Part shown: positions 1 to 64,000 of the stretch, in pieces
How positions within the stretch are numbered: the stretch's first letter is position 1
Layout: every line of letters begins with the position of its first letter
Source: Bryobacterales bacterium
GTDB lineage: Bacteria; Acidobacteriota; Terriglobia; Bryobacterales; UBA6623
Direction of reading: 5' to 3'
NCBI GenBank assembly: GCA_965208945.1
Contig: OZ242366.1
Coordinates: forward strand, 2,195,827 to 2,259,826
Length of the DNA stretch: 64,000 bases
Notes under the pieces: model-generated
What the model was told of the DNA's origin: nothing
What the model saw: only the letters and a program-made list of their open reading frames with translations
Databases searched by the model: none
Translations under genes and position numbers: made by a program

Positions 1-12
1 CATTGCCTGCCG

Positions 13-3000
13 GTGCAGATGCTGGTGATCGGCTTGTTGTGGTTGGGGGTCACGGCTCTCGCGCACGCGCAGCAAGTCCGGTCGTCCCCGTCGGGAGGCG
101 GCGAGCAGCACGCTCGGCGGATGGCCCAGGGCATGGAGCTGTTCAAGCGCGAGGTGCGGCCGCTGCTCAACGAACGCTGCCTGGTCTGCCATGGCGGCGC
201 GCAGTCGCTGGGCGGCTTTGATCTCTCGAGCCGCGAGTCGCTGCTCAACAGCGGAAAAATAGGCGCATCGGCCGACTCGAGCCGGCTGTTGAAGCTGATT
301 CGGCACGAGCAGGAGCCCCACATGCCGTTTCAGCAGCCGAAGCTGCCTGAGCAGGCGATCGACGGCATCGCGCGCTGGATTGAACTCGGCGCGCCGTACG
401 ACAAGCCATTGATCGATAAGCCCGTCGAAGTCCAGCCCGCCGAAGTGACCGCGGCGGATCGCCGGTTCTGGTCTTTCCGGCCGCTCGCCCGCAGCGAGCC
501 GCCGGCCGGCCAGCAGAGCTGGTCTCGAACCCCCATCGACCGGTTCATCCTGCGGAAGCTCCATCAAAAAGGATTGACCCCGAGTCCGGAAGCCGACCGC
601 AGGACCCTGATTCGGCGGGCCTTTCTGGACGTGTTGGGCCTTCCTCCCGATCCGGATGAGGTCGACGCGTTCGTCGAGGACCGATCGCCCGGCGCCTACG
701 AGAAGCTCGTCGACCGTTTACTCTCGTCGAAACATTTCGGTGAGCGCTGGGCTCGGCACTGGATCGACATCGCGCGATTCGCCGAGAGCTACGGTTTCGA
801 AAGAGACTACGAACGGCCCTATGCCTATCACTATCGCGACTTTCTCATCAAGGCCTTCAATCGCGACATGCCCTACGACCGGTTCGTGCGCTGGCAATTG
901 GCGGGAGACGAGTTGGCGCCGGACAACCCATTGGCATTGATGGCGACGGGGTTTCTGGGAGCGGGCGCCTTCCCCACGGAGATCACCGAGCACGAGTTCG
1001 AAACCGTACGCTACGACGAGCTGGACGACATGGTGAACACGACCGGCACGGCGATGCTGGGCTTGACCATCGGTTGTGCTCGTTGTCATGACCACAAATA
1101 CGATCCCATCCCGACGCGGGACTACTACCGCCTGGCTTCGGTTTTCGGACACACGATTCGCACGGAGATCGACTACGACCCGGCGCCCGACGCTTCCCGG
1201 GCGGCGATGGAGCAATGGGAAGCCGAGCACCGTGAGCTCGTCGCCGCTCGCGGGGAATACGAGCAGCGGCGGCTGGCGGAACCGTTTGAGCGGTGGCTGC
1301 AGAACCTCGACGGCCTGCCTTCCGAAGACCCTTGGCGCGTGCTGGACTTCACCGAGTATCAGTCGAAGGAGGGCGCGACGCTCGAGAAGCTGGATGACGG
1401 GTCGATCCTGGCGTCGGGCGAGTTTCCGGACCTTGACGAGTACACCTTGACTGCGGACGTGCAGGCCCGGGACATCCGCGCGCTGCGGGTCGAGGCGCTC
1501 ACGCACCCGTCGTTTCCCAACAACGGCCCCGGACGCTCGCGCGGCCGGTTCGTCATGACGAGTTTGAAAGCGACGGTCCAACCGCTCGCCGACCCGGATG
1601 CCGAACCCGTCAAGCTGAAGTTCGTTTCTACGTGGACCACAGACCCTGCGGATCCGGACGCCGAGCCGCCGCCGGCTGGATCCGGCGCGAACGTTGCCGA
1701 CAGAGGTTGGAGACCGGGCGCGGAATCGGCCGGACGGGATCAGGCGGCCGCGTTCACGCTCGCCGACCCCGTCGGATTCGAAGGCGGCGCGAGGCTGACG
1801 ATCAAGCTGAACTTCGGCAAGCTCATCCAATGCAGCTTGGGGCGGACTCGAATATCGATCTCCGGCGAACCGAAGCCGCCGCTGCTTCTCGGCTCGGGTG
1901 TGCCGCAGCCGGTGGTCGAAGGCATGGACGTGGTCGGGCGTGAAGGCCCAAGCGGCCTCTCCGAGCCTCAGCGCACGGCTCTGCTGCGGTTCTTTGCGCG
2001 CTCCGACGCCGCTTGGCGGCAACGGGACCGGGCGGTGCAGTCGCACCTTCTCGAACGGCCGATTCCGACGAAGACCAAGATCCAGGTCACCTCCGAGGGG
2101 TATCCCATTCCCAGGCACAACTCGAATGGCAACGGCTACCCGCATTTCTACAAGCAGACGCACTTTCTCAAGCGCGGAGACGTGAGCCAGAAGGAAGCGC
2201 CGGCGAACCCCGGTTTTCTCGGAGTGCTCATGCCCGAGGGAGGTGACGCGAGGACTTGGCTCGCCGCCGCTCCCCAAGGATGGGAGCGCACGAGTTTCCG
2301 GCGAGCTTCCCTGGCGAATTGGATCACCGATGTGGACCGCGGCGCTGGCGTGCTGCTGGCCCGCGTTATCGTGAACCGGCTCTGGCATTACCATCTGGGC
2401 CGCGGGATCGTCGCCACGCCCAGTGATTTCGGACGACAGGGCGACCCGCCGTCCCATCCTGCGCTTCTCGATTGGCTGGCGCGGGATCTCATCGAACACG
2501 GCTGGCGGCTCAAGCGGCTGCACAGGATGATCATGACGAGCGCCGTGTACCGTCAGAGCGCCGCCTACGATGCGGAGAAGGCCGCGGCGGACGTGAACAA
2601 CGTCTACCGCTGGCGCTGGACCCCGCGGCGTCTTGAAGCCGAGGCCATACGCGACTCGCTGCTGACCGTCTCCGGCTTGCTCGACCGCACCATGTACGGC
2701 CCCGGGGCGATGCGTTCCGACATGCGCCGCCGCAGCGTCTACTTCTTTATCAAGCGCGCCGATCTGATTCCGATCATGATGCTCTTTGACTGGCCGGAGC
2801 AACTGGTGGGAATCGGGCGGCGGCCGTCCACGACGATCGCGCCTCAGGCTCTGATGTTTCTCAACAGCCCCCAGGCTCGACGCTACGCCGAGGGCCTCGC
2901 CCGGCGGCTGGATGGCTTCCAGGGGCGCCGCGCGGTTCAACAGGCTTACCGCATCGCGTACGGAAGGACGGCGGACGCCGATGAGCTTGCGGCTGCCGAG

Positions 3001-3123
3001 GAGTTTCTGGGCCGGCAGCGCCGGTCCTACGAGAGTGAAGGGCGGTCGGACGCCTCGACTCTGGCCCTCACGGATTACTGTCAGGCGCTGCTGGGTTTGA
3101 GCGAGTTCCTCTACATCCGCTGA
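13..3123 (+). CDS. PSCyt1/DUF1549/DUF1553 (PSD1) family secreted protein with two CxxCH motifs
   Basis: 1036-aa ORF with a signal-peptide-like N-terminus (MQMLVIGLLWLGVTALAHA). Carries CLVCHGG and IGCARCHDHKYDP motifs. Followed by a DUF1501 gene, the usual partner for this family. Confidence 0.9.
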   Translation: MQMLVIGLLWLGVTALAHAQQVRSSPSGGGEQHARRMAQGMELFKREVRPLLNERCLVCHGGAQSLGGFDLSSRESLLNSGKIGASADSSRLLKLIRHEQEPHMPFQQPKLPEQAIDGIARWIELGAPYDKPLIDKPVEVQPAEVTAADRRFWSFRPLARSEPPAGQQSWSRTPIDRFILRKLHQKGLTPSPEADRRTLIRRAFLDVLGLPPDPDEVDAFVEDRSPGAYEKLVDRLLSSKHFGERWARHWIDIARFAESYGFERDYERPYAYHYRDFLIKAFNRDMPYDRFVRWQLAGDELAPDNPLALMATGFLGAGAFPTEITEHEFETVRYDELDDMVNTTGTAMLGLTIGCARCHDHKYDPIPTRDYYRLASVFGHTIRTEIDYDPAPDASRAAMEQWEAEHRELVAARGEYEQRRLAEPFERWLQNLDGLPSEDPWRVLDFTEYQSKEGATLEKLDDGSILASGEFPDLDEYTLTADVQARDIRALRVEALTHPSFPNNGPGRSRGRFVMTSLKATVQPLADPDAEPVKLKFVSTWTTDPADPDAEPPPAGSGANVADRGWRPGAESAGRDQAAAFTLADPVGFEGGARLTIKLNFGKLIQCSLGRTRISISGEPKPPLLLGSGVPQPVVEGMDVVGREGPSGLSEPQRTALLRFFARSDAAWRQRDRAVQSHLLERPIPTKTKIQVTSEGYPIPRHNSNGNGYPHFYKQTHFLKRGDVSQKEAPANPGFLGVLMPEGGDARTWLAAAPQGWERTSFRRASLANWITDVDRGAGVLLARVIVNRLWHYHLGRGIVATPSDFGRQGDPPSHPALLDWLARDLIEHGWRLKRLHRMIMTSAVYRQSAAYDAEKAAADVNNVYRWRWTPRRLEAEAIRDSLLTVSGLLDRTMYGPGAMRSDMRRRSVYFFIKRADLIPIMMLFDWPEQLVGIGRRPSTTIAPQALMFLNSPQARRYAEGLARRLDGFQGRRAVQQAYRIAYGRTADADELAAAEEFLGRQRRSYESEGRSDASTLALTDYCQALLGLSEFLYIR

Positions 3124-3184
3124 GAGGCTTTGATGATGCTTGATGCGCTTCGAACGCTGGCGGCTATGACACAATAGGCTCGAC

Positions 3185-4654
3185 GTGAAACGATCCCCAA
3201 TTCAGTCTTCGTCCGCGGCTCTTTCTCGCCGCGCCATGCTAGAGCGGTGCGGCATGGGTGTGGGAATGCTCGGTTTGACCAGCCTTCTCCACGAGGAAGG
3301 CCTGATCGCCGCCGACCCGGCCCAGGACCGCGCTCTCGACCCGCTGGCGCCGCGGGCCGCCCATTTCGCCCCCAAGGCCAGGAGCGTCATTTGGCTGTTC
3401 ATCAACGGCGGCCCGAGTCACATCGACACCTGGGACTACCGCCCCGCGCTCGCCAGGCACCATGGTCAGGAACTGGAGGGGTTCGACAAGTTCACCGGCT
3501 TCTTCTCGAGAGAGGTCGGCGCACTGATGAAGTCCCCGTTCCGGTTCTCCCCGCGCGGCCAGAGCGGCAAGATGGTGTCGGAAATCTTCCCGTACCTGGG
3601 TGAGCACGTCGATCGGATGGCCTTTATCCACTCCGGGCACTCCGATTCGAACAACCACTCGCCGGCCCTGTTCACGATCAACAGCGGACAGATGCGCATG
3701 GGCTATCCCTGTCTCGGCTCCTGGGTGACCTACGGGCTGGGGAGCGAGAGCCGCAATCTGCCGGGTTTCGTCGTCATGTCGGATCCCAAGAACCGCGGGC
3801 TCCCCAAAGGTAGCGCCGCCAACTGGAGCGCTGGCTTCCTTCCGGGCGTCTACCAGGGGACGTGGCTGCGACCCCGGGGCGAGCCGATCGAGAATCTCGA
3901 GCGGCCCGCCGTTCTCAACGACGACAGGCAGCGCGCGCAGCTCGACTTGATGGCGCGCCTCGGCGGCCGCGACCTCGAGCGGAACCCCTACGAGGCGGAG
4001 TTGGCCGCGCGTATCGAGAGCTTCGAGCTGGCCTACCGCATGCAGACGGCGGCGCCGGAAGCGTTGGATGTCGATCGCGAACCGCCCCGCATCCAGCAGA
4101 TGTACGGATTGCACGAGAAGCATTGCGGCCACATGGCGCGCCAGTGTCTCATGGCGCGGCGGCTGGTCGAATGCGGCGTGCGTTTCGTTCAGATCTACTC
4201 GGGCGGCATGGAGAACGCGCGCTCGTGGGACGGCCACCACGACATTCACGGCAATCACACGCAGTTCGCGGGTGAGACCGATCAACCGATGGCGGCGTTG
4301 CTGACCGACCTGGAGCAGCGCGGTTTGCTGGACGAGACGCTGGTGATTTGGGGCGGCGAGTTCGGCCGCCTGCCGCTTTCCCAGATCGGCGGCGCCAAAC
4401 CGGGCCGCGACCATAACCCCCACTGCTTTACGACATGGATGGCGGGCGGCGGCGTCAAAGGCGGCGTGTCCTACGGCGAGTCGGACGAATTGGGCCATCG
4501 GGCGGCGGTCGACAAAGTCTCGGTCAACGACTTTCACGCCACGATTCTCCACCTGCTGGGGCTCGACCACGAGCGCCTGACCTACAAGTACAACGGCCGG
4601 CGGTTTCGACTCACGGACGTAGCAGGCCGGGTTCTGCACGAGATCATCGCTTAG
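3185..4654 (+). CDS. DUF1501 domain protein (sulfatase/alkaline-phosphatase-like), Tat-type signal
   Basis: 489-aa ORF. N-terminus SRRAMLERCGMGVGMLGL is twin-arginine-like. Conserved family blocks GGEFGR and RDHNP are present. Paralog of 39468-40862. Confidence 0.9.
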   Translation: MKRSPIQSSSAALSRRAMLERCGMGVGMLGLTSLLHEEGLIAADPAQDRALDPLAPRAAHFAPKARSVIWLFINGGPSHIDTWDYRPALARHHGQELEGFDKFTGFFSREVGALMKSPFRFSPRGQSGKMVSEIFPYLGEHVDRMAFIHSGHSDSNNHSPALFTINSGQMRMGYPCLGSWVTYGLGSESRNLPGFVVMSDPKNRGLPKGSAANWSAGFLPGVYQGTWLRPRGEPIENLERPAVLNDDRQRAQLDLMARLGGRDLERNPYEAELAARIESFELAYRMQTAAPEALDVDREPPRIQQMYGLHEKHCGHMARQCLMARRLVECGVRFVQIYSGGMENARSWDGHHDIHGNHTQFAGETDQPMAALLTDLEQRGLLDETLVIWGGEFGRLPLSQIGGAKPGRDHNPHCFTTWMAGGGVKGGVSYGESDELGHRAAVDKVSVNDFHATILHLLGLDHERLTYKYNGRRFRLTDVAGRVLHEIIA

Positions 4655-4801
4655 CAAGATCAGCTCTGGCCGCCCGCCCTCCGAGTTGTCTGGCTGGAGC
4701 TTGGCCCGGCGGTCTGCAAGCGAGTGTGTCGGTTCATGCCGGGCCGGTCTGCTGAAACGGAAGACACCGGGTCGAGGCGGACAGCGGTTGCATGCCACTA
4801 G

Positions 4802-4978
4802 CCTGCATTTCTCACCACCCGACGGACGAAGCACGCCATATGACCGCCAGGACTTCGTTGCGCTTGCTTGCCGTGCTCAACGTACGGTTCAAGTACGCCT
4901 GCGCGCGCCAAGCGGCTCGCGCCTCGTCCTGACGGCCCTCTCACGCACTTCGCCTCGCCACGTGGTGAGAAATGCAGG
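4802..4978 (-). mobile_element. MITE copy A (short subfamily, the only reverse-oriented copy)
   Basis: 17-bp TIRs cctgcatttctcaccac / gtggtgagaaatgcagg, with CTAG on both flanks (4798-4801 and 4979-4982). The interior is the reverse complement of the other copies. Confidence 0.9.
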
Positions 4979-5017
4979 CTAGTTTCCGTTAGAATCAGCG
5001 GGCTGCAGGGAGAGTCT

Positions 5018-5953
5018 GTGAAAAAGAATCTTGGGCCCCTGATCGGCTTGGCGGCGGTTTACCTGCTGTTTTGCCTGTGGGCGGGAGAGCCGTTCTACTC
5101 GAACTTCAACCGCGTCACGGTGTTGACGCAGAGCGTGATCGTGACGGCGGGCGCGCTGGGGATGACGCTGATCATCATCTCGGGCGGGATCGATTTAAGC
5201 GCCGGATCGGTGATTGCTCTGTCGACGGTGGTGATCGCGAAGCTGCTCGAAGCGGGCTGGTCTCCGCTTGCGGCGGCGGGAGCGGGAATCCTGATCGGCG
5301 GGGCGTGCGGCGCGGCGAACGGCTTGCTGATCACGCGCTTGAAACTGGTCCCGTTCATCATCACCCTGGGAACGTTGTTGGTGTTTCGAGGGACGGCGAC
5401 GGGGTTGGCGGACGAGCAGAAGATCGACGCGCCGATCACTTGGCTGAACACGATGTTGGCGAAGTTTCCCGAACCGGCCTGGCTGATCGTGGCGCCGGGA
5501 GTCTGGGCGACGCTGCTGCTTGCCGTCGTCGTGGCTCTGCTGCTGAGGAACACCGTGCTGGGACGGCATATCTTCGCGATCGGCTCGAATGAGAACACTG
5601 CGCGGCTGTGCGGGATTCGCGTGGAACGTGTGAAGTTGGCGCTGTACTCGCTGGCCGGGACGTTGATCGGTTTCGCGGGGTTGATGCAGTTCAGCCGGCT
5701 GACCGTAGGCGATCCAACAGCGGCGAAGGGGATGGAACTGGACATCATCGCTGCGGTCGTGATCGGCGGCGGAAGCTTGAGCGGCGGCGAGGGGAGCGTG
5801 ACGGGGTCGGTTGCGGGGGCGATGTTGATGGCGGTCATCCGCAACGGGCTGAGCATGAAGGGCGTTCCGAACTGGGTCCAGGATGTGTTGACGGGGTCGA
5901 TCATCGTGGCGGCGGTAACGATGGACCGGCTGCGGCATCGGTCCGGAGGATAG
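5018..5953 (+). CDS. ABC transporter permease, ribose/sugar (RbsC-like) type
   Basis: GTG start after gcagggagag. Multi-TM protein with blocks typical of RbsC-type permeases (GGIDLSAGS, IFAIGSNENTARLCGI). The upstream part of the ORF-track ORF (4868-5017) is MITE sequence. Confidence 0.85.
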   Translation: MKKNLGPLIGLAAVYLLFCLWAGEPFYSNFNRVTVLTQSVIVTAGALGMTLIIISGGIDLSAGSVIALSTVVIAKLLEAGWSPLAAAGAGILIGGACGAANGLLITRLKLVPFIITLGTLLVFRGTATGLADEQKIDAPITWLNTMLAKFPEPAWLIVAPGVWATLLLAVVVALLLRNTVLGRHIFAIGSNENTARLCGIRVERVKLALYSLAGTLIGFAGLMQFSRLTVGDPTAAKGMELDIIAAVVIGGGSLSGGEGSVTGSVAGAMLMAVIRNGLSMKGVPNWVQDVLTGSIIVAAVTMDRLRHRSGG

Positions 5954-6107
5954 GAATCGTAGGGTCCGTCGGATGGGCGGACGCGCGTCTGCAGGGGCTC
6001 GCGAGCCTCTCGTCTCACCCTGGCTCCCGACACGACGTTTCCCTCTTGCTGAAATCGCGGCATACTGAACATATCGCTTCTTTGGGGTTCTGGCCCCGGT
6101 TGTTTCC

Positions 6108-7118
6108 ATGGACGGCTGGCGTTCTCAGATCTTTATTGTCTTTTTGCTGATGACGGTCGTCCTCGCGGCGGGGACACTGGGCTTTCAGGCTGTGGAAGGC
6201 TGGTCGTTGTTTGACAGCTTCTATATGACGCTGGTCACTCTGACGACAGTCGGCTACGAAGAGATACACCCCTTGTCATTTCGCGGCCGCGTTTTTGCCT
6301 CGGTTCTGATGCTGGCCGGGGTGACTACGATCTTGGCGTCCATCACGATTTTGGGCGATATGATGCTGAAGCTCGAGTTGGGAGACGCCTTCGGGCGCCG
6401 GCGGAGGAGGATCATGCTCAAGAAGCTCTCCGATCACTACATTGTTTGCGGGGCGGGTCGGGTCGGCCGGAGCGTCGTGCGAGAGCTGAAGCGAAACGAA
6501 GCCGACGTGCTGCTCATCGAGTCGGATCCGGAGCGCGCGAAGTGGGGCGCGGATCAGGATGTGCCGACGCTGGTTGCGGATGCCACGCAGGACTCGACGT
6601 TGCGGACCGCTCAAATCGAGACGGCGAACGGACTCGTTGCCGCTGTGGACTCCGACGCGCAGAACGTGTACGTGACGCTGTCGGCCAGGGTGCTGAACCC
6701 GAACCTGTTGATCGCGTCGCGAGCAAGCAGTCGGGATGCGGCGGATCGGCTGCGGCGGGCGGGAGCGAATACGGTGTTCACGCCCTATGCGTTCATCGGA
6801 CATCGGCTGGCGCAATCGATGCTGCGGCCTCATGCGCTGAGCTTGCTCGATGTTGCGTCCGCGTTCGGGAACTCGACCGATCTGGACATCGAGGCTGAAG
6901 AGGTACGGGTTTCCGAATCGAGTCGCATGGTTTCCCTGACGCTCGATGAGTCGCGCATCAAGTCGGATCTGGGGGTGATCGTGCTGGCCGCCAGGAAGCC
7001 GGGCGGAGAGATGCAATTCAATCCCGCTGGAGATACGCGGATCGAAGCCGGCGGCGTGTTCATCGTGATGGGCGAGCGGTCGAACTTGAAGAAACTGGAA
7101 GAGATTCTGGAGAGCTGA
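6108..7118 (+). CDS. 2-TM K+ channel-like protein with RCK/TrkA-N domain (MthK-like), atypical filter TVGYEE
   Basis: Pore helix plus filter reads FYMTLVTLTTVGYEE. Rossmann motif IVCGAGRVG. C-terminal TrkA-C-like region. Confidence 0.85.
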   Translation: MDGWRSQIFIVFLLMTVVLAAGTLGFQAVEGWSLFDSFYMTLVTLTTVGYEEIHPLSFRGRVFASVLMLAGVTTILASITILGDMMLKLELGDAFGRRRRRIMLKKLSDHYIVCGAGRVGRSVVRELKRNEADVLLIESDPERAKWGADQDVPTLVADATQDSTLRTAQIETANGLVAAVDSDAQNVYVTLSARVLNPNLLIASRASSRDAADRLRRAGANTVFTPYAFIGHRLAQSMLRPHALSLLDVASAFGNSTDLDIEAEEVRVSESSRMVSLTLDESRIKSDLGVIVLAARKPGGEMQFNPAGDTRIEAGGVFIVMGERSNLKKLEEILES

Positions 7119-7119
7119 G

Positions 7120-8685
7120 TTGCAGCGCATATTGACGGCAGCGCAGATGCGGGAAGCGGACCGCGTCACGATTGAGGAGCGGGGCGTGCCGGGGCTGGTG
7201 CTCATGGAGAACGCCGGAGGCCGCTTGTACGAGCTGCTGGTGCGGTGTTTTTCTCCGTTGAGCGAGCAACACGTCGTCGTGCTTTGCGGCAAGGGCAACA
7301 ACGGCGGAGACGGCTTTGTGGTGGCGCGTCAAATTGCAACGCGGGTCGGCGCGGGGCGTTTGGAGGTTGTGCTGCTGGTGAACCCGGCGGAGTTGAAAGG
7401 AGACGCTGCGGCGAACTATCGGGCTCTCCGAGGGGTGGGCGTCGAGCCGAGGGTTGCGCCGGATGCCGCTGCTTGGCGCGAGATTCTACCTCGCCTCACG
7501 CCGGCTACGCTTGTGATCGATGCATTGCTGGGAACGGGGCTGCGCGGGCCGGCGAAAAGTCTCTTCGCGGAAGTCATCGCCGACGTCAACAGTGGCTTTC
7601 CGCACGCGAAGGTCGTGGCGGTGGACATCCCGTCGGGTATGCCTTCGGACACGGGTGAGCCTGTCGGGCCGGCTATGCGCGCCGACCACACGGTGACCTT
7701 TACGGCGCCGAAAGTAAGCCAGGTGTTTCCGCCGAATTGCGAGCGCATGGGCGATCTTGCCGTGGTCCCGATCGGGACGGCGAACGCGGTGCTCGATGCT
7801 TTGGAGGGTCCGTTGCTGGCGCTCGTCGAGGCGTCGGACGTTGGCGCTCTGTTCGTGCCGCGCGAGAAGTCTGCCCACAAGGGCAGCTATGGGCATGTGC
7901 TCGTGATCGGTGGGTCGAAGCCGAAGCCGGGAGCGGCGATGATGGCGGGAACGGCGGCTTTGCGAGCGGGAGCCGGCCTGGTGACCGTAGCGACGGCGGC
8001 GAGCGCAGCGCCGGCGATCGTTAGCGATAGGCCGGAGTTGATGACGCTGCCGGTCGCGGAGTTGGAAGACGGTTCGATGGGCGAGTCGGCGTTCAGAGAG
8101 AGTTGGCTTGAGGGAAAGACGGTCGCCGCTATCGGACCGGGGCTGGGGACGAGCGAGGAGAACCGCAGGCTGGTGGGCCGTGTCGTTCGCGAGGCGAATA
8201 TGCCGCTTGTCGTGGATGCGGATGGGCTCACGGCTCTGGCGGGCATCGTGGACTGGCGGGCGGCGAGTGGATTGGTCGTGTTGACGCCGCATCCAGGTGA
8301 GATGGCGAGGCTGACGGGGCTTACCAGCGCCGAAGTGCAGGGAAGGCGTGTTGAGGTGGCGCGATTGCTGGCCACCCAAAAGAAGGTCCACGTGGTGTTG
8401 AAAGGCTTTCGGACTCTGGTTGCTTCGCCCGACGGCGGTGTACTGGTGAATCCGACGGGCACGCCGGCGCTGGCCAAAGGGGGCTCGGGGGACGTGCTCA
8501 CGGGGATGGTTGCCGGTTTGCTTGCGCAATTCCCGGTGCAGCGGCCGGAGGTGGTGATCGCGGCAGCGGTGTATCTGCATGGGCTGGCGGCTGAGTTGGC
8601 GGTCGAAGAGGGCGGCGAGCAGACCTTGGCCGCAACGGATCTGTTGGACTACTTGCCGCGGGCGATTCGACGGGTAAGCTCCTGA
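7120..8685 (+). CDS. nnr: Bifunctional NAD(P)H-hydrate repair enzyme (epimerase + ADP-dependent dehydratase)
   Basis: 521 aa. YjeF N-terminal block (GKGNNGGDGFVVAR) and C-terminal carbohydrate-kinase block (GHVLVIGGS, KGGSGDVLTG). Confidence 0.9.
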   Translation: MQRILTAAQMREADRVTIEERGVPGLVLMENAGGRLYELLVRCFSPLSEQHVVVLCGKGNNGGDGFVVARQIATRVGAGRLEVVLLVNPAELKGDAAANYRALRGVGVEPRVAPDAAAWREILPRLTPATLVIDALLGTGLRGPAKSLFAEVIADVNSGFPHAKVVAVDIPSGMPSDTGEPVGPAMRADHTVTFTAPKVSQVFPPNCERMGDLAVVPIGTANAVLDALEGPLLALVEASDVGALFVPREKSAHKGSYGHVLVIGGSKPKPGAAMMAGTAALRAGAGLVTVATAASAAPAIVSDRPELMTLPVAELEDGSMGESAFRESWLEGKTVAAIGPGLGTSEENRRLVGRVVREANMPLVVDADGLTALAGIVDWRAASGLVVLTPHPGEMARLTGLTSAEVQGRRVEVARLLATQKKVHVVLKGFRTLVASPDGGVLVNPTGTPALAKGGSGDVLTGMVAGLLAQFPVQRPEVVIAAAVYLHGLAAELAVEEGGEQTLAATDLLDYLPRAIRRVSS

Positions 8686-9119
8686 TGCGGCGGCATTGGC
8701 GGACTTCTTCGCCGCGAGAGACGATGCTGGTGGGGGGCGCAATCGCCGGGGAATTGAAACCGCCTCAGTGGATTCTCCTGGTCGGGGATCTGGGCGCAGG
8801 GAAGACGACGTTCGCGAAAGGCCTGATCGGCGGTTTGGGGAGCGCTCCGGAGGATGAGGTGTTGAGTCCGACGTTTTCGTTGATTCATGAGTACGATGGG
8901 CCGCCGAAGGTGTATCACATCGACTTGTACCGGCTGGATCGCGTACAGGAACTGGAGACACTGGGGCTGGATGACATCTGGGATGAACCGGCCGTGGTGT
9001 TGATCGAGTGGGGCGAGAAGTTCGCCGATCAATTTCCGGACGAAGTGATGAGGATCGAGATTCGGGATTTGGGAGGCGATGATCGCGAAGTCGTGATCCG
9101 GAACGACGTCAACGCTTGA
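8685..9119 (+). CDS. tsaE: tRNA t6A37 biosynthesis ATPase TsaE
   Basis: 144 aa. P-loop GDLGAGKTTFAKG, SPTFSLIHEY, HIDLYRL. ATGA-type overlap with the nnr stop. Confidence 0.85.
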   Translation: MRRHWRTSSPRETMLVGGAIAGELKPPQWILLVGDLGAGKTTFAKGLIGGLGSAPEDEVLSPTFSLIHEYDGPPKVYHIDLYRLDRVQELETLGLDDIWDEPAVVLIEWGEKFADQFPDEVMRIEIRDLGGDDREVVIRNDVNA

Positions 9120-10668
9120 GGTTGTAGCGAAAGACGAACTGGAGGCTGATGTTCTCTCCTCGGAAGTCGGTCGGTAGAGGAGGCAGCGGGTTGGAGGCGC
9201 TGATGCCGGCGACGGCGGCGCGGTCGAGAGAACCGATCCCTGATGAGTTGGCGATGACGAGCTTTGCAATCGTGCCGTTGGGCACGATGCGGAGTTGGAT
9301 GGCGACGGCGCCGCGGTTCATGCCGCGGCGGGCGCTCTCCGGAATCACGGCGAACCAGTTCCGCCGCACGGTTGAAAGCACCTGCAACAGGTAGGGGCGG
9401 AAGTCGACGCCCATCGGGTCGCTGAGCAGCTCGAGGTTGCTGCCGGCGTTGCCGGGTGAGGGGGGAAGGTAGCCGCTGAGTCCGCCGGCCCCGAAATCGT
9501 CTCCGACTGCCTGTCTGGCCCCGCGGCCACTTCTGAGATTGCCGATGGCGCCCTGCACGATTTGACCAGGGCGGGCATTGAAGGCGAGGCTGCCGAGCTG
9601 GGCCGGCCCGGCTCGGCCCGGAGAACCGGTACGGGCTTCTTCCAACGTGAGCTTGGGCCGCTGGTTCGATCGAGAGGGCCGCTTCGGCATCGGCAGCTCG
9701 GATGGGCGGCCGAGGCGGCGGTCCGGATGAAACTCGCCGGGGAAGGGACTGCGGGCTGCGATGAGTGGTGGAGCGGGCTCGGGCTCGGGCTCGCGTTGCT
9801 CCGGCGGAGGCTCAGGCTCGGTTTCTTCGGGTTGTTCGGCCTGGGCTGGAGCGGGCTCGGATTCCTCTTCGGGTTCGGGTTGCGGGTTGGGCGGCGCCGG
9901 AACGATCTCTTCCGGGCGCTCCATCACCGGCACGGGAAGCTCGTCCTTGCCTTCGAGCTCGACGCTGACTGGCCCTTCGTTGGGTTCGGGCTGCGTCAGT
10001 TCCAGCAGGAAGTCCTCCGGAGGCGAGAGGAGGGTGAAATTCGGGGCTTCGACGTCCAGGGGCCGCTGCTCGAGGGGCAACATGGTTGGCTGCAGAAGCA
10101 GGGATGCGACCAGGAAAGCGTGGACGACGAGCGAAAGCGCCATCGGCTTTCGTTTCCCCGCCAGCGAAAGACTCTCGTCCCAGTGGACCTCGAGGACGAG
10201 TTCGGGCTCGTCTTCAGGAACTGCCGTCCCGGGCGAACCGGCCTCCGTCTCGGATGCTTCGGGAGCAGCTTCGGTCTCATGAGGCGCAGCTTCCCCTTCC
10301 TCCGGCGTGCTATCCGCGCGGTCGTTCGGAAGGCCTTCAGCGGGCGCTTCATTCAGCGCCAAAGGGGTTCCGCGAGCCGGCTGGTAGTCCTCGATGAGGA
10401 GGTGCAGGGCGGGTTGATCGTCGCTTGGTAGCGCCGGTGCGCGGGAGGGAGCCGCTTGGTGAAAGTCTCTCCACCAATCGTCGCGGTGACGGGAGTATTC
10501 CTGAATCAGCAGGCGGAGATGGCGCGCGGGCGCGCCGTTCGTTGCCCTTCTTGCAGGCTCTTGATCGGACCGGGGTAGTGATGCAAATCGAGTCAGCCAC
10601 TGCCGGGCTCGCAAGCCGTAGTCTTCGAGCAGTAGCCGTAGATCCGGTTCCGTCTCCGGTCGACTCAC
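9109..10668 (-). CDS. TonB-family C-terminal domain protein, Pro/Glu-rich linker
   Basis: 519 aa. One central TM (LSLVVHAFLVASLLL), a PEPE-rich spacer and a TonB_C-like end. GTGA overlap with the upstream gene's stop. Confidence 0.75.
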   Translation of the reverse strand: MSRPETEPDLRLLLEDYGLRARQWLTRFASLPRSDQEPARRATNGAPARHLRLLIQEYSRHRDDWWRDFHQAAPSRAPALPSDDQPALHLLIEDYQPARGTPLALNEAPAEGLPNDRADSTPEEGEAAPHETEAAPEASETEAGSPGTAVPEDEPELVLEVHWDESLSLAGKRKPMALSLVVHAFLVASLLLQPTMLPLEQRPLDVEAPNFTLLSPPEDFLLELTQPEPNEGPVSVELEGKDELPVPVMERPEEIVPAPPNPQPEPEEESEPAPAQAEQPEETEPEPPPEQREPEPEPAPPLIAARSPFPGEFHPDRRLGRPSELPMPKRPSRSNQRPKLTLEEARTGSPGRAGPAQLGSLAFNARPGQIVQGAIGNLRSGRGARQAVGDDFGAGGLSGYLPPSPGNAGSNLELLSDPMGVDFRPYLLQVLSTVRRNWFAVIPESARRGMNRGAVAIQLRIVPNGTIAKLVIANSSGIGSLDRAAVAGISASNPLPPLPTDFRGENISLQFVFRYNLKR

Positions 10669-11642
10669 GTGTCGGGCGTCGCCATTGTGGCCGCGACAAC
10701 GCGGGAATGGCGCTCCATTTCCTCTATTATTCTAAGCCCCGCTTCAAGTACCGCCCGGCCGTCCTTGCCGCTGATCCGTGGGCGCTTGCGGGTGGCGATG
10801 CAATCGAGGAACGCTTCGGCCTGGCGAGCCAGAGGCTCGCCCTTCTCGGCTTCGAGCTTGCGGTATGTCAACTGAAAAGCCGCATCGACTCCGGAGAGGT
10901 AACCGTCTTGCCGTGTGTAATCGATCGATACGTACTGACGGGGTTGGAAGAAGCGCAGTTTCCGAATCTTCTCGGTAGAGACGCGGCTGGCTGTGAGATT
11001 CGCTACACAACCGTTTGCAAAGATCAATCGGACACTGGCGATGTCGGCTTTCGAAGAAAGGACCGGGATGCCGGTTGCTTCGAAGCGGTCGAGCGGGCTG
11101 TCGACCAGGTCGAGAACGATATCGAGGTCGTGGATCATCAGGTCGAGCACCACGTCGACATCGAGGCTGCGCGGCGAAAAGATGCTCATCCGGTGGATCT
11201 CGAAGAAGAGCGGCAGGTTGGCGACGTCTCTTATGACCTCAACGATCGGATTGAATCTCTCGAGGTGGCCGATCTGGAGGATACGTCCGTTCTCTTCGGC
11301 TGCGTGGATCAACCGATCAGCGGACTCGAGATCCGGTGCGATCGGCTTTTCGACAAGCAGGTCGATTCCGGTGTTGAGGAGCTCGACGCCGACTTGGGCA
11401 TGGTGCTGTGTGGGAACAGCGACGACGGCTGCCTGGACACGGCCCGCGAGTTCGGCGGCGTTCCCGAGAGCCTCGCAATCGTATTCGCGGGCGATGGTTC
11501 GGGCGCGGTCGAGATCGTGGTCGACGACGGCGACGAGATGGGCGGCGGGCAGGTTGCTCAGCACGCGGGCGTGCTGCTTTCCAAACGTGCCGACACCTAC
11601 GACGGCGACTCGGGTTGGGTCGGTGGCGGGGCTTTGCTGCAT
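10665..11642 (-). CDS. Gfo/Idh/MocA family oxidoreductase in the lipid A cluster (possibly GnnA-like)
   Basis: 325 aa. N-terminal Rossmann VAVVGVGTFGKQHA and EKP motif (LLVEKPIA). Lies downstream of lpxI in the same direction. Confidence 0.85.
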   Translation of the reverse strand: MQQSPATDPTRVAVVGVGTFGKQHARVLSNLPAAHLVAVVDHDLDRARTIAREYDCEALGNAAELAGRVQAAVVAVPTQHHAQVGVELLNTGIDLLVEKPIAPDLESADRLIHAAEENGRILQIGHLERFNPIVEVIRDVANLPLFFEIHRMSIFSPRSLDVDVVLDLMIHDLDIVLDLVDSPLDRFEATGIPVLSSKADIASVRLIFANGCVANLTASRVSTEKIRKLRFFQPRQYVSIDYTRQDGYLSGVDAAFQLTYRKLEAEKGEPLARQAEAFLDCIATRKRPRISGKDGRAVLEAGLRIIEEMERHSRVVAATMATPDT

Positions 11643-11681
11643 GCTCGCGCCGTCAGCTTTTCCAGGAGCTCAAAGGCTTGG

Positions 11682-11797
11682 CCTGCATTTCTCGCCCGGT
11701 GGTGAGGCGAAGTGCGTGAGAGGGCCGCCAGGCAAGCGCAACGAAGTCATGGCGGTCGTATCGCGTGCTTCACCCGTCAGGTGGTGAGAAATGCCGG
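11682..11797 (+). mobile_element. MITE copy B1 (internally deleted, 116 bp)
   Basis: Both TIR-like ends are present and the central hairpin region is missing. Shares the CTAG at 11798-11801 with B2. Confidence 0.85.
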
Positions 11798-11801
11798 CTA
11801 G

Positions 11802-11978
11802 CCTGCATTTCTCATCACGCGGCGAGGCGAAGTGGGTGAGAGGGCCGTCAGGACGAGGCGCGCGCCGCTTGGCGCGCGCAAGCGTACTTGAACAGTACGT
11901 TGAGCACGGCAAGCAAGCGCAACGAAGTCCTGGTGGTCGTATCGCGTGCTTCGACCGTCGGGTGATGAGAAATGCAGG
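11802..11978 (+). mobile_element. MITE copy B2 (short subfamily)
   Basis: Full-length copy. The right flank CTAA (11979-11982) contains the lpxI stop codon (TAG on the minus strand). Confidence 0.9.
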
Positions 11979-12779
11979 CTAATATCCTAGCACCGCGATG
12001 TCGGCCTGATGGGCGGACCGGAGAGCTTCTTCCATGTCGACAAAAAGGGTCTTGCCGGCTTCGACGGCCAGGGCGGTGGCTTTGGCTTCGTGCATTTTCA
12101 GGAACGTCGTCAGACCGATGACGGGGACATCGAAACGCATGTCCTGATTGGGTTTTGCCATCTTGACGATGGTGAGCGGGCGGCCGTTGCTGAGGCCGCC
12201 GGCCCGGGTGATGACGTCATTGGTGCCCTCCATGGCCTCGACGGCGACGCAGGCGCGTTCGCAGATGGCGACGGTTTGGCCGATGTCGTAGCTCACCAGG
12301 GCGCGGGCGACTTCCTTTCCGTATTCGATGTCCGCCCATTCGTCAGCGGTGGGTGACCGCGACGTCAGGCAACCCTCTGTTGCGAGGAAAGGCTCCAGAA
12401 ACCGCGTCGAATCGATCAGGTGGATGTCTTCGTCTTCCAGGAATCCGGCGACGGCGCCGAGCAGCGAGTCGGTGTTTTTGCGCGGCAGCGAAGCAAGTAG
12501 CTTCAGCAGTTTCCAGTCGGGACGGATCGAAGAGTAGATCCGCGCATGACGCACGCGGCCTGCCATGACGGCTTCGGTGATTCCTTCGTTTTGGAAGACG
12601 CGGACGAGCTTGGTCAGTTCGCCGAGGGAAACCCAGTGACAGCGATTGACTTGCTCTTCGAGTTCCGGGTCGGCCTCTCCTTTGATCGCGACGGCGATGA
12701 CTTCGTGCCCTTGCTGCCGCGCTGAGGAAGCGACCAGCATCGGAAACCGGCCTCCTCCGGCGATCAGACCGAGCTTCAT
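11979..12779 (-). CDS. lpxI: UDP-2,3-diacylglucosamine diphosphatase LpxI (DUF1009)
   Basis: 266 aa starting MKLGLIAGGGRFP. ATGA overlap with the lpxA stop. The remainder of the 403-aa track ORF overlaps lpxA out of frame. Confidence 0.85.
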   Translation of the reverse strand: MKLGLIAGGGRFPMLVASSARQQGHEVIAVAIKGEADPELEEQVNRCHWVSLGELTKLVRVFQNEGITEAVMAGRVRHARIYSSIRPDWKLLKLLASLPRKNTDSLLGAVAGFLEDEDIHLIDSTRFLEPFLATEGCLTSRSPTADEWADIEYGKEVARALVSYDIGQTVAICERACVAVEAMEGTNDVITRAGGLSNGRPLTIVKMAKPNQDMRFDVPVIGLTTFLKMHEAKATALAVEAGKTLFVDMEEALRSAHQADIAVLGY

Positions 12780-13552
12780 TTGATGACGCCCCGTTTGGAC
12801 GAGGTGATGAAATCGAGCAATTGTTGGAGCGTCTCGTCCATCTCTTCTTCGCCACGGATCTTCTCGAGAGCCTGATCGGTGTTCAGATTTGACTTGGTCA
12901 GTCGCCGCAAGGCCTTGTGAAGCCGCTGAATGGACTCCTTGGAGAAGCCGCGGCGTTCCAGTCCGACCTTGTTGACCCCGAAGACTCGCGCGCTGCGGTC
13001 GGAGACGACCAGAGAGAACGGCATGACGTCTTGCGTGATGACGCTGTAGCCACCGATATAGCAATGCGCGCCGACGCGGCAGAACTGATGGACGCCGCTG
13101 TGGGCGCCGACGACGGCCCAGTCTTCGACGGTGACGTGTCCACCGAGCGTGGCGCTGTGGGCGAGGATGGTGTGGGAGCCTACATGGCAATCGTGGGCGA
13201 CGTGCGCGTAGGCCTGAAGCAGGTTGTCGTCGCCGAGCGAGGTGGTCCCGCCGCCGCCCTCTGTTCCGCGATGGATGGTGACGAATTCCCGGACGAGATT
13301 GCGGTGACCGATCTGTGTTTCGGTTCTCTCGCCGTGATACTTGAGGTCTTGTGGAGCGATGCCGACGGTGGAATAGGGCGAGAAGGTGTTGTCCTCGCCG
13401 ATGGTGATGGGGCCTTCAACGTAGACGTGGGCAAGGAGCCTGGTGCGGGCCCCGATTTCGACGTCAGGGCCGATGACGCAGAACGGGCCGATGTCCGCCG
13501 TTTCGTGGACGCGCGAGGCCGGATCGACGACTGCCGTTGGGTGTACCGCCAT
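12776..13552 (-). CDS. lpxA: Acyl-ACP--UDP-N-acetylglucosamine O-acyltransferase
   Basis: 258 aa. Hexapeptide-repeat left-handed beta-helix sequence with a typical LpxA C-terminal helical region. Confidence 0.92.
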   Translation of the reverse strand: MAVHPTAVVDPASRVHETADIGPFCVIGPDVEIGARTRLLAHVYVEGPITIGEDNTFSPYSTVGIAPQDLKYHGERTETQIGHRNLVREFVTIHRGTEGGGGTTSLGDDNLLQAYAHVAHDCHVGSHTILAHSATLGGHVTVEDWAVVGAHSGVHQFCRVGAHCYIGGYSVITQDVMPFSLVVSDRSARVFGVNKVGLERRGFSKESIQRLHKALRRLTKSNLNTDQALEKIRGEEEMDETLQQLLDFITSSKRGVIK

Positions 13553-13563
13553 GGCGGGCTCCG

Positions 13564-14064
13564 CTAAGACGCTGGGTCTTCTTTATTGGAGGCGGAACCT
13601 GCGTCGGCCGGTCGTGCGGTGGTGGTCTTGTCCGCAACGTGACACATCAGCACGGCGTCCGCCACCGGTTTGTCCTCGACCAGGGCGCGGGCGCTTACCT
13701 TCCAGACGTTACCCTTGCGCTTGAGGACTCCGAGCTCGATCCGGAGTTGGTCGCCGGGTAGAACGGGTTTTCGGAAGCGGGCTTTCTCGATGGCCGAGAA
13801 GAGTACGACCTTGTCCGCGAAGTTCTCGCCGCGCTTCGGCCCGCGGGTCAGCAGCAGAACGGCCCCGACCTGCGCCATGGATTCGATGATGAGGACGCCC
13901 GGCATGACCGGCAGTTCGGGAAAATGGCCCTGGAAGAACGGTTCGTTGGCGGTGACGTTCTTGATACCGACAATCCGGTCTTCCCCCATCTCTTCGATGC
14001 GGTCGACCAGCAGCAACGGATATCGGTGGGGCAGCACCGAAAGGATGTGATTGATGTCGTGCAT
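13564..14064 (-). CDS. fabZ: 3-hydroxyacyl-ACP dehydratase FabZ
   Basis: LPHRYPLLLVDRI and FFQGHFP motifs. The start could instead be 14112 (a 16-codon extension). Confidence 0.9.
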   Translation of the reverse strand: MHDINHILSVLPHRYPLLLVDRIEEMGEDRIVGIKNVTANEPFFQGHFPELPVMPGVLIIESMAQVGAVLLLTRGPKRGENFADKVVLFSAIEKARFRKPVLPGDQLRIELGVLKRKGNVWKVSARALVEDKPVADAVLMCHVADKTTTARPADAGSASNKEDPAS

Positions 14065-14181
14065 GGGAGCGAACCAGCGGGCCGCAGGCGGCGGTCGTTT
14101 CGTGTTCGCCAAGCGGGGGGTGGGGAGAGAGCAGGCTCATTGTACCAGAGGCTCGGCACGATACCATGGAACGATCAGCTT

Positions 14182-15321
14182 ATGGATCCCCTGCTTGCAT
14201 ACACCACCGAAAAGGTTCCCGAGATCACGGATTGGATCGAGCAACTCGTCAAGATTGAGTCTCCTTCAAGCGACCCGGCGGCGGTGAATCGGGCCGTCGA
14301 GTTCGTGGCGGACCGTCTTGCGGGCGAGGCGGAAGTGGTGCGCCATCGCGCCAATGGCTTCGGCGATCATTTGCGGTTGGAATTCCCGTTGCCGGGCCGG
14401 CGCAAGCAGGCGCAAGTGCTGGGAATCGGGCACCTGGATACGGTGTATCCGGTCGGGACGCTCGCGAGTATGCCGTTCAAGAGGGCGCAGGGGCGGTTGT
14501 GGGGGCCGGGCGTGTTCGACATGAAGTCGGGCGTGACGTACTTCGTCTTCGCTGCCCGCGCTTTGCGTGATTTGGACATCCCGGTGCGCCGCCGCTTCGT
14601 GGTGCAACTGAACTCGGATGAGGAGATCGGCAGCCCCAGTTCTCGTCGCTACACCGAGCGGGAGGCGAAGAAGAGCGTGGCGGCGCTGATTGCCGAACCG
14701 AGCGCAGGTCCCGAGGGGAATGTGAAAACCGCGCGAAAAGGCGGAGGCGGATTTCGGATTGGCGTGCGAGGGATCGCGGCCCACGCGGGTCTCGATTTCG
14801 CGGCCGGCGCAAGCGCGATTGTGGAGTTGGCGCGACAGATCGAGAGAGTCGCAGAGTGGACGGATCTCGCAAAGGGAATCACGATCAACCCCGGACTGAT
14901 CAGGGGAGGAACGGCGACCAACACGGTTGCTGAAGAGGCTTGGGCCGAGGTTGACGTACGTGTTCCGAGGAAGTCGGATGCCCGGCGGCTGGAGCGAAAG
15001 TTCGCCTCTCTGAAGTCATTCGATCGGCGGACGCAAGTGAGCGTCGAGGGCAATCTGCGGCGGCCGCCGATGGAGCGGAATCGGGCCATTCTCGGAATCT
15101 ACCGCTTGGCGCGGAAGCTGTCGCGCGAGTTGGGTTTGGAGTTGGGTGAGGCGCAGGTGGGCGGTGGGTCGGACGGGAACTTTACGGCGGCATTGGGCTT
15201 GCCGACCTTGGATGGGATCGGCGCGGTTGGCGAGCGGCCGCATTCGCCCGGCGAGTGCATCTACGTCGACCGCATCGCGGATCGTGTGGCTTTGATCGCC
15301 AAGGTGATCGCGGCGTTATAG
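14182..15321 (+). CDS. M20 family metallopeptidase (carboxypeptidase G2-like)
   Basis: Starts MDPLLAYT. Motifs GHLDTV, DMKSG, SDEEIGS. The upstream part of the track ORF overlaps fabZ antisense. Confidence 0.85.
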   Translation: MDPLLAYTTEKVPEITDWIEQLVKIESPSSDPAAVNRAVEFVADRLAGEAEVVRHRANGFGDHLRLEFPLPGRRKQAQVLGIGHLDTVYPVGTLASMPFKRAQGRLWGPGVFDMKSGVTYFVFAARALRDLDIPVRRRFVVQLNSDEEIGSPSSRRYTEREAKKSVAALIAEPSAGPEGNVKTARKGGGGFRIGVRGIAAHAGLDFAAGASAIVELARQIERVAEWTDLAKGITINPGLIRGGTATNTVAEEAWAEVDVRVPRKSDARRLERKFASLKSFDRRTQVSVEGNLRRPPMERNRAILGIYRLARKLSRELGLELGEAQVGGGSDGNFTAALGLPTLDGIGAVGERPHSPGECIYVDRIADRVALIAKVIAAL

Positions 15322-16182
15322 CTGTTGAGTTCGACACGGCTCCTGTCGCTCGGCGGCAATCGAGGCGGGAATGCCGACTTGGTACGACGGGTAGTACAGC
15401 TCGATCCCCAATTTCTCGCGGATGGCGCGGCCGTCGACACGGCGGTCGGCGCGGCGGGTTTCGTCGACTTCGTCGGAGGTGACGGATTCCGGCATCGGCA
15501 GATTCATCTGGCGGGCGCAGAAAGCAGCGATGACCCGCGACGTGCAGGGTTCCTCGTCGGCAATGGGGTAAGCGCCGGTGATGTCGGAGGAGAGCGCCTC
15601 GATCGCGTGCCGGGCGACATCGTCGCGATGGATGCGCGAGACGAAGTTGTCCCCGCGTCCGACGAGCTTGTAGCGGCCTTCCGAGAGAGCTCGATGGACG
15701 CCGCGGCCGGGTCCGTAGATGGCGGCCGGCCTCAGAATCAGCGACGGCCAAGGTCCTTGCGCAACGGCTTCTTCGGCCTCGACACGGAGATGCTGGCGGC
15801 GGGTTTCCGGCGTGGCAGGGGTTTGTTCGTCAACCTCGCGGGTGGATCCGTAGACGCCGGTTGTCGAAAAGTAGACGACGCGGGAGGGAACGTCGCCGAG
15901 CATCTCGACGATCCGCGGCGTCGGGTCGAACAGGTTGCCGTCGGCCTTGAGCGTTGGAACGGAAAGCAGAACGCGAAACTTGGGCGGTACTTGCTTGATC
16001 CATTCATTGTCGGCGTGGGTTTCGGTCAGGTCGATGCGTAGAACCGTTGCCCCGAGGGTCTCGATTTCGCGAAGACCTGCGGGATTGCGAGTGGTTGCGT
16101 AGACTTTGGTTCCCTCTTTGAGCAGGCGGCGGGCTACTTCGGAGCCCGTGTAGCCGCAGCCGAAAATGAGGACTGGCTTCAT
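15316..16182 (-). CDS. NAD-dependent epimerase/dehydratase (SDR) family protein
   Basis: 288 aa starting MKPVLIFGCGYTGSEVARRL (Rossmann fold). The longer track ORF upstream looks non-coding. Confidence 0.8.
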   Translation of the reverse strand: MKPVLIFGCGYTGSEVARRLLKEGTKVYATTRNPAGLREIETLGATVLRIDLTETHADNEWIKQVPPKFRVLLSVPTLKADGNLFDPTPRIVEMLGDVPSRVVYFSTTGVYGSTREVDEQTPATPETRRQHLRVEAEEAVAQGPWPSLILRPAAIYGPGRGVHRALSEGRYKLVGRGDNFVSRIHRDDVARHAIEALSSDITGAYPIADEEPCTSRVIAAFCARQMNLPMPESVTSDEVDETRRADRRVDGRAIREKLGIELYYPSYQVGIPASIAAERQEPCRTQQL

Positions 16183-16259
16183 GACGGTTGCGCCATCGCA
16201 AGTGAAACCGCGGCGCGATGATAATCTTGTCTGCAAGCTAAGGATACCGGGAGGATGGC

Positions 16260-17816
16260 GTGACAGCGGTGGAATGGTTTGTCCGGGATTTGCAGAAGCG
16301 GGGCGTCGAGTGGGTGGCGACGCTGTGCGGACACGGGCTCGACCCTTTCGATCAGGCCTGCCGAAAGCATGGGCTTCGGCTCGTGGATGTGCGCAACGAG
16401 CAGTCGGCGGGATACATGGCCGAAGCTCACGGACGGTTGACGAAGCGGCCCGGTGTCGTCGCTGTGTCGAGCGCGGTGGCTCATGCCAACGCCATGACGG
16501 GTGTCGTCGATGCTTTTCTCGATGGCGCGCCGATGCTCCTGTTGACGGGTGCGGCGGCTTTGCGGACATCGGGATTGGGACACTTCCAGGACATCGATCA
16601 GGTGGCGCTCGCGCAGTCCGCGACACGGTATGCGCGTTTGATGGATCGTCCGGACCGCACGCTTCAGATTCTCGACGAAGCCTGGCGTGCCGCGTCGGGC
16701 GTAAAACCCGGTCCGGTGCATCTCACGTTTCCGATGGACATGCAGCGGACGGAGGTTTCCGATCGGCGCATGCTTCCCGCAACGCGGGAGCCGGCAGCCG
16801 AAGCAGCGGCGGGCGTGGAATGGGAGCGCGCCGTGGCTGCGCTCGGCAGGGCTGAGCAGCCGTTGATTGTGGCGGGATCGGGACTGTACTACGGTGGCGA
16901 GGCCGAGGCCGTTTGCGCGTTCGCCAGGGAGTTTTCGGTCCCCTTGGCGGTTTCGATTTGGGACCGCGGTGTGGTTGACGAACCGTTGGAGGCTTTCGTC
17001 GGTGTGGTGGGCGCGGCGACGGGCGGTCCGGTGATTCTTCCTGGGGCGGATTGCGTCCTGATGGCGGGCGCCGAGCCGGACTATCGGGTCGGGTATCTGC
17101 ACACTGGTGCGATTCGGGACGATGCGGAGGTTGTGCGAATCGACCGCGGCTGGAGGGAGTTTACCGAGGCCTATCGCAATAACGGCGGGAAGCGGCACTT
17201 GGGCTGGCTCAGTGAGGCACGACGGCGCCGCGCAGTCTACCAGGAGCGCGTAAAGAGGAAAGGCGAAAGGCAAGCAGGGGGCGCGTTGCACGCGCTGCAT
17301 GTCGTCAGGGCTGTCGAAAAGACTCTGCCTGACGACGGGCTGCTGCTGCTCGACGGAGGCAGCATCGGGCAGTGGTTCCATCAGTTGCTGCCGGACCGCT
17401 ATCCGGGCCATTGGCTGACGTGCGGGCGCAGCGGCGTTGTCGGTTGGGGGCTCGGCGGAGCCATGGGGGCTCGGGCTGCTTATCCCGACCGGCCGCTGGT
17501 GCTGGTCTCGGGCGATGGAGCTTTTACGTTTACGGTTGCGGAACTGGAGTGCGCCGCGCGTCAGGGATTGGGGTTTGTGGCGATCGTTGCGGACGATGAA
17601 GCTTGGGGGATCACCGAACAAGGCCACCTGCAGCAGTTCGGTGAGGCGATTACGAGTAAGCTGGGACCGATCGATTTTGCCGGGTTGGCGGAATCCTTGG
17701 GAGCGCGTGGGCTGCGGGCGAAGAGCGGTGCGGAGTTGGAGCAGGCGTTGCGGCGAGGTCTGGCGGACTCGGGCGTGACGGTGATTCATGCCCGCATTAC
17801 GGGCGGGAACCCGTAA
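16260..17816 (+). CDS. Thiamine-diphosphate-dependent enzyme (acetolactate synthase/oxalyl-CoA decarboxylase-like)
   Basis: 518 aa. N-terminal pyrimidine-binding domain and C-terminal TPP motif VSGDGAFTF. Confidence 0.85.
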   Translation: MTAVEWFVRDLQKRGVEWVATLCGHGLDPFDQACRKHGLRLVDVRNEQSAGYMAEAHGRLTKRPGVVAVSSAVAHANAMTGVVDAFLDGAPMLLLTGAAALRTSGLGHFQDIDQVALAQSATRYARLMDRPDRTLQILDEAWRAASGVKPGPVHLTFPMDMQRTEVSDRRMLPATREPAAEAAAGVEWERAVAALGRAEQPLIVAGSGLYYGGEAEAVCAFAREFSVPLAVSIWDRGVVDEPLEAFVGVVGAATGGPVILPGADCVLMAGAEPDYRVGYLHTGAIRDDAEVVRIDRGWREFTEAYRNNGGKRHLGWLSEARRRRAVYQERVKRKGERQAGGALHALHVVRAVEKTLPDDGLLLLDGGSIGQWFHQLLPDRYPGHWLTCGRSGVVGWGLGGAMGARAAYPDRPLVLVSGDGAFTFTVAELECAARQGLGFVAIVADDEAWGITEQGHLQQFGEAITSKLGPIDFAGLAESLGARGLRAKSGAELEQALRRGLADSGVTVIHARITGGNP

Positions 17817-18849
17817 TCTCCGCCGCCGGGAACGCTTGGCGAAAACCGTTGCCGACGAGTTGCTCGAGTTCGGGTTCGGTGAATCCGATATCCGCCAGGC
17901 GCTGGAACTCGTCGTTCAGTGTGCAAGCGAAGAACGACGGATCGTCGGTGTTGATCGAGATCGGGATGCCCGCTTCGTACAATCTTCGGACCGGATGTTC
18001 GGCGTAGGATGGGTAGACCCCTGTTTTGAGATTGCTGGTCGGGCAGATTTCAAGCGGGATCCGGTTCTCGGCAAGGTGCTCGACCAGGAGCGGGTCCTCG
18101 ATGGACCGGACTCCGTGTCCGATCCGGTTCACGCCGAGTGAGCGGACCGCGTCCCACACGCTTTCAGGCCCCATGGCTTCGCCGGCGTGCGCTGTGAGGC
18201 CAAGACCATGCTCCTGGGCGAGCCGGTAGTGTTCGGCGAACTCTCGGGCCGGAACCTTGTGCTCGGAGCCGCCGAGCGTGATGCCGCAAATGCTTGCGGA
18301 TTTGCACGCGAGGCAGTCCTTCAACAAGTCGAGCGCGGCTTCCGGACCGACGTCGCGCACGAGATCGACGATCCAGCGCAGCCGTACTTCGCCATCGGAC
18401 GCGGTATCGTCCATCACTTCGATCATTTCGGGCAACTGGAGCCCTCTCCAGATGTACTCGATGAGCGAGACGGTGACTTCGGCGTAGACGATGTTTTGGG
18501 TGGCCAGCGTGTCGCGTACGGCGATGATGAGGCTGCGGAAGTCTTCGATGTCTCGGAAGAAGTAGCTCGTGAACAGGAAGCTCGTGAGGAACTGGGGGAA
18601 AGTTTGGAAGCGGAAAAGCGCATCGGCTGCTTCCGGGGGGGAGAGCAAGCCTTGAGCGAGATGTTCGAGGTGGGGAGAGGCGCGGAACAGCGCGAGATGA
18701 TGATCGGGAGCATCGGCGAGGGCTTGTTGGGGGGGGCGCTTGGCGACGAGTTCCGCGAAGAAGGCGGCCGGCATGGCGCCCCGCAGATGCAGGTGGAGCT
18801 CGGCTTTCGGTTTGGCCAGGAACTGCTCGCTGAGCGGCCGGGGTGTCAT
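17797..18849 (-). CDS. Adenosine deaminase family protein
   Basis: 350 aa starting MTPRPLSEQF. Metal ligand blocks ELHLHLRG, HAGE, RIGHG, SINTDDP. Confidence 0.85.
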   Translation of the reverse strand: MTPRPLSEQFLAKPKAELHLHLRGAMPAAFFAELVAKRPPQQALADAPDHHLALFRASPHLEHLAQGLLSPPEAADALFRFQTFPQFLTSFLFTSYFFRDIEDFRSLIIAVRDTLATQNIVYAEVTVSLIEYIWRGLQLPEMIEVMDDTASDGEVRLRWIVDLVRDVGPEAALDLLKDCLACKSASICGITLGGSEHKVPAREFAEHYRLAQEHGLGLTAHAGEAMGPESVWDAVRSLGVNRIGHGVRSIEDPLLVEHLAENRIPLEICPTSNLKTGVYPSYAEHPVRRLYEAGIPISINTDDPSFFACTLNDEFQRLADIGFTEPELEQLVGNGFRQAFPAAEITGSRP

Positions 18850-19068
18850 GGTCGTTGGCGTGAGGCGACGACTGGTTCGGTGATGATGGCCCGTGGCGCT
18901 TCGGCGGGTTCCTCCCAGTAGGGTCGTCCGTGGCAGAGCCGTGCCGGCTCGGTTGCCCTTCGAAGCGCAAGGTGTTGGCGGGCCGCGAAGCGCAGGTTCG
19001 TTCCGCATCATGTTGACACAGCTTGATACTCGCTCATCGCTGATGCCTGAAGTACAATCACCGGAGGA

Positions 19069-20193
19069 TTGAGCCGGATGGATTTCATGACAAGAGAAGA
19101 TGCGAATCGAATGCAATCATGCGTTATGCCGTTGAGAAAGTACAGGAAGTTCGTTCTTGCCGCCTTCTTGACCGGCTGGACGGTCAGTTGGGCGCAGACG
19201 CCGGCGCAGTGGAAGGCGCACGACATGGAGCGGCCGCGCCCGCCCAAGGTCACGCCGTCGCTGGCGCTTCCCGTTCCCCCGCCGTCGGACGCACAGGTGC
19301 TCTTTGACGGCAGCGGCCTTTCGAAGTGGCGCAGTCCGAACGGCGCGCCCGCCAAGTGGGTGTTGCGAGACGGCTATATGGAATCCGTGAAAGGCAGCGG
19401 CTACCTGTACACGGCGGACTCCTTCGGCGACGTCCAACTGCATGTCGAATGGGCCACGCCCACTCCGCCCGAGGGCAGGGGGCAGGGCCGCGGCAACAGC
19501 GGCGTTTTCCTCATGGGGCTGTACGAAGTGCAGGTGCTCGATTCCTATGACAACCATACCTACGCCGACGGACAAGCCGCCGCTGTCTACGGGCAGCATC
19601 CGCCGTTGGTGAACGCCAGCCGCCCGCCGGGTGAGTGGCAAAGCTATGACATCGTTTTCCGGCGTCCGCGCTTCAGCCGGGACGGTGCCTTGCTCAAAGC
19701 GGCGCGCATGACGGTGCTGCACAATGGCGTGCTGGTTCACGACAACGTCGAAATCTGGGGCGGCACGTCGTGGCTGCAGTACAATCCGTACAAGTCGCAC
19801 CCGGACCGCTTGCCGCTTTCGTTGCAGGACCACGGCAACCCGGTTCGCTACCGCAATATCTGGGTGAGGGAGCTGCCGGAATGGACCTCGGCGGGACCCG
19901 TAGACAAGCAGGCTGAGCCGGTGGTCTCTCTGGCGCCGTCCGTGCTGGAGCGCTATGTCGGCCGCTACCAGGATGCGACAGGCAGGAACATCATCATTGC
20001 CCGCGACGGCGCGAGCATGCGTGCCTCGATTCTGGGGCGCCCGAACCTCGATGTGCTGGTCCACTCGACGGAGGAGTTTTCTCTGCGTTGGACAGCGGGG
20101 CGCCTGGTGTTCGATCTCAATTCCCAAGGGGAGCCGGTGAGCGTGACTTTCCACATTGGCAGAGCCCGGTTTCCGGCGAAAAAGGTCGACTGA
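19069..20193 (+). CDS. DUF1080 (3-keto-disaccharide hydrolase-like) domain secreted protein
   Basis: Signal peptide KFVLAAFLTGWTVSWAQ. Blocks NSGVFLMG and LQDHGNPVRYRNIWVREL. The true start may be 19126. Confidence 0.8.
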   Translation: MSRMDFMTREDANRMQSCVMPLRKYRKFVLAAFLTGWTVSWAQTPAQWKAHDMERPRPPKVTPSLALPVPPPSDAQVLFDGSGLSKWRSPNGAPAKWVLRDGYMESVKGSGYLYTADSFGDVQLHVEWATPTPPEGRGQGRGNSGVFLMGLYEVQVLDSYDNHTYADGQAAAVYGQHPPLVNASRPPGEWQSYDIVFRRPRFSRDGALLKAARMTVLHNGVLVHDNVEIWGGTSWLQYNPYKSHPDRLPLSLQDHGNPVRYRNIWVRELPEWTSAGPVDKQAEPVVSLAPSVLERYVGRYQDATGRNIIIARDGASMRASILGRPNLDVLVHSTEEFSLRWTAGRLVFDLNSQGEPVSVTFHIGRARFPAKKVD

Positions 20194-20198
20194 CCTGG

Positions 20199-20373
20199 CC
20201 TGCTTTTCTCACCACGCGGCGAGGTGAAGTGCGTGAGAGGGCCGTCAGGACGAGGCGAGCCGCTTGGCGCGCGCAGGCGTACTTGAACAGTACGTTGAGC
20301 ACGGCAAGCAAGCGTAACGAAGTCCTGGCGGTCGTATCGCGTGCTTCGACCGTCAGGTGGTGAGAAATGCAGG
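20199..20373 (+). mobile_element. MITE copy C (short subfamily)
   Basis: TIRs present (the left one slightly degenerate, cctgcttttctcaccac). Flanks are CTGG and CTAG. Confidence 0.88.
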
Positions 20374-20579
20374 CTAGTCCCGCCCCCGCCCCGCTACGCG
20401 GTGCGGATCATTCGAGCAAGAAACATCCGGATCGGCGTCATGGCTGCTTGATTCGGACGATGTTTCAGGTCAGCGTTTCATTTCTTTTCTCTGAGAAACT
20501 GACAACGCCCGCAGGGGCTCTCGGCCCCAACCACTCACGCAAGCCGCCGATGTTCTATGATGTCCGTCGAAGATTCTGC

Positions 20580-21170
20580 ATGACGAAGACACTGATTGCG
20601 CTGCTTGGTTTGACTCTCGCTCCCTGGTTCGCGGCCGGCTCGGACATTGCGCCGGCGAAAGACCAGATCGCTTCGTCGATTCTCGCGGCGCCCGAGGATC
20701 GGCGAGCCGAAGCGGCCGTCTTGGGCTACAGCCCCGGCGGGAAGCTCGTCACTCTGCGCGAAGGTTCGAACGACCTCATCTGCCTCGCCGATGATCCCAG
20801 GAATGACAATTTCAGTGTCGCCTGCTATCACAAGGATCTGGAGCCGTACATGGCGCGAGGCCGTGAGCTGATCGCGCAAGGGATCACGGGCAAGCAGCGC
20901 AACGCCATTCGCTGGAAAGAGATCGCCGACGGCAAACTCGAGATGCCGCGGGAGGCGCGGGCGCTTTATGTCCTCACCGGCAGCGGGTTCGACGCCGCGG
21001 CGGGTGAAGTGACAGATCCCTATCTGCGCTGGGTCATCTACAAGCCGTATGCCACGCCGGAGTCGACGGGTCTTTCGACGACAGCTACGCCGGGTGGGCC
21101 CTGGCTGATGTCTGCCGGTACTGCCGGAGCGCACATCATGATCAACCCGCCGAAGCCCAACAAGAAGTAA
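20580..21170 (+). CDS. Hypothetical secreted protein
   Basis: Starts MTKTLIALLGLTLAPWFAAG (signal peptide). High third-position GC. No family recognised. The upstream part of the track ORF begins in the MITE terminus. Confidence 0.6.
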   Translation: MTKTLIALLGLTLAPWFAAGSDIAPAKDQIASSILAAPEDRRAEAAVLGYSPGGKLVTLREGSNDLICLADDPRNDNFSVACYHKDLEPYMARGRELIAQGITGKQRNAIRWKEIADGKLEMPREARALYVLTGSGFDAAAGEVTDPYLRWVIYKPYATPESTGLSTTATPGGPWLMSAGTAGAHIMINPPKPNKK

Positions 21171-21207
21171 GACTCCTCGGAGCTCGGAGCGCGCTGCAGG
21201 CTAGCCG

Positions 21208-22260
21208 CTACGAAGCTGTATTCGTCCTGCCGGACGCCAACTCGCGCAGTGATTCGACGTAAGGCGCCCGGGCCACTCCATGTTCGGTGATGATGGCGCT
21301 TACGTAGCGGTTCGGTGTCACATCGAACGCGGGATGCATCGCCGTCGTCCCGGGCGGTGCGACGGCCACGCCTTGGAGTTCCGTCACCTCGGCGGGACTG
21401 CGTTCCTCGATGGGGATGTCCTCCCCGGAGGCCAGCGAAAGATCAAGCGTAGAGATCGGGGCGGCAACGTAGAAGGGCACCCCGTTCTCTCTCGCAAGCA
21501 CGGCCACCGAGTAGGTGCCGATCTTGTTGGCGACATCGCCGTTGCCGGCGATGCGGTCAGCACCGACCACGACCGCGCTCACCTTGCCGCTGTGGAGCAG
21601 GTGTCCCGCCATGTTGTCGGTCAGCAGTGTGACCGGAATGCTGTCCTGCTGCAGTTCCCAAACCGTCAGCCGTGCGCCTTGCAGAAACGGACGGGTTTCG
21701 TTGGCGAGGACGGCAACGGAGTTGCCGCTCTCGATCGCCGCGCGGATCACCCCCAGCGCAGTGCCGTAGCCGCCGGTCGCGAGAGCGCCCGCGTTGCAGT
21801 GCGTCATGACCTGGGCGTTCGCGGGAAGCAACTCTGCCCCGTTACGGCCGATCGACTGGTTGATCGCGATGTCCTCCTCGAGAACTCGTTCGGCCTCGGT
21901 GGCCAACTCGTTGCGGATCGCGTTCACGCTTGCGCCGGCTGAACGCAGCTCTCGATAGCGCTTCTTCATCCTCTCGATGGCCCAGAACAGGTTGACGGCC
22001 GTCGGCCGTGTGCCGGCCAGGACCGAGCAGATCTCCTCCATCCGAGCATCGAGGTCCTCGGAGGAGGCCTGCTGGATTCCGATCGCCACACCCATTGCCG
22101 CGGCGACGCCGATCGCGGGCGCGCCCCGGATGATCATGCCGCGGATGGCGCCCGCGACTTCGAGGTAGTTCTTGCAGGTGATGTAGGTTTCTTCGGTGGG
22201 CAGCCGGGTCTGGTCAATCATCACGACGCCCTCAGGCGTCCATTCGATCGTTTTCACCAT
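21208..22260 (-). CDS. mtnA: S-methyl-5-thioribose-1-phosphate isomerase
   Basis: 350 aa starting [21 protein letters not shown]. eIF-2B alpha/beta/delta family blocks. The N-terminal extension in the track ORF is MITE D sequence. Confidence 0.9.
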
Positions 22261-22284
22261 GGAGGGAAGCGGGGTGTCCTTTAG

Positions 22285-22485
22285 CCTGTATTTCTCACCA
22301 CGCGGCGAGGCGAAGTGCGTGAGAGGGCCGTCAGGACGAGGCGCAAGCCGGGCGGAGGAAAAAGGCGCGAGCCGCTTGGCGCGCGCAGGCGTACTTGAAC
22401 CGTACGTTGAGCACGGCAAGCAAGCGCAACGAAGTCCTGGTGCTCGTATCGTGTGCTTCGACCGTTGGGTGGTGAGAAATGCAGG
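22285..22485 (+). mobile_element. MITE copy D (long subfamily, 201 bp)
   Basis: Flanked by a direct TTAG...TTAG (22281-22284 and 22486-22489). Contains the extra segment aagccgggcggaggaaaaaggcgcg. Confidence 0.9.
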
Positions 22486-23265
22486 TTAGAGCCTTTCGAG
22501 TTGTTCGCCCGCCACGGCAAAGGCGGCGAAAAGAGTTGCATTGTAGCTGGCGTGAACCAGGGTCGACGGCAGGATCGAACCGGTTCGAGCGCGCAATGTG
22601 CCGAACACGACCCCTACGCCCAGCAGCAGCAGCAGGTTCTGCCATCGCCAGCCGTACTGCGTGCCGTGTACCAGTGAGAACAGGGCGCTCGTGGCGAAGA
22701 CCGCGAAGCCCGCCCCTCGGGAGCGCTCGAATACGGGGAACAGGAAGCCCCGAAAGAAAGTCTCTTCCAATACCGGGGCGAAAAGGATGCCGAAGACGGC
22801 GAGTAGGGCCATCACCAGCGGGTCTTCGAGAAGGATTTCGAGAGGCAGTTTCTCGTCCACCTGCGGCAGCAGCATTGAGACGAGAACCACGCTAATGGCG
22901 AGAAAAGGACCCGTGGCCAGGTATTGAACGGGTGAGCCCTCATAGCGGACCCAGCCGATCGAAGGCCCGAATCGCAAGCGGTACTTGACGGCAACGATCA
23001 GATAGATGAATGCGAAGACCGCGGCCCAGAGCAACATCGAAATCGCCACATTCAGAGGTCCCTGCACGCGCGGCTCTTCCAGGTTGACCTCCCAATCGAA
23101 CACGAATCCCATCCCATAGAGGCACCCGACGGCGATCACCGAGAGCATGAACAGGGCAATCACCCCAAAGACAAGCAGGTAGAGAAGATCGAGATATCCC
23201 CAGGTTTCCGGTTGCTCGGGGTCGTCTGGAGGCAAGAGCGGGGGTGGCTCGCTGGGGTGTTCCAT
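22486..23265 (-). CDS. CPBP family intramembrane glutamic endopeptidase (CAAX protease-like)
   Basis: Motifs EETFFRGF, SLVHG, HASYN. The stop TAA lies inside the TTAG flank of MITE D. An alternative start at 23292 uses the ATG in the MITE E1 terminus. Confidence 0.85.
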   Translation of the reverse strand: MEHPSEPPPLLPPDDPEQPETWGYLDLLYLLVFGVIALFMLSVIAVGCLYGMGFVFDWEVNLEEPRVQGPLNVAISMLLWAAVFAFIYLIVAVKYRLRFGPSIGWVRYEGSPVQYLATGPFLAISVVLVSMLLPQVDEKLPLEILLEDPLVMALLAVFGILFAPVLEETFFRGFLFPVFERSRGAGFAVFATSALFSLVHGTQYGWRWQNLLLLLGVGVVFGTLRARTGSILPSTLVHASYNATLFAAFAVAGEQLERL

Positions 23266-23285
23266 CGGCGAGCGCCGGTCGCTAG

Positions 23286-23666
23286 CCTGCATGTCTCACC
23301 ACGTGGCGAGGCGAAGTGGGTGAGAGGACCGTCAGGACTAGCCTGCATGTCTCACCACGCGGCGAGGTGAAGTGCGTGAGAGGGCCGTCAGGACGAGGCG
23401 CGAGCCGCTTGGCGCGCGCAGGCGTACTTGACAGTACGTTGAGCACGGCAAGCAAGCGCAACGAAGTCCTGGCGGTCGTATCGCGTGCTTCGGCCGTCGG
23501 GTGGTGAGAAATGCAGGCTAGGCGCAAGCCGGGCGGAGGAAAAAGGCGCGAGCCGCTTGGCGCGCGCAGGCGTACTTGAACAGTACGTTGAGTACGGCAA
23601 GCAAACGCAACGAAGTCCTGGCGGTCGTATGGCGTGCTTCGACCGTCGGGTGGTGAGAAATGCAGG
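23286..23666 (+). mobile_element. MITE copy E1 (long subfamily) carrying nested copy E2
   Basis: E1 is interrupted after gtcaggac by E2. E1 sequence resumes at 23522 with gcgcaagccggg. Confidence 0.88.
23342..23517 (+). mobile_element. MITE copy E2 (short subfamily) nested in E1
   Basis: Complete TIRs, with CTAG on both sides (23338-23341 and 23518-23521). Confidence 0.88.
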
Positions 23667-23783
23667 CTGGGGTTGTCCGGTCGCAAAGTATCCATCGTAA
23701 CGCGGAATGGAGGCGTCAAAGCCCGTAGTGGCCTCGTTTTCGACGTCCGTGAGGTTTCTGAGGTCAGGCCGGATAATGGGGCT

Positions 23784-24317
23784 ATGACCCACCACGAGAC
23801 CTGTGTTCATGACTTCATTTGCATCAGCCGTCACCAGCTTCGCGAGCGGCTGCGGCGGATTGAGCTTTGCATCGGTAAGCTCGGCGACGAGCAACTCTGG
23901 GCGCGGAATCACGAAAAAGAGAACGCCGTCGGCAACTTGATTCTCCACTTGGCAGGCAATATCCGGCAGTGGATCGTCAGTGGCGTCGGCGGCGGGACGG
24001 ATGCTCGTGATCGTGACTCGGAATTTTCTCGCCGCGAACCGCTCGACCGCGGGGAGTTGATTCTCCGATTGCGCCAGGCGATCGACGAGGCGGACCGCGT
24101 GCTCGCCTCCGTCACGACCGCACAGCTAGCCCGGAAGAGGAAGATTCAAGTGTACGAAGTGACCGGGCTGCACGCGGTCTATCATGCCGTCGAGCACTTT
24201 GCTGAGCACACGGGCCAGATCATCTGGGTCACAAAGCGGCTCACTGGTGAAGATCTGAAGATCTACGGCTATCTTGACAAGCAAGGCGGAAAAGATCGAC
24301 GCGAGCTGATGCCCTGA
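23784..24317 (+). CDS. DinB/DUF1572 family protein
   Basis: Starts MTHHETC. Four-helix DinB-like His pattern (LHLAGN, HAVEHFAEHTGQI). Confidence 0.8.
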   Translation: MTHHETCVHDFICISRHQLRERLRRIELCIGKLGDEQLWARNHEKENAVGNLILHLAGNIRQWIVSGVGGGTDARDRDSEFSRREPLDRGELILRLRQAIDEADRVLASVTTAQLARKRKIQVYEVTGLHAVYHAVEHFAEHTGQIIWVTKRLTGEDLKIYGYLDKQGGKDRRELMP

Positions 24318-24386
24318 TGTGAAACCCCATGATCCTCGCCGCGGATAGGTCGAAACAAGGCCGGTGCGACGGTACGGAAGAGTTAG

Positions 24387-24420
24387 CCTGCATTTCTCAC
24401 CACGTCGTTACACAGGCAGG
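24387..24420. mobile_element. Mini-MITE F (34 bp)
   Basis: Sequence cctgcatttctcaccacgtcgttacacaggcagg flanked by TTAG and CTAA. The right flank holds the stop codon of the 24421-24912 gene. Confidence 0.7.
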
Positions 24421-24912
24421 CTAATCCGAGGCTTGCCGCGAGCGCAACGCCTTGTGGAGCAACCCCAGCCCGGCGGTGATCAGCAACAAAGGCCAGAGCC
24501 GATGGATCGAGGCGTTGAACCAGCCCAACTCTTGAAACTGGAAAATCACGCCGAGCAACAATACGATCGTTCCCGGCGTCCAGTCAAACTCTTGCCGGAC
24601 TTTCTTGCTCGCCAACAGGTTGATTCCAACGGCGATCAGGATCAATGGCCAGAACGCCAATAGGTCATGGAATCGCAAAGCGTCCAGATTGACGGCCTGA
24701 AGGCCGATCCCCAAGCAGATCGTGGCGATGCCAAACGCTCGGGATCTCGGGTCCAGAGCCCAATGCACGCCGGCCGCGATCAAGATTAACGGCCAATAGA
24801 GCCACAGGTCCCAGAGCCGCAGGACATCGAAATTGTGAAGCAGGAACAACACTCCCAGAGCCAGGACGACAAGGCCCGGGATGAAGCCTTTCGCTGAAGG
24901 GAATGACTTCAT
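24421..24912 (-). CDS. Membrane protein with repeated LiaF/DUF5668-like TM hairpins
   Basis: 163 aa. Three repeats of LWPLILIAxG-type TM segments. Confidence 0.7.
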   Translation of the reverse strand: MKSFPSAKGFIPGLVVLALGVLFLLHNFDVLRLWDLWLYWPLILIAAGVHWALDPRSRAFGIATICLGIGLQAVNLDALRFHDLLAFWPLILIAVGINLLASKKVRQEFDWTPGTIVLLLGVIFQFQELGWFNASIHRLWPLLLITAGLGLLHKALRSRQASD

Positions 24913-24926
24913 GGTCCGTTCCGCGA

Positions 24927-26162
24927 TCAGGCGGTCGCTGCCTGCTCTACCGCCTTCATGACTCGCAGCGTATTTCCGCCCAGTATCTTCGCAATGTCGT
25001 GATCCGGGAAGTCCCTGCCTCGCAGCCCCTCGACGAGATTCGGGACCTTCGAGATGTCCTCCATCCCTTCGGGGGTTTGCGCGCTGACGCCGTCGAAGTC
25101 CGATCCGAGCCCGACGTGGTTGACGCCGGCCACGGTAACGGCGTGCTCGAAATGGTCGAGAAGCCGCTCGAACGGCACGCGGCCGGTGCGCTTCAAACGC
25201 TCGAGATCGATCTTGCGAAGCTCGATCGACCGCTGCTTGCGATCATCGGCAAAGGTCTTGCGAACCGCGGCCGCCTTCTTGCTGAGATCGCTGTATTCGG
25301 GCGCATAGACGCGATGCCGGTCGTCGAGGAACTCATTGTAGAAGTTGATGTGCGCCACACCGCCGTTCTTGGCCAGCGCCCGGAGCATGTCGTCGGTCAT
25401 GTTGCGCGGGTGGTTCGACAGGGCGCGGCAGGATGAATGCGATGCGATGAGCGGGGCCTTGGCAACCGCGATCGCGTCGAAGAACGTCGGGTCGGAAACA
25501 TGTGAGATGTCGACCATCATGCCGAGACGGTTCATCGTCCGGACAACTTCGCGTCCGAATTCCGTGAGTCCCTTTGTGCGGTCCTCCTCGCCGGACGAGC
25601 CCGCCCAAGGGGTGTTCGCGCTGTGAGTCAACGTCATGTAACGGACGCCCTTCTCGAAGTGATTGCGAAGAACGTCGAGGTCCGAATCGATCGTGTGGCC
25701 GCCTTCCACGCCCATGAAGATGGCGATCTTGCCTTCGTCTTTGGCGCGGACGGCGTCGTCCGATCGAGTAGCGAGAATCAGGTCGTCGGGGTGCCTTCCG
25801 ACCTCTCGGACGACGGCTTCGATGATCTCGAACGAGCGCTGCTTTGCCGACGCGGGCGACTGGGATACGGTCGTGTAGATCGAGAAGAAAACGCCCGTGA
25901 CACCGCCTTCGCGCAGTCGGGGAATGTCGACCTCTGCGTAGTCGTGGCGCTGCCCGAGGTCGTAGCCTTCGTCAGCGATCAGCATCGGCGTGTCGCAATG
26001 CAGATCGATGACGATCGAACTTGCCGGCAGGTTTGAGGAAGGTGTTTGCGTCTCCTCGGCTTCGGGTGTTTCGGGCTCCGGGGATGATGAGCAGCCGGTT
26101 TGCTGCAGAAGCGAGGACGCGGTGCCGAGCGCGGCCGCGCCGAAACGTCGGCGGGTCAGCAT
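24927..26162 (-). CDS. Membrane dipeptidase (peptidase M19)
   Basis: 411 aa. Tat-like N-terminus (MLTRRRFGAAALG), then DLHCDTP, DISHVS, ASHSS blocks. Confidence 0.9.
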   Translation of the reverse strand: MLTRRRFGAAALGTASSLLQQTGCSSSPEPETPEAEETQTPSSNLPASSIVIDLHCDTPMLIADEGYDLGQRHDYAEVDIPRLREGGVTGVFFSIYTTVSQSPASAKQRSFEIIEAVVREVGRHPDDLILATRSDDAVRAKDEGKIAIFMGVEGGHTIDSDLDVLRNHFEKGVRYMTLTHSANTPWAGSSGEEDRTKGLTEFGREVVRTMNRLGMMVDISHVSDPTFFDAIAVAKAPLIASHSSCRALSNHPRNMTDDMLRALAKNGGVAHINFYNEFLDDRHRVYAPEYSDLSKKAAAVRKTFADDRKQRSIELRKIDLERLKRTGRVPFERLLDHFEHAVTVAGVNHVGLGSDFDGVSAQTPEGMEDISKVPNLVEGLRGRDFPDHDIAKILGGNTLRVMKAVEQAATA

Positions 26163-26402
26163 GGTCGCCTGATTATAACGGGCGGAGTGTAGCGGCTTGT
26201 CTCCGTCGAGGTCGGGAAGCAGAGAGAAAAAGGCGTCCGGTTACGGCAATCGCCGTCTCCGTTCCCGGCAAGGCGAACCTGCTGCGTCACGCTGCGGCAG
26301 GCGCCCGTGACGGCCGAAGTGGCCGCTGTTTCCTCTCGAAGCCTGGTCTGGGTTTTCGAAAACCGCTCCGGTCGGCGGGAGACTCCAACCCGCGGTCAAC
26401 CC

Positions 26403-27068
26403 TCAGCCTGTGGAGTTGAGAACGTTGGCGAGGACGGCGGGATAGTCGGTGATGAAGCCGTCGACACCCAGCCTCAGCAGTCGCTTCATGGCCGGCTCGT
26501 CGTTGACCGTCCACGCGATCACCTTGAGTTCCTCTTCGTGAACATCGGAGATCAGCTCTCGCGAAGCGAGCTTGAATTGCGGGATCACGTAGTCGATCGG
26601 CGCGTTGTGGCGTAATTCCTCGTCCTGCGTGCGGTTGTAGATGTAGCCGAGTTGCAGCTCCGGTGACAGTTCGTGGGCCTTGTTCAACGTGCCGGTGTCG
26701 AACGCCGAGATCATGGTGTTCGCCGGATCGCCGTGCTCGATGATGAGAGCGACAGCTTCTTCCTCGAAGCCCGGCGTCTTGAATTCGATATCGAGAAAAG
26801 TCTTCTTGCCGAATTCGATCAAGACGTCTTGGAGCAACGGAATCTCGAACCCGTCGGGCAGCCTTCGGATGTCATCGTAGGAACTCGACTGCACCGAGTG
26901 GTGTCCCACGACCGAGGGGTGAATGACGACCAGTTGGCCGTCGGCCGTCTTGCGCACGTCCAGTTCAAAACCGTCCGCACCCTGTTCGAGAGCTTTCCGG
27001 AAGCTCGGAACCGTGTTTTCCAACAACTCGGCGGCGCCGCGATGTCCGAAATTGAGTACCTTGGTCAC
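26403..27068 (-). CDS. Glycerophosphodiester phosphodiesterase family protein
   Basis: 221 aa. FGHRGA and ELDV motifs, GDPD fold pattern. Confidence 0.88.
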   Translation of the reverse strand: MTKVLNFGHRGAAELLENTVPSFRKALEQGADGFELDVRKTADGQLVVIHPSVVGHHSVQSSSYDDIRRLPDGFEIPLLQDVLIEFGKKTFLDIEFKTPGFEEEAVALIIEHGDPANTMISAFDTGTLNKAHELSPELQLGYIYNRTQDEELRHNAPIDYVIPQFKLASRELISDVHEEELKVIAWTVNDEPAMKRLLRLGVDGFITDYPAVLANVLNSTG

Positions 27069-27243
27069 AATCGTTTACCGACACCGTGCCCCTTCGGAGG
27101 CCCGGACAGTTGCAGCGAACGCTTGGATCACGTTCGCTGCAGATTCAAAATCGCCCGTTTCTCCGTTCGAAGCAGGTACCAGTCTCCGGCATTTTGATTT
27201 AGGAATGTTCTGCTGCCGAGAAGACGCGTGCGTCTCAGGCTAG

Positions 27244-27419
27244 CCTGCATTTCTCACCACGCGGCGAGGCGAAGTGCGTGAGAGGGCCGTCAGGACGAGG
27301 CGCGCGCCGCTTGGCGCGCGCAGGCGTACTTGACGGTACGTTGAGCACGGCAAGCAAGCGCAACGAAGTCCTGGCGGTCATATCGTGTGCTTCGACCGTC
27401 GAGTGGTGAGAAATGCAGG
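27244..27419 (+). mobile_element. MITE copy G1 (short subfamily)
   Basis: TIRs present, with CTAG on both flanks (27240-27243 and 27420-27423). Confidence 0.9.
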
Positions 27420-27515
27420 CTAGAGCTTTCAGTGCACCCGGAATCGGTCCAAGAAAATAGCTAATGTAACACATTCCGAAAACCGCAAGTGCATTGAACC
27501 ACGGTGCGTTTCTAG

Positions 27516-27692
27516 CCTGCATTTCTCACCACGTGGCGAGGCGAAGTGGGTGAGAGGGCCGTCAGGACGAGGCGCGCGCCGCTTGGCGCGCGCAGGCGTA
27601 CTTGAACAGTACGTTGAGCACGGCAAGCAAGCGCAACGAAGTCATGACGGTCATATGGCGTGCTTCGACCGTCGGGTGGTGAGAAATGCGGG
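27516..27692 (+). mobile_element. MITE copy G2 (short subfamily)
   Basis: TIRs present. Flanks are CTAG and CTAA. Separated from G1 by an 88-bp AT-richer spacer. Confidence 0.9.
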
Positions 27693-27840
27693 CTAAGCGG
27701 CTGCGGGCTGGCGGCGCGGGCATCGCACTGCGCCGGGGAACATTCCGCGAGACGAGACCTCGCTCGACGTCAACACCCCCGCTGGTGCAGGCCTGCATCG
27801 TGCCCGTCCCAGCGCGGCATCGACAACGACTTCTGAGAGA

Positions 27841-28173
27841 ATGTCGGACATGATCGTGACGAATGCGGCGGCGCGGGCGGTTTTCCGTGCCGGGAAAATG
27901 GGCAAGGCGGACTTGGCTTCAAGCGAGCATCTATTCTCGGGATTGAACTCCTTCGAGCCAGGCCAGGAGCATCAGCTTCACACGCACCCGGGTCAGGACA
28001 AGCTCTATTTCGTCCTCGAAGGGCAGGGAGATGTGACCGTAGGGTCAGACAGCAGTCGCATCGAGGCCGGGGACCTGGTGCTCGCCCGTTCGGGCGAAGC
28101 GCATGCGCTGAGGAATCCCGGGCCGGAGCGGCTGATCGTTATGGTCGTGATGGCGCCTCCGTCGCGCAAATGA
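27841..28173 (+). CDS. Cupin domain protein
   Basis: 110 aa. HTHPGQDKLYFVLEG and GEAHALRN cupin motifs. Confidence 0.75.
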   Translation: MSDMIVTNAAARAVFRAGKMGKADLASSEHLFSGLNSFEPGQEHQLHTHPGQDKLYFVLEGQGDVTVGSDSSRIEAGDLVLARSGEAHALRNPGPERLIVMVVMAPPSRK

Positions 28174-28192
28174 CATGGCCGCGTGATCGGCT

Positions 28193-29197
28193 TTACAGGG
28201 GCGGATACGCAAGACTGCCGGCGTTCATGGTACGGATTTCATACAGGTTCTTGCCGGCCGTGATGTAGAGCGTACGCAACCCCTCTCCTCCGAAGGTGCA
28301 GTTCGTGACCGCGTCCTCGGGAATGGAGATCCTCCCTGCCAACTCTCCCTCGGGAGTGATGACGTAGATCCCGGCGTGGTTCTCGGGAGGATGGTTGTTG
28401 TTTCCGGCGGCTCCATAGATGTTGCCCTTGCTGTCGATCGCCATGCCGTCAATGCCGCGGCCGCCGCCGAAGCTGTAGTGCACGCGCCCGTTGGACGGCG
28501 TGCCGTCCTCGGCGAGATCGAAAGCCATCACGCGCGCTTCCCGTGGTTCCCTGATCGTATCTGCGACGTACAGCGTTTTGCCGTCCGGGGAGATCCCGAT
28601 ACCGTTGGGCTTGTTGATATCCGGTCTTGTCAGGACGCGCCTGAGGCGGCCGTCGAGGTCAATCAGGTAGACGTCCTCGGTGTCCAGCTCCCTGTCGGCC
28701 TGATCACCGTAACGCGGATCGGTAAAGTAGATTCGGCCCTGGCGGTCGATCACCAGATCGTTCGGACTGTTGAGCCTTTTGCCTTCATACTCATCAGCGA
28801 GCACTTCGACTTCGCCGGACGTCAGGTCGGTGCGAGTGACCTGCCGTCCGCCGCCCGGGGCGGCTCCTTCGCACGCAATCAGGCGGCCTTCCTGATCGAA
28901 AGCCAGACCGTTGGCTCGTCGGCTGGGGTTCCGGAACTCGGTCCACCCGCCGCCGGGGCTGTGCTTGAGAATGCGATTGCCGCGGATTTCGCTGAAATAG
29001 ACGTTCCCTTCGGCATCCGCGGCGGGACCTTCGGTGAATACGACCGACACCGCCGTCCCCAGCTCCGCCCCCGCCTCCAGCACCGCGGTCGGAGCCGGTG
29101 TCGGAGGCGGCTGTTCCGTTGGCGCCTGAGGTGTGCATGCCGTCATGAGAAAGGCGGCCAGGAGCAGAGCAAGGCCGTCGCTGGGTCTGAGTGTCAT
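28193..29197 (-). CDS. SMP-30/gluconolactonase/LRE family lipoprotein
   Basis: Starts MTLRPSDGLALLLAAFLMTAC (lipobox). Six-bladed propeller-type repeats (NDLVIDRQGRIYFTD, PNGIGISPDGKTLYVAD). Confidence 0.85.
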   Translation of the reverse strand: MTLRPSDGLALLLAAFLMTACTPQAPTEQPPPTPAPTAVLEAGAELGTAVSVVFTEGPAADAEGNVYFSEIRGNRILKHSPGGGWTEFRNPSRRANGLAFDQEGRLIACEGAAPGGGRQVTRTDLTSGEVEVLADEYEGKRLNSPNDLVIDRQGRIYFTDPRYGDQADRELDTEDVYLIDLDGRLRRVLTRPDINKPNGIGISPDGKTLYVADTIREPREARVMAFDLAEDGTPSNGRVHYSFGGGRGIDGMAIDSKGNIYGAAGNNNHPPENHAGIYVITPEGELAGRISIPEDAVTNCTFGGEGLRTLYITAGKNLYEIRTMNAGSLAYPPL

Positions 29198-29225
29198 TGC
29201 AGTGGACCTGAGAGAACGTGAGCTG

Positions 29226-29412
29226 ACCTGTATTCTCACCACGAGGCGAGGCGAAGTGGGTGAGAGGGCCGACAGGACGAGGCGCGGGCCGGGCGGAGGA
29301 AAAAGGCGCGTGCAACATGGCTTTTAAAGGTTTTTACGAATCACGAGTCACGAAACACGAATCACGGCCTTTTTATCGCGTGCTTCGACCGTCGGGTAGT
29401 GAGAAATGCAGG
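29226..29412 (+). mobile_element. MITE copy H (heptad-bearing variant)
   Basis: Normal left arm and right TIR. The centre is replaced by ggcttttaaaggttttt plus an (A/T)CACGAR heptad array. Flanks are CTGA and TCAG. Confidence 0.85.
29334..29368. repeat. Heptad tandem repeat (W)CACGAR x5 inside MITE H
   Basis: Units read ttacgaa tcacgag tcacgaa acacgaa tcacggc. Confidence 0.85.
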
Positions 29413-29552
29413 TCAGAGCGGCTGCGATCATAACGTGCCGGACAGACTGGGTCAAGCGCCGCGGACACTTCCAAATGGAGTCGACTCGCCTTTGCGGTCC
29501 GATTTTGTTGATCTTTCCCCGAGAATGAGAGATTCTATGTAGTTTTCCTTTG

Positions 29553-30509
29553 ATGCGGGTCCGCCTGTTCTATCACGACCGTTGTTTTGACGGCGCTTGT
29601 TCGGCGGCTTTGTTCGCGGAGTTCTTTCGCCGCCGTTTCGATCCCGGCGCTGACTTCATCCTGACGGGTCTGTTCCATCGGGCCGATCAACTTTTCGATG
29701 AAGAGCTTTTCGACGGTGATGAAAACGTCATCGTCGATTTCAAGTACTCGCCTTCTGCCAAGCTCACTTGGTGGTTCGATCATCACCAGAGCGCGTTCCT
29801 GTCTCCGGAGGACGGAGAGCACTTCGAGAGGGATACCAGTGGAAAGAAGTTCTATGACCCGTCGTTCAAGTCGTGCACGAGGTTCATTGCAACCATTGGC
29901 CAGCAGAAGTTCTCATTCGATCCCACGGGGCTTGAGGAACTGATTCGCTGGGCGGACGTCATCGACGGCGCCCAGTACAGAGACGCGCGGGAGGCGGTCA
30001 AGATGGAGGCGGCGGCGATGAAGCTGACTCTCGTTCTGGAGGCGGCAAAGGAGAATCGCAGCAAGCAGATCATTCCTCTTCTCACCGAACGTTCGCTGGA
30101 CGAGATCGTTACCCTTCCTTGGGTCAGTGAGTGCTTCGAGGCGCTCTTTCAGCGTCACATGGAGTCGATCGAGCTCATCCGGGCGCGCGGCAAGCGGAGT
30201 GGCAATACGGTCTTCTTCGACCTGTCGGATACCGACCACGGCGGATACAACAAGTTCATTCCCTACTATTTGTTCCCCGAGAGCGTCTACACGGTCGCCG
30301 TTTCCGACGCTGGTTTCCGCACGAAGGTCTCGGTGGGCTCGAACCCCTGGGCTCCCGTGGAGCCTCGCCACAACCTCGCGACGATCTGTGAAAGCTACGG
30401 AGGTGGAGGCCACTCGCGTGTCGGCGCGATCAGCTATGGGCCGCAAGAGCTGAACCGGGCGCGCCGCACAGCCCGCGAGATCGTCGACAAGCTCTCAGCC
30501 ACAGGTTAG
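29553..30509 (+). CDS. DHH/DHHA1 family phosphoesterase-like protein
   Basis: YHDRCFDGACSA (motif I-like), FDHHQS (DHH) and GGGHSRVGA (DHHA1 GGGH). Confidence 0.75.
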   Translation: MRVRLFYHDRCFDGACSAALFAEFFRRRFDPGADFILTGLFHRADQLFDEELFDGDENVIVDFKYSPSAKLTWWFDHHQSAFLSPEDGEHFERDTSGKKFYDPSFKSCTRFIATIGQQKFSFDPTGLEELIRWADVIDGAQYRDAREAVKMEAAAMKLTLVLEAAKENRSKQIIPLLTERSLDEIVTLPWVSECFEALFQRHMESIELIRARGKRSGNTVFFDLSDTDHGGYNKFIPYYLFPESVYTVAVSDAGFRTKVSVGSNPWAPVEPRHNLATICESYGGGGHSRVGAISYGPQELNRARRTAREIVDKLSATG

Positions 30510-30645
30510 ACCCCTGGATCGCCCGGAACACGAACTACCGATTCTGGAGCATCGAAGCGCTCCGTCCGCGCAGAGAAAACAATCGGGATCAACGGGCCGA
30601 TCGACGAACAGGCGCTGGCAATCTGTCGGGTGTTCCGGGCTGGCC

Positions 30646-31056
30646 TCACGTCCAACTTCGTATTTGTAACCCCTCGAATCCCTGAAAGTCGCCCCTGTTC
30701 GACGTAACTAGGGTCAGCCCGTTGACGAAAGCGATCGCGGCGATCTGCCCGTCGACAAACGGCGGGGTCCTGCCTGCCGCGCTCAGCCGCGCCCGCTCGA
30801 TCGCATGCCGGTCGGCGGCTCGCTGGTCATACTCCAACACGGGAAAGCTTGCCAGCACCACATCCTCGATATAGTGCTCGATGGCTTCTCGTTGTCGTGA
30901 CGGCGCCAGTCGGGCACAGCCGAACCGCAGCTCGTGCCAGACTGGCGCCGGAATCGCAATGTCGTCCTCGTGTTGACGCAGCAGCCGCATGACGACGGGG
31001 GACGGCTTCGGCCTGAGAGGCTCCGAGATGATGTTGGTATCGAGCAGGTATTTCAC
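30646..31056 (-). CDS. vapC: Type II toxin VapC (PIN domain ribonuclease)
   Basis: 136 aa starting MKYLLDTNIISE. Conserved acidic residues. Lies 3 nt downstream of the antitoxin gene. Confidence 0.9.
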   Translation of the reverse strand: MKYLLDTNIISEPLRPKPSPVVMRLLRQHEDDIAIPAPVWHELRFGCARLAPSRQREAIEHYIEDVVLASFPVLEYDQRAADRHAIERARLSAAGRTPPFVDGQIAAIAFVNGLTLVTSNRGDFQGFEGLQIRSWT

Positions 31057-31059
31057 GAT

Positions 31060-31341
31060 TCACAACTGGATGTCGCGCCCCGCCGTTTCCGCGCGTGTCC
31101 CCGCGAACAGTTCGTCGGGGTCGATCGCAAGCTCTGTGAGGTCTCTCTCATTGGTGAAGTCCCGGTACGCCGTGACGAAGCTGCGGCGGTTTGAAGCGAG
31201 ACGCTCGAATCGCTGCAAGCCGATCAACACCGCGACGGGTTCGCCGCGCCGCGTCAACTCCACGGTCATTCCTCTCTCCGCTTCGTGAACGAGCTTCGGC
31301 AGATTGCGGCGCGCCTCGGCGATCGAATGCTTGTCGGTCAT
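31060..31341 (-). CDS. Phd/YefM-type antitoxin
   Basis: 93 aa. Contains HSIAEARRNLPKLVHEAERGMTVELTRRGEPVAVLI. Confidence 0.85.
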   Translation of the reverse strand: MTDKHSIAEARRNLPKLVHEAERGMTVELTRRGEPVAVLIGLQRFERLASNRRSFVTAYRDFTNERDLTELAIDPDELFAGTRAETAGRDIQL

Positions 31342-31353
31342 CTTCCATCCGTG

Positions 31354-31377
31354 ATGTACATGAATATGTACATTATA
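31354..31377 (-). promoter_or_regulatory. Putative TA promoter/operator: two ATGTACAT palindromes overlapping a TATAAT box
   Basis: On the minus strand the sequence reads TATAATGTACATATTCATGTACAT and ends 12 nt upstream of the antitoxin ATG. Confidence 0.6.
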
Positions 31378-31548
31378 CCCAAGGACCCTTGTGGCAGTCG
31401 CACCCGGAGCCGTCCGGTTCCACCGTGCTTGTGGGGCAGAACAGCGGGCTGTTTTGGAGTCCTTGGCCTCTGTACAGGCGTTGAAGCGTTGCGCTGAACC
31501 AACTTCCTGCCGAAGACCAGGCCGCCGGAACTTCGACTGCCGGTCTAG

Positions 31549-31749
31549 CCTGCATTTCTAACCACGTGGCGAGGCGAAGTGGGTGAGAGGGCCGTCAGGA
31601 CTAGGCGCAAGCCGGGCGGAGGAAAAAGGCGCGAGCCGCTTGGCGCGCGCAGGCGTACTTGAACCGTACGTTGAGCACGGCAAGCAAGCGCAACGAAGTC
31701 CTGGCGGTCGTATCGCGTGCTTCGACCGTTGGGTGGTGAGAAATACAGG
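31549..31749 (+). mobile_element. MITE copy I (long subfamily) with an unoccupied internal CTAG
   Basis: Flanks are CTAG and TCAG. Internal sequence gtcaggactaggcgcaag is the empty form of the site occupied in E1 and K. Confidence 0.9.
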
Positions 31750-31760
31750 TCAGGCGGTCT

Positions 31761-33017
31761 TTAGACCTCGATCCGTTCGATTCTTCGAATCAGCGCGAAT
31801 AGCGCCGCGAGCCCCAAGGTAGGCATCAGTCCGGCGGCCAGGAATACCGGCAAGTAGGAAAAGCGGTCTACCACGTACCCGGTGGCGAGCATGAGGGTCA
31901 TGTTCATGATTCCTTCGCCGAGGCCGGTCAGTCCCGCCATGCGGGCCAGCACTCGAGCAGCGAACAGGTCGCCGAGAGTTGCGATATGCGTCGGGACGCT
32001 GATGGCGATGCCGAAGGTCGCGAGGCAGATCAAGGCCATGGCCGTGACGGCGCTGGGCGCGATGGGAACACCCATGCTGCAAGCGCAGAGGGCGGCGCTT
32101 GTCAAGAAGGCCGCCTTGCGGGCACGGTCGGTCGGCCAGCCTCTGGCGATCAAGTGGCCGGAGAACCAGCCGCCGGCCAGGTTGCCGAGGCCTGCGAAGA
32201 GAAAGGGAATTCCGGCGGTCCAGCCGATCTCCTCCATGCTGAAGCCCCGCTCACGGCGCAAGTATTCGGGAAGCCAATACCAGTAGAAGTGGACGACGGG
32301 GCCGCCCAGCGCGCGAATCAGGATGGCGCCCCAGACCTGCCGGATTCGCAGCAGGGGCAGAAACGAGGTCCGCTGTTGCGCCTCGGCTGGGGCTGGCTGG
32401 CTGGTACGGTCGCGGTAGAAGGCGAGCCAGGGGATGATCCACAACAGGCCCAGGGCGCTCGGGATGATGAATGTCATCCGCCAGCCGAAGTGCGATCCGA
32501 GCGGGACGATCAACAGGGGAGCGAGAAAAGCCCCGGCCACCGTACCGCTGTTGAATATGCCGCCCGCGAGCGCTCGCTCTTTGATCGGGAACCACTGTGA
32601 GATGACTTTGATGCCTCCCGAGTAATTTCCGCACTCACCCGCTCCCAGGAAGAAGCGAAAGATCCTCAGGTGCCACAGGTTTCGCGCAATGGCGTGGAGG
32701 CCGTTGGCCACCGACCAGACGAACATGATGAGCGGAAGGCCGAATCGGGCCCCCTTGCGGTCGATCATCCAGCCTGCCGGGTATTGAAACAGTGTCAGCC
32801 CAAGCAGGAAGGCGAAGAGGATCTGGGAGTAGTCCGCGTTCGTCAGGCCCAGCTCGTCGCGGATCACGGGAGCCATTACCGAAAGAACCTGCCGGTCGAT
32901 CAGGTTGATCATGATCGAGAGGAAAAGCAGGAAGAGGATTCCCCAGCGCTTGGGCGAGGGCTGGTCGTCGACGGTTGAGAATCCGCCCGGCTCGTTCGTC
33001 GGGGACGATGCGGTCAT
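31761..33017 (-). CDS. MFS transporter (hexuronate/sugar-acid-type)
   Basis: 418 aa, about 12 predicted TM segments, DRKGARF-type loop motif. Confidence 0.88.
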   Translation of the reverse strand: MTASSPTNEPGGFSTVDDQPSPKRWGILFLLFLSIMINLIDRQVLSVMAPVIRDELGLTNADYSQILFAFLLGLTLFQYPAGWMIDRKGARFGLPLIMFVWSVANGLHAIARNLWHLRIFRFFLGAGECGNYSGGIKVISQWFPIKERALAGGIFNSGTVAGAFLAPLLIVPLGSHFGWRMTFIIPSALGLLWIIPWLAFYRDRTSQPAPAEAQQRTSFLPLLRIRQVWGAILIRALGGPVVHFYWYWLPEYLRRERGFSMEEIGWTAGIPFLFAGLGNLAGGWFSGHLIARGWPTDRARKAAFLTSAALCACSMGVPIAPSAVTAMALICLATFGIAISVPTHIATLGDLFAARVLARMAGLTGLGEGIMNMTLMLATGYVVDRFSYLPVFLAAGLMPTLGLAALFALIRRIERIEV

Positions 33018-33077
33018 GAGGAGATAGCTGACAGCTTAGCCGAAACCGGCGGCGCGCCTGCTTCGGGTTCGCCTTCC

Positions 33078-33170
33078 CGGATGTGAAACATCCTCCTGAT
33101 CAAGCGGCGTTGACGCCGATCCGGGTGTAGCCCGCTTGAACGATCCGACCACGAGCAGAGGAAAAACGGG
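33078..33170. repeat. X-module copy X1 (second short repeat family)
   Basis: Sequence gaaacatcctcctgatcaagcggcgttgac...cccgcttgaacgatcc..cacgagc..aaaaac. Similar to 44705-44803 and 34291-34416. Confidence 0.7.
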
Positions 33171-33237
33171 CCTGCATGTCTCGCCATGTGGCAAAGAGAA
33201 GTCCGTTCGCATCACGAATCAGGGCTTTCAAGTTTTT

Positions 33238-33269
33238 CACTAGCCACTGGCCACTAATCACTATCCACT
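33238..33269. repeat. CACTNNN x5 tandem heptads
   Basis: Units read cact agc cact ggc cact aat cact atc cact. Confidence 0.85.
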
Positions 33270-33282
33270 GCTTTTTTGCTTT

Positions 33283-33310
33283 TCACGAAACACGAGACCC
33301 GAAACACGGC
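33283..33310. repeat. Heptad tandem repeat (W)CACGAR x4
   Basis: Units read tcacgaa acacgag acccgaa acacggc. Confidence 0.8.
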
Positions 33311-33625
33311 CTTTTCTGTGGCTCGTTTGGTGCCCGTTGGTACTGAAGCCCTTCAGTCTTTTTTTCGGCCGGGGGACGGTTTAGGTTGAAAGTGATAACG
33401 CCGTTGTTGGGAACGAAAACCCCATCCGCGCCCGTCGGGGCCACAAGTCGGGTGGGGACGGAAGAGCCGCCCGGTCGCTACTTACCTGCGCGTTGTGGCG
33501 CGGCATGGGGCGGTTATGGCGCGGAATGGGCGGCCGCCGTCCCCCGCGCTGGCAACACGGCCTTTCCTGTTCACCAGACGTCAGATATTTCTTCTGGAGC
33601 GAACCAAGCCCCCCAACCATGGTTT

Positions 33626-33667
33626 TCACGAAACACGAAACACGAGACACGAGGCACGAATCACAGC
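33626..33667. repeat. Heptad tandem repeat (W)CACGAR x6
   Basis: Units read tcacgaa acacgaa acacgag acacgag gcacgaa tcacagc. Confidence 0.85.
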
Positions 33668-33680
33668 TTCCCTACCCACG

Positions 33681-33720
33681 ATTTCCCACCATTTCCCACG
33701 ATTTCCCGGCATTTCCCGGG
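33681..33720. repeat. 10-bp phased repeat ATTTCCCNNN x4
   Basis: Units read atttcccacc atttcccacg atttcccggc atttcccggg, with an exact 10-bp period. Confidence 0.9.
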
Positions 33721-33918
33721 CCCCCCACCCCCTCTCCGCCGATCAAGTGTCCACGAGCCGTCCGCCTTTCTTGGTCAGCCGCCCGGGACTGCCGCCCCCG
33801 CCCGGTCGCTGCTTTCCTGGGCGTTGTGGCGCGGCATGGGGCGGCTATGGCGCGGCATGGGGTGCCCCGAGCCACTGTTCACGCACCATCCTCACCAGCA
33901 ACATAACCATTCGGGTTT

Positions 33919-33953
33919 TCACGAAACACGAGACACGACACACGAATCACGGC
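33919..33953. repeat. Heptad tandem repeat (W)CACGAR x5
   Basis: Units read tcacgaa acacgag acacgac acacgaa tcacggc. Confidence 0.85.
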
Positions 33954-34290
33954 TTTTTTTCACATGCTGCGACCGTCGGGTGGTGAGAAATGCAGGCTAA
34001 CGCCCTGCTCGACGATCTGGTGGCTCAACAGCCGGCGGAAAAACGGACTAAGCGCGTCAGTCGGCAAGCCCGCAGGCTTCAAAGGGGCATGTACGAAGCG
34101 CGGGAAAACGAGTGGAAAGGACTTTTTCCGAATCCCGATTCGGTTCAAGATTCGGAATTCCCCACAATTCGTCACAATTCGTCGGAAAGATTCGGATAAG
34201 CACCTGCCGCCCATCAAGCGCCCCCGCGCACTGCGGCAACCGGGACATCGGCTTCATGGATGCATCGCGTCCCCGCCTGACCTTCCCTGG

Positions 34291-34416
34291 CCCGCAGGTC
34301 TCGCCAAGTGGCGAGGTGAATCAAGCGGCGTTGACAACGGTCTGGATATTTCCCGCTTGTATGATCCTCACACGAGCGGCCAAAAACCGAAAACTGAAAC
34401 TGATGAGAAAGGCAGG
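34291..34416. mobile_element. X-family small element X3 (126 bp) with degenerate MITE-like termini
   Basis: Left end is cccgcaggtctcgccaagtggcgagg, the interior is an X module, and the right end is tgatgagaaaggcagg. Flanks are CTGG and TCAG. Confidence 0.65.
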
Positions 34417-34441
34417 TCAGCTACGATAGACGTTCCGAGCC

Positions 34442-35296
34442 ATGAGTGGGCAGCAGGAGTTGATGCGGGTTTCGGTGGAAGAGTTGCGCGCTCGTGCTCG
34501 GACTCCTTTCCGGCTGTTGCCGGACACGAAGACTCTGCTCCACCACTTCGCGCGCTCGATCGCGGACGGGATTCAATCCCGGAACCGGCGCGGCGAGCCG
34601 AGCCGATTGATTCTGCCGGTGGGGCCGACGAAGCATTACCCGCTGCTCGTTGAGATCACGAATCGCGAGCGGATTAGTTGGCGCGATGTCCATGTGTTCC
34701 AGATGGACGAGTTTCTGGACTGGCAGGGTCGGCTCGTCCCGGAGAGCCACCCGCTGAGCTTTGTGGGTTTCATGCGCCGCGAGTTGTTCGAGCAGATCGA
34801 TCCCGCTTTGCGGATGCCGCAGCGTCAATACTGCTTTCCGCATCCGTTCCGGCCGGATGAGATTTCCGAGCGCATCGAAAAAGTCGGCGGGATCGACTGC
34901 TGTTACGGCGGGATCGGCTACCACGGCCACGTGGCCTTCAACGAGCCTCCGCTCTCCCGCTGGGGCGGCATCAGCGTGGATGCGCTCAGGAATTCGCTCA
35001 CGCGTGTCGTGCCGCTGGCGCCGGATTCGATCATCGTGCAGAGCATTCACTGTTCCGGGGGAGATGCCTCGGCGATTCCACCGCTGGCGGTGACGCTGGG
35101 GATGAAGGATATTCTGAGATCCCGCCGGATTCGGCTCTACCTGGCGGCCGGAGAACGCCACCGCGCCGTCTTCCGGATCGCGGTGGCGGGCGACGTGATG
35201 ACGGACTATCCGGCGACGCTGGTGCAAGGCCACCGTGACGCGGAGATTCTGACGGACGAGGCGACGGCCAGGCCGATCGAGTTGGAGTTGGCGTGA
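34442..35296 (+). CDS. Glucosamine-6-phosphate deaminase/6-phosphogluconolactonase (NagB/SOL) family protein
   Basis: 284 aa. Blocks LILPVGPT and HVFQMDEF are typical of the family. Confidence 0.8.
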   Translation: MSGQQELMRVSVEELRARARTPFRLLPDTKTLLHHFARSIADGIQSRNRRGEPSRLILPVGPTKHYPLLVEITNRERISWRDVHVFQMDEFLDWQGRLVPESHPLSFVGFMRRELFEQIDPALRMPQRQYCFPHPFRPDEISERIEKVGGIDCCYGGIGYHGHVAFNEPPLSRWGGISVDALRNSLTRVVPLAPDSIIVQSIHCSGGDASAIPPLAVTLGMKDILRSRRIRLYLAAGERHRAVFRIAVAGDVMTDYPATLVQGHRDAEILTDEATARPIELELA

Positions 35297-35351
35297 TCCG
35301 GGCCGGAAGCCCGTGACTTGATATCATGCGAGCGGTTTCGGAGGGTTCCCC

Positions 35352-36206
35352 ATGCACCGACGGAGTTTGATTGCCGGCATGGCCATCGCGGCGGCTGAGC
35401 GGCTGTCGGCGTTCTCGGCCGCGTCAGGCCTGGGTGTGCAGAAGTCGATTCTCATCTCGATGCTGCCCGGGGAACTGTCTTATCTCGATCGTTTCAAGCT
35501 GGCCGTCGATGTCGGTTTCAACCTGATGGAGGTCCGGTCGCTGCAAGACGACGCGGAGGCCGCCAGGATCAAGGATGCCGCCGATAAGGCCGGGCTGCGG
35601 ATTCACTCGGTGATGAACGGGATCCATTGGCGTTACCCGCTGTCGAGCCCGATTGCATCGGAGGTCGAGGCGAGCATGGCCGGGATGCGCCGTTCGCTGC
35701 GGCAAGCGAAACTCTACGGCGCGGGGGTGGTGCTCCTCGTGCCCGCCGTAGTGCGCGGCGACACGACCTACGAGCAGGCCTGGGAGCGTTCCAGCAAGCA
35801 GATCCGCATCCTCCTCCCGGAGGCCGAGAAACTGGGCATCACGATCGCGGTCGAAGAGGTGTGGAACAAGTTTCTTCTTACGGCGCGGGACTTCAACCAG
35901 TTCATCGACCAATTCGAAAGCCCCGTGGTGCGGGCCTACTTCGACGTCGGCAACATCGTTCACTACGGCGTGCCGCAGCATTGGATTCGGCAACTGGGCA
36001 AACGGATCGTGCGGGTTCACCTCAAGGATTACGTACGGCAGTCGCGGCAGTTCGTGAATCTCGGTGAGGGCGATGTCAACTGGCCGGCGGTCCGCGGCGC
36101 TCTCGCCGACATCGGTTATGCCGGGCCGGCCACGCTGGAGATCAAGGGCGGCGACCGTTCGTACCTTCAGGATGTGAGCGATCGCGTCGACCGCTTGCTT
36201 GGTTGA
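35352..36206 (+). CDS. Sugar phosphate isomerase/epimerase (xylose isomerase-like TIM barrel), Tat-like signal
   Basis: 284 aa. N-terminus MHRRSLIAGMAIAAA. Blocks IAVEEVWN and YFDVGN. Confidence 0.85.
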   Translation: MHRRSLIAGMAIAAAERLSAFSAASGLGVQKSILISMLPGELSYLDRFKLAVDVGFNLMEVRSLQDDAEAARIKDAADKAGLRIHSVMNGIHWRYPLSSPIASEVEASMAGMRRSLRQAKLYGAGVVLLVPAVVRGDTTYEQAWERSSKQIRILLPEAEKLGITIAVEEVWNKFLLTARDFNQFIDQFESPVVRAYFDVGNIVHYGVPQHWIRQLGKRIVRVHLKDYVRQSRQFVNLGEGDVNWPAVRGALADIGYAGPATLEIKGGDRSYLQDVSDRVDRLLG

Positions 36207-36225
36207 ACCCGTGGGACGGAAGCAT

Positions 36226-39200
36226 ATGATGTTCGTGCTCCTCGCTGTGTTCTCCCTGCTGTTGACCGGGCTCGCAACGGCTCAGGGACCGCAGGGCGAG
36301 GAGTTCTTTGAGAAGAAGATCCGCCCCGTCCTGGCGGCCCGCTGCTACCTGTGCCATGGAGCGGATGCGCCTCAGGTTCAGGGTGGGTTGCTGCTCGACT
36401 CCCGGCAGGGCGTGCTGACAGGCGGGAACTCCGGGCCGGCGGTCAAGCCCGGCGATCCGGACCGCAGCTTGCTGCTGCAGGCGCTGCGCTACGGCGGACG
36501 GTTGAAGATGCCGCCGGACGGTCCGCTCGGTCCCGAAGTAGTGCGGGACTTCGAAGCGTGGATTCGGATGGGTGCTCCCGACCCGCGGACCGGAGCCGCT
36601 GTCCAAACCGGCCTGCTGCCCGACGGCGCGCGCGAGCATTGGTCGTTCCAACCCCCGGAAATGCCGCCGCTTCCGTCCGCTGGCGAGCAGGATTGGGTAC
36701 GCAACCCGATCGATCGTTTCATTCTCGCCAAGCTGCGGGACAAGGGCATTGAGCCGTCGCCGGAAGCCGATAGACGGACGTTGATTCGACGGCTCAGCTA
36801 TGACCTGACGGGGCTGCCCCCGGCTTGGGAAGAGGTGGAGTCGTTTCTCGCCGATGAATCGCCCGACGCTTACGAAAAGGTGGTCGAGCGCCTGCTCGGA
36901 TCGCAGAGCTACGGTGAGCGCTGGGCGCGTCATTGGATGGACGTGTCGCGCTACTCGGACTCGTTCGACGGCTCGCGGCGCTTCGCCTTTGCGTACACCT
37001 ATCGTGACTGGCTGATTCGCGCTTTCAACGAAGACATGCCCTACGACGAGTTCGTGCGTAAGCAGATTGCTGCGGACCTGCTTCCCGGAGGCGACCGTCG
37101 GGATCTCGCGGCTCTTGGTTTCGTGACGCTCGGGCGCAGTGTGCCGAAGGGCCAGCACGACATGATCGATGACCGGATCGACGCAATTACGCGCGGCTTT
37201 CTGGGGCTGACGGTCACCTGCGCTCGTTGCCACGACCACAAGTTCGACCCCATCCTCACTCGCGAGTATTACGCGCTCTACGGTGTGATCAAGAACTCCC
37301 CTGAGCCGACCGAGTACCCGCTCGTCGCCAATGAGGACCCGCACGATCCGCTCACTCGGCAGTACCGCCGGGGGATGGAACGAAGGCTCAAGGCGATCGA
37401 CGATTTCATCACGAAGCGCCACGCCGAGTTGGTTGCGGAGTTCCGCGCGGCCGACTGGTTGGCGCGCTATCTGCTGGCAGCCGACAAGGCGTCGAAGTTC
37501 AGCAACACGCAGATCGAGCGGCTGTCTCGTGAGCGCGACTACAACTTGTTCGTGCTGAGACGCTGGCGGGACTACCTGAACCGTCTTCGCGAGACGAATG
37601 ATCCGGTCTTCGCGACTTGGAGGGCATACGCCAGGCTTGACGCCGAGTCGTTCGCGGAATCGGCCGCCAGGGTTGAGCCCGTCGGGAATGAGCACGTCCG
37701 TGCAAGCTTTGAGGCGAGGCCCCCGGCTTCGATGGTCGAAGTGGCCGCGCGCTACGGCAAGCTGCTGGCCGAGCGGGACCGGCCCGAGCCTTACGGCGAC
37801 CCCGGGAACGAAGCGTTGCGTCTCGTGTTGCGGGCCGAGGACGCGCCGACGAACGTCAAGCAGGAGGACTTCGTTGAGATTCGCGGTCCGGGAGGGGACG
37901 CCAACATCATTCGGGCTCTGACCCGAGCCGTGCGTGCATGGCAGGCGGAGTGCGCCTACCGGGGACTCGCGCCGCGGGCGATGGCGATCGAAGACGACGC
38001 TCGGCCCGAGCCGGCTTACGTTTTTGTGCGGGGGAATCACAACAACCCGGGCGCGGAGGCGCCGCGGCGCTTTCTGGCCGTGCTCTCCGAAGACCCGAAA
38101 CCGTTTGACGCCGGCAGCGGACGGCTGGCCGTGGCCGAGGCGATCTCTGCTCCGTCGAATCCTCTGACCGCGCGAGTCATCGTCAATCGGGTTTGGGCTT
38201 GGCGCTTCGGTAGGGGCCTGGTCGAGACGACGAGCGATTTCGGGACGCGCGGCGCGCCGCCAACGCATCCCGATTTGCTCGACGATCTGGCTCGCCGCTT
38301 CATGAACGGGGGCTGGTCGCTGAAGCGACTGCACCGCTGGATGGTGCTGTCAAGCACCTACCGGCAATCGAGCCGCGACCGCCCGGCCGCGCGTGAGAAG
38401 GATCCCGAAAACAGGTTGCTCTGGCGGATGCATCGGCGGCGATTGGACTTCGAAGCGTTGCGCGATTCGCTGCTGGCGGTGACGGGGCGCCTTGATCCGG
38501 AAGTAGGCGGATTGCCCTTCTCGCTCGAGGCGCAGCCGGCCGTTCCACGGCGGACCATCTACGCCTATCTCGAGCGCGGTCGGTTGCCGGGCGAGATGTA
38601 CACCTTCGATTTCGCGAAGCCCGAGGCGCACCAGCCGGAGCGCGTCCGGACGATCGTGCCGCAACAGGCGCTTTACTTGATGAACAGCCCCTTCGTGGCG
38701 GAGCAGGCCGTGCACTTGGCCGGACGGCCTGAGATTGACTCGCGGCCGACCGCGGAAGGGCGGGTCCGGTCACTGTATCGAATCGTCTATCAGCGCGAGC
38801 CCGGCGATTCGGAACTGAGGTTGGGGCTTGAGCTGGCGCGCTCTTCTGCCTCGGATACGGCTATACCTGCTGCACCCGGAGCGTGGAGTTACGGTTCCGG
38901 GTCTTTTGATGCCGCGAGCGAGCGGGTGAGGGGATTCGAGCCGTTCCGGTATTTCGAGGGGGGCCGCTGGCAACCGGCTTCGCTTCGGCCGCAGCCGCTA
39001 TTCGCGGGACTGTCGTTGTCGGCCCGGGGAGGAGCTCCGGGCGGCCGTTCCGGGCTTTTGGCGGTGCGCCGCTGGGAGGCGCCGCGGTCGGGGACGGCGA
39101 GCATCGCCGGCGCTTTCAAGCATTCCATGAACGAGCAAAGAGAATGGAGTGATGGAGTGCGGGTCTGGATTGTGCATAGCCGCCTTGGAGTTCTCGCCGA

Positions 39201-39459
39201 GGGCGTGGCTCGCAACGAGGAGTTCGAGCTCCGTGCGGAGAATATCGAGACTGGAGAAGGCGACACGATCGACTTTGTCGTCGGCGCAGGGGACGACATT
39301 GAGAGCGACGAGTTTGCCTGGGAGCCCGAGATTCGCATCGGTTCCGATACCTGGAACGCGGCGGCGGACTTCCGAGGCCCCGAGCCGAAGCAACTGGGCC
39401 GCTGGGCTCGTCTCGCTCAAGTGCTGCTGGCGGCGCACGAGTTCGCTTTTGTAGATTAG
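36226..39459 (+). CDS. PSCyt1/DUF1549/DUF1553 family secreted protein (second copy)
   Basis: Starts MMFVLLAVFSLLLTGLATAQG after ggacggaag. Carries CYLCHGA and VTCARCHDHKFDP. Paralog of 13-3123. Confidence 0.9.
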   Translation: MMFVLLAVFSLLLTGLATAQGPQGEEFFEKKIRPVLAARCYLCHGADAPQVQGGLLLDSRQGVLTGGNSGPAVKPGDPDRSLLLQALRYGGRLKMPPDGPLGPEVVRDFEAWIRMGAPDPRTGAAVQTGLLPDGAREHWSFQPPEMPPLPSAGEQDWVRNPIDRFILAKLRDKGIEPSPEADRRTLIRRLSYDLTGLPPAWEEVESFLADESPDAYEKVVERLLGSQSYGERWARHWMDVSRYSDSFDGSRRFAFAYTYRDWLIRAFNEDMPYDEFVRKQIAADLLPGGDRRDLAALGFVTLGRSVPKGQHDMIDDRIDAITRGFLGLTVTCARCHDHKFDPILTREYYALYGVIKNSPEPTEYPLVANEDPHDPLTRQYRRGMERRLKAIDDFITKRHAELVAEFRAADWLARYLLAADKASKFSNTQIERLSRERDYNLFVLRRWRDYLNRLRETNDPVFATWRAYARLDAESFAESAARVEPVGNEHVRASFEARPPASMVEVAARYGKLLAERDRPEPYGDPGNEALRLVLRAEDAPTNVKQEDFVEIRGPGGDANIIRALTRAVRAWQAECAYRGLAPRAMAIEDDARPEPAYVFVRGNHNNPGAEAPRRFLAVLSEDPKPFDAGSGRLAVAEAISAPSNPLTARVIVNRVWAWRFGRGLVETTSDFGTRGAPPTHPDLLDDLARRFMNGGWSLKRLHRWMVLSSTYRQSSRDRPAAREKDPENRLLWRMHRRRLDFEALRDSLLAVTGRLDPEVGGLPFSLEAQPAVPRRTIYAYLERGRLPGEMYTFDFAKPEAHQPERVRTIVPQQALYLMNSPFVAEQAVHLAGRPEIDSRPTAEGRVRSLYRIVYQREPGDSELRLGLELARSSASDTAIPAAPGAWSYGSGSFDAASERVRGFEPFRYFEGGRWQPASLRPQPLFAGLSLSARGGAPGGRSGLLAVRRWEAPRSGTASIAGAFKHSMNEQREWSDGVRVWIVHSRLGVLAEGVARNEEFELRAENIETGEGDTIDFVVGAGDDIESDEFAWEPEIRIGSDTWNAAADFRGPEPKQLGRWARLAQVLLAAHEFAFVD

Positions 39460-39467
39460 GAGCCGGA

Positions 39468-40862
39468 ATGTTCGATTCGAGCCGCCGTCGGTTCCTCAAG
39501 CATTGCGGGATGGGTCTGCCCGCGCTGGCCGCGGGCGCGCTCCTGAGCGAGCAGGCGCAAGCGGGGCCGCTCGATCCGAAACAGCCGCATTTCCCCCCCA
39601 GGGCGAAGCGGGTGATCCATTTGTTCATGAACGGCGGGCCGTCGCAGGTCGATACGTTCGACCCCAAGCCGGCGCTCGCCAGGTATGCCGGCAAGGAACT
39701 GCCCTTCAAGTTCAAGACCGAGCGCCGGACGGGCGCCGCGTTTCCTTCGCCTTTCAAGTTCAAGCAGCACGGCGAGAGCGGACTTCCGGTCAGCGAGATC
39801 TATCCCGCGTTGAGCCGGCATGTCGACAAGATGTGCGTCATCCGGTCAATGCACAGCCCGCTTCCGAACCACGAGCCGTCTCTGATGTTGATGAACTGCG
39901 GCGACATCAGGCAAGTGCGGCCGAGTTTCGGCTCGTGGGTCACCTACGGCCTCGGCTCGGAGAACCGGAACTTGCCGGGCTTCGTCGTGTTGTGTCCGGG
40001 CGGATTTCCGGTGCAAGGCGCGCACAACTGGCGGTCCGCGTTCCTTCCCGGAGCCTTCCAGGGTACGCACATCGACACCAAAAAGACGGATATCGACGAG
40101 TTGATCGCTCATATCCGCAATCCTTCCATCCCTCTCGAAGAGCAGCGCCGGCAGCTCGATCTGCTGGCGAAGCTGAACCGGCGCTATATGGAGGATCGCG
40201 TCGCCGATGCACGCCTCGAATCACGTCTGGAGAGTTTCGAGCTTGCCTATCGTATGCAGATGGAGGCTGCGGACGTTTTCGATGTGAGCAAAGAGCCTCG
40301 GCACATCCTGGAGGCTTACGGAGACACGCTGCACGGACGGCAGATTCTCATGGGCCGCCGTCTGCTGGAGCGCGGTGTACGCTTTGTTCAGATTTGGCAT
40401 GGCGCGGGCCAACCGTGGGATTCCCACAACGACATCGAGAAGAATCACCGCAAGCTGGCGCATGAGAACGATAAGCCCATTGCTGCCCTTCTCACTGATC
40501 TGCAGCAACGCGGCATGCTCGAAGAGACTCTTGTGCTCTGGGGAGGCGAGTTCGGACGGACCCCGACCGTGGAGTTGGCGGAGAAGGGAGCCAACAGCGG
40601 GATGGTGAATGGTCGAGATCACAATCCTCATGGATTCACGGTTTGGGTCGCTGGAGGCGGCGTCAAGGGCGGCATGGCCTACGGCGCGACAGACGAGTTC
40701 GGTTTCGCCGCCGAGCAGAACAAGGTCCATGTGCACGACTTGCACGCGACCCTGCTCCATCTGCTAGGCTTCGATCACGAGAAGTTCACGTACCGCTATG
40801 CCGGTCGTGACTTCCGGCTTACCGACGTGCACGGCCGCGTCGTGCGCGGCATTCTTGCTTAG
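39468..40862 (+). CDS. DUF1501 domain protein (second copy), Tat-type signal
   Basis: 464 aa. N-terminus SRRRFLKHCGMGLPALAAGALL. Blocks GGEFGRTP and RDHNPHGF. Confidence 0.9.
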   Translation: MFDSSRRRFLKHCGMGLPALAAGALLSEQAQAGPLDPKQPHFPPRAKRVIHLFMNGGPSQVDTFDPKPALARYAGKELPFKFKTERRTGAAFPSPFKFKQHGESGLPVSEIYPALSRHVDKMCVIRSMHSPLPNHEPSLMLMNCGDIRQVRPSFGSWVTYGLGSENRNLPGFVVLCPGGFPVQGAHNWRSAFLPGAFQGTHIDTKKTDIDELIAHIRNPSIPLEEQRRQLDLLAKLNRRYMEDRVADARLESRLESFELAYRMQMEAADVFDVSKEPRHILEAYGDTLHGRQILMGRRLLERGVRFVQIWHGAGQPWDSHNDIEKNHRKLAHENDKPIAALLTDLQQRGMLEETLVLWGGEFGRTPTVELAEKGANSGMVNGRDHNPHGFTVWVAGGGVKGGMAYGATDEFGFAAEQNKVHVHDLHATLLHLLGFDHEKFTYRYAGRDFRLTDVHGRVVRGILA

Positions 40863-40903
40863 TGAGACCGCAAGGGTTCACTTCACGGAAGGAGGTAGTC
40901 TGT

Positions 40904-41299
40904 ATGAAGGCGATAACGGAGGTAGGAATTCAAGCCTTCACGCTCAACGCGTTGCGCATCGTCACGGGGTTCCTGATTGCGCCTCATGGGGCTCAGAAGC
41001 TGTTCGGGGTCCTCGGGAAAGATCCGGTTGACTCGATCTTCTCGCTATCGGGTGTGGCGGGGGTGCTCGAGTTCTTCGGCGGCATGGCACTGATCTTCGG
41101 CATCTTTACGCGCCAAGTCGCTTTCGTGCTGTCGGGATTGATGGCGGCCGCCTATTGGATGGCGCACGGCACGGAGGCATTCTGGCCGATCGTGAACCAG
41201 GGGGAGCTGGCCGCACTCTACTGTTTCGTGTTCCTGTTCCTGTCCGCCCAAGGCGGGGGCAGGTTTTCCCTCGAGGGGTGGATTCAGCACCGGCGATAG
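40904..41299 (+). CDS. DoxX family membrane protein
   Basis: Starts MKAITEV after ggagg. Contains RIVTGFLIAPHGAQKLFG. Four TM segments. Confidence 0.8.
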   Translation: MKAITEVGIQAFTLNALRIVTGFLIAPHGAQKLFGVLGKDPVDSIFSLSGVAGVLEFFGGMALIFGIFTRQVAFVLSGLMAAAYWMAHGTEAFWPIVNQGELAALYCFVFLFLSAQGGGRFSLEGWIQHRR

Positions 41300-41337
41300 G
41301 CGGCACTGATCGCAGGCGGTCAACGACCCTGGCTCCC

Positions 41338-41533
41338 CACGCTTGGCGCGCGCAGGTGTACTTGATCGTACATCGAGCACGGCAAGCAAGCGCAACGTAG
41401 TCATGGCGGTCGTATCGCCTCCTTCGGCCCTCGGGTTACGAGACACGCAACACGGCCTTTAAGGTTTTTTACGAAACACGAAACACGGCCGTTTTATCGC
41501 GTGTTCCGGCCGTCATGTGGTGAGAAATGCAGG
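41338..41533 (+). mobile_element. MITE copy L (left arm missing; heptad-bearing right part)
   Basis: Begins within the gcttggcgcgcgcagg centre and ends in gtggtgagaaatgcagg plus CTAG. Contains two heptad arrays at 41436-41489. Confidence 0.8.
41436..41489. repeat. Two (W)CACGMR heptad arrays separated by ctttaaggtttt
   Basis: Units read ttacgag acacgca acacggc ... ttacgaa acacgaa acacggc. Confidence 0.8.
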
Positions 41534-41559
41534 CTAGCCCCCCCGACTCCCATCTCATC

Positions 41560-43638
41560 GTGCCGAATCCGATCACACGAGGAGAATTCCTCGTTGCGCT
41601 CGCAGCGGGCGGTACTGCGCTGGCGAGCCCCGCCGTAGCCCATGACGGCGGCCGCATGATGTGGGACTTCATGACCGGCTACATCCGCCTGCTCGACCAA
41701 AAACGCCGCGAGCGTTTCGACGCCATCGAAACCCCGGAGGACCTCGACGTGCTGCGGCGCAAGGTTCGCTCCAGGCTCACCGAGATGTGGGGTCCTTTCC
41801 CCAAGGAAAAGACGCCGCTCAACCCGCAGAGGCTCGGCGTGATCGAGCGACAGGGTTACCGCATCGAGAAGATCATCTACGAATCGCGGCCGCGGTTGTT
41901 CGTGCCCGTGAACCTGTACCGTCCCACCGGCGCCGACGGACCCTTTCCGGCCACCATCTTTCCTCCCGGTCATGCCGCGGCCGGGAAGGCCTTTCCCGAC
42001 TATCAGAAGTTCTGCATTCGGATGGCTCTGTCGGGATTCGTCGTTCTCATCTGGGATCCGATCAGTCAAGGCGAGCGCGTCCAGCTTTGGAACGCGAAAG
42101 ACGACAGCCCACTGGCTGGAATTGGCACCCGGGAGCACAGCGTGCTGGGGCGGCAGTGCTACCTGCTGGGTCTCAATTTGATGCAGTACCGGGTTTGGGA
42201 GTCGATTCGGGCGATCGACTACCTGGAATCGCGCTCCGATGTGGATGCCGGCCGAATCGCCATGGCCGGCAACTCGGGCGGCGGCATGGAGACGCTCCAA
42301 TTCGCTGGCTTCGAGGACCGGCTGCAGGCCGCCGTATCCACCTGCGCCGTTGCGACGTTCCGAGCAAAGACCGAGGCCTTGTTGATTGCCGACCCGGAGC
42401 AGATCCTTCACGGCACGCTGCGGCACGGTATCGATCATCCCGAATTGCTGGCCAGCTTCGGACCCAGGCCCTTGATGATCGGCGCAGCCATCCGGGACTA
42501 CGTTCCCATCGCGGCCGCCCGCAGCACATACCAGGAAGTCGCCAAGGCCTATCGTCTGCTGAACGCCTCCGGGAAGCTTGTACTGCAGGAAACGGACGAC
42601 ACGCACGGCCTCAACAGGGAATTGCGGGATGCCGCCGTGCGCTGGCTGAGTCGCTGGTTGAATCCTGATGCCCCGAAGAGCGAAGAGCCGTTGGCTGTTC
42701 TGCCGGAGGAGGATCTTCGTTGCACCTCGACGGGCCAGGTCGCGACCTCCTTCGATTCGAGCAGCGTCTTGACGCTGAACCAGGCGTACGCCGAGCAGAC
42801 GGCCCCGCAACGTTCCGTCCCCAAAACCGCGGATGAATACACCGTCTTTCGCTCTGAAATCCGCCGTCGGGTCCAGAACATTACTCGGGTCGGACCGCTG
42901 AAACGCGAGCCCGGCGTTCTCGTGCCGGACCGTGTCTTCGATACGGCGGATTTCCCCAAAGGAGACGCGATCGTCGTCTCCGATTCGGGCAAGGACGATC
43001 CGCTCATTCGCCGCAGTGTCATCGACCCGCTCATTGCCGCGGGCTACCGGGTCATCGGCATCGACCTTCGTGGATGGGGCGTCACGAAGCCCGCCCTCGA
43101 GGGTTACCAGGTGAGGTTCGACTGGGACGACTTCTTTGCCTACCGCTCCCTCGAGATCGGCCGGCCGCTGTTGGGACAGCGCATGAGAGATCTGCTCGGG
43201 GCGGCCCCGAGCCGGACCACGCACCGCACTTGGCTTGTTGTCGGCGTCGGTGCGGCGGCGCTTGTTGCGCTGCACGCTGCCGTGATCGATCCGAGAATCG
43301 ACCGGCTGGTCACGGTAGGCGGACTGCTGTCGTACCGATCGCTCATTGACGATCCGCTCGCAAGAGAACCCTTTAGCAGCTATCTGCCCGGAGTGATTCG
43401 CGCCTACGACATCCGTGATCTCTATGCGGCGTTGGCGCCGCGCCAGGTGCTGGTCGTGAATCCCATGAGCTCGCGCCGCCGGCCGGCCGGGAGGCTGCAA
43501 GCCTGGGAGCAACTTGACTGGGCGTCCCGGGTCTACGAGCTGAACGGCGCGGCCGATTCATTCCGGCTGGAGACGAAAATCAGCTCCTTGCAGATGCGGG
43601 AAAGGCTCGAAGAATGGGCCGGTGCGGTAACCTGCTAA
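41560..43638 (+). CDS. Alpha/beta hydrolase (acetyl-xylan-esterase/dienelactone-hydrolase-like), secreted
   Basis: Nucleophile elbow AMAGNSGGG. A GTG start at 41560 gives VPNPITRGEFLVALAAGG. The alternative ATG at 41527 lies inside the MITE L terminus. Confidence 0.75.
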   Translation: MPNPITRGEFLVALAAGGTALASPAVAHDGGRMMWDFMTGYIRLLDQKRRERFDAIETPEDLDVLRRKVRSRLTEMWGPFPKEKTPLNPQRLGVIERQGYRIEKIIYESRPRLFVPVNLYRPTGADGPFPATIFPPGHAAAGKAFPDYQKFCIRMALSGFVVLIWDPISQGERVQLWNAKDDSPLAGIGTREHSVLGRQCYLLGLNLMQYRVWESIRAIDYLESRSDVDAGRIAMAGNSGGGMETLQFAGFEDRLQAAVSTCAVATFRAKTEALLIADPEQILHGTLRHGIDHPELLASFGPRPLMIGAAIRDYVPIAAARSTYQEVAKAYRLLNASGKLVLQETDDTHGLNRELRDAAVRWLSRWLNPDAPKSEEPLAVLPEEDLRCTSTGQVATSFDSSSVLTLNQAYAEQTAPQRSVPKTADEYTVFRSEIRRRVQNITRVGPLKREPGVLVPDRVFDTADFPKGDAIVVSDSGKDDPLIRRSVIDPLIAAGYRVIGIDLRGWGVTKPALEGYQVRFDWDDFFAYRSLEIGRPLLGQRMRDLLGAAPSRTTHRTWLVVGVGAAALVALHAAVIDPRIDRLVTVGGLLSYRSLIDDPLAREPFSSYLPGVIRAYDIRDLYAALAPRQVLVVNPMSSRRRPAGRLQAWEQLDWASRVYELNGAADSFRLETKISSLQMRERLEEWAGAVTC

Positions 43639-43648
43639 GCTTCCCTTC

Positions 43649-44704
43649 ATGCACCGAATAGGCTTATCCGCGGTTGTGATACTGCTGGTCGCGTTAGCAG
43701 CCGGCCTAACTGCTTCCGAGCGCTATGTTGCTGTGGACAACGTCTGCGCCTGGCCGAACCTGACGGTCTTGCCGAATGGGGACTTGACGGCCGCGATCTT
43801 CAACCACCCAAGTCACGGTCTTGCCGAGGGCGACGTGGAGGTATGGGCGAGTTCGGATGGAGGCAAGCTCTGGGAGCTTCGCGGCGCCGCTACCACGCAC
43901 GACACGGGAACGAACCGCATGAACGTCGCGGCCGGCCTGGCTCACAACGGGGATCTGGTCGTGCTCGCATCGGGCTGGGGTGGGGCTGGTTTCCGCAGGA
44001 AGATCCTGCCGGTGATGGTGAATCGTTCTTCTGACGGCGGCCGGACCTGGCAGCGCTCGTTCGACGTCGAGCTCCCCGGCGGGCTTTCTTACCTCATTCC
44101 CTTCGGTGACATCGTCTTGATGGAGAGCGGCATGTTGGCGGCGCCCTTCTATCAGGAGGACCGCGACTTGTCGTCCGGCAAGCGCCCGCAGGTAAGCAAG
44201 GGCAGCGCCTACCTCCTTTTCAGCAAGGACGACGGGCGGACCTGGGGAGACGGCGTTGTTCTCGCACGCGGCGATTACAACGAGACGTCCGTCCTGAGGA
44301 TTCGCCCCGATCGCTGGTTGGCGGCGGTGCGGACCTATCGAGACGGGCACCTCGAGCTTTTTGAATCGAGCAATGAAGGGAAGACCTGGAAGAATGCCGG
44401 GCCCCTCACGCTGCCCAGCCATCATCCGGCCCACCTGCTTCAACTCGATGACGGCCGCATCCTGCTGACCTACGGCATCCGCGAGAAAGGCCACCAGGGA
44501 GTGGGGATGCGCATCAGCGAGGACGAAGGGAAGACCTGGAAAGCTCCGACGCGAGTCGTCAACCTTGAAGGCACCACCGACGGCGGCTATCCTTCCACGG
44601 TCCAGCTTCCGGACGGCAGCCTTCTCACGGCCTACTACAGCAACGGCATTCCCCAACACCGCCGCTACCACATGGGAGTGGTCCGCTGGACGTTGTCTGA
44701 CTGA
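43649..44704 (+). CDS. BNR/Asp-box repeat protein (sialidase-like glycoside hydrolase fold)
   Basis: Five Asp-box-like motifs: SSDGGKLW, SSDGGRTW, SKDDGRTW, SNEGKTW, SEDEGKTW. Confidence 0.8.
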   Translation: MHRIGLSAVVILLVALAAGLTASERYVAVDNVCAWPNLTVLPNGDLTAAIFNHPSHGLAEGDVEVWASSDGGKLWELRGAATTHDTGTNRMNVAAGLAHNGDLVVLASGWGGAGFRRKILPVMVNRSSDGGRTWQRSFDVELPGGLSYLIPFGDIVLMESGMLAAPFYQEDRDLSSGKRPQVSKGSAYLLFSKDDGRTWGDGVVLARGDYNETSVLRIRPDRWLAAVRTYRDGHLELFESSNEGKTWKNAGPLTLPSHHPAHLLQLDDGRILLTYGIREKGHQGVGMRISEDEGKTWKAPTRVVNLEGTTDGGYPSTVQLPDGSLLTAYYSNGIPQHRRYHMGVVRWTLSD

Positions 44705-44803
44705 CCTGAAACATCCTCCTGATCAAGGGGCAGCGGACACCCATCCGGATGTTTCCGGATTGAATGATCCACAGACGAGCGGAGGAAAAACTGGCATAGC
44801 AGG
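44705..44803. mobile_element. X-family small element X2 (99 bp)
   Basis: Begins cctgaaacatcctcctgatcaag immediately after the TGA stop of the BNR gene. Ends ggcatagcagg. Separated from MITE M by cgag. Confidence 0.65.
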
Positions 44804-44807
44804 CGAG

Positions 44808-44984
44808 CCTGCATGTCTCACCACGCGGCTAGGTGAAGTGCGTGAGAGGGTCGTTAGGACGAGGCGAGCGCCGCTTGGCGCGCACAGGCGTACTTGAACA
44901 GTACGTCGAGCACGGCGAGCAAGCACAACAAAGTGATGGCGGTCGTATCGCGTGCTTCGGCCGTCGGAAGCTGAGAAATGCAGG
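44808..44984 (+). mobile_element. MITE copy M (short subfamily)
   Basis: The right flank CTAA (44985-44988) contains the stop codon (TAG on the minus strand) of the aldo/keto reductase gene. Confidence 0.88.
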
Positions 44985-45950
44985 CTAACTGCCCTGATAC
45001 TCGTGTCTGCGCCGGCCTTCGAGCGCCGTGCGCGCGTCGCGCTTCCAGTCTTCCAGGTCGGGGCCGGCAAGCTCTGCGGCTCTCCCGCGCAGCTCGGCCA
45101 TCACATCCCTGTTGTACTGCGAGAACTGCTGCGCGATGCGGACATCGTCTTCGATCTGACCGATCGTCGTGCATCCGACCGCGAGGCAATGGATCGGAAG
45201 GCTCAGCACGTAGTTGATGCATTGCCCGACCCCGAATGACTGGAGCAGCTTCGAGTTGGCCGTGCTCTTCATGCCCTGGATGCCCAGGTTCTGCTTTTGG
45301 GCTTCCGGCAGCACCTTCTGTTCGAAGCTCAAATACGACGGATCGGCTGGATTGAGCGGCATCAGGATCGTGTCGAAGTCCTTGTAAAGCCGCAGCATCT
45401 CGAGATGGGCTTCCGGATCGTGATGCCCGGTAAAACCGATGTAGCGGCATTTGCCCGCTTTCTTTGCCGCCTCGAAAGCTTCGATCGCACCGCCGGGAGC
45501 GAAGATGGCTTTGAGGTCCTCATCTGACTTGACGGAGTGAATCTGCCACAGATCGAGATAGTCGGTCTTGAGTCTCTTCAGCGACTTGTGTAGTTCTTCC
45601 TCGGCTTCCTTGCGGGTTCGCTTCACGCTCTTCGTGGTCAGGAAGACCTCCTTGCGGACATCCTCGAGCGCTTCGCCGTAGACCACCTCGGAGCGGCCGT
45701 TCCAGTAGCTGTGTGCATTGTCGAAGTAGTTGAGCCCGAGTTCATAGGAGCGGCGCGTGATGGCCTTGGCCTGATCGAACGTGCAAAGCGGAAAACGCCC
45801 ACCGGCTTGTCCGACGAGCGTGAGTTTCTCGCCGGTCTTGCCGAACGTCCTTTTCGGTACGTCACCGGCTTTCAGGCGGCTCGCCCGGGTACTGCCCGCC
45901 GCGATGCTCAACCCCGCAACAGCACTGCCGAAGAAGCTGCGTCGTTTCAT
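44985..45950 (-). CDS. Aldo/keto reductase, Tat-type signal
   Basis: Starts MKRRSFFGSAVAGLSIAAG. AKR blocks (YFDNAHSY, GFTGHH). Confidence 0.88.
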   Translation of the reverse strand: MKRRSFFGSAVAGLSIAAGSTRASRLKAGDVPKRTFGKTGEKLTLVGQAGGRFPLCTFDQAKAITRRSYELGLNYFDNAHSYWNGRSEVVYGEALEDVRKEVFLTTKSVKRTRKEAEEELHKSLKRLKTDYLDLWQIHSVKSDEDLKAIFAPGGAIEAFEAAKKAGKCRYIGFTGHHDPEAHLEMLRLYKDFDTILMPLNPADPSYLSFEQKVLPEAQKQNLGIQGMKSTANSKLLQSFGVGQCINYVLSLPIHCLAVGCTTIGQIEDDVRIAQQFSQYNRDVMAELRGRAAELAGPDLEDWKRDARTALEGRRRHEYQGS

Positions 45951-46199
45951 GGTTTCCTCCCGGAGTCGACAAATAGCCGCCCCAATCATAACACCTGTCT
46001 CGGTCGTGTTGTGCCGTCAAGCACGGTGTTTCGGTCAGGAACGAGATCCACCGGGACCAAGCCCTGCACAACTGGCGCCGTGGTCTTGTTCGTAGCGGGC
46101 GTGCTGCCGCCGGAAGCAGTGTAGCCCTTCCACGGGATGCCGGCCGTACCCTGAACGGAACGTTTGCGCCGTCGTCGTTGTAGAGAACGGCAGCAGAGC

Positions 46200-46540
46200 A
46201 TGAAGCTGGAAGAGCTGCCGGCCAACGCCGCGGTGCGCGGCATCCTGTCCGACGGCCTTTTCACGGTGGTCAGCGTGCAGTGGTTCGGCTCCGAAGCGCT
46301 TGAACGGACCTGACCGGAAGGTCGCCAAAGAGCTTCTGTGCCGTACACGACGAACCCCGGCTCGAGATGGTCAAGGTCGGCCGGCCGACCATGGAGCATC
46401 GACGGAGACGGCGCGTTGTTCCTCTTGGTCTCCGAGGCGCAATGGGTCCGCCTTGCACATCTGTTCGACCCGATGATCGCCGTGCACACCTCGGTCGTCG
46501 ATCCGTTGCCACATCGGATCACTGCGGTTATACTCTTTCG
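46200..46540 (+). pseudogene. 5' remnant of a large helicase-like gene with an in-frame TGA
   Basis: Reads MKLEELPANAAVRGILSDGLFTVVSVQWFGSEALERT*PEGR...[49 protein letters not shown] and then loses similarity. From memory this resembles the N-terminus of SNF2/DEAD-type helicase-related proteins. No database check was possible. Confidence 0.35.
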
Positions 46541-46576
46541 ATCCACTGGGACCGATTGCTCCGGGGAAGTGCTGTC

Positions 46577-48673
46577 ATGAAGTGGATCAAGAAGGGGTGT
46601 CTCATCACTTGCCCGGCTGTTTTGGTCGTGTCATTCGTCTGTGCGGTCGCGCCCGCGCTGCGCGCCCACGAAGGCGCCATCACCGTCGTCTCGGGCGCCA
46701 GCTTCACCGCTGAGCAACCGGTGGCTCCGAACTCGATCGCCGCCGTGTTCGGGGGCGAGTTCGCGGAGCAAACGACGGTCTCTGGCGAGAGCGAATTGCC
46801 GGAAGAACTCGACTCGGTCTCGGTTGTGATCGAGGACAGCGCCCAAGTAGAACACCGCGCGAAAGTCTTCGCCGTCGCCAAGGCCCGGATCGACATCCTC
46901 ATTCCCGACCTGCCCGATGGCACGGCGCACATGCAGGTGGTGCGCGGCGGCGCGTCCGTAGCCGACGGGGAATTCGAGATCCGGTCCGTGAGTCCGGGAT
47001 TGTTTTCCGCCGCGAGTACCGGTTCGGGCCTCGCGGCTGCGGTTGCCGTGCGCGTGAATGCCGATGGGACCCAAAGTTTTGAACCCGTAGCGGTCTTCAA
47101 TACCGAGCGGGGGATGTGGGAACCGATCCCGCTCAACACCGCTGCCGGCTCAATCTACCTGAGCTTGTTCGGCACGGGTATCCGCAACGGCTCGGATCTC
47201 ACGGCTGCGATCGACGGAATTCCGATTGAAGTACGGTTTTACGGCGTAAATCCGGCGTTTCCGGGCCTCGACCAAGTCAATATCGGCCCCCTGCCGCCCG
47301 AGTTGAGCGGTCGGTCGGTCGTCGATCTCGTTCTGACCGTGGACGGGATCGAGGCTAACAGAGTGCAGTTCGGGTTCTCCGGCGGCGCCGGCGAGGCGGT
47401 CACCTTCAACAATCAGATCATCCGCCTGTTCCAGGCGCACTGTCAGGTCTGCCATCACCCGGGCGAGGTCGCTCCGTTCTCACTGATGGACTACGAATCC
47501 GCCAAGCCCCGGGCGCGGGGGATCAAGTGGGCGACGGCCGCACGCTATATGCCTCCTTGGAAACCGGTCCCGGGATACGGCGAATTCATCGGAGAACGCC
47601 TCCTGGACGAAACCGAGATCGACTTGATCGCGCGCTGGGTGGATGCGGGTGTCCCGGAGGGCGATCCGGCCGACCTGCCGGAGCCGCTGGTCTTCAATGA
47701 GGAATGGACTCTCGGCGATCCGGATCTGGTCCTGGAGCTTCCTGAGTACACGCCCGATCCGAACTTGGAAGACGACTACCGCTGCTTCAGCGTTCCCGTT
47801 CCGACGGAAACGGTCAAAAGCATCACGGAAGTCGAGGTGCGGCCCGGTAACCGCGGCATCGTCCATCATCTAATCTTGTTCGGGGATCCGACCGGCCAGT
47901 CGGCGGCTCTCGAAGCCGCGGCCGGCGGCGCGGCGCCGGGATACGAGTGCTTCGGTGATCCGGGGTTCGAATTTGATGGGATCGAGGGGGTGGAATCGTA
48001 TATACAGGGCGGCTGGGTGCCCGGTTACCGCCCCCAGGTCCTGCCCGAGGGTTCTGGGTACTATCTGCGGCCGGGCGCGCGCATCGCGATCCAGATCCAC
48101 TACCACGCCGACGGGAAGCAGGAAAGCGACCGCACCCGCATCGGCCTGCACTTCTCGGAAGAGCCGACCGAGGAGAACGTCCTGGTACTGCCGGTTTTGA
48201 ACCGCGAGTTCGAAATCCCGCCCGGGGCGGAAAACTACGAGGTGACCGCCGAGTTGGCCCTTGAGAACCCGCGGTACCTGGTTCTCGATACGGTTCTGCG
48301 CAGCTTGGGCAAGCGCCTCTTTCCCGTGGAAGTCATCTCCGTGCTGCCTCACATGCACCTGCTCGGACGAGAGATCCGCATGGACAAGGTATCCGCCGCC
48401 GGCGAGGAGACGCCGATGATCTATATCGACGACTGGGACTTCCACTGGCAGGACTGGTACACCTATGTCGAGCCCGTCCTTCTCGAATCCACCGACGTTC
48501 TCAAAGTGCGGGCTTGGTATGACAACTCCGCGTCCAACCCGCGGAATCCTAATAATCCGCCGCGGGCAGTCGGATGGGGCAACGGCACCAACGACGAAAT
48601 GTGCATCGTTTTCTTCCTTGTGAAAATTCCGGATCTTTGCGGTTTGCCGCTGGGTCTTTGCGGAGGGCTGTGA
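46577..48673 (+). CDS. Secreted fusion: TIGR03437-like Ig-type domain + CxxCH heme motif domain + PHM/DBH-like type-2 copper monooxygenase
   Basis: Starts MKWIKKG (signal peptide). Carries CQVCHHPGE. Copper ligand pattern is VHHL...IHYH...PHMHLLG...NDEMC, matching CuH (H,H,H) and CuM (H,H,M) of peptidylglycine/dopamine monooxygenases. Confidence 0.8.
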
Positions 48674-48814
48674 CCGGCTCGTTCCGATGCCGCTGTCCGG
48701 TCGAGAGTGCGGGGAATCGCCGGTTTTCGCGGCAGTGGCGGTGCTCCCGCGCGGATTTCCGAAAACGGCGCCGTCAAGTCAAGACTTGGTAAAAAAGAGG
48801 GCATTGACTCAGAT

Positions 48815-50512
48815 ATGCATGTGAACGCTGTTTTCGAGACCCCCTGTTTTTGGCGAAAATCGGCCGGTCCAGTCGGCAGCATCGCCGCTTTCGCCTGCCT
48901 TATGGCGGCGCTGGGCTGTAGCGGGAAAGAGGCTGTTTCATCGGCGGGCGCCGGCCTGATCCGCGCCGGCAGCATCGCCGCCCACACCCGGTTTCTCTCG
49001 AGCGACGCCCTCGAAGGACGCGGCATCGGAGGACGCGCCGAGGTGCTCGCCACCGAGTACATCGCGGCGCAGTTTGCCTTGGCCGGGGCTGCTCCGGCGG
49101 GAGATGACGGGACGTACTTCCAGGTGGTTCCGCTTGTCGGTGTCCAGACACAGCCCGATGCCATGCTGAGCTGGTCTGCGGGAGCGGGCGCCAGGCGCTT
49201 GCGCTACCTCGACGATTTCGTCGCTGTGAACCACCGCCAGCAACCGCTCGCCGAGGTGGACGCTGAAGCCGTCTATGTCGGTCACGGCATCGTAGCCCCC
49301 GAGTTCGAGTGGGATGACTACAAGGGGGTCGATGTCAAGGGCAAGATCGTCGTCCTCTTCACGAACGAGCCGGCATCCGACGATCCGGCTTTCTTCGGCG
49401 GACCGGCGCTCACCTACTACGGCCGCTGGACCTTCAAGTACGAAGAGGCGCTGCGCCAGGGCGCCGCCGGGTGCCTGATCATCCACACGACACCCACCGC
49501 CGGCTACCCCTGGCAGGTCGTCCGCAACTCTTGGAGCGGCCGCGAACCCTTCGTGGAGCTCGGCCCGGACGAAGAGGCCCTGAGCGTGGCCGGGTGGATC
49601 CATGCCGAGGCGGCCGCTTCGATGCTCGCCGCAACCGGCAAGAGCCTCGACGAGTTGCTGGCCATGTCGGAATCGCGCGCCTTCCAGCCGCTGCCGCTGT
49701 CGGTCCGCATCCGCACCCGGATTCCCAGTTCAGTCACTCCCATCCGCACGCGCAACGTCGTCGCGATGATCCAAGGCGGCAACGCTCAAAAACGGGACGA
49801 AGCCGTTCTCTATACGGCCCACTGGGACCACCTCGGCGTCGGCATCCCGGTAGACGGCGACAACATCTACAACGGCGCGGTCGACAACGCAACGGGCGTC
49901 TCGCTGCTCCTCGAATTGGCGCGTGCTTTCGGCGAGTCCGACGCTCGGCCGCAGCGCTCGATCCTTTTCGCGGCCGTCGGCGCCGAGGAGGGCGGCCTGC
50001 GCGGCTCGGAATACTACGCTCAGCATCCTTTCATCCCGGCCGGCCGGACGGCGGTGAACATCAACTTCGATGGCTTGGCCCCGCTGGGACGCACGCGCGA
50101 TATTACCCTTCCCGGTTTCGAGCGGACGACCCTGCGGCCTGTCGTCGAAGCCCTCGCCGAGGAATCGCGGCTGTCGATCCGTCCCGAAGCTCACCCCGAA
50201 CAGGGCTATTACTATCGTTCGGATCACTTCAGCCTGGCGAAGGTTGGCGTGCCGGCTTTCTCGGTGAAGCTGGGCGTCGACTACGTCGATCGACCGGAAG
50301 GCTGGGGCGTCGAGGCGCAGGAGGATTACACCGCGAACCGCTACCATCAGCCCTCCGATGAGTTCGATCCGGCATGGGATTTCTCGGGCCTCGAACAACT
50401 CGCGCGGTTCGGCTTCGAACTCGGCCTTAGCGCCGCCAACGCCCCGGACTTGCCCACCTGGAATGAAGGGGACGAGTTCCTGCCGGCGCGGCTCCAGTCA
50501 TGGGAACGCTGA
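48815..50512 (+). CDS. M28 family aminopeptidase with PA domain, lipoprotein
   Basis: Lipobox LMAALGCSG. Blocks HWDHLG, AVDNATG, EEGGLRGS. Confidence 0.85.
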   Translation: MHVNAVFETPCFWRKSAGPVGSIAAFACLMAALGCSGKEAVSSAGAGLIRAGSIAAHTRFLSSDALEGRGIGGRAEVLATEYIAAQFALAGAAPAGDDGTYFQVVPLVGVQTQPDAMLSWSAGAGARRLRYLDDFVAVNHRQQPLAEVDAEAVYVGHGIVAPEFEWDDYKGVDVKGKIVVLFTNEPASDDPAFFGGPALTYYGRWTFKYEEALRQGAAGCLIIHTTPTAGYPWQVVRNSWSGREPFVELGPDEEALSVAGWIHAEAAASMLAATGKSLDELLAMSESRAFQPLPLSVRIRTRIPSSVTPIRTRNVVAMIQGGNAQKRDEAVLYTAHWDHLGVGIPVDGDNIYNGAVDNATGVSLLLELARAFGESDARPQRSILFAAVGAEEGGLRGSEYYAQHPFIPAGRTAVNINFDGLAPLGRTRDITLPGFERTTLRPVVEALAEESRLSIRPEAHPEQGYYYRSDHFSLAKVGVPAFSVKLGVDYVDRPEGWGVEAQEDYTANRYHQPSDEFDPAWDFSGLEQLARFGFELGLSAANAPDLPTWNEGDEFLPARLQSWER

Positions 50513-50533
50513 GAAGTTTATAATTGAGACGCC

Positions 50534-51016
50534 TTGTCATACCTCGAGTGGCTTGAGAACTCACTGACGGACAAGCTCGAAGAGCAGCCGGTCGGAGAGC
50601 CTGTCGCCCTTCGCGCCTACCTGGAGCTGAGCGACGATCACGGGCACCTGGTTCCGACCGCCGGGGCGATGGCGGCTGTCGCAGGCGCTTGGTTCGGTGC
50701 GGGATTGCCCAAGGTCTATGCTCTCGGCGGAGCCGACCAGGGATACGTTTCGGTCACCGCGACGTATCCTGGCGGACAGACCGCTCTGATCGTCGCCGAG
50801 TCCTTGAGCGCAGCCGCCGGTGAGCGGCCCTCCGTGCGTCTCTTGCTGATCGGCAACCATGGCACGATGGAGTTCGCTGATTCGCCGGGTGCGGATTTCC
50901 GCACGGTCGATCGAACGCCGCCTGCCGGCGCGAGCAGCGAGGCTCTGAGCCGGGCGATAGCTGAGTCGCTCCGGTCCAGCGCCCCCGTGGAAGGGAGCAC
51001 GCACAGCCGTGGCTAG
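50534..51016 (+). CDS. Hypothetical protein (resembles a Gfo/Idh/MocA C-terminal-type domain)
   Basis: 160-aa ORF with a TTG start. Its stop TAG lies inside the left CTAG flank of MITE N. Start and function are uncertain. Confidence 0.45.
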   Translation: MSYLEWLENSLTDKLEEQPVGEPVALRAYLELSDDHGHLVPTAGAMAAVAGAWFGAGLPKVYALGGADQGYVSVTATYPGGQTALIVAESLSAAAGERPSVRLLLIGNHGTMEFADSPGADFRTVDRTPPAGASSEALSRAIAESLRSSAPVEGSTHSRG

Positions 51017-51192
51017 CCTGCATATCTCCCCGCGTGGGGACGTGAAGTGCGTGAGAGGGCCGTCAGGACGAGGCGCGCGCCGCTTGGCGCGCGCAGGCGT
51101 ACTTGATCGTACATCGAGTACGGCAAGCAAGCGCAACAAAGTTATGGCGGCCGTATCGCGTGCTTCGGGTGTCAGGCGGTGAGATATGCAGG
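51017..51192 (+). mobile_element. MITE copy N (short subfamily, variant centre gtacttgatcgtacatcgag)
   Basis: Flanks are CTAG and CTAA. The ATG in the right TIR (51186) opens the downstream ORF. Confidence 0.88.
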
Positions 51193-52340
51193 CTAAACCT
51201 TCGTTCGGCGTTCTGCTCGTAACGGGCGGGATGACCCACCAGGAGAACTACGGAGAGGGATTCCTCGCCGACCCGCGCGCAAGAGTCGTCGGCCTTACCG
51301 ATGAACCCGATGTCGACGAACGCCGCGACCGCCTGAACCGCGGATTGGCCGATCAGTTCGGCATCCCCTTCCTGCCGGATATCCGCGAGGCGCTCGCGCG
51401 GTCCGATGTGCACCTCGTCTCCGTCTGCTCGGAGTTCGAGCGGCGCACCCGCGTCTCTCAAATCTGTGCGGAAGCCGGCAAGCATCTCTACGTCGACAAG
51501 CCCATGGTGACGAAGATGGCGGAGGCCGACAAACTCGTGGCGACAGCCGGGCGGCGTGGTTTGCGCGGGCAGATGTTCACTCAGGTCGGCGCGCCGTACG
51601 CGAGGCGGCTGAAAGGAATCGTCGATTCCGGTGCTTTGGGCGAGATCAAGTCGATCCAGTGTGACCTCATGTTCGCGAAGGGTTTCACCGGCGGCGCTCC
51701 GCTTGGCGTGCCGCGGCGCGAGCACGATCCGCCCAGGCGGTTCACGTTCCCGGACGCCAAGCGTGAGATCTGGACGACCGCGGTCTATTCGCTCACCTTG
51801 ATCCGCTGGCTCCTCGGCGGACCCCGCTTTCGTAGCGTCTACGCCACGAGCGCCAACTACTTTTTCGAGGAGCACTACAAACGCGATGTCGAGGACTTCG
51901 GCACGCTTGCTCTCACGCTCGACAACGGCGTCACGGCGTCGCTGATCGCCGGCCGGATCGGTTGGCACAGTCACCGCAGTTCCGGCCCGAACTTCACGCG
52001 CATCATCGGTAGCAAGCGCAGCTTCCTTCTTGACGCGCACAGCCCGCGCTTCGAAATCTCGTCCGACCGAAAGTGGGCGCCGCCGGCGAAGGACCCCATC
52101 GATCCCATGGGCTTCTGGTCGAGCACCATGGAGCGTGGGAACGCTCAACCCAAGCCCTTTTGGCATGAGCCGCCGACCGCGCCCGGGCAATCGGATCAGG
52201 CTCTCTTCCTCGATTGCCTCGAACAGGACAAAGAGCCGGAAGTCACGCTGGACGATGCCGCGCAGGCATCCGAGGCCATGCTGGCCGCCTACCGGTCCGC
52301 TGCGACAGGGCAGGTGGTGGCGTTGCCTCTGCCGCGCTAG
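51186..52340 (+). CDS. Gfo/Idh/MocA family oxidoreductase
   Basis: 384 aa. Rossmann beta1 plus Gly-rich loop FGVLLVTGG begins at codon 7. The only in-frame start after the upstream TGA (51179-51181) is the ATG inside the MITE N terminus. The stop TAG lies in the CTAG flank of MITE K. Confidence 0.8.
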   Translation: MQAKPSFGVLLVTGGMTHQENYGEGFLADPRARVVGLTDEPDVDERRDRLNRGLADQFGIPFLPDIREALARSDVHLVSVCSEFERRTRVSQICAEAGKHLYVDKPMVTKMAEADKLVATAGRRGLRGQMFTQVGAPYARRLKGIVDSGALGEIKSIQCDLMFAKGFTGGAPLGVPRREHDPPRRFTFPDAKREIWTTAVYSLTLIRWLLGGPRFRSVYATSANYFFEEHYKRDVEDFGTLALTLDNGVTASLIAGRIGWHSHRSSGPNFTRIIGSKRSFLLDAHSPRFEISSDRKWAPPAKDPIDPMGFWSSTMERGNAQPKPFWHEPPTAPGQSDQALFLDCLEQDKEPEVTLDDAAQASEAMLAAYRSAATGQVVALPLPR

Positions 52341-52396
52341 CCTGCATTTTTCACGACGTGGCGAGGCGAAGTGGGTGAGAGGGCCGTCAGGACTAG

Positions 52397-54120
52397 CCCG
52401 GAAATCTCACCAGGGGGTAGGAAAAGGGCTGCCTGGTGTGGCATAAAACATTTATGTCCAAAACGTTAGCGCCACAAGCCGAAAGCAGCCCTCTGTCAAC
52501 AGAGTGTATCCAATCCAGCTTCACCTTTGCCAAGCATTTTCGACGCCAGGTGAGCGCTCGCTTTGACGGCGGGGTGATCAGTTCCGACGGCGGCGCGCTG
52601 CTGTTACGGGAGGTGGACCAGCGCATCAACCTGCTGCCGCGCTTGGCGGGCTGCTTCGAGGATGGCCGCGATTCGCGGCGCATCGAACACCTGGTGGGGG
52701 AGTTGGTCTCGCAGCGGGTCTACGGGCTGGCGCTGGGATACGAAGACCTCAACGATCACGACGAGTTGCGGCGCGATCCGGTGCTGGCGCTGCTGGCGGG
52801 CAAGAGCGACGTGTCCGGGCAGCGCCGCCGCCGCGAGCGTGACCGCGGCCAGCCGCTGGCGGGCAAGAGCACGTTGCAGCGACTGGAACGAACGACCGAT
52901 GGCGTGGATCGTTACCAGAAGGTCCGCTGCGTCAGCGAAGCGATCGACCGCCTGTTGGTGGACGTGTTCGTGGAAGCGCACTCGCAGGAGCCGGCCGAGG
53001 TCCTACTCGATATCGACGCCACCGACACGCCTTTGCACGGGCAGCAGGAGGGACGTTTCTTTCACGGCTACTACAGACACTACTGCTACTTGCCGCTGTA
53101 CATCTTCAGCGGCGAGCACGTGTTGTGCGCGCGGCAGCGGGTATCGAATCAAGACGCGGCGGCGGGCAGCGTAGCGGAGTTGGAGAGGATCGTGGCGCAG
53201 CTCCGGGCCGCGTGGCCGGAGGTGAAGATCATCCTGCGTGGGGACTCGGGGTTTTGTCGGGACGAGTTGCTGAGTTGGTGCGAAGAGAACCGGGTGGACT
53301 ATGTGGTGGGGCTGGCGCGCAACGAGCGGCTGCAGTCGTTGATCGAGGAGGCGCTCGAAGAGGCGGCCAGCAGGCAGCAGCAAACGGGCCGGCCGGCGCG
53401 GGCCTACAGCGAGTTCGAGTATCGGACGCTTGAGAGTTGGAGCCGGGAGCGGCGGGTGGTGGCGAAAGCCGAACAGTTGGTGGGCAAGCAGAACCCGCGC
53501 TACGTGGTGACGTCGCTGGACGGGGAGCGCTGGCCGCCGCGGCGGTTGTATGAACAACTCTACTGCGGGCGCGGGGAGGCGGAGAATCGCATCAAGGAGC
53601 AGTTGAGTCTGTTCGCGGATCGCATGAGTACGGAGACGCTACGGGCCAATCAGTTGCGGCTGCATCTGTCGTCGCTGGCGTATGTGTTGCTGGTGGGACT
53701 GCGGCGGCTGGGGCTGAAGGGCACGCAGTGGGCGCGGGCGCAGACCGAGACGATCCGGCGGGGGCTGTTGAAGATCGGCGCGCTGGTGAAGGTGAGCGTG
53801 CGGCGGGTGCATCTGTCGCTGGCCAGCGGCTACCCCGATGAGGAGGCGTTCGCGGCGGTGTATCGGGCGCTGCGTCCGCCGGGACCAGCAACTGTTTGAC
53901 AACAGTGAGCGAACCGAAAAACGGGGCCGTCGGCAGCCTCAGGGGCGAAGTGTTTCTCAAATCGGCCACAACCCGAAAAACGAACATTCGCGAGCCGCTA
54001 AGGGCAGCGCAAAACGCCCCGTAGAGGCCTTCACTCACCCTCGCCGCGAAGAATACCGTGTTTCAGACCCTATTTCGGCCTCCCTCAACCCATCGCGAAG
54101 CCGCTGGTGAGAAATGCAGG
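52397..54120 (+). mobile_element. IS1380-family insertion sequence (1724 bp), probable autonomous partner of the MITE
   Basis: Bounded by CTAG direct repeats (52393-52396 and 54121-54124). IRL is cccggaaatctcaccagg and IRR is gctggtgagaaatgcagg. IRR matches the MITE TIR at 16 of 17 positions. Confidence 0.85.
52436..53899 (+). CDS. IS1380 family DDE transposase
   Basis: 487 aa. N-terminal FDGGVISSDGGALLLREVD and the blocks LDIDATDTPLHGQQEGRFFHGYY and RGDSGFCR are typical of this family, identified from memory. Confidence 0.85.
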   Translation: MWHKTFMSKTLAPQAESSPLSTECIQSSFTFAKHFRRQVSARFDGGVISSDGGALLLREVDQRINLLPRLAGCFEDGRDSRRIEHLVGELVSQRVYGLALGYEDLNDHDELRRDPVLALLAGKSDVSGQRRRRERDRGQPLAGKSTLQRLERTTDGVDRYQKVRCVSEAIDRLLVDVFVEAHSQEPAEVLLDIDATDTPLHGQQEGRFFHGYYRHYCYLPLYIFSGEHVLCARQRVSNQDAAAGSVAELERIVAQLRAAWPEVKIILRGDSGFCRDELLSWCEENRVDYVVGLARNERLQSLIEEALEEAASRQQQTGRPARAYSEFEYRTLESWSRERRVVAKAEQLVGKQNPRYVVTSLDGERWPPRRLYEQLYCGRGEAENRIKEQLSLFADRMSTETLRANQLRLHLSSLAYVLLVGLRRLGLKGTQWARAQTETIRRGLLKIGALVKVSVRRVHLSLASGYPDEEAFAAVYRALRPPGPATV

Positions 54121-54281
54121 CTAGGCGCAAGCCGGGCGAAGGAAAAAGGCGCGAGCCGCTTGGCGCGCGCAGGCGTACTTATGGGATGGTTCGCTCCCAC
54201 TTCCGCTGCGTCGTCGAGTTCGGCCATGCTGGTAGCAACGGCCGTCCCCGGCCGCAGTTCACGAACCGAGAGGAAACCATC

Positions 54282-55355
54282 ATGGCAACGACCCAGCGAT
54301 CATCCCGCAAGAGCGTATGGAAGGAGGTCGTCACGATCGGCCTCGATCTAGCAAAACACAACGTCGACTTGGTCGGCTTGGACGCAACCGGCCGGGTGCT
54401 CACCCGTCGCCGCTACTCGAAGGGCAAGCTGCTGGAGGTGACCGCCCAGATGCAGCCCTGCCGTATCGGCATGGAAGCCTGCTGCGGCGCCCATCACCTG
54501 GGCCGCCAACTGCTGGCCCAGGGGCACGACGTGAAGCTGATGCCGCCCAAATATGTGAAGCCCTTTGTGAAGCGCGACAAGAACGACTCGACGGACGCCG
54601 AGGCCTGCGCGGAAGCCTGTCTGCGGCCGAGCATGCGCTTCGTGGCGGTCAAGAGCGAGCAACAACTGTCGATGCAGTCGCTGCACCGCTATCGCTCGCG
54701 GCTGGTGGGCAACTCGACGCAGTTGATCAACCAGGCGCGCGCCTTTCTGCTGGAACGCGGCATCACCCTTCCACAGGGCAAGCGTTGGTTTGTGGTCCGT
54801 CTGCCGGAGATCCTCGAGGACGCCGATAACGGCCTGTCCGACGAAATGCGGGCGCTGCTGGCGGGCATGTTTGCCGAATGGCAAGTGCTGGCAGAGAAGA
54901 TTCAGCAAGTCAACACCTATCTGCTGAGGAAAGCGCAGGCGAGCGAGGCCTGCCGGCGGCTCAGAGAGATCCCCGGCATCGGCGTGCAGACAGCGACGGC
55001 CTTGGTGGCGACGATCGGCAACGCCGAGGCCTTCGAGAAGGGGCGCGACGTCGCTGCTTGGTTGGGTCTGGTGCCGAGAGAGTACTCCAGCGGAGGCAAG
55101 CAGCGCTTGGGAGGCATCAGCAAGCGCGGCAACCGCTACGTCCGGACGCTGCTGGTGCACTGTGCCCGCTCGAGCCTCGACGTGCTCGCGAAGCGCAGCG
55201 ACCAACTCGGCCAGTGGCTGCGGCGGATGCTCCTGAACAAAGATCGGCGGGTCGTGATCGTGGCGCTGGCGGCACGGCTGGCGCGCATCGCATGGGCCTT
55301 GCTGAGCAGCGGCCAGCGCTTCTCTCAACAGCGGCAACCAGCCCCGGCGGGTTAA
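54282..55355 (+). CDS. IS110 family DEDD transposase/recombinase
   Basis: 357 aa. Blocks IGLDLAK, GMEAC, KNDSTDAEA, and C-terminal GISKRGNRYVR. Confidence 0.9.
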   Translation: MATTQRSSRKSVWKEVVTIGLDLAKHNVDLVGLDATGRVLTRRRYSKGKLLEVTAQMQPCRIGMEACCGAHHLGRQLLAQGHDVKLMPPKYVKPFVKRDKNDSTDAEACAEACLRPSMRFVAVKSEQQLSMQSLHRYRSRLVGNSTQLINQARAFLLERGITLPQGKRWFVVRLPEILEDADNGLSDEMRALLAGMFAEWQVLAEKIQQVNTYLLRKAQASEACRRLREIPGIGVQTATALVATIGNAEAFEKGRDVAAWLGLVPREYSSGGKQRLGGISKRGNRYVRTLLVHCARSSLDVLAKRSDQLGQWLRRMLLNKDRRVVIVALAARLARIAWALLSSGQRFSQQRQPAPAG

Positions 55356-55618
55356 CCGCCCTGCGGTCCGCCGTAGCACTACCAGGAGCTCACAGTTTGT
55401 CTGCTTACTCCCGATTGATGGACAAAACGGTCGTACCGGCGTCACCGAATCCTGTTACTGTTCATGGCCCTCACAGGTCGGCGTACTTATGAGGAGCGGG
55501 ACGTGCGGACCCCATCATGGCCCGGAACCAGCGCGGTTCCACCTAGAGGTCGGATATATTGGCGCAGACCAACGTTCAGCAAGAAGGAATAGGTGGACAT
55601 CCCGGGAGCGAACCATAT
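55356..55618 (+). ncRNA. Candidate guide (bridge/seek-type) RNA region in the IS110-family right end
   Basis: Contains tactgttca (55456-55464), the reverse complement of the right target flank tgaacagta. Also contains ggcgtactt (55480-55488), identical to the left target flank. A hairpin ggaacc-agcgc-ggttcc is present. No fold model could be run. Confidence 0.4.
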
Positions 55619-55864
55619 ATTGAACAGTACGTTGAGCACGGCAAGCAAGCGCAACGAAGTCCTGGCGGTCGTATCGCGTGCTTAGACCGCCGGGTGGCGA
55701 GAAATGTAGGCTAGTCGCTCCCGGAACGGTTCCCTGCCATCCCGCGCGCCAAGAGCGCCGGGCGATCGCTTGACGTAGGTGAGCCCTGAGCCGCTATCGA
55801 AGATCAGAGCGGTGTGATAACCTGACAGCAGCTCGACCCGCATACTCATTTGGGAGGAACGAAC

Positions 55865-56752
55865 ATGTCCATCGAGAGACGCCATTTTTTCCGCCACGGA
55901 CTCGCCGTCGGCGCGGCGCTTGCGACCGGCTTGGATCGAAACCGCGCGCACGCCGCCGCACTCCCTCGCAGGTACGCCAACGACGTGGTCGAGTTGGGGC
56001 CCGACAAGGTCAAGCTCTCCCGTCTGGCGATGGGCACCGGCACCAGCGGTTTCGGCGGGTCTTCGAATCAGACGCGCCAGCTCGGCGTCAAGGGCATGGT
56101 CGATTTGGTTTGGTTCGGCTACGACAACGGCGTTACGTTTTGGGATTCGGCGGATCAGTACGGAAGCCATCCGCACCTGAAGGGCGCGCTCAAGCACATC
56201 CCGCGCGAAAAGGTCGCGATCATGACCAAGACCCACGCCAAGACCTACGAAGAGATGCGGCGCGACCTCGACCGCTACAAAAAGGAACTCGGCACGGACT
56301 ACATCGACATCGTCCTGTTGCACGCCATGCGCGAAGTCGATTGGCCCACGCAACGCAAAGGCGCCATGGAATACCTTTCCGAGATGCGCGAGAAGGGTGT
56401 GGTCAGGACGCACGGGGTCTCCTGTCACTCGCTGCCGGCCTTGAAGACCGCCGCCAAGACACCATGGGTGCACGTTGACCTCGCGCGCATCAACCCGATG
56501 GGCGTCGCGATGGATGCCGACCCTGCCACCGTCAAAGACGTCCTGCGCGATATGAAGAGTCAAGGCAAGGGCATCATCGGCATGAAGATTCTGGGCGCGG
56601 GCAAGATGCGCCGTCGGGTCGACGAGATGCTCTCCCACGCGCTTGCGATGGACTTCATCGACACCTTTACGATCGGCGCCGAGAGCGTCCAGGAGCTTGG
56701 CGATCTGGTTCGCCGCATCCCGCAAGCGTCGCAGCGCGGCTGGCCGAGCTAA
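55865..56752 (+). CDS. Aldo/keto reductase, Tat-type signal
   Basis: Starts MSIERRHFFRHGLAVGAALATG after gggagg. AKR blocks are present. Confidence 0.88.
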   Translation: MSIERRHFFRHGLAVGAALATGLDRNRAHAAALPRRYANDVVELGPDKVKLSRLAMGTGTSGFGGSSNQTRQLGVKGMVDLVWFGYDNGVTFWDSADQYGSHPHLKGALKHIPREKVAIMTKTHAKTYEEMRRDLDRYKKELGTDYIDIVLLHAMREVDWPTQRKGAMEYLSEMREKGVVRTHGVSCHSLPALKTAAKTPWVHVDLARINPMGVAMDADPATVKDVLRDMKSQGKGIIGMKILGAGKMRRRVDEMLSHALAMDFIDTFTIGAESVQELGDLVRRIPQASQRGWPS

Positions 56753-56804
56753 GGCTCGGGTGCGACAAGTCACTTTGGTCTCCGGCGCAGCGTCCGCCGT
56801 TCAG

Positions 56805-57533
56805 ATGTCGTCACTCCCCAGTCTGCTTTCCTCGAAGGACATTGCTCCGTCCGAGCGGCTGATTTTCGCCCTGGACGTCCCGACGACCGACGAGGCCCGC
56901 CGGCTTGTCAGGCGCCTCGGCGATGCTGTCCGCTTCTACAAGCTGGGCCTGGAACTCTCCATGGCCGGCGGTTACTTCGAGTTGGTCGATGACCTGCTCG
57001 CTCAAGACAAGAAGGTCTTCGTTGACCTCAAGTTCTTTGACGTTCCCCAGACGGTTCAACGAGCCGTCGCGCGCCTCGACGGACGCGGGATTTCCTTCAC
57101 GACCGTGCACGGCAACGAGAACATCCTGGAAGCGGCATGTTCCGCGAAAGGAGACGTGAAGGTCCTCGCCGTGACCGTGCTGACGAGTCTCGACGAGGGA
57201 GACTTGCGCGACCTGGGATTCCAGTGCAGTCCCAAGGAACTCGTTCTATCGCGCGCTAAACGCGCTATCGCTGTCGGCTGTGACGGCGTTGTCTCGTCGG
57301 GACTCGAAGCGCCGGAGCTGCGGCGCGGGCTGGGCGAGAACTTCCTGGTCGTTACCCCCGGCATCCGCCCGGTGGCCAACGTCGACGACCAGAAGCGGAC
57401 GGTCAACGTCGAGCAGGCTTTTCACAACGGCGCTGACTACATCGTCGTCGGACGGCCGATCAAAGAAGCGCCCGATCCCCGCGAAGCTGCGGAGGCGATC
57501 CAGCAAACGATCTCGGACGTCTTCAGCGGATAA
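56805..57533 (+). CDS. pyrF: Orotidine 5'-phosphate decarboxylase
   Basis: Starts MSSLPSLL. Blocks FALDV and FVDLKFFDVPQT. Confidence 0.9.
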   Translation: MSSLPSLLSSKDIAPSERLIFALDVPTTDEARRLVRRLGDAVRFYKLGLELSMAGGYFELVDDLLAQDKKVFVDLKFFDVPQTVQRAVARLDGRGISFTTVHGNENILEAACSAKGDVKVLAVTVLTSLDEGDLRDLGFQCSPKELVLSRAKRAIAVGCDGVVSSGLEAPELRRGLGENFLVVTPGIRPVANVDDQKRTVNVEQAFHNGADYIVVGRPIKEAPDPREAAEAIQQTISDVFSG

Positions 57534-58101
57534 GGCGGCCTTGGTCCGGCACATCACCGCCGCTGAGGGGGAACTCCTCGATCTTGTGGTACACCGCCCC
57601 GCTCGGCCGCAACTCACTGGTGAAGAGCACGAAGCGATCCACGATCTGCAAGCCGAACTCACGGCCGTGCTCGTCGATGGCCCGCTGCAACTTCGCCGGC
57701 CGGATTCTGCCTTTCACCCGGCCCAGGGTCACATGGGGCCGGTAAGCCCGCCGCTCCCGTTCGATCCCCAACGGAGCCAACGCCTCGTCGACCTTCGCGG
57801 CGAGTCGCGGCAAGTCGTCGACGTGCCGCAGTCCGGCCAGGAAGACCCGAGGGGAGCGCAGATTCGGCAAGACGCCCAATCCGGTGACGGTGAAGCGAAT
57901 CGTACCGGACCTCAACCGGCGAAGCGCCTCGACCACTTCATCGCAACGCCTCTCGGGCCACTCGCCGATGAACTTCAGGGTCAGGTGCTGGTTCTCCTGC
58001 CTCACCCACCGCATGGGCAGTCCGGGCGGCATGGCATCGATGGCCTCCTGCAGAGCTTGCCGGCAGCCTTCGTCCAGTTCGATCGCCGCAAACAAACGCA
58101 T
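57523..58101 (-). CDS. thpR: RNA 2',3'-cyclic phosphodiesterase (2H family)
   Basis: 192 aa. Two HxTxx motifs (HLTLKF and HVTLGR). Confidence 0.85.
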   Translation of the reverse strand: MRLFAAIELDEGCRQALQEAIDAMPPGLPMRWVRQENQHLTLKFIGEWPERRCDEVVEALRRLRSGTIRFTVTGLGVLPNLRSPRVFLAGLRHVDDLPRLAAKVDEALAPLGIERERRAYRPHVTLGRVKGRIRPAKLQRAIDEHGREFGLQIVDRFVLFTSELRPSGAVYHKIEEFPLSGGDVPDQGRLIR

Positions 58102-58105
58102 CTAG

Positions 58106-58139
58106 CCTGCATTTCTCACCACGTGGCGAGACATGCAGG
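58106..58139. mobile_element. Mini-MITE O (34 bp)
   Basis: Sequence cctgcatttctcaccacgtggcgagacatgcagg with CTAG on both flanks. It abuts the thpR start codon. Confidence 0.75.
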
Positions 58140-58204
58140 CTAGCAGTTCCCACAAGAAGTTTCGAAGGAAATAGGCCGCTGTGTTGTAAACTGTCTCGTC
58201 GTCC

Positions 58205-59257
58205 ATGGCTACCGACCGGCATCGGCTCATCCAGGGGTTGCTTCAGCACTACCCCTTCGTGATCAAGAACTTCAGCGCCTACTTCAGGAATCTCTATCGT
58301 CGCAATATTCTCAAGACAACGGTCGTAACGCCCTACTCGGCGATCTTCTACGCCACGCACAAGTGCAATCTCGATTGCGGCTACTGCACCCAGAAGAACC
58401 CGGAAGTCTTCAGCGAGGAGCTCGATACCGAAACGACCATCCGCCTGTTCCGCAACCTGCGCAAGGATGTCGACACATTGTTGATTACGGGCGGCGAGTG
58501 CACCGTCCGCCCCGACATTGAGGAACTCGTCCGTGCGGCCCGGCAGGATGTCAAGTTCCGGTCTGTGCTGGTGGTGACGAACGGCGTGCTGCTCGATAAA
58601 CGCCGGGCGATGCTGCCGCACCTGAGCGGGCTGGTTTGCAGCCTCGACGCGATCTCGCACGACCCCTCCGATCCGATGTCGAAGTCGGCCGCGGTGCCGC
58701 GCGTGCTCGAGAACCTCATGATGGCCAAGCAGATTCTTCCGCCCGATGCCATCACACTGAGTTGCGTTCTCGAATTGTGGAACATCGAAGAAGCCGAGAA
58801 GATCCTGGCGTTCTGTCAGGAGCACGGTTTTTACTTCTCGGTTCAGTCCGCTCAGAACAACGGCAAGTATCCGAACTTCACGTACCTGAAGAATGAGCGC
58901 TACCAACGCTTCGTGGACAAACTCATCTCGATGCGAAGGAACCGCGAGGCGCGTATCAACGGTACGCCCAAGCTGCTCTCGACCGTGCTGCGGTTCGAAG
59001 AGTTCAAGTGTTATCCGACCATGTTCCCGCGCGTCTACCCCAACGGCGACATCTTTTATCCCTGCGAGGTTCTTCGGAAGATCGCCGGGAATGTGCTGGA
59101 GGACGGATCGATCTCCGCGGCGTTCGCCCGCGGGCGCCGGATCTACGGCGAAACCCCGCAGTGCAAGAATAACTGCTTTTTGTTCGGGAACGTCTTATCT
59201 TCCTATTACGTGGAAGACTTCTGGGGATTGGCTGCCGACACCGTCCGGCCCGCCTAG
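58205..59257 (+). CDS. Radical SAM protein with Cys-rich (SPASM/twitch-like) C-terminal region
   Basis: 350 aa. Cluster motif CNLDCGYC. C-terminal CYPTMFPRVYPNGDIFYPCE and CKNNC. Confidence 0.85.
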   Translation: MATDRHRLIQGLLQHYPFVIKNFSAYFRNLYRRNILKTTVVTPYSAIFYATHKCNLDCGYCTQKNPEVFSEELDTETTIRLFRNLRKDVDTLLITGGECTVRPDIEELVRAARQDVKFRSVLVVTNGVLLDKRRAMLPHLSGLVCSLDAISHDPSDPMSKSAAVPRVLENLMMAKQILPPDAITLSCVLELWNIEEAEKILAFCQEHGFYFSVQSAQNNGKYPNFTYLKNERYQRFVDKLISMRRNREARINGTPKLLSTVLRFEEFKCYPTMFPRVYPNGDIFYPCEVLRKIAGNVLEDGSISAAFARGRRIYGETPQCKNNCFLFGNVLSSYYVEDFWGLAADTVRPA

Positions 59258-59971
59258 CCGCTTGAAGCTGTAGATCGCGTGTGCCGCCGTTTCGGCCAGG
59301 TGGGTATGGAACGCGCCGGCGTATTCGAACCGCAGCGCTCTCCCATCCTTCAGGAACAGCTCCATGGGCGCAGTCGCTGTTTGATCGACGTGGGTCTCGC
59401 GCACGGGCGGGTCCTTGGCTTCCGAGACGTAGACCGGTACGTAGGGCTTGCCGTGCACATGGATGTCTTCGATCTCCGGCACGGCAAGGACGCCGGCCAA
59501 GTCGACACCGTCTGCCGGAACGAACAATAGTTCTTGATCTTTCAGCAGGATGTACAGCGGCTCTCCGGTCGGGACGCCGGGAAATCGGCCCGCTGTCAGC
59601 TTCCCGCCGTTGAGAAGGTAGCCCGACTGGTAACGAGCTTGCAGCTTGCGCTCGTGCTCCGGGTCGCGCACGCCCCTGACCAGCAGGGCGAGCAGAACAA
59701 GCACGCTCCCGGGAATCACGAGCCAGAGTTTCGAGAAGCTCATTCCGAGTGCGGCGGCCGCCAGGCCCAATCCTGCTGCGAGAAGCCGCACCCGCCACCA
59801 ATCCGGTCGGCGCCGGCGTCGGCGGACGGTGGGCACGAGCAGGATGACCCAGAAGAAGGCGTACAGAAACGACTCGATCCACTTTGATGGCCGGGCTGGC
59901 CGGTGTGATCTCTTCTTGTCGCCTTCTTGCTGTGCGGGGTCCGACGGAGAGGGTCGGGGGCGCTCCCTCAA
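59195..59971 (-). CDS. Hypothetical membrane protein
   Basis: 258 aa, two TM segments, high third-position GC. ATGA overlap with the glmM stop. The 3' end overlaps the radical SAM gene by about 63 nt in a convergent arrangement. Confidence 0.65.
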   Translation of the reverse strand: MRERPRPSPSDPAQQEGDKKRSHRPARPSKWIESFLYAFFWVILLVPTVRRRRRRPDWWRVRLLAAGLGLAAAALGMSFSKLWLVIPGSVLVLLALLVRGVRDPEHERKLQARYQSGYLLNGGKLTAGRFPGVPTGEPLYILLKDQELLFVPADGVDLAGVLAVPEIEDIHVHGKPYVPVYVSEAKDPPVRETHVDQTATAPMELFLKDGRALRFEYAGAFHTHLAETAAHAIYSFKRLGGPDGVGSQSPEVFHVIGR

Positions 59972-61311
59972 GCCCCTAGCTCCTGCTGAAAGAGTTCCAC
60001 GAGTCGGCGAGTGTGCTCGTCCACCATCGCCTGTGTCTCGGCTTCCACCATCACCCGCGCCAATGGCTCCGTCCCGGAGTAGCGCACGACCACGCGCCCT
60101 CGGCCGTTGAGTTCGTGGCGGCTGCGATCAACGGCGTCAGCAATGGCCGGGACTTCTTCGATAGGAGGTTTCCGGGTCACGCGGACGTTCTCGAGTTTCT
60201 GGGGAAACTCCGCCAGCCGCGTCCTCAGCTCGCTCAAAGGCTTGTTCTCCGCCGCCAGGATCCGCAACATCATCAGGGCCGTCAGCAAGCCGTCGCCCGT
60301 CGTGGCATACGACCGGAAAATGATGTGACCGGACTGCTCGCCGCCCAACTCGGCGCCAACGCGCAACATCTCTTCCAACACATACTTGTCGCCCACTGAA
60401 GTGCGCAACATCGATAGGCCTCTCTCGCCGAGAGCCTTCTCCAAGCCCATGTTGGCCATGACCGTGGTCACGATTCGGTCACCGGGAAGCCGGTCGCGGC
60501 GCGCCAGGTACTCGGCCGCCAACAGCAGGATCACATCGCCATCGACGACGCTGCCATCCTCGGCTACGAACAGTACCCGGTCTGCGTCGCCGTCGAACGC
60601 GACGCCGACGCGGCCGTCGCTTTCGGAAACGCGCTGCCGCAGATTCTCCAGGTGGAGTGAGCCGCATCCCTCGTTGATGTTGCGGCCGTTGGGCTGATCC
60701 CCAATGATCTCTGCATCGACGCCCAGCCGCTCGAAGACTTTGGGAGCGAGTTGTGAGGCGGCCCCGTTAGCGCAGTCGACGATCACTCTGGTGGCGGCGA
60801 TGTCCGGTTCCTCCGCCGCTACCGAGAGCAAATAGTTCAGGTAGGTTTCCTGCAGCGCTTCTTCCGCGTTCAGCCTCTTTGTTTCAGTCCCTCGTCCATC
60901 TTCGCGAAGGAACGCAATCTCAGCCTCGAGGTCTTCTTCTTGACGGTCCGGCAGCTTCATGCCCGACGGTCCGAATACTTTGATGCCATTGTCATGAAAG
61001 GGATTGTGGGACGCCGAAATCATGATGCCCGCCGCGAGACTCCGGGACCGCGTCAGGTAGGCTACACCGGGAGTCGTGATGATACCCGCGGAACGTACCG
61101 CTACGCCCTGGCTTGCAAGACCGCCGGCCAGCTGGGCGGCGATGTGAGGTCCTGATTCGCGGGTATCCATTCCGATCACCGCTGTGGCGTCCACGGTCGC
61201 CCGCAGGCTTTTTCCCAAAGCCGATCCCACCGCAAACACAGTGTCGTCGTCGAGAGGCGGCTCGCCCGCCACGCCGCGGATGCCATCGGTCCCGAAAAGT
61301 TGCTTTGCCAT
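59968..61311 (-). CDS. glmM: Phosphoglucosamine mutase
   Basis: 447 aa. Starts MAKQLFGTDGIRG. Active-site block SASHNP. Confidence 0.93.
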   Translation of the reverse strand: MAKQLFGTDGIRGVAGEPPLDDDTVFAVGSALGKSLRATVDATAVIGMDTRESGPHIAAQLAGGLASQGVAVRSAGIITTPGVAYLTRSRSLAAGIMISASHNPFHDNGIKVFGPSGMKLPDRQEEDLEAEIAFLREDGRGTETKRLNAEEALQETYLNYLLSVAAEEPDIAATRVIVDCANGAASQLAPKVFERLGVDAEIIGDQPNGRNINEGCGSLHLENLRQRVSESDGRVGVAFDGDADRVLFVAEDGSVVDGDVILLLAAEYLARRDRLPGDRIVTTVMANMGLEKALGERGLSMLRTSVGDKYVLEEMLRVGAELGGEQSGHIIFRSYATTGDGLLTALMMLRILAAENKPLSELRTRLAEFPQKLENVRVTRKPPIEEVPAIADAVDRSRHELNGRGRVVVRYSGTEPLARVMVEAETQAMVDEHTRRLVELFQQELGA

Positions 61312-61857
61312 CAGCTTCGCTGCCTTGCGAGAAGCATTCGCACCTGAACCGTCACGTCCGCTCTGTCCTTAAATTGCATGCAAAGATCTGACGCGTGAGT
61401 TGCCCTGAGGAAAGCCCCTTCCGGCGGCGGCTTGACGCAAGCCGATGCGGTCGATCGTCACCTTCCCGCGTGAGCTTGCTCGGATTTCCGGTCCTATGAC
61501 AGTGCGCCGGGAGGTTGACTGCGTGGGAGTCGATGGGTAACCGTTGACGGCTACAGCCGTAAGAGCCTCCCGACATCTCAACGAGTCTGTGGCGAAATCT
61601 TCTTCAGTGTAACGAAAACGCCTGTGACGCCCCCTTCGCCGCATCGTCCGGCACGAAGCTGCCGCAAACCCGTTCCTCAGGATCATGGAGAGGCGACATG
61701 CCTCCGAGCAAGGCCGGCTCTCGATGAGTTGCGCGCCACGGCGCGGCGTCGCGCGGCTGTTACGTCCGGGCCGGACAGGTGTTGCCGAACCCGGCCCAGA
61801 AGCGTCGAATCTTACAGGGAAATGCGCGTGCCTAACCTGAGGTTCGCTGCTTCCAGG

Positions 61858-62640
61858 CTAATCCACGATGTTGGCTTGGAGGACAAGGAAAATGCCATCG
61901 ACCACTCCCTGGACTCCTGCCTTGCCGACCACAACGGTCTTGCCCGCCGGGAGATCCATTTTGGTTTGTATCTGTATGTGCGAGTAGGTAATAGATCCGT
62001 CTGATGTTCGAACGGGAATTTTCCCTTGGAGCCAAACGTAGTTAGCCGAGATGGTATGTCCGCTCGTCGTCGGCTGAATCGCGTTCAAGCGGACAGAGAA
62101 TTCATAAGAAGCGGTAGCAGACCCTTCGACAGCGAGGTCAGGTATCAATCCAGAAATGCGGCTGGGCTCCTGCTCCCGCGAGCGCAAACGCAACGATGCC
62201 GTTTCCAGAAGCTGGTATCCCTGATAGGGGAACCGCTCTCGCAGTTGTTCGACGACGGGCCGGAGCAGGGGTGCCACTTCACTCCCGGAATCGCTGGCGC
62301 GGCTAGCTCCCACCAAATGGGCGGTGATTTCCACGTTCCGGCTAGTGGACCGCCCCGTCGGCGCATCAATTTGCTTGACGCTTTTCTCCACGAATTCCAC
62401 TGTGCTCGGAGGGCCATGGATGACCAGGAGGCCAAGTTCGGAATCCGACCGCAGACGGACGGGGAGGTGACCCAATAGCTTGGGAACACTGTCGGGGTCT
62501 ACATGCTCCAGCTTGACTATCCTCGTGACCGGATCACTTTCCGGTGTTTGTTTTTCTTCACCGAAAGCGCCGCTAGCGCACAACACCAGGGCCGCCATGA
62601 TGATGGTGGTACGAATCCAGAGGGTTGCTTGTCTCTGCAT
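61858..62640 (-). CDS. Hypothetical secreted protein (N-terminal secretin-N/NolW-like segment)
   Basis: 260 aa. Has a signal peptide. Lies 2 nt downstream of the anti-sigma gene. Confidence 0.6.
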   Translation of the reverse strand: MQRQATLWIRTTIIMAALVLCASGAFGEEKQTPESDPVTRIVKLEHVDPDSVPKLLGHLPVRLRSDSELGLLVIHGPPSTVEFVEKSVKQIDAPTGRSTSRNVEITAHLVGASRASDSGSEVAPLLRPVVEQLRERFPYQGYQLLETASLRLRSREQEPSRISGLIPDLAVEGSATASYEFSVRLNAIQPTTSGHTISANYVWLQGKIPVRTSDGSITYSHIQIQTKMDLPAGKTVVVGKAGVQGVVDGIFLVLQANIVD

Positions 62641-62642
62641 GA

Positions 62643-63359
62643 CTATTCTCCGTTCCGGCCCACGAGCCAGTAGATGGTGATATCGGGGTCGCTTGATGCC
62701 ACTTGCAGGACGGCGTCCTGCTTTTCTTCGGGATTGCCGGTGTCCACGTCGGGTAGCGAGACAACGGTGATTACGGGTTCGGGGATCGCCGGCGCCGGCG
62801 CGGCGGCCCGAATGGGCCGTTCCTCGGCTTTGTCGTGACGCGGCGGAAGAGCCGGCGGCGCGGCAGGCTGTTCGACGGATACGGTTCTCTCTTTATCTCT
62901 CTCTTCATCGGGTGAGGGGATCGGCTGCTCCGGCTCTTCCGGAAGCTCACTTGCCTCGCTCGGGAGAGCCGGTTTCGAGGCCACGATGTTTTCCTGCTGG
63001 TCCTGGTTTGCCGACCGAGAGTTCCAGAACGCGATCGTCACCGCCAGCGCCATCGCGAGACCGGCCGCGGCCCAGCGAGGAGCAAGCCATTGCACCGTGA
63101 TCCATCGCCGCCAGTTGGACGAGGCGCCGCCGGTCCGCAGTTCCGCCAGCACCGTAGCGCGCACGGCGTCCAGGCGTTCTTCCGTCACTGAGGATCGATG
63201 GAATGTACGCAACGTTGCCAGACTTGCACGCAATTCCTCGGCGGCGCGGCGACAGTTGCAGCACTCGCTCATGTGGCTCGAAAGCTCGGCAGCCTTTTCG
63301 GGAGGCAGGTCGCCGCCTGCCTCCAGCGCCAACCACTCCTCGTATCGCCGGCAGCTCAC
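62643..63359 (-). CDS. Anti-sigma factor (zf-HC2 type), single TM
   Basis: HMSECCNCRRAAEEL motif. TM segment WAAAGLAMALAVTIAFW. A GTG start at 63359 gives a GTGA overlap with the sigma stop. The track ORF extends to 63416. Confidence 0.75.
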   Translation of the reverse strand: MSCRRYEEWLALEAGGDLPPEKAAELSSHMSECCNCRRAAEELRASLATLRTFHRSSVTEERLDAVRATVLAELRTGGASSNWRRWITVQWLAPRWAAAGLAMALAVTIAFWNSRSANQDQQENIVASKPALPSEASELPEEPEQPIPSPDEERDKERTVSVEQPAAPPALPPRHDKAEERPIRAAAPAPAIPEPVITVVSLPDVDTGNPEEKQDAVLQVASSDPDITIYWLVGRNGE

Positions 63360-63997
63360 GTTTTCCCTCCCAACAACTTCCTCCGCAAATCTCGCAAGCG
63401 CAGCCGCGCCCGGCATACGTGAGTTCGCACCGTCGCTTGCGAAATTCCCAGTATCCGCGCCACCGATTCTTCCGGCAGACCCTCCAAGTCACGCAACACA
63501 ATCGAGGCCTGCTGTTTCTCGGGCAGCGCCGAGAGCGCCCGTGACATGATACGCCACTCTTCAGCGTCAGCCGTCTGCTGATGTGGGCTTGGCGCCGGAT
63601 CGCGCGGTTCAAGGCCCGGCCACTCCGACATCGTCAGAGAAGCCGCCGCCGACCGCTCCCGCCGCCGGTTCATGTCACGGCATACATTCATGGTGACTCG
63701 ATAAAGCCAAGGCATCAAATCCTGGTCCTGTTTGAGCCGGCCCAAGTGCTTGTACAAGCGCAGGTAGACTTCTTGGGCGGCGTCCTCCGCGTCTTCCGCT
63801 CTGCGCAGCAGCCGCAGCGCCGTTCGAAACACGCGCCGCTCGTGCTGCCGGATCAATTGTTCGAAGGCGTCAAGATCGCCGGTTCTGGCGCGATACAGCA
63901 GGGCGGCCGTTTCTCGCATCGATTCCGCTTGCTGATCGGGTTCCACAATCACCAATCCGAGACTTTCGCCGCGCAGAATCGATTCGTGGCCGGCCAC
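63356..63997 (-). CDS. ECF (sigma-70 family group IV) RNA polymerase sigma factor
   Basis: Region 2 (DAEDAAQEVYLRLY) and region 4 (LRDLEGLPEESVARILGISQATVRTHVCRAR). The start could be an internal Met. Confidence 0.88.
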   Translation of the reverse strand: MAGHESILRGESLGLVIVEPDQQAESMRETAALLYRARTGDLDAFEQLIRQHERRVFRTALRLLRRAEDAEDAAQEVYLRLYKHLGRLKQDQDLMPWLYRVTMNVCRDMNRRRERSAAASLTMSEWPGLEPRDPAPSPHQQTADAEEWRIMSRALSALPEKQQASIVLRDLEGLPEESVARILGISQATVRTHVCRARLRLRDLRRKLLGGKT

Positions 63998-64000
63998 ACC

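Follow-up and report, generated by a model that had tools for sequence, protein, structure and literature searches.

A 64-kb stretch of DNA of an uncultured bacterium of the Bryobacterales (Acidobacteriota), analysed here as a whole and referred to as the window, harbours a family of hairpin-forming MITEs that is real and has recently been mobile. The MITE is a known type of element, and the family in the window is a new example of it and not a new kind. We consider it very probable that the whole is explained by a non-autonomous MITE family that inserts into YTAR, would be mobilised in trans by an IS1380-family element and is tolerated at gene boundaries.

With up to two mismatches allowed, the window contains the terminus CCTGCATTTCTCACCAC 30 times, whereas 100 dinucleotide-preserving shuffles contain none. 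About 16 elements or remnants (Table 1) account for 2849 bp of MITE-derived DNA, or 4.5% of the window; 14 insertion sites were counted, and the placement of the copies is strictly intergenic. An earlier sequence-only reading had listed these copies, and their coordinates, termini and flanks were all recovered. Its estimate of one copy per 3.5 kb was about right; we count one insertion per ~4.6 kb. Copies are 116-201 bp long with TIRs of 17 bp and fall into size classes of 176-177, ~187 and 201 bp. Of these, the classes of 177 and 201 bp, described before along with the extra 24-bp module, were confirmed. The ~187-bp (H-type) form with its different right-centre module is a third variant, which is present in other genomes too. 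Some assignments needed correction: an element is present at H, with a degenerate left terminus and of the third variant; L is MITE-derived, as a composite fragment; B1 is a copy, internally deleted; and the two 34-bp minis were located, together with a right-end fragment. The mini at 24387-24420 is an old remnant, as it is conserved at the orthologous site in two relatives. K is not a large copy at all, but a 201-bp copy broken by two insertion sequences.

Table 1 Elements of the MITE family and associated features in the window (L095, L096 and L058, related genomes)
Feature	Position	Strand	Remarks
Copy A, 177 bp, CTAG/CTAG	4802-4978	-	no other copy is reversed; nhmmer 202 bits on - strand
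Copy B1, internally deleted (profile 1-51 + 109-176)	11682-11797	+	adjoins B2 via common CTAG 11798-11801
Copy B2, 177 bp, CTAG/CTAA	11802-11978	+	
Copy C, 175 bp, CTGG/CTAG	20199-20373	+	site empty in L096
Copy D, 201-bp class, TTAG/TTAG	22285-22485	+	single TTAG in L095 and L096
Copy E1, 201-bp class, split at internal CTAG by E2	23286-23666	+	GTAG empty site in L095 and L096
Copy E2, 176 bp, inside E1, CTAG/CTAG	23342-23517	+	unbroken site in D and I
34-bp mini, terminus + degenerate inverted terminus	24387-24420		orthologous site in L095 and L096 keeps mini
Copy G1, 176 bp, CTAG/CTAG	27244-27419	+	single CTAG in L095 and L096
Copy G2, 177 bp, CTAG/CTAA	27516-27692	+	L095 orthologue 201 bp, same flanks; absent in L096
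Copy H, ~187-bp variant, right-centre module with 7-nt ACGAAnC repeats	29226-29412	+	in L095, not in L096
Copy I, 201-bp class, CTAG/TCAG	31549-31749	+	L095 orthologue 177 bp; absent in L096
Right-end fragment, H-type variant	33934-33996	+	
Copy L, truncated standard copy (profile 65-175) fused to H-type right end	41338-41533	+	
Copy M, 177 bp, diverged, CGAG/CTAA	44808-44984	+	right TSD = stop of gene 44985-45989(-)
Copy N, 176 bp, CTAG/CTAA	51017-51192	+	between two overlapping genes
Copy K, one 201-bp-class MITE (52341-52396 + 54125-54180 + 55622-55710) with two nested ISs	52341-55710	+	
IS1380-family IS, 1724 bp, ends CCCGGAAATCTCACCAG / CTGGTGAGAAATGCAGG, transposase 52454-53899	52397-54120	+	CTAG duplication 52393-52396, 54121-54124
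IS110/IS1111-like IS, 1441 bp, transposase 54282-55355	54181-55621	+	in MITE central hairpin loop (between GCGTACTT and GAACAGTAC)
34-bp mini, two back-to-back termini	58106-58139		present at orthologous site in L058
Empty site CTAC, codons 2-3 of gene 58205-59257	58209-58212		L058: 177-bp copy with CTAG duplication

In loci outside the window 49 full-length matches were found. Forty full-length copies from several genomes show 94% identity per column, with at least 90% conservation per column in the 17-bp TIRs. As stated earlier, there is no consistent ORF, every frame being broken by indels of 1-2 nt between copies, and the interior is an imperfect palindrome: the consensus folds into one long imperfect hairpin (-118.6 kcal/mol, z = -11.7 as RNA; -66.2 kcal/mol, z = -9.1 as DNA). 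Rfam gave no match.

The YTAR flanks are kept, along with the TIRs, by copies in other genomes. Among 78 TIR pairs from the window and elsewhere, the 4-bp flanks are identical in 32; CTAG/CTAG was counted 19 times, TTAG/TTAG nine times and TTAA/TTAA twice. The non-palindromic direct duplication TTAG/TTAG, together with TTAA/TTAA, occurs among the flanks, and the one claimed for copy D was confirmed. Flank bases 1 and 4 co-vary between the left and the right side. CTAG is six-fold depleted in the window (35 observed, 217 expected); 15 of these sites flank elements, 8 lie inside elements and 12 are free, so that the majority are in contact with an element, and about half of the local sites are occupied. 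The same internal CTAG of the 201-bp class was hit twice, in E1 by E2, whose nested position had been recognised before, and in K by the IS1380-family IS, in both cases with CTAG duplication.

Two syntenic relatives with ~95-96% identity to the window (L095, L096) and a third relative (L058) were used for comparison. Neither L095 nor L096 has copy D, E or G1; the sites are precisely empty, with one target tetranucleotide in place. G2, H and I are shared with L095 and missing from L096. Conversely, L058 carries a MITE copy with CTAG duplication at a site that is empty in the window. The size class can differ at orthologous sites, as seen for G2 (177 bp vs. 201 bp in L095) and I (201 bp vs. 177 bp). 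At site C, L095 contains the closest sequence relative of copy C (98%) in opposite orientation with the same left boundary. Because the TIRs and YTAR flanks are kept elsewhere and the copies are not fixed in relatives, the interpretation as a MITE is supported.

The parent had been left unnamed, and we find that both the ends and the target of the MITE agree with those of a clade of IS1380-family ISs, which has a member within copy K. The transposase of this member, encoded by a single ORF of 481 aa, matches PF13701 (E 7e-147, 490 bits, cut-off 34.7) and NF033539 (384 bits, cut-off 180); IRL and IRR agree at 13 of 17 positions and the ends begin with CC. Members of the IS1380 family are ~1.55-2.0 kb long, have imperfect TIRs starting with CC and produce duplications of 4-5 bp, and the IS in K fits the family in length, single ORF, TIRs and duplication. 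IS1247, for instance, has a length of 1672 bp, an IR of 16/13 and a DR of 5 (PMC3281130). Of the 17 positions of the MITE terminus, the right end of the IS shares 16 and the left end only 12. An IS1380-family IS from Pseudomonas putida pKF715A, 57% identical, terminates in CCCGCATTTCTCACAG on either side and is flanked by CTAG/CTAG. Since this IS shares ends and flanks, the terminus and the CTAG target are, as judged from these sequences, traits of the clade. The core CCYGCATTTCTCAC is common to the MITE and these two transposase-bearing members, and the MITE termini start with CC like those of the family (IS1380, IS1247, ISEcp1); the CTAG target is alike and the 4-bp duplication lies within the range of 4-5 bp. 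The MITE differs from the IS in lacking a transposase, in being ten times shorter and in possessing two right-end-like termini and an unrelated interior. Beyond the 17-bp terminus no significant similarity of the interior to either end of the IS was detected (z ≤ 0.9), and due to this dissimilarity a simple deletion derivative of the IS was rejected. On a 5.6-Mb contig of a relative three identical copies of the IS each end beside CTAG (two of them were seen to have CTAG on either side, and the third has a tentatively located left end); going by these copies, the IS has been active recently. It is the likely candidate for the trans-mobiliser of the MITE; its transposase was present in only one (L001) of 88 loci fetched by the terminus. 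In the literature searched, a limited set that does not prove absence, no description of MITEs of the IS1380 family was found.

In the mechanism we propose, the MITE inserts into YTAR, mostly CTAG, and duplicates this tetranucleotide, and its movement in trans is most probably due to the DDE transposase of the co-resident IS1380-family IS. In this genome of 63% G+C, YTAR is strongly depleted and concentrates where genes begin or end, so that insertions fall at gene ends and starts. The target duplication gives the gene upstream a stop codon again, and the terminus (GGTGAGAA-ATG-CAGG) can equip a downstream gene that formerly began with ATG/GTG-GCT-AR with an in-frame ATG and a new site resembling a ribosome-binding site. 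With stops and starts regenerated in this way, insertions would be tolerated and could build up to the high density. This may account for the tolerance: whichever strand is read, the target has stops, which come back with the duplication, and a start can be regained from the terminus; both kinds of restoration are documented at the level of single insertions. The stop codons of the genes ending at 51016, 52340, 22486(-) and 44985(-) derive from duplications. The right TSD of copy D is the stop codon of gene 22486-23292(-), the left TSD of copy N is the TAG stop of gene 50534-51016, and the right terminus of N gives the ATG of gene 51186-52340, which in turn ends with the left TSD of copy K. 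Replacement of the start codon by the outward ATG of the terminus was seen by sequence comparison in two genes, next to copy N (MQAKPSFGVLLV vs. MAKPPFGVLLV in orthologues) and in L058 (MQASDRHRL vs. MATDRHRL in the window), and the donated start sites may actually be used. Long outward ORFs are no more frequent in the ATG frame than in the other open frame (21 vs. 34 of 246); start donation is therefore occasional and not a general property.

The orientation of the copies shows a further pattern. In the window 13 of 14 copies are oriented alike, adjacent copies in other genomes share their orientation in a ratio of 23:1, and in OZ241991 a single orientation persists over blocks that range from 60 kb to above 700 kb. 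From simple DDE transposition into a palindromic target one would not expect such regional coherence, which, to our knowledge, is not a described feature of Correia/NEMIS, ERIC, RUP or MITEPye1. The coherence speaks for an alternative in which a strand-specific step in transposition or in post-insertion processing sets the orientation regionally; the step may be a folding of single-stranded DNA at the replication fork, a flipping in situ or an ectopic conversion among neighbours. All of the recent insertions D, E1, E2 and G1 have the regional orientation, one MITE strand folds far better than the other, the closest relative at site C is flipped between the same flanks, and some flanks are complementary to each other instead of identical (CTGA...TCAG). 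Nevertheless, orientation is uncorrelated with the 8-kb GC skew (23:22) or the coding strand (25:23), one chromosome, with at least ten switches, departs from a two-replichore pattern, and TIRs and duplications agree with an ordinary double-strand DDE pathway. We therefore regard a strand-specific step as rather unlikely.

The second IS in copy K belongs to the IS110 family, as its transposase (PF01548 and PF02371; NF033542, 335 bits) is of the DEDD type. An insertion at the same point was observed in three independent MITE copies, and by its insertion sites the element specifically targets the central loop of the MITE. RNA-guided IS110 elements are characterised by a DEDD transposase, no duplication beyond a short core, a sequence-specific target and a non-coding end with guides complementary to the target. 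In the 3′ non-coding end of the IS two 9-mers match the left and right target flanks, 24 nt apart from start to start; neither RNA structure nor Rfam support was found. An IS110-type element that targets a defined 18-nt hairpin loop may offer a natural system for programmable recombinases. That orientation is set over tens to hundreds of kb by a strand-specific process not known for IS1380-type DDE elements and, at the same time, the MITE serves an RNA-guided IS110-type element as its dedicated insertion target seems to us an unlikely combination.

It is very unlikely that the MITE is real but moved by another YTAR-duplicating transposase family, such as the IS5 group, its likeness to IS1380 being coincidental or restricted to the target. 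A 4-bp YTAR duplication is an established hallmark of the IS5 group of the IS5 family and is shared by the MITE, the MITE interior is unlike the IS1380-family IS, and most MITE loci lack the transposase of this IS within 8 kb. The termini of IS5 are unrelated, however, and the 16/17 match involves an IS1380-family end in the same window, while core CCYGCATTTCTCAC and CTAG flanks recur on the distant Pseudomonas IS. The elements examined had no IS5-type transposase next to them, and a Pfam screen of eight window ORFs, both transposases of K among them, gave none of the IS5 group (the window has ~40 further genes); PF01609 (DDE_Tnp_1) is a broad domain covering IS5 as well as IS1380 transposases.

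REP/REPIN-like or otherwise host-maintained palindromes, kept for mRNA stabilisation, processing or termination and not by transposition, would agree with the very stable hairpin, its strand asymmetry (8 G·U pairs vs. 1, ~26 kcal/mol between strands), an excess of double-sided pair changes over controls (13 pairs and 27 cells; shuffles gave 3.1 and 4.7, slid controls no more than 10 and 14) and the intergenic placement, but are highly improbable in view of TIRs, 4-bp duplications, nested insertions and precise empty sites, transposon hallmarks that are foreign to REPs, of an orientation independent of the transcription direction of neighbouring genes, of the lack of intrinsic-terminator or sigma-70-like signals inside the copies and of the negative Rfam result. 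REP/BIME elements and REPINs, which have a linked RAYT transposase gene, resemble the MITE as abundant intergenic palindromes, and REP elements are frequent targets of IS110-family elements; they lack such TIRs and target duplications, and the family was not assigned to them. PATEs derived from IS200/IS605 have neither TIRs nor duplications, insert 3′ of a specific tetra- or pentanucleotide and carry subterminal hairpins; with TIRs and 4-bp duplications on both sides the MITE does not belong to them.

Closer likeness exists to Correia/NEMIS of Neisseria, ERIC, RUP and MITEPye1, which are likewise short, non-coding, bounded by TIRs, flanked by duplications, intergenic, able to form long RNA hairpins and variably present among relatives. 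Correia/NEMIS, ERIC and RUP are able to change the expression of neighbouring genes. The same holds for MITEPye1, which is related to IS1182 (PMC11578231). The window family differs from these in termini and parent family, in its target (YTAR, compared to TA for Correia) and in its high local density with about half of the local CTAGs filled.

A very abundant repeat of Bryobacterales MAGs thereby gains a named parentage, an IS1380 clade with CCYGCATTTCTCAC ends and CTAG target, which bears on annotation and assembly of these genomes. Several of the MAG names suggest that the samples may originate from sponges. The closest homologues of the window genes are mostly located on contigs of 2-5 kb, which is consistent with breakage of short-read assemblies at these repeats.

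The repeat is a genuine and recently active MITE family with termini of the IS1380 clade and a CTAG/YTAR target (CTAG, TTAG, CTAA or TTAA). Its 17-nt terminus CCTGCATTTCTCACCAC was found 30 times in the window when up to two mismatches were allowed, compared with 0 in 100 shuffles. A profile made from eight copies recovered all elements that the sequence-only reading had listed, each in its place. In total, 2849 bp of the window (4.5%) derive from MITEs, spread over 14 insertion sites. The table gives an overview of the features discussed here.

Features of the MITE family and of associated elements (positions in the window unless a locus is named)
Feature	Position or locus	Description
Copy C	20199-20373	MITE
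Copy D	22285-22485	MITE
Copy E1	23286-23666	MITE
Copy E2	23342-23517	MITE nested in E1
Copy G1	27244-27419	MITE
Copy G2	27516-27692	MITE
Copy H	29226-29412	MITE
Copy I	31549-31749	MITE
Copy N	51017-51192	MITE
Copy K	52341-55710	MITE
34-bp minis	24387-24420, 58106-58139
IS1380-family IS	52397-54120	inside K; 1724 bp; 481-aa transposase
IS110/IS1111-like IS	54181-55621	second IS in K; PF01548 and PF02371; NF033542, 335 bits
~70-bp repeat	33099-33168, 34320-34389, 44723-44792
~70-bp repeat	~20390-20470	reverse strand
~70-bp repeat	L095 and L096	near 24.3-kb site
Terminus loci, Verrucomicrobiota	L004, L006, L036, L046, L083	interiors unrelated to MITE
Terminus loci, Planctomycetota	L066, L076, L077, L079	interiors unrelated to MITE
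Terminus loci, Terriglobia	L020, L049	interiors unrelated to MITE

The two size classes of 177 and 201 bp described earlier were borne out, and their difference is a 24-nt module in the left arm with AGGCGC direct repeats at its borders. Orthologous copies differ by this module in both directions: for copy G2 the window has the 177-bp and the syntenic relative L095 the 201-bp form, while copy I shows the reverse, and the G2 orthologues of window and L095 have flank variants in common. This pattern would fit a recurrent slippage deletion leading from 201 to 177 bp. In other MITE variants the centre modules are swapped. Several entries of the sequence-only reading were revised. Copy K, taken for a long copy, is a 201-bp copy carrying two nested insertion sequences. 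H is an element of a third variant, about 187 bp long, which recurs in other genomes. L and B1 are likewise elements, in rearranged or deleted rather than intact form. Both 34-bp minis were found again and are conserved in relatives, and thus are old remnants. The family had not been recognised as a named one, and a scan of the window against Rfam at the gathering threshold returned zero families.

Termini and 4-bp flanks proved consistent outside the window as well, YTAR being by far the most common flank in 78 terminus pairs. Both flanks are identical in 32 of the 78 pairs, including nine TTAG/TTAG and two TTAA/TTAA pairs, which cannot be explained by the inverted repeats reaching further outward. 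Where YTAR is present on both sides (41 pairs), the two flanks match at the first base in 36 pairs and at the fourth in 35 (manual count). Insertion of E2 into E1 and of the IS1380-family IS into K used the same internal CTAG, each with a CTAG duplication, and an uninterrupted version of this site is seen in copies D and I.

Two syntenic relatives, L095 (~96% identity) and L096 (~95%), were fetched via a dipeptidase gene. Copies D, E and G1 are missing in both, the site consisting of exactly one TTAG, GTAG or CTAG. G2, H and I are common to the window and L095 and absent from L096, in which 18.5 kb contain zero MITE copies. The converse case is the APA_bin_29 locus L058, which is syntenic with window positions 57559-63999 (91-96% identity): it carries a 177-bp copy and its CTAG duplication at a site that is CTAC in the window. 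Fixation of all copies at orthologous sites, which would have pointed to a structural element, is thus contradicted by presence/absence differences in all three loci; like the consistent termini and flanks, this outcome favours a MITE. At the G2, H and I sites L096 reads GCAA, GCGCG and CTGAG (window-oriented 9711-9714, 11240-11244 and 13426-13430); GCGCG can alternatively be aligned as the 4-nt CGCG, and the window and L095 copies there have YTAR-like flanks. These sequences may be footprints left by excision, or the target may have been lost later.

A likely mobiliser resides in copy K itself. The transposase of the first nested IS matches PF13701 (E = 7e-147) and NF033539, 'IS1380 family transposase' (384 bits, cut-off 180). 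This IS shares 16 of 17 positions of the MITE terminus at its right end and 12 of 17 at its left end, and it is surrounded by a CTAG duplication. A 5.6-Mb contig of a relative contains three identical copies of a transposase gene with 95% identity; two of them each lie in a 1723-bp element with CTAG at both borders, and the third also ends beside CTAG, its left end being placed only tentatively. On the Pseudomonas putida plasmid pKF715A, a 57%-identical IS1380-family element carries CCCGCATTTCTCACAG at each end and is likewise bordered by CTAG on either side. According to this, terminus core and target are traits of an IS1380-family clade. Judged from these shared ends, the MITE is probably mobilised in trans by the IS1380-family transposase. 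A subterminal similarity between IS and MITE seen by eye was not significant on testing. Since the interior of the MITE shows no significant resemblance to the IS beyond the terminus, the claim concerns shared ends and target, not derivation from the IS by deletion. No paper describing IS1380-family MITEs was found in the library searched.

The window encodes PSCyt1/PSCyt2/PSD1 proteins and has a G+C content of 60-65%. A scan for the exact terminus, with one genome per species, yielded at least 88 loci, and Bryobacterales (Acidobacteriota) MAGs dominate the matches listed (OZ241991.1, OZ244625.1, RHO3_bin_12, APA_bin_29). In MAGs of Verrucomicrobiota, Planctomycetota, Terriglobia and others, the same 17-nt terminus heads short elements that are otherwise unrelated. 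Some of these elements carry a further terminus at a distance of 100-230 bp, with CTAG or TTAG as flanks. No transposase was found within 2.3 kb of single termini in the three named groups. The clade-wide terminus core explains such matches across phyla, and the unrelated interiors suggest repeated birth of MITEs from the same IS1380 clade. The plasmid collection gave no DNA match to the MITE, and viral contigs a single match, to the terminus only.

The interior had been described as an imperfect palindrome, and the consensus indeed folds into one long imperfect hairpin, with -118.6 kcal/mol as RNA (z = -11.7) and -66.2 kcal/mol as DNA (z = -9.1). Over 40 copies 95.8% of the cells pair in the predicted hairpin. 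Two-sided changes affect 13 pairs (27 cells), compared with 3.1 pairs and 4.7 cells after shuffling; slid controls reach no more than 10 pairs and 14 cells. This excess is modest, and relatedness of the copies or arm-to-arm correction could also yield it. The canonical strand folds better than its complement by about 26 kcal/mol (RNA) or 13 kcal/mol (DNA), and has eight G.U pairs compared with one. No consistent promoter-like or terminator-like signals were found in the copies.

The target is scarce. CTAG occurs 35 times in the window, compared with 217 expected from base composition, and the remaining YTAR tetramers are depleted 5- to 12-fold. Fifteen of the 35 CTAGs flank elements, eight lie inside elements and 12 are free, so that about half of the usable CTAG sites are occupied. 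Decayed flanks mostly read CTGG or CCAG. Every copy in the window is intergenic or located at a gene boundary. YTAR holds a stop codon on each strand, and its duplication thus regenerates stops; the duplicated tetramer is the stop codon of the genes ending at 51016, 52340, 22486 (minus strand) and 44985 (minus strand).

Start codons are affected as well. Read outward, the terminus is GGTGAGAA-ATG-CAG-G, and insertion into ATG/GTG-GCT-AR results in an in-frame M-Q-A-... Copy N lies between genes 50534-51016 and 51186-52340; the upstream stop is restored by the duplicated target, the downstream gene starts with MQAKPSFGVLLV (MQAKP) compared with MAKPPFGVLLV or MASRPFGVLLV in orthologues, and an orphaned GTGG remains on the far side of the copy. 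Likewise, at the L058 copy (7159-7335) the orthologue of gene 58205 starts MQASDRHRL, compared with MATDRHRL at the empty site of the window. In these two verified cases the terminus ATG replaces the start codon, the target corresponding to codons 2-3. An orphaned [AGT]TGG precedes the target in 8 of 156 flanks, and four of these eight have a long ORF from the ATG of the opposite terminus. The outward ATG as a general feature was rejected, because long outward ORFs are not enriched in frame 0 over frame 1. Donation of a start codon is an occasional, tolerated outcome and not a designed function.

Orientation coherence and the IS110 targeting described below are the aspects of the family most worth following. 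One orientation is common to 13 of the 14 window copies, including the lineage-specific D, E1, E2 and G1, and adjacent copies in 8-kb loci of other genomes agree 23:1. On OZ241991.1 (loci among L002-L088) orientation changes at least 10 times, and the uniform blocks range in length from 60 kb to over 700 kb. Orientation correlates neither with coding strand (25:23) nor with 8-kb GC skew (23:22), and the 64 kb did not yield a KOPS-like skewed motif that could be used. Candidate processes behind the coherence would be coupling to replication, in-situ flipping or conversion by a neighbour. At site C, L095 (window-oriented 5624-5799) has a copy in the opposite orientation that, at 98%, is nearest in sequence to the window copy. 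The two have their left boundary and its degenerate flank (CTGG) in common. On the right their flanks are not alike, because the window has about 95 bp of extra D7-like sequence after the copy, lacking in L095 and L096. This arrangement suggests that a copy was flipped in situ, re-inserted or converted.

Another short repeat, about 70 bp long and consisting of a hairpin (TCAAGCGG...CCGCTTGA) with a AGGAAAAAC tail, often adjoins MITE copies. An extra 1.15-kb segment between two direct copies of it (33168-34319) is missing from both relatives. Between copies H and I, L095 carries a PhdYeFM/PIN toxin-antitoxin pair (5152-5847, about 30.5-31.5 kb in the window), and in the L096 counterpart only the antitoxin gene was called.

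The second IS in K belongs to a type for which a bridge/seekRNA mechanism has been published, its NF033542 match being named 'IS110 family RNA-guided transposase'. It is positioned in the central hairpin loop of the MITE, with the junction GCGTACTT|GAACAGTAC and an 18-nt target GGCGTACTT|GAACAGTAC, and the identical junction is present in two further independent MITE copies, L092 (1272-4450, OZ241991.1) and L101 (~1790-1988, metagenome). Its 3' non-coding end contains two target-matching 9-mers, TACTGTTCA (complement, right target flank) and GGCGTACTT (left flank), at 55456 and 55480, with starts 24 nt apart. Relatives with the same left end occupy unrelated targets, whose last two bases are CT or TT; their right ends were looked for in L102 and L104 and not found. 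A single-sequence fold of the 3' end was uninformative (z = +0.8). The 9-mers and the fixed junction fit the bridge/seekRNA mechanism, with a putative guide RNA. In L092 an IS1380-family IS (2466-4199) has inserted at a CTAG within the IS110-type transposase gene, which itself lies within a MITE, giving a three-level nesting.

Follow-up and report, generated by a model that had tools for sequence, protein, structure and literature searches.

The window, i.e. the whole 64,000-nucleotide stretch analysed (positions 2,195,827 to 2,259,826 of contig OZ242366.1 of a Bryobacterales bacterium), carries many intergenic copies of a mobile element of ~180-185 bp, derived from an IS1380-type transposon (Table 1). 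Every full copy has 17-bp terminal inverted repeats, CCTGCATTTCTCACCAC ... GTGGTGAGAAATGCAGG. The element is short and non-coding, the open reading frames lying over the copies being only opposite-strand artefacts of G+C-rich DNA. Its target duplications are 4 bp long and of the form YTAR; the matched ones were CTAG (10), TTAG (7) and TTAA (5). The target is thus mostly CTAG, as in the preliminary description, but not strictly so. Empty sites with a single YTAR occur at D, at G1 and at the site near 58.2 kb; E, G2, H and I gave single-copy sites. The repeats are a non-autonomous MITE whose copies arrived one at a time, each at a YTAR, while the order of the genes around them stayed otherwise conserved; nested and tandem insertions occurred at CTAGs made by the MITE itself. 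The window holds 15-18 copies, and 205 elements of at least 40 bits were found in 101 loci. The composite relative and the two end remnants (at 24383-24420 and 58102-58143) had been missed previously.

The IS1380 family, of which ISEcp1 is a member, is represented by the element lodged in copy N. This element has CTAG on both flanks and ends in CCCGGAAATCTCACCAG and CTGGTGAGAAATGCAGG. Between its right end, CTGGTGAGAAATGCAGG, and the MITE end, 16 of 17 positions are identical, and both MITE ends resemble this right end instead of one resembling each. The transposase is of the DDE_Tnp_1_4 type (PF13701, E = 6.7e-147, 490 bits) and a 95% homologue (P0247) bears the NCBI name 'IS1380 family transposase'. 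Judging from the sequences, this element is likely the autonomous partner of the MITE, and we infer from the common ends and target that its transposase could mobilise the short copies.

Table 1. Copies of the MITE and related features in the window
Feature	Position	Strand	Remarks
MITE copy A	4797-4983	-	full length; sole reversed copy; CTAG both sides; 218 bits on '-' versus 41 on '+'
MITE copy B1	11679-11801	+	internal deletion; abuts B2 via common CTAG
MITE copy B2	11797-11983	+	full length
MITE copy C	20195-20378	+	opposite orientation at same site in L177; deletion remnant in L178
Piece X (90 bp, beside C)	20379-20470	+	terminates in degenerate right end
MITE copy D	22281-22490	+	24-nt insert variant with internal CTAG; TTAG duplication; clean empty TTAG in L177 and L178
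MITE copy E1	23282-23668	+	24-nt variant, split by E2
MITE copy E2	23337-23521	+	nested in internal CTAG of E1
End remnant of element	24383-24420	-	full '+' copy there in L177
MITE copy G1	27239-27424	+	clean empty CTAG in L177 and L178
MITE copy G2	27511-27697	+	in L177, not in L178
MITE copy H	29223-29416	+	centre made of heptad repeats (ACGAATC)n; in L177, not in L178
MITE copy I	31544-31753	+	24-nt variant; in L177, not in L178
Composite relative (~760 bp)	33240-34003	+	CTAG start, heptad arrays, terminator-like hairpin, family right end; not in L177 or L178
MITE copy K	41340-41538	+	5'-truncated copy plus second right-end fragment
MITE copy L	44804-44989	+	synteny with L173 ends at right end of L
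MITE copy M	51012-51197	+	not in L173 or L174
MITE copy N	52337-55715	+	24-nt variant split by two insertion sequences; not in L173 or L174
IS1380-family element	52397-54120	+	in internal CTAG of N; PF13701
IS110-family element	54182-55619	+	in loop of MITE central hairpin GTACT-TGAAC-AGTAC
Mini-element (34 bp)	58102-58143	.	left end fused to right end between CTAGs; conserved in L044

A single copy is by itself a strong hairpin, and an asymmetric one: the consensus has nine G.T pairs against one A.C, the '+' strand folds better as DNA (-64.6 versus -48.4 kcal/mol for '-') and the RNA of the '+' strand is the more stable in 107 of 108 copies. Related cargo, which contains heptad arrays as well as a terminator-like hairpin, points in the direction of the MITEs.

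The copies were oriented with a profile built from 10 full copies, which gave ~200 bits on one strand against ~20-40 on the other (a margin of ~170 bits). The arm sequences quoted in the preliminary description gave 11 and 8 matches at up to three mismatches, and none in shuffled sequences. Profile orientation of every copy confirmed the reported 14 '+' copies against a single '-' one (A), and the two-sided binomial probability of about 0.001 given for this was reproduced (2 x 16/32768 = 0.00098). Neighbouring genes do lie on both strands in the window, and the bias proved independent of gene direction, as had been claimed: in the frame of the element the flanking genes were ++ in 14 cases, -- in 17, +- in 21 and -+ in 8, and the coding strand ran in the direction of the element at a frequency of 0.46 (CI 0.40-0.52). 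The remark that the IS1380- and IS110-family transposase genes are also on '+' holds for the window but not as a general rule, since the nested IS1380 element, which has the orientation of its host MITE here, has the opposite one in L001.

Such a figure could in principle reflect chance, one local copying burst, or errors in the assembly or in the calling of orientation; nested and tandem copies lack independence, and fragments are harder to orient. The analysis also covered 97 other loci, taken from short-read as well as long-read assemblies of over 15 genomes of Bryobacterales. There, adjacent copies up to 8-14 kb apart were co-oriented in 75 cases and not in 7 (P = 1.7e-15). Leaving out pairs closer than 300 bp gave 66:6, and adjacent pairs in which both copies scored at least 150 bits gave 24:0 (17:0, plus 7:0 in six further 21-kb loci). 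In these six loci, pairs 8-14 kb apart were concordant 22:1. With the best copy of each locus as reference for polarity, the other copies agreed 76:6 over 46 loci, of which 40 were unanimous. The strand margin of ~170 bits speaks against miscalling. Nor are neighbours closer kin than distant copies: near and far pairs are similar alike (0.885 versus 0.891), copies show no tendency to have their best match nearby (P = 0.22 and 0.89) and variants of the element are intermixed within clusters. Chance, burst and artefact, to which we would give next to no credence, are refuted by this replication in independent genomes.

A copy is therefore nearly always co-oriented with the copies lying within ~10-20 kb of it, the polarity of each domain being arbitrary. 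The order does not extend past a few tens of kb: where more than 30 kb separates adjacent loci, they agreed in about half of the cases (17:16 or 23:17). It is chain-like, with ~3-8% mismatches per link, and reaches at least 14 kb, or 51 kb in the case of the window. In one subset of genomes, picked after seeing the data, loci separated by more than 100 kb were concordant 12:3, which a purely local rule does not predict. Real exceptions are few, namely the most closely spaced inverted pairs, which enclose one gene at spacings of 711 and 937 bp (L015, L173).

Coupling to replication direction, as proposed in the preliminary description, could act through clamp-directed insertion or through orientation-dependent, hairpin-mediated loss, with later inversions cutting the result into blocks. 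Such a loss is conceivable given how much more stably the '+' strand of the element folds than the '-', and a peptide of the IS1380 transposase binds the beta clamp (PMC3971601). Moreover, the '+' strand of the window is G-rich over 5-40 kb whatever the gene strand, skew and polarity have matching signs in 4 of the 6 loci of the window's clade that are informative, and some genomes show concordance on the Mb scale (-,-,-,-,+ over 5 Mb for ctg717612c; -,-,-,-,+,+ for CBDFJA contig_3). Against this, the loci divide evenly (48 '+' versus 49 '-'). On OZ241991.1, the best-sampled chromosome, with 28:32 hits by orientation, polarity switches at least 12 times over 24 sampled loci; these form 13 runs, as expected for a random sequence, and the best two-arc fit, made by hand, accounts for only 16 of the 24. 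Polarity flips 7-40 kb apart in several genomes and differs between species in the orthologous regions of two of four pairs at 85% identity or more. Over 77 loci, neither local GC skew nor local GC3 skew correlated with orientation (20/19/22/16, r = -0.06), no polar k-mers were left after masking related repeats, and the spectrum of private mutations was strand-symmetric. In the window, K, L, M and N remain '+' where the skew vanishes or reverses. The markers of ctg717612c conflict, the rpoB cluster being co-oriented with the MITEs while rpsO-pnp, the majority gene strand and the L179 skew are anti-oriented. A survey of 1,806 chromosomes saw no orientation bias for the IS1380 family (PMC3971601), and the scheme requires dozens of fixed within-arm inversions, a class normally counter-selected. 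Coupling to the fork is thus not supported, and we consider it quite improbable. Genome-wide orientations of about 50:50, which the preliminary description named as refuting its proposal, are indeed seen across the family; yet orientation correlates strongly with a positional variable that it had left out of account, the orientation of nearby copies.

Comparison with relatives shows that domain polarity persists through time. Insertions specific to one lineage were all '+' in the frame of the window (13 of 13, in three lineages of its clade), and the empty site at ~58209, beside the mini-element, is occupied by a '+' copy in L044 and L173. Copy C underwent one deletion, between 7-bp repeats (L178), and one in-place flip (L177), neither tied to an inverted pair; in L177 piece X is inverted and lies beside another copy 4 kb away. 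Fragments were not enriched among the discordant copies (57:6). Selection might conceivably keep the copies parallel as an oriented array with a joint function, for instance by offering proteins polar sites to bind or through a hairpin signal in RNA or DNA that is specific to one strand. The asymmetry of the hairpin and the co-orientation of the heptad and terminator cargo would suit such a role. However, insertions are polymorphic between close lineages, and the close relative L178 has the same region without the copies. In addition, orientation is unrelated to the direction of transcription, no Rfam family was matched in the scanned window, L004, L011 and L046, and the copies decay neutrally and symmetrically. 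We regard an array of this kind as very improbable.

Another suggestion of the preliminary description, a strand-specific step in transposition, is possible if taken in the wide sense of an orientation fixed at insertion. As a tentative explanation, more doubtful than not, we propose that orientation is set at insertion by the copies that the DNA domain already contains. Because the two arms of the element differ, transposase sitting on a resident copy would form a polar complex. An incoming transposase-element complex would capture its target while touching the resident copy within the same interwound supercoiled domain; it would thus meet the target DNA in a fixed relative direction, and insertion would therefore take place in a fixed relative orientation. 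The first copy of a region would set the polarity and later ones, with donors anywhere in the genome, would inherit it, with the rare exceptions coming from flips in place (site C of L177 being an example) or from the edges of domains. The clean empty sites with one YTAR and the non-local partners speak for independent insertions from distant donors. Also in favour, none of the host-side features that might mark polarity (skew, flanking genes, coding strand, k-mers, private mutations) was linked to orientation. There is precedent for parts of the scheme: Tn3 resolvase, the Gin/Hin invertases and the Mu enhancer sense relative site orientation over kb via supercoil topology, and in the target immunity of Mu and Tn7, resident transposon ends affect target choice in cis over ~20 kb or more. 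On the other side, we know of no transposon that orients itself by a resident copy, and to our knowledge the mechanism of the IS1380 family is essentially unstudied. The nested IS1380 copy, with its reversed orientation in L001, also escapes the rule, and the 12:3 concordance beyond 100 kb is a further point against a local mechanism. Supercoil domains of E. coli are ~10 kb, so that the reach of the rule argues against the proposal unless polarity is relayed from copy to copy.

Genomes show only the insertions that survived, and the 13 concordant ones therefore fit an efficient filter equally well. Orientation would then be random at insertion and opposed pairs would be lost or never fixed: two opposed copies make a 180-bp inverted repeat, prone to inversions, or to fold-backs or inverted dimers in DNA that is single-stranded at forks or in the resection of the break left by excision. 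With the lineages carrying such pairs lost, the surviving clusters would be co-oriented and polarity self-propagating, which yields the same pattern: the rule is relative, the polarity arbitrary, and the effect weakens with distance. The ratio of inverted to direct pairs does go from 7:75 up to ~8-14 kb to ~1:1 past 30 kb, as exclusion of inverted pairs would have it. There are precedents: up to distances of 350 kb, Alu pairs in inverted order are depleted relative to direct pairs (PMC3215922); in yeast, inverted dimers form from inverted repeats that lie close to a break and are separated by a 1-kb spacer (PMC6103520); and 79% of bacterial genomes have fewer long repeats in inverted than in direct arrangement (PMC9297083). 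A difference of a few times 1/Ne would presumably suffice at mutation-selection-drift balance, and deletion of the element does occur, as copy C in L178 illustrates. However, the precedents show effects of a few per cent to tens of per cent, while the one seen here is at least ~20-fold. Direct neighbours are abundant despite a symmetrical risk of deletion, and the copies, every one of them a strong hairpin by itself, are tolerated in large numbers. With only ~89% identity over 180 bp, neighbours are a poor recombination substrate, discordant pairs share no less homology than concordant ones (P = 0.33), which speaks against a homology-dependent filter, and the real exceptions are the very pairs expected to be least stable. 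Inverted IS pairs in composite transposons, such as those a few kb apart in Tn5 and Tn10, are also stable; a strong exclusion of 180-bp inverted pairs is therefore unlikely, and we judge this explanation to be so as a whole.

Set against known systems, the element resembles DDE-derived MITEs in being short and non-coding, with terminal inverted repeats, a 4-bp duplication, clean empty sites in relatives and ends common to a transposase-bearing element in the window. It differs from them in that both its ends resemble the right end of the IS, and in its orientation: our literature search found no report of a MITE or IS family whose copies share the direction of their neighbours irrespective of genes and replication. 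IS200/IS605 and REP-RAYT elements act on single-stranded DNA. With these, the TnsE pathway of Tn7 and the families of PMC3971601, all oriented by replication, the MITE shares a near-total bias over long stretches and a strand-asymmetric hairpin; they flip at the origin and terminus and follow GC skew, whereas the MITE is 50:50, flips at tens of kb and is independent of skew. Its DDE transposase, inverted-repeat ends and target duplications also set it apart from HUH-type elements. The exclusion of inverted Alu pairs (PMC3215922) and the bacterial deficit of inverted repeats (PMC9297083) likewise fade with distance and are independent of genes. The deficit seen here is ~10-fold to more than 20-fold out to 8-14 kb, whereas deviations of the Alu ratio are small, and the bacterial survey (PMC9297083) frames it within and between replication arms rather than in local domains. 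The attC arrays of integrons (e.g. the Vibrio cholerae repeats) are also imperfect palindromes of 100-200 bp with strand-asymmetric folds, in one orientation between genes of either strand. They have a GTTRRRY core, an adjacent integrase and mobile promoterless cassettes, whereas the ends here are transposon ends, CCTGCA.../...TGCAGG at YTAR, with YTAR duplications and clean empty sites, no integrase was found among the ~30 of ~47 called window genes scanned against Pfam, and the genes between copies are core chromosomal ones (TsaE, LpxI, Nnr) in conserved order. Finally, target immunity, as in Mu and Tn7, keeps insertions away and is not known to affect their orientation. By analogy with it and with the supercoil-sensing systems (Tn3 resolvase, Gin/Hin, Mu enhancer), a resident MITE may act in cis over kb, and the relative orientation of sites may be read with near-total fidelity.

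The orientation of each copy of the ~185-bp repeat (MITE, see below) was read with a profile of ten copies, which separated the two strands by about 170 bits. Copy A came out on the minus strand and B1, B2, C, D, E1, E2, G1, G2, H, I, K, L, M and N on the plus strand, i.e. the 14:1 count of the preliminary description holds, as does its remark that the genes beside the copies lie on both strands. The two unlike arms by which a copy can be oriented do exist: the arm sequences first quoted have 11 and 8 matches in the window at no more than 3 mismatches, versus 0 in shuffled sequences. The profile also finds small end remnants. The region is ordinary core chromosome, with genes for TsaE, Nnr, LpxI, a TonB-like protein and adenosine deaminase. 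Paired PSCyt1/PSCyt2/PSD1 and DUF1501 genes, usually linked with Planctomycetes, occur twice in the 64 kb (13-4654 and 36199-40862). At 4868-19116 GC skew is extreme whatever the gene strand (0.11-0.28 per gene, 0.18-0.47 at third positions, with T above A too); this segment has core genes on both strands, and its skew, far above ordinary replication skew, starts right at copy A and fades by ~20 kb.

Full copies, read and aligned, have 17-bp terminal inverted repeats (CCTGCATTTCTCACCAC ... GTGGTGAGAAATGCAGG), two long arms of imperfect complementarity and two small hairpins in the centre. They are flanked by CTAG or a near variant, and the target duplication is YTAR (46 full copies from the window and the loci; matched CTAG 10, TTAG 7, TTAA 5). 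A variant carries a 24-nt insert whose internal CTAG was used as a landing site by E2 in E1, by the insertion sequence in N and in the same nest in L001, one of the loci outside the window. The repeat is, judging from its sequence, a MITE of an IS1380-family element, because the element splitting N (52397-54120) codes for a DDE_Tnp_1_4 transposase (52454-53899, E = 6.7e-147), has CTAG flanks and ends in CTGGTGAGAAATGCAGG, equal to the MITE end at 16 of 17 positions.

Several features of target and cargo were seen along the way. In the element frame of the 46 full copies, non-palindromic duplications are one-sided (TTAG/TTAG 7, CTAA/CTAA 0) and the flanks are G-rich 5' and C-rich 3'; the target recognised by the insertion complex would seem to be asymmetric, perhaps a hairpin loop. 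The site of the IS110-family element in copy N agrees with the known preference of that family for palindromic repeats. Across the window CTAG is some six-fold rarer than its composition predicts (35 observed versus ~217 expected). MITE or IS copies account for 24 of the 35, which sit at or within them, and the majority of the others resemble end remnants (21201, 24126, 33240). In the window, most sites of the kind the family prefers are provided by the family itself. The 34-bp mini-element of the table arose long ago by internal deletion. Arrays of 7-bp repeats (CACGAAA/CACGAGA/CACGAAT; window 33240-34003 and 29336-29366, L004 5300-6330, L011, L022), often preceding a terminator-like hairpin, GTACTGAAGCCCTTCAGTC, and a T run, are an alternative MITE cargo, present also in related CTAG-bounded elements and in the same orientation as the MITEs. 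Their role could be that of binding sites close to the element ends or of a small RNA module; a scan of the window and of loci L004, L011 and L046 gave no Rfam match.

Features of the window, relatives and lineage-sorted insertions (window coordinates)
Feature	Position	Strand	Remarks
IS110-family element	54182-55619		exactly in the loop of the central hairpin of copy N, GTACT-TGAAC-AGTAC
34-bp mini-element	58102-58143		left and right ends joined directly, with a CTAG on either side; kept in L044 (91-96% identical)
Composite MITE relative	33240-34003	+	profile match
PhdYeFM/PIN toxin-antitoxin pair	30646-31341		
Relative L173	45-61.6 kb		~94% identical, colinear
Relative L177	14.6-37.7 kb		~96% identical, colinear; 5.4-Mb contig
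Relative L178	16.8-38.1 kb		~95% identical
Insertions in window lineage only			D, E1, E2, G1, 33.2-kb composite, M, N
Insertions common to window and L177			G2, H, I
Insertion in L177 only	24.35 kb		
Insertion in L173 only	56.8 kb		
Insertion in L173 and L044	58.2 kb		

Other genomes were sampled by scanning a conserved 24-mer against one genome per species, which yielded at least 92 blocks, each 8 kb long and with record coordinates; among the matches listed, the family occurs almost only in metagenome-assembled Bryobacterales (Acidobacteriota). One such block, L044, matches window 57.5-64 kb at 91-96% identity. The longer relatives of the table were found by searching with three window proteins, and six more 21-kb loci were taken around IS1380 copies on two whole-chromosome contigs. 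Exact-protein look-ups with window proteins gave no match, and the one metagenome scan gave only relatives of ~80% amino-acid identity, with zero MITE copies and just two syntenic genes. Proteins 96-99% identical to the window M19 peptidase are present in public metagenomes only on 2-5 kb contigs (P0121-P0125); in this population, short-read assembly probably fails at the MITEs.

Across these loci the IS1380-family MITE copies show a strong and replicated local co-orientation, which is relative and nearly total. With the window excluded, the concordant to discordant ratio was 131:9 for all pairs up to 8 kb apart. Adjacent pairs with both members at 150 bits or more gave 17:0 in the 8-kb loci and 7:0 in the new 21-kb loci, where pairs 8-14 kb apart gave 22:1. 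Pooling independent loci (among the matches listed, plus those from the protein search), adjacent pairs stood at 75:7 (P = 1.7e-15), or 66:6 without those less than 300 bp apart. When polarity was taken from the best copy of each locus, the remaining copies followed it 76:6 (46 loci, 40 of them unanimous). Lower-scoring copies still agree 57:6 with the polarity of the strong ones, which argues against a faster decay of discordant copies. For adjacent elements more than 30 kb apart the ratio was 17:16 or 23:17. The copies behave like a chain with ~3-8% mismatch per link of 2-3 kb, hence domains of ~50-100 kb and of arbitrary polarity; the window holds one domain of at least 47 kb whose left edge is copy A. 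Polarity is not fixed across species, since two of four orthologous locus pairs (at least 85% identity) are discordant (L010/L092 and L042/L067).

The copies represent independent insertions, because near neighbours are no more alike than far copies of the same genome (0.885 versus 0.891), sequence variants are intermixed inside clusters and empty sites in relatives are clean (a single TTAG for D, a single CTAG for G1). The best-matching partner of a copy is not local, and local hopping or duplication was set aside as neighbours are not closer kin than distant copies. Single-copy sites are found in relatives at E, G2, H and I. The window lacks a copy at the 58.2-kb site, which is occupied in L044 and L173, and L178 has zero copies across 21 kb colinear with the window. 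Integron-like cassettes are excluded by the clean empty sites and YTAR duplications, and an origin as genomic island, integrative element or plasmid was rejected in view of the core genes and their conserved order. Sorted by lineage, 13 insertions postdate the splits among ~95%-identical relatives (see table); all 13 are plus in the window frame, and polarity has therefore been kept through time, in separate lineages. At window 44970 (L173 8398) the colinearity (94% identity) stops precisely where copy L ends on its right and the genes upstream differ, which marks this copy as the breakpoint of a rearrangement or replacement.

A few exceptions were found. Site C (20195-20470), a hotspot of change, was compared with reverse-complemented segments 5576-5860 and 9050-9470 of L177. 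There, the element is inverted, with an identical left junction and flanks, CTGG ... CCAG, that are mutual reverse complements; such a configuration suggests either that the element flipped in place through its terminal repeats or that it was re-inserted. Insertion sequences reportedly invert in place, according to one paper, by recombination between their own terminal repeats. In L178 the element at site C is deleted between 7-bp CATTTCT repeats, and a 90-bp piece beside C has moved, being inverted beside another copy 4 kb off in L177. Two other clear exceptions are inverted pairs tightly flanking a single gene (L015 4770-5832 and L173 4777-6095, the latter enclosing a LytTR response regulator); both resemble small composite transposons. 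Homology does not explain the exceptions, discordant and concordant pairs showing no dependence on it.

Coupling to replication, one of the causes first suggested for the bias, was not borne out: orientation is balanced genome-wide, unrelated to GC or GC3 skew, and switches often. The independent loci (among the matches listed, plus later ones) give 48 plus and 49 minus, a parity that the preliminary description had itself named as refuting. The best-sampled chromosome, OZ241991.1, has 28 plus and 32 minus among the hits sampled; 24 of its loci read + -- +++ ---- + - ++ --- + - ++ -- +, i.e. 13 runs, the random-sequence expectation, and the best two-arc model fits just 16 of the 24 (counted by hand). 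With gene strand regressed out, element orientation explained none of the GC skew (-0.002 ± 0.005) or GC3 skew (-0.006 ± 0.009) of 442 genes in 87 loci; the sign table of orientation against skew was 20/19/22/16, and the coding strand matches the element strand 0.46 of the time. Element-polar words are only the heptad repeats of related elements, and once these were masked no polar k-mers exceeded random-orientation controls. Private substitutions in 108 copies are strand-symmetric (e.g. C>T 2.38 versus G>A 2.24 per site). Chromosome position and marker genes gave no support either. The window plus strand is G-rich over 5-40 kb whatever the gene strand, and K, L, M and N remain plus where this skew vanishes. 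A published survey reports the IS1380 family as without orientation bias, and an IS1380 transposase peptide as binding the beta clamp (PMC3971601).

Replication coupling followed by many rearrangements could still be proposed, given that strong replication-linked biases are well known, that some genomes are concordant at Mb scale (12:3, in a subset picked after seeing the data) and that the plus strand of the MITE folds much better than the minus (RNA -110 versus -85.5, DNA -64.6 versus -48.4 kcal/mol with ViennaRNA; 9 G.T pairs versus 1 A.C). It would, however, need dozens of fixed within-arm inversions in several genomes, and is contradicted by the skew, k-mer, mutation-spectrum and cross-species results; we regard it as improbable. 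Transcription coupling, or avoidance of double-stranded RNA, was rejected since flanking-gene strands are balanced. An asymmetric target does not set the regional order: flanks beyond YTAR are reverse-complement symmetric (G-rich 5', C-rich 3') and the 7:0 preference for TTAG over CTAA operates only at the level of the single site.

As the rule is relative and host DNA bears no mark, the cue must be the resident copies themselves. Our preferred, if tentative, reading is that they fix orientation at insertion. Owing to its unlike arms, a transposase-bound resident copy would be a polar object; slithering in an interwound supercoiled domain would bring two sites together in one fixed relative direction, and a target captured while touching the resident copy would fix the newcomer's orientation. 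Resolvases, invertases and the Mu enhancer sense relative site orientation across kilobases by such slithering-type meetings, and resident transposon ends affect target choice in cis (target immunity). The alternative is that inverted neighbours are excluded after insertion, as repeats in inverted orientation favour inversions and fold-backs: in humans, Alu pairs are depleted when inverted (PMC3215922), in yeast, repair goes awry where inverted repeats lie close to a break (PMC6103520), and in bacteria there is a deficit of long repeats in inverted orientation (PMC9297083). We consider such exclusion rather unlikely, and by a narrow margin prefer guidance by resident copies, because the effect is nearly all-or-none, which is usual for mechanistic biases; because direct neighbours abound despite their mirror-image deletion risk; because the copies are short, ~11% diverged from each other and each already a strong hairpin; and because discordant pairs share no less homology than concordant ones and it is the tightest inverted pairs that survive as exceptions.

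To conclude, the initial observation is confirmed and extended, its replication reading is not supported, and the local co-orientation rule stands. Where mobile elements of bacteria show an orientation bias, it has so far been taken to reflect replication or transcription; the MITE order is purely local and relative, unrelated to either and invisible in 50:50 genome-wide counts. If the rule is a filter, it would be by far the strongest inverted-repeat exclusion known and would quantify the intolerance of bacteria to inverted repeats spaced by several kb. Whichever the cause, a simple test for any repeat family is how its inverted:direct pair ratio changes with distance. If, instead, orientation is fixed on insertion, a DDE transposase can read the orientation of a distant resident copy, a new transposition property that could act as a natural recorder of DNA domain structure. 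With somewhat less assurance than for guidance as such, we suggest that resident copies dictate the orientation of newcomers over at least 10 kb, probably read through supercoiling, and so build self-propagating domains of 50-100 kb whose sizes might report topological domains. Such guidance would be the positive, oriented counterpart of target immunity.

Follow-up and report, generated by a model that had tools for sequence, protein, structure and literature searches.

Repeats of the Correia, ERIC and REP type are abundant, form hairpins, lie mostly outside genes and near gene ends, and are co-transcribed. Among bacterial MITEs, MITEPsy1 of Pseudomonas syringae derives from the IS5-family element ISPsy2 and, according to excerpts of its description, uses CTAG or YTAA as its target, with a 4-nt duplication (PMC3189936); the passages of that paper on stop codons and target sites mention neither an association with stop codons nor a start codon in the repeat. 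Moreover, excerpts from two other studies present IS1380 as a prokaryotic outgroup or relative of piggyBac, the transposases being distantly related (PMC10140906, PMC10813416). The nearest annotated IS1380 element found for the repeats described here is the one encoding WP_034018616.1, carried by pKF715A of Pseudomonas putida and by a Stutzerimonas megaplasmid.

The window analyzed here, a stretch of 64 kb of DNA, comes from a sponge-associated acidobacterium with a genome of 63% G+C. It contains about 19 copies of a MITE, roughly one per 3.4 kb, and at least 100 paired copies were collected, among the matches listed, from the window and 81 fetched loci. The element proper is about 177 nt long (201 nt or 34 nt in variant copies) and has CC...GG termini and 17-nt inverted repeats (CCTGCATTTCTCACCAC); in the reference full-length copy, E11 (27512..27695, flanks CTAG / CTAA, intergenic), it occupies 27516-27692 and reads CCTGCATTTCTCACCAC...GTGGTGAGAAATGCGGG. 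The repeats and IS elements cited below lie on the plus strand, except for E1. Matched 4-bp flanks were CTAG/CTAG in 28 cases among the loci listed, TTAG/TTAG in five, TTAA/TTAA in four and CTAA/CTAA in one. We read these repeats, with a probability of about 0.85, as a high-copy, non-autonomous, IS1380-derived MITE that inserts at YTAR and whose placement at stop codons reflects its target preference.

As a bacterial MITE with a CTAG target and a 4-nt duplication, the element resembles MITEPsy1, which, according to the excerpted description, differs in its length of 100 nt, its parent family and its inverted repeats (GGAAGGTCTGAAAAAGCC). The 4-bp duplication of a TA-centered palindrome (TTAA for piggyBac; YTAR, including TTAA, for the MITE) and the CC..GG ends recall piggyBac, whereas the MITE accepts the looser target YTAR and favors CTAG. 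Mismatched flanks among the loci listed (CTAG..CTAA in eight cases, TTAG..CTAG in three) fit no simple fill-in duplication, and their asymmetry, a new observation, hints at a piggyBac-like carry-over of donor flanks; it is from this asymmetry only that precise excision and overhang chemistry of the piggyBac type is hinted at for the MITE. The YTAR specificity is not absolute, since a fresh insertion in the related locus L086 occupies CGAG. Abundance, hairpin formation and proximity to gene ends are shared with the Correia, ERIC and REP repeats, a likeness comparable to that in an excerpted discussion of Coxiella MITEs (PMC5896051), but here the position at stops is explained by the target motif.

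The window also carries an IS1380-family IS (52397..54120; transposase 52436-53899), which sits in an internal CTAG of the outer MITE E18 (52337..55714); E18 is further split by an IS110-family element in its apical loop (54181..55619; transposase 54114/54186-55355). The IS1380-family transposase matches Pfam PF13701 and NCBIfam NF033539 (383.8 bits; cut-off, 180). The IS ends are CCCGGAAATCTCACCAG ... CTGGTGAGAAATGCAGG, and the right inverted repeat agrees with that of the MITE in 16 of 17 positions, the similarity reaching about 46 nt. In L001, where the IS recurs in different surroundings, it again has CTAG on both sides. With the WP_034018616.1 element the window IS has in common ends that begin with CC, the inverted repeat CCYGCATTTCTCAC and CTAG on both sides, whereas its transposase is only 56% identical; that relative, on Pseudomonas and Stutzerimonas plasmids, has the ends CCCGCATTTCTCACAG and CTAG on both sides. 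The similar ends and the common target make the window IS a candidate autonomous partner, and the MITE may have been mobilized by this particular IS. Unlike IS1380 elements themselves, the MITE has no transposase, is 177 nt long, occurs about once per 3.4 kb of the window and has a right-end-like terminus on either side of an unrelated core whose sequence is largely self-complementary.

On the left the flank is almost always YTAG, on the right CTAR, and mismatched pairs retain the G and C beside the element. These features are compatible with an IS630/Tc1-mariner-type MITE that duplicates TA and favors CTAG, the G and C being terminal bases of the element itself, and IS630 does duplicate TA within CTAG. 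Nonetheless, the perfect pairs (TTAA/TTAA, 4; TTAG/TTAG, 5; CTAA/CTAA, 1) are spread over different subfamilies, the associated IS belongs to the IS1380 family, and the relatives of this IS have CC..GG ends and CTAG flanks, which renders such an origin highly improbable.

An earlier note on this DNA had placed the stop codons of seven genes in the flanks of the element. All coordinates of the overlaps were confirmed; six of the genes end in MITE flanks, and the seventh, the BNR gene, ends with its TGA (44702-44704) in the left flank CTGA of X2 (44701..44803), a different repeat of about 95 nt, of whose recovered copies about two thirds are preceded by CTGA. The identities of the genes concerned are Pfam matches. 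Four are encoded on the minus strand: the lpxI stop is the reverse complement of CTA at 11979-11981, within CTAA, the right flank (11979-11982) of the full-length E3 (11798..11982); the CPBP/Rce1-like stop (TAA) is that of TTA at 22486-22488, within TTAG, the right flank of the 201-nt variant E5 (22281..22489), which has a perfect TTAG/TTAG duplication; the LiaI/LiaF-like stop is that of CTA at 24421-24423, in the right flank of the 34-nt mini copy E9 (24383..24424, two inverted repeats only, flanks TTAG/CTAA); and the aldo/keto reductase stop (44985-44987) lies in the right flank of the full-length E16 (44804..44988, flanks CGAG/CTAA), a copy common to L086. On the plus strand, the TAG (51014-51016) of ORF 50534-51016 lies in the left flank CTAG of the full-length E17 (51013..51196), and the TAG (52338-52340) of a GFO/IDH/MocA oxidoreductase gene (51186-52340) in the left flank CTAG of E18. 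Overall, about one third of the MITE copies in the window sit exactly on gene stop codons.

One in three reading frames entering the element meets a TAG immediately, so that longer genes might have been truncated and merely appear to stop in the flank. This artefact is scarcely credible, as the Pfam domains reach the last residues of the LpxI, GFO/IDH/MocA and LiaF-like proteins: LpxI_C was matched to position 130/131 at residue 400/403, GFO_IDH_MocA_C to 218/218 at residue 380/384 and LiaF-TM to 96/98. Element-free orthologues have the same C-terminus and length (...ALPLPR in all oxidoreductase orthologues, as in the window; 159-160 aa for the 160-aa product of ORF 50534-51016), and no gene remnants were found beyond the elements in the window. 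The C-termini of the stop-overlapped genes are thus native, bearing out the view that the MITE can settle at gene 3' ends without truncating proteins. In addition, E17 is absent from L082, L083, L086 and L087, where the empty site reads GTGGCTAGCC; L085, which is more distant, shows this overlapping junction too (ATGGCTAG), again MITE-free, and the empty site of E18 in L082 is CGCGCTAGCCAGC. Both empty sites are a CTAG that holds the native stop, as expected if the target duplication restores it, and the protein is unchanged because, of the two copies of the duplication, the one next to the gene preserves the in-frame stop. Strains 96-98% identical lack E17, have E18 rearranged and, in L086, carry one additional copy. 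E3 recurs with identical CTAG..CTAA flanks in L089 (92% identical), which lacks E2, an internally deleted copy (11678..11801) whose insertion site is the left flank of E3. L088 lacks both the full-length E4 (20195..20377, flanks CTGG/CTAG, 1 nt past the TGA of gene 19069-20193) and an adjoining X2 copy.

YTAR is as scarce in the window as had been supposed: base composition predicts about 550 sites and 87 are present (about six-fold depletion), and CTAG is under-represented (35 against 217 expected, 24 of the 35 being element-created or element-internal). YTAR is also concentrated at stops: 16 of about 67 pre-insertion sites are stop codons, about one quarter, since any TAG or TAA that follows a pyrimidine forms a YTAR site. 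With 17 insertion events placed at random in 64 kb, about 0.03 exact stop hits are expected and six were seen; these six are what the motif predicts, as YTAR targeting gives an expectation of 4.1 over all pre-insertion YTAR sites and 7.4 over non-coding ones only. Our locus sample consists of element carriers among the matches listed and is smaller than a whole-genome census. Of 95 predicted genes that read into an element end and stop within -300..+120 nt (window plus 56 Bryobacterales loci listed), 25 stop exactly in the flank and at most three at any other offset; the 56 related loci alone contribute 20 of the predicted genes with a stop exactly in the flank.

This sharp spike, the 17-35% of insertion events at stops and the few CTGA/TCAG flanks in which TGA is the stop are what a transposase or host factor that targets stops or gene 3' ends beyond YTAR recognition could produce. 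Stop and intergenic YTAR sites are, however, equally occupied, both in 491 kb (odds ratio 1.28, p=0.41, the intergenic class probably being inflated by genes missed by the simple codon-usage predictor, which erred in the window, e.g., at ~10.7-11.7 kb and fabZ) and in the window (6/16 against 11/21, p=0.51). CTAA and CTGA are one transition apart with the stop kept, and the MITE also enters the CTAG of other MITEs and sites beside start codons; active targeting of stops is therefore very unlikely. Nested MITE and IS insertions were found at such internal CTAG sites: the outer 201-nt-type copy E6/E8 (23282..23671) is split by the full-length E7 (23338..23521; GGA CTAG [E7] CTAG GCG), and the unsplit site, GGACTAGGCG, is visible in the 201-nt variant E13 (31545..31753, flanks CTAG/TCAG), which misses the stop of gene 31761-33017 by 8 nt. 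Further copies are the full-length E1 (4798..4982, inverted, on the minus strand; CTAG/CTAG, intergenic) and E10 (27240..27423; CTAG/CTAG, between divergent genes), the divergent E12 (29220..29416; CTGA/TCAG, 71% to the reference) and the composite E14 (33167..34000), with MITE-like ends and a repetitive, unrelated interior.

Within coding sequence, YTAR sites hardly ever carry an insertion (non-coding against coding, odds ratio 10, p=7e-19, 491 kb), and this near-absence accounts for the enrichment at stops over all YTAR sites. The association reported earlier thus stands against the background of all YTAR sites and disappears against that of intergenic ones, and the equal occupancy, together with stop hits at the motif expectation, upholds YTAR scarcity as the explanation. 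In the route that we propose, a transposase acting in trans would insert the MITE at YTAR (CTAG most commonly, then TTAG/CTAA, then TTAA) with duplication of 4 bp. Selection would purge insertions at coding YTAR, so that surviving copies would divide between intergenic YTAR and stops; YTAR scarcity and purifying selection, which we infer to be the cause of the absence from coding sequence, would together yield the stop-codon pattern.

The hairpin is as strong as had been proposed (E11 RNA fold, -112.8 kcal/mol, z=-10; other strand, -90.4 kcal/mol, z=-8.4). The suggested terminator or stabilizer role finds no support in the sequence: the elements have neither U-tract nor orientation bias, and several copies lie in tight operon junctions. 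Correia and ERIC elements, which are MITEs, and REP elements affect mRNA stability, and a host-recruited 3'-end module (terminator, mRNA-stabilizing hairpin or RNase III site), its copies kept by selection, would fit a hairpin that is very stable on both strands. In an excerpted study, Coxiella QMITE2 was proposed, as a proposal only, to be an RNase III substrate (PMC5896051). Besides, in 50 of 57 full-length copies kept for the pairing analysis, each with 80% or more identity to the consensus, double-sided stem changes outside flank columns mostly keep pairing (21 vs 2), but these counts are non-independent and may reflect subfamily inheritance or DNA-level quasipalindrome correction. A scan of 12 kb (20000-32000) revealed neither terminator-like sites with a T-tract nor promoter-like sites in any element, orientation towards the gene is unbiased (7 vs 11), and stop sites are no more occupied than intergenic YTAR. 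The pre-insertion junctions of E17 (-8), E5 (~15) and E3 (~30 nt) have intact co-directional genes downstream, which counts against a strong terminator because it would be polar there. Recruitment as a 3'-end module is accordingly unlikely, and target preference is retained as the reading of these positions.

A new finding concerns gene starts. Read outward, each inverted repeat gives ...GGTGAGAAATGCAGG|CTAG, in which an SD-like GGTGA is separated by 3 nt from an ATG. An insertion in the first codons of a gene would let translation restart as Met-Gln-Ala-..., a second tolerance feature, and three comparative cases suggest that the GGTGA and ATG can replace start codons struck by insertion. The ATG of the E17 right repeat (51186-51188) is the oxidoreductase start, giving MQAKPSFGV in the window against MA(K/S/R)(P/R)PFGV in orthologues, and the former GTG start is kept in the E17 left flank. 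The other two are MQASDRHRLIQG in L039 against MATDRHRLIQG in the window, and MQASRRRFL in L086 against MFDSSRRRFLK in the window. For ORF 41527-43638, the repeat ATG at 41527 in E15 (partial copies, 41331..41537, right flank CTAG) was rejected as the start, orthologues pointing to GTG at 41560. The mini copy E19 (58102..58143, 34 nt plus CTAG flanks) adjoins the start codon of gene 57523-58101 and is kept at the orthologous position in L039.

The coincidence between element flanks and gene stop codons in this stretch is real and well explained, and it is the product of a new and very dense family of MITEs derived from an IS1380-family insertion sequence. Six of the seven stop codons that the earlier note had placed in element flanks lie exactly in the flank of a MITE copy, whereas the seventh, that of the BNR gene, belongs to X2, a separate repeat of about 95 nt, with the TGA contained in the CTGA immediately before the X2 copy at 44701-44803; among the X2 copies found, about two thirds have a CTGA before them. 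The six exact cases are lpxI (copy E3), the Rce1-like CPBP protease (E5), the LiaI/LiaF-like protein, the aldo/keto reductase, ORF 50534-51016 (E17) and the oxidoreductase at 51186-52340 (E18), and in all of them the stop is made up of the final three bases of the 4-bp flank, read in the direction of the gene. These six stops are native. Pfam models reach the last residues of LpxI, the oxidoreductase and the LiaF-like protein, the orthologues of the oxidoreductase all end in ALPLPR and those of the 160-aa ORF are 159-160 aa long. Moreover, element-free contigs carry a single CTAG at the empty sites of E17 (...CCGTGG CTAG CCGG...) and E18 (...CCGCG CTAG CCAGC...), confirming that the target duplication regenerates the stop, which is preserved by the gene-proximal copy.

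The window has a G+C content of 63% and a gene content typical of Bryobacterales/Solibacter-like Acidobacteriota, including DUF1501, BNR_2, 3-keto-disaccharide hydrolase and GFO/IDH/MocA proteins. Over 57.5-64 kb, the window shares 91-96% identity with L039, a locus of the sponge-derived MAG Bryobacterales APA_bin_29. Two metagenome contigs, L086 (over 34-57 kb) and L088 (over 12-22 kb), are 96-98% identical to the window and therefore represent the same species. About 19 MITE copies were detected in the 64 kb by searches for repeats and for inverted repeats and by BLAST with the reference copy at 27512-27695. The element proper measures about 177 nt, starts with CCTGCATTTCTCACCAC and ends with GTGGTGAGAAATGCAGG, with perfect terminal inverted repeats of 17-20 nt; variants include a 201-nt form and a 34-nt mini form consisting of the two inverted repeats alone. 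These non-coding, multicopy elements of 34-201 nt are represented by 144 insertion events across 491 kb of related sequence, and can nest at an internal CTAG, as E7 does within E6/E8. Presence/absence polymorphism is also evident among close relatives, since copies E17, E2 and E4 are missing in related strains and L086 and L039 each carry one additional copy compared with the window.

A candidate autonomous partner was found inside one of the copies. E18 is broken at the same internal CTAG by a 1724-bp insertion sequence (52397-54120) whose single 487-aa ORF encodes an IS1380-family transposase (PF13701, 489.7 bits; NF033539, 383.8 bits against a cut-off of 180). Members of the IS1380 family have a single transposase ORF, a length of about 1.6-2 kb, ends in CC and 4-5 bp direct repeats, and the window element, with ends CC..GG, is flanked by CTAG on both sides in two contexts, the second being a copy in another locus (L001). 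Its right inverted repeat matches that of the MITE at 16 of 17 positions, the likeness running on for about 46 nt, and both use a CTAG target. The closest annotated relative, with a transposase 56% identical, is located on Pseudomonas putida pKF715A and on a Stutzerimonas megaplasmid; it ends in CCCGCATTTCTCACAG...CTGTGAGAAATGCGGG and has CTAG on both sides in both plasmids. Therefore, the inverted repeat and the CTAG target are properties of this IS1380 clade. Derivation from IS630/Tc1-mariner elements does not fit, as the 4-bp duplications include TTAA and TTAG and the partner belongs to the IS1380 family.

Regarding the target, the 4-nt flanks of 100 paired copies from the window and loci L001-L081 include the perfect pairs CTAG/CTAG (28), TTAG/TTAG (5), TTAA/TTAA (4) and CTAA/CTAA (1), and many of the remaining pairs differ by single transitions in the TA. 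Perfect pairs other than CTAG occur in different subfamilies, which demonstrates a true 4-bp YTAR duplication around an element with ends CC..GG, in agreement with the single CTAG of the empty sites; the TTAA, TTAG and CTAA pairs rule out a 2-bp duplication of TA only.

As the earlier note had anticipated, YTAR is scarce in the window (87 sites, compared to about 550 predicted from base composition) and CTAG is under-represented (35 compared to 217 expected, 24 of the 35 belonging to elements). Many YTAR sites do coincide with stop codons, given that the pre-insertion sites, based on curated genes, comprised 16 at stops, 21 in intergenic DNA and about 30 in coding sequence. Elements occupy 6 of the 16 stop sites, 11 of the 21 intergenic sites and none of the roughly 30 coding sites; about 45% of the non-coding sites are filled, with no difference between stop and intergenic sites (Fisher test, p=0.51) and a strong one between non-coding and coding sites (p=6e-6). 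In the larger dataset (window plus 56 Bryobacterales loci, 491 kb), where the numbers are approximate because genes came from our own simple codon-usage predictor and loci were chosen for carrying elements, 95 predicted genes running into an element end stop within -300 to +120 nt, 25 of them exactly in the flank, while every other offset was seen at most three times. The 144 insertion events in that DNA include 25 at predicted stops, 97 intergenic and 10 apparently coding, compared to 57, 284 and 288 unoccupied YTAR sites, respectively. Occupancy again did not differ between stop and intergenic sites (odds ratio 1.28, p=0.41) and was much higher in non-coding than in coding sites (odds ratio 10, p=7e-19). 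The stop coincidence thus exceeds random placement overwhelmingly, but does not exceed what the YTAR motif itself predicts.

In the explanation that we consider well supported, a YTAR-specific transposase inserts the element at a motif that is rare in the genome and often formed by a pyrimidine followed by a TAG or TAA stop, insertions in coding sequence are probably removed by selection, and the gene-proximal copy of the duplication keeps the stop; together, these factors give the observed pattern. The target-motif logic first put forward essentially holds, and both the transposon family and the duplication can now be specified. Our literature search turned up MITEPsy1, which also targets YTAR, and the use of IS1380 as an outgroup for piggyBac; neither this element nor a link with stop codons was described in the papers found. 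These results indicate that a target motif alone can let a transposon saturate a compact, high-G+C genome, and its copies also leave genes intact when they land at stop codons, in start regions and at operon junctions. Besides, such a dense and recently active family provides natural data on target choice in the IS1380 family.

The earlier note had also suggested that the elements put a strong hairpin in the position of a terminator or an mRNA-stabilising structure. The predicted hairpin is indeed strong (-112.8 kcal/mol, z=-10; -90.4 kcal/mol for the other strand), and a terminator role found no support: the hairpin is followed by CTAG and unrelated flank with no U- or T-tract, no terminator-like or promoter-like site was flagged in elements within the 12 kb scanned (20000-32000), and orientation relative to neighbouring genes is unbiased (7 vs 11). 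Additionally, E17 divided a gene pair with an 8-nt overlap (the empty site reads GTGGCTAG), and E5 and E3 lie in junctions that had measured about 15 and 30 nt and are followed by intact genes in the same direction, tight settings in which strong termination would have polar effects. A search of the whole window against Rfam 15 gave no match to any family. The hairpin may still have an RNA-processing or stabilising effect. Double changes in its stem mostly preserve pairing, which says little given that the copies share about 96% identity and do not represent independent events.

The unequal flank pairs may hint at how the element moves. The base touching the element is nearly always G at the left end and C at the right end, the outer base being the variable one, and mismatched pairs were CTAG..CTAA (8), TTAG..CTAG (3) and TTAG..CTAA (1), against 0-2 of the opposite kind; by our own tally over the 100 pairs, the element-adjacent base is the donor-like G/C at 14 mismatched positions and departs from it at 2. 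A recent insertion in L086 (5322/5500) has a left flank, CGAG, equal to the empty site and a right flank of CTAG. In piggyBac-type transposition, excision is precise and the excised element retains the 4 nt that flanked it in the donor as a 5' overhang, which base-pairs in the target gap; a carry-over of this type would yield exactly the mismatch classes seen here. IS1380 transposases are prokaryotic relatives that have served as an outgroup for piggyBac (PMC10140906, PMC10813416). The asymmetry, together with the CGAG/CTAG pair, could thus reflect donor flanks carried over on 5' overhangs, which would represent piggyBac-type chemistry, with no need for repair synthesis, in a prokaryotic IS1380-family element. 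Alternatively, gene conversion between copies with co-conversion of the flanks, or mutation, could produce unequal flanks. The family may also inform IS1380-family chemistry and its link to piggyBac.

The inverted repeats may in turn affect downstream genes. Read outward, each repeat (GGTGAGAAATGCAGG, then CTAG) contains a Shine-Dalgarno-like site, 3 nt and an ATG, and in three comparative cases an insertion in early codons was rescued in frame as Met-Gln-Ala-..., always in the sole workable frame. At the right end of E17 (51176-51196), the oxidoreductase at 51186 starts as MQAKPSFGV at the repeat ATG, compared to MA(K/S/R)(P/R)PFGV in orthologues; no alternative start codon precedes the Rossmann motif, and the former GTG persists in the left flank. 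A copy in L039 (reverse complement, about 650-850; empty site at 58205 in the window) lies in codons 2-3 of the orthologue of gene 58205-59257 (MQASDRHRLIQG vs MATDRHRLIQG), and a copy in L086 (5320-5510) turned MFDSSRRRFLK of a DUF1501 gene into MQASRRRFL, with the twin-arginine motif retained. Use of the repeat ATG appears to be occasional and not general, since long coding ORFs leaving the element show no excess in the ATG frame (18, vs 25 in the +1 frame). ORF 41527-43638, which opens at a repeat ATG but does not need it, was discarded as a case because its orthologues start at an in-frame GTG 11 codons downstream (41560).

According to a possible model, the target would give a stop to the upstream gene and each repeat an SD-like site and ATG to the downstream gene. 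The stop would lie at the base of the repeat stem, on its 5' side, and the SD-ATG in its 3' arm, so that a ribosome terminating at the base would melt the stem and expose the start; the genes on either side of an insertion such as E17 would thereby again be translationally coupled. That the element is such a gene-boundary-compatible module, and that its transposase works like piggyBac, is a joint proposition that we consider unlikely. For annotation, genes adjoining these elements gain TAG stops and some gain repeat-encoded Met-Gln-Ala N-termini, and gene callers may over-extend a start into the repeat (41527) or miss such a start (the L086 DUF1501 gene). Just past the right end of E17, at the new 5' coding end of the oxidoreductase, window 51193-51203 and L086 17030-17040 differ by 5 substitutions in 11 nt (CTAAACCTTCG vs CTAGCCGGCCG), in strains otherwise about 97% identical.

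Strain-level rearrangements have also occurred at MITE sites. In L086 (18172-18253, corresponding to window 52337-55760) the right half of E18 and about 50 nt of flank are deleted and the stop flank is CTGA (TGA), while in L088 (7880-7895; window 20195-20480) E4 and the adjacent X2 are absent and CTGG+CCTG is retained. Mini copies of 34 nt with YTAR flanks are found in the window at 24387-24420 (E9) and 58106-58139 (E19), and in related loci at L006 5458-5491, L039 7408-7441 and L061 3379-3412; E19 is kept at the orthologous site in L039. They either arose through repeated deletion of the hairpin or constitute a minimal mobile form. An IS110-family element (54181-55619), single-copy in the data examined, lies in the apical loop of E18 between GTACTT and GAACAGTAC, which recalls the targeting of QMITE2 by IS1111 in Coxiella (PMC5896051).

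Screening genome contigs for the 18-nt repeat gave at least 80 loci. Among the matches listed, most belong to MAGs of Bryobacterales, and several other phyla are represented by single MAG hits. In that same list, exact repeats occur in MAGs labelled Verrucomicrobiota, Planctomycetota/Singulisphaera, Gammaproteobacteria, Thermoanaerobaculia, Dehalococcoidia, KSB1, Rhodothermales and Deltaproteobacteria (loci with non-Bryobacterales labels: L004, L005, L014, L019, L023-L025, L036, L037, L042, L043, L045, L049-L051 and L053), and internal sequence differs in some of the copies from other phyla. These occurrences could reflect horizontal transfer of the IS clade or errors in the binning of contigs.

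The second repeat family, X2 (TGAAACATCCTCCTGATCAAGCGG...GGAGGAAAAA), has copies in the window at 44701-44803, 33084-33166 and 20402-20477 (minus strand) and at least 15 further copies spread over 13 of the related loci. No Rfam family matches it. One of its borders is usually CTGA and the other CTAG or CTGA; it often directly adjoins a MITE end and contains complementary segments interleaved in a pseudoknot-like order. At 33167-34000, MITE-like ends enclose unrelated repeats, namely runs of CACGAAACACGA and a 69-nt unit duplicated at 33467 and 33798.
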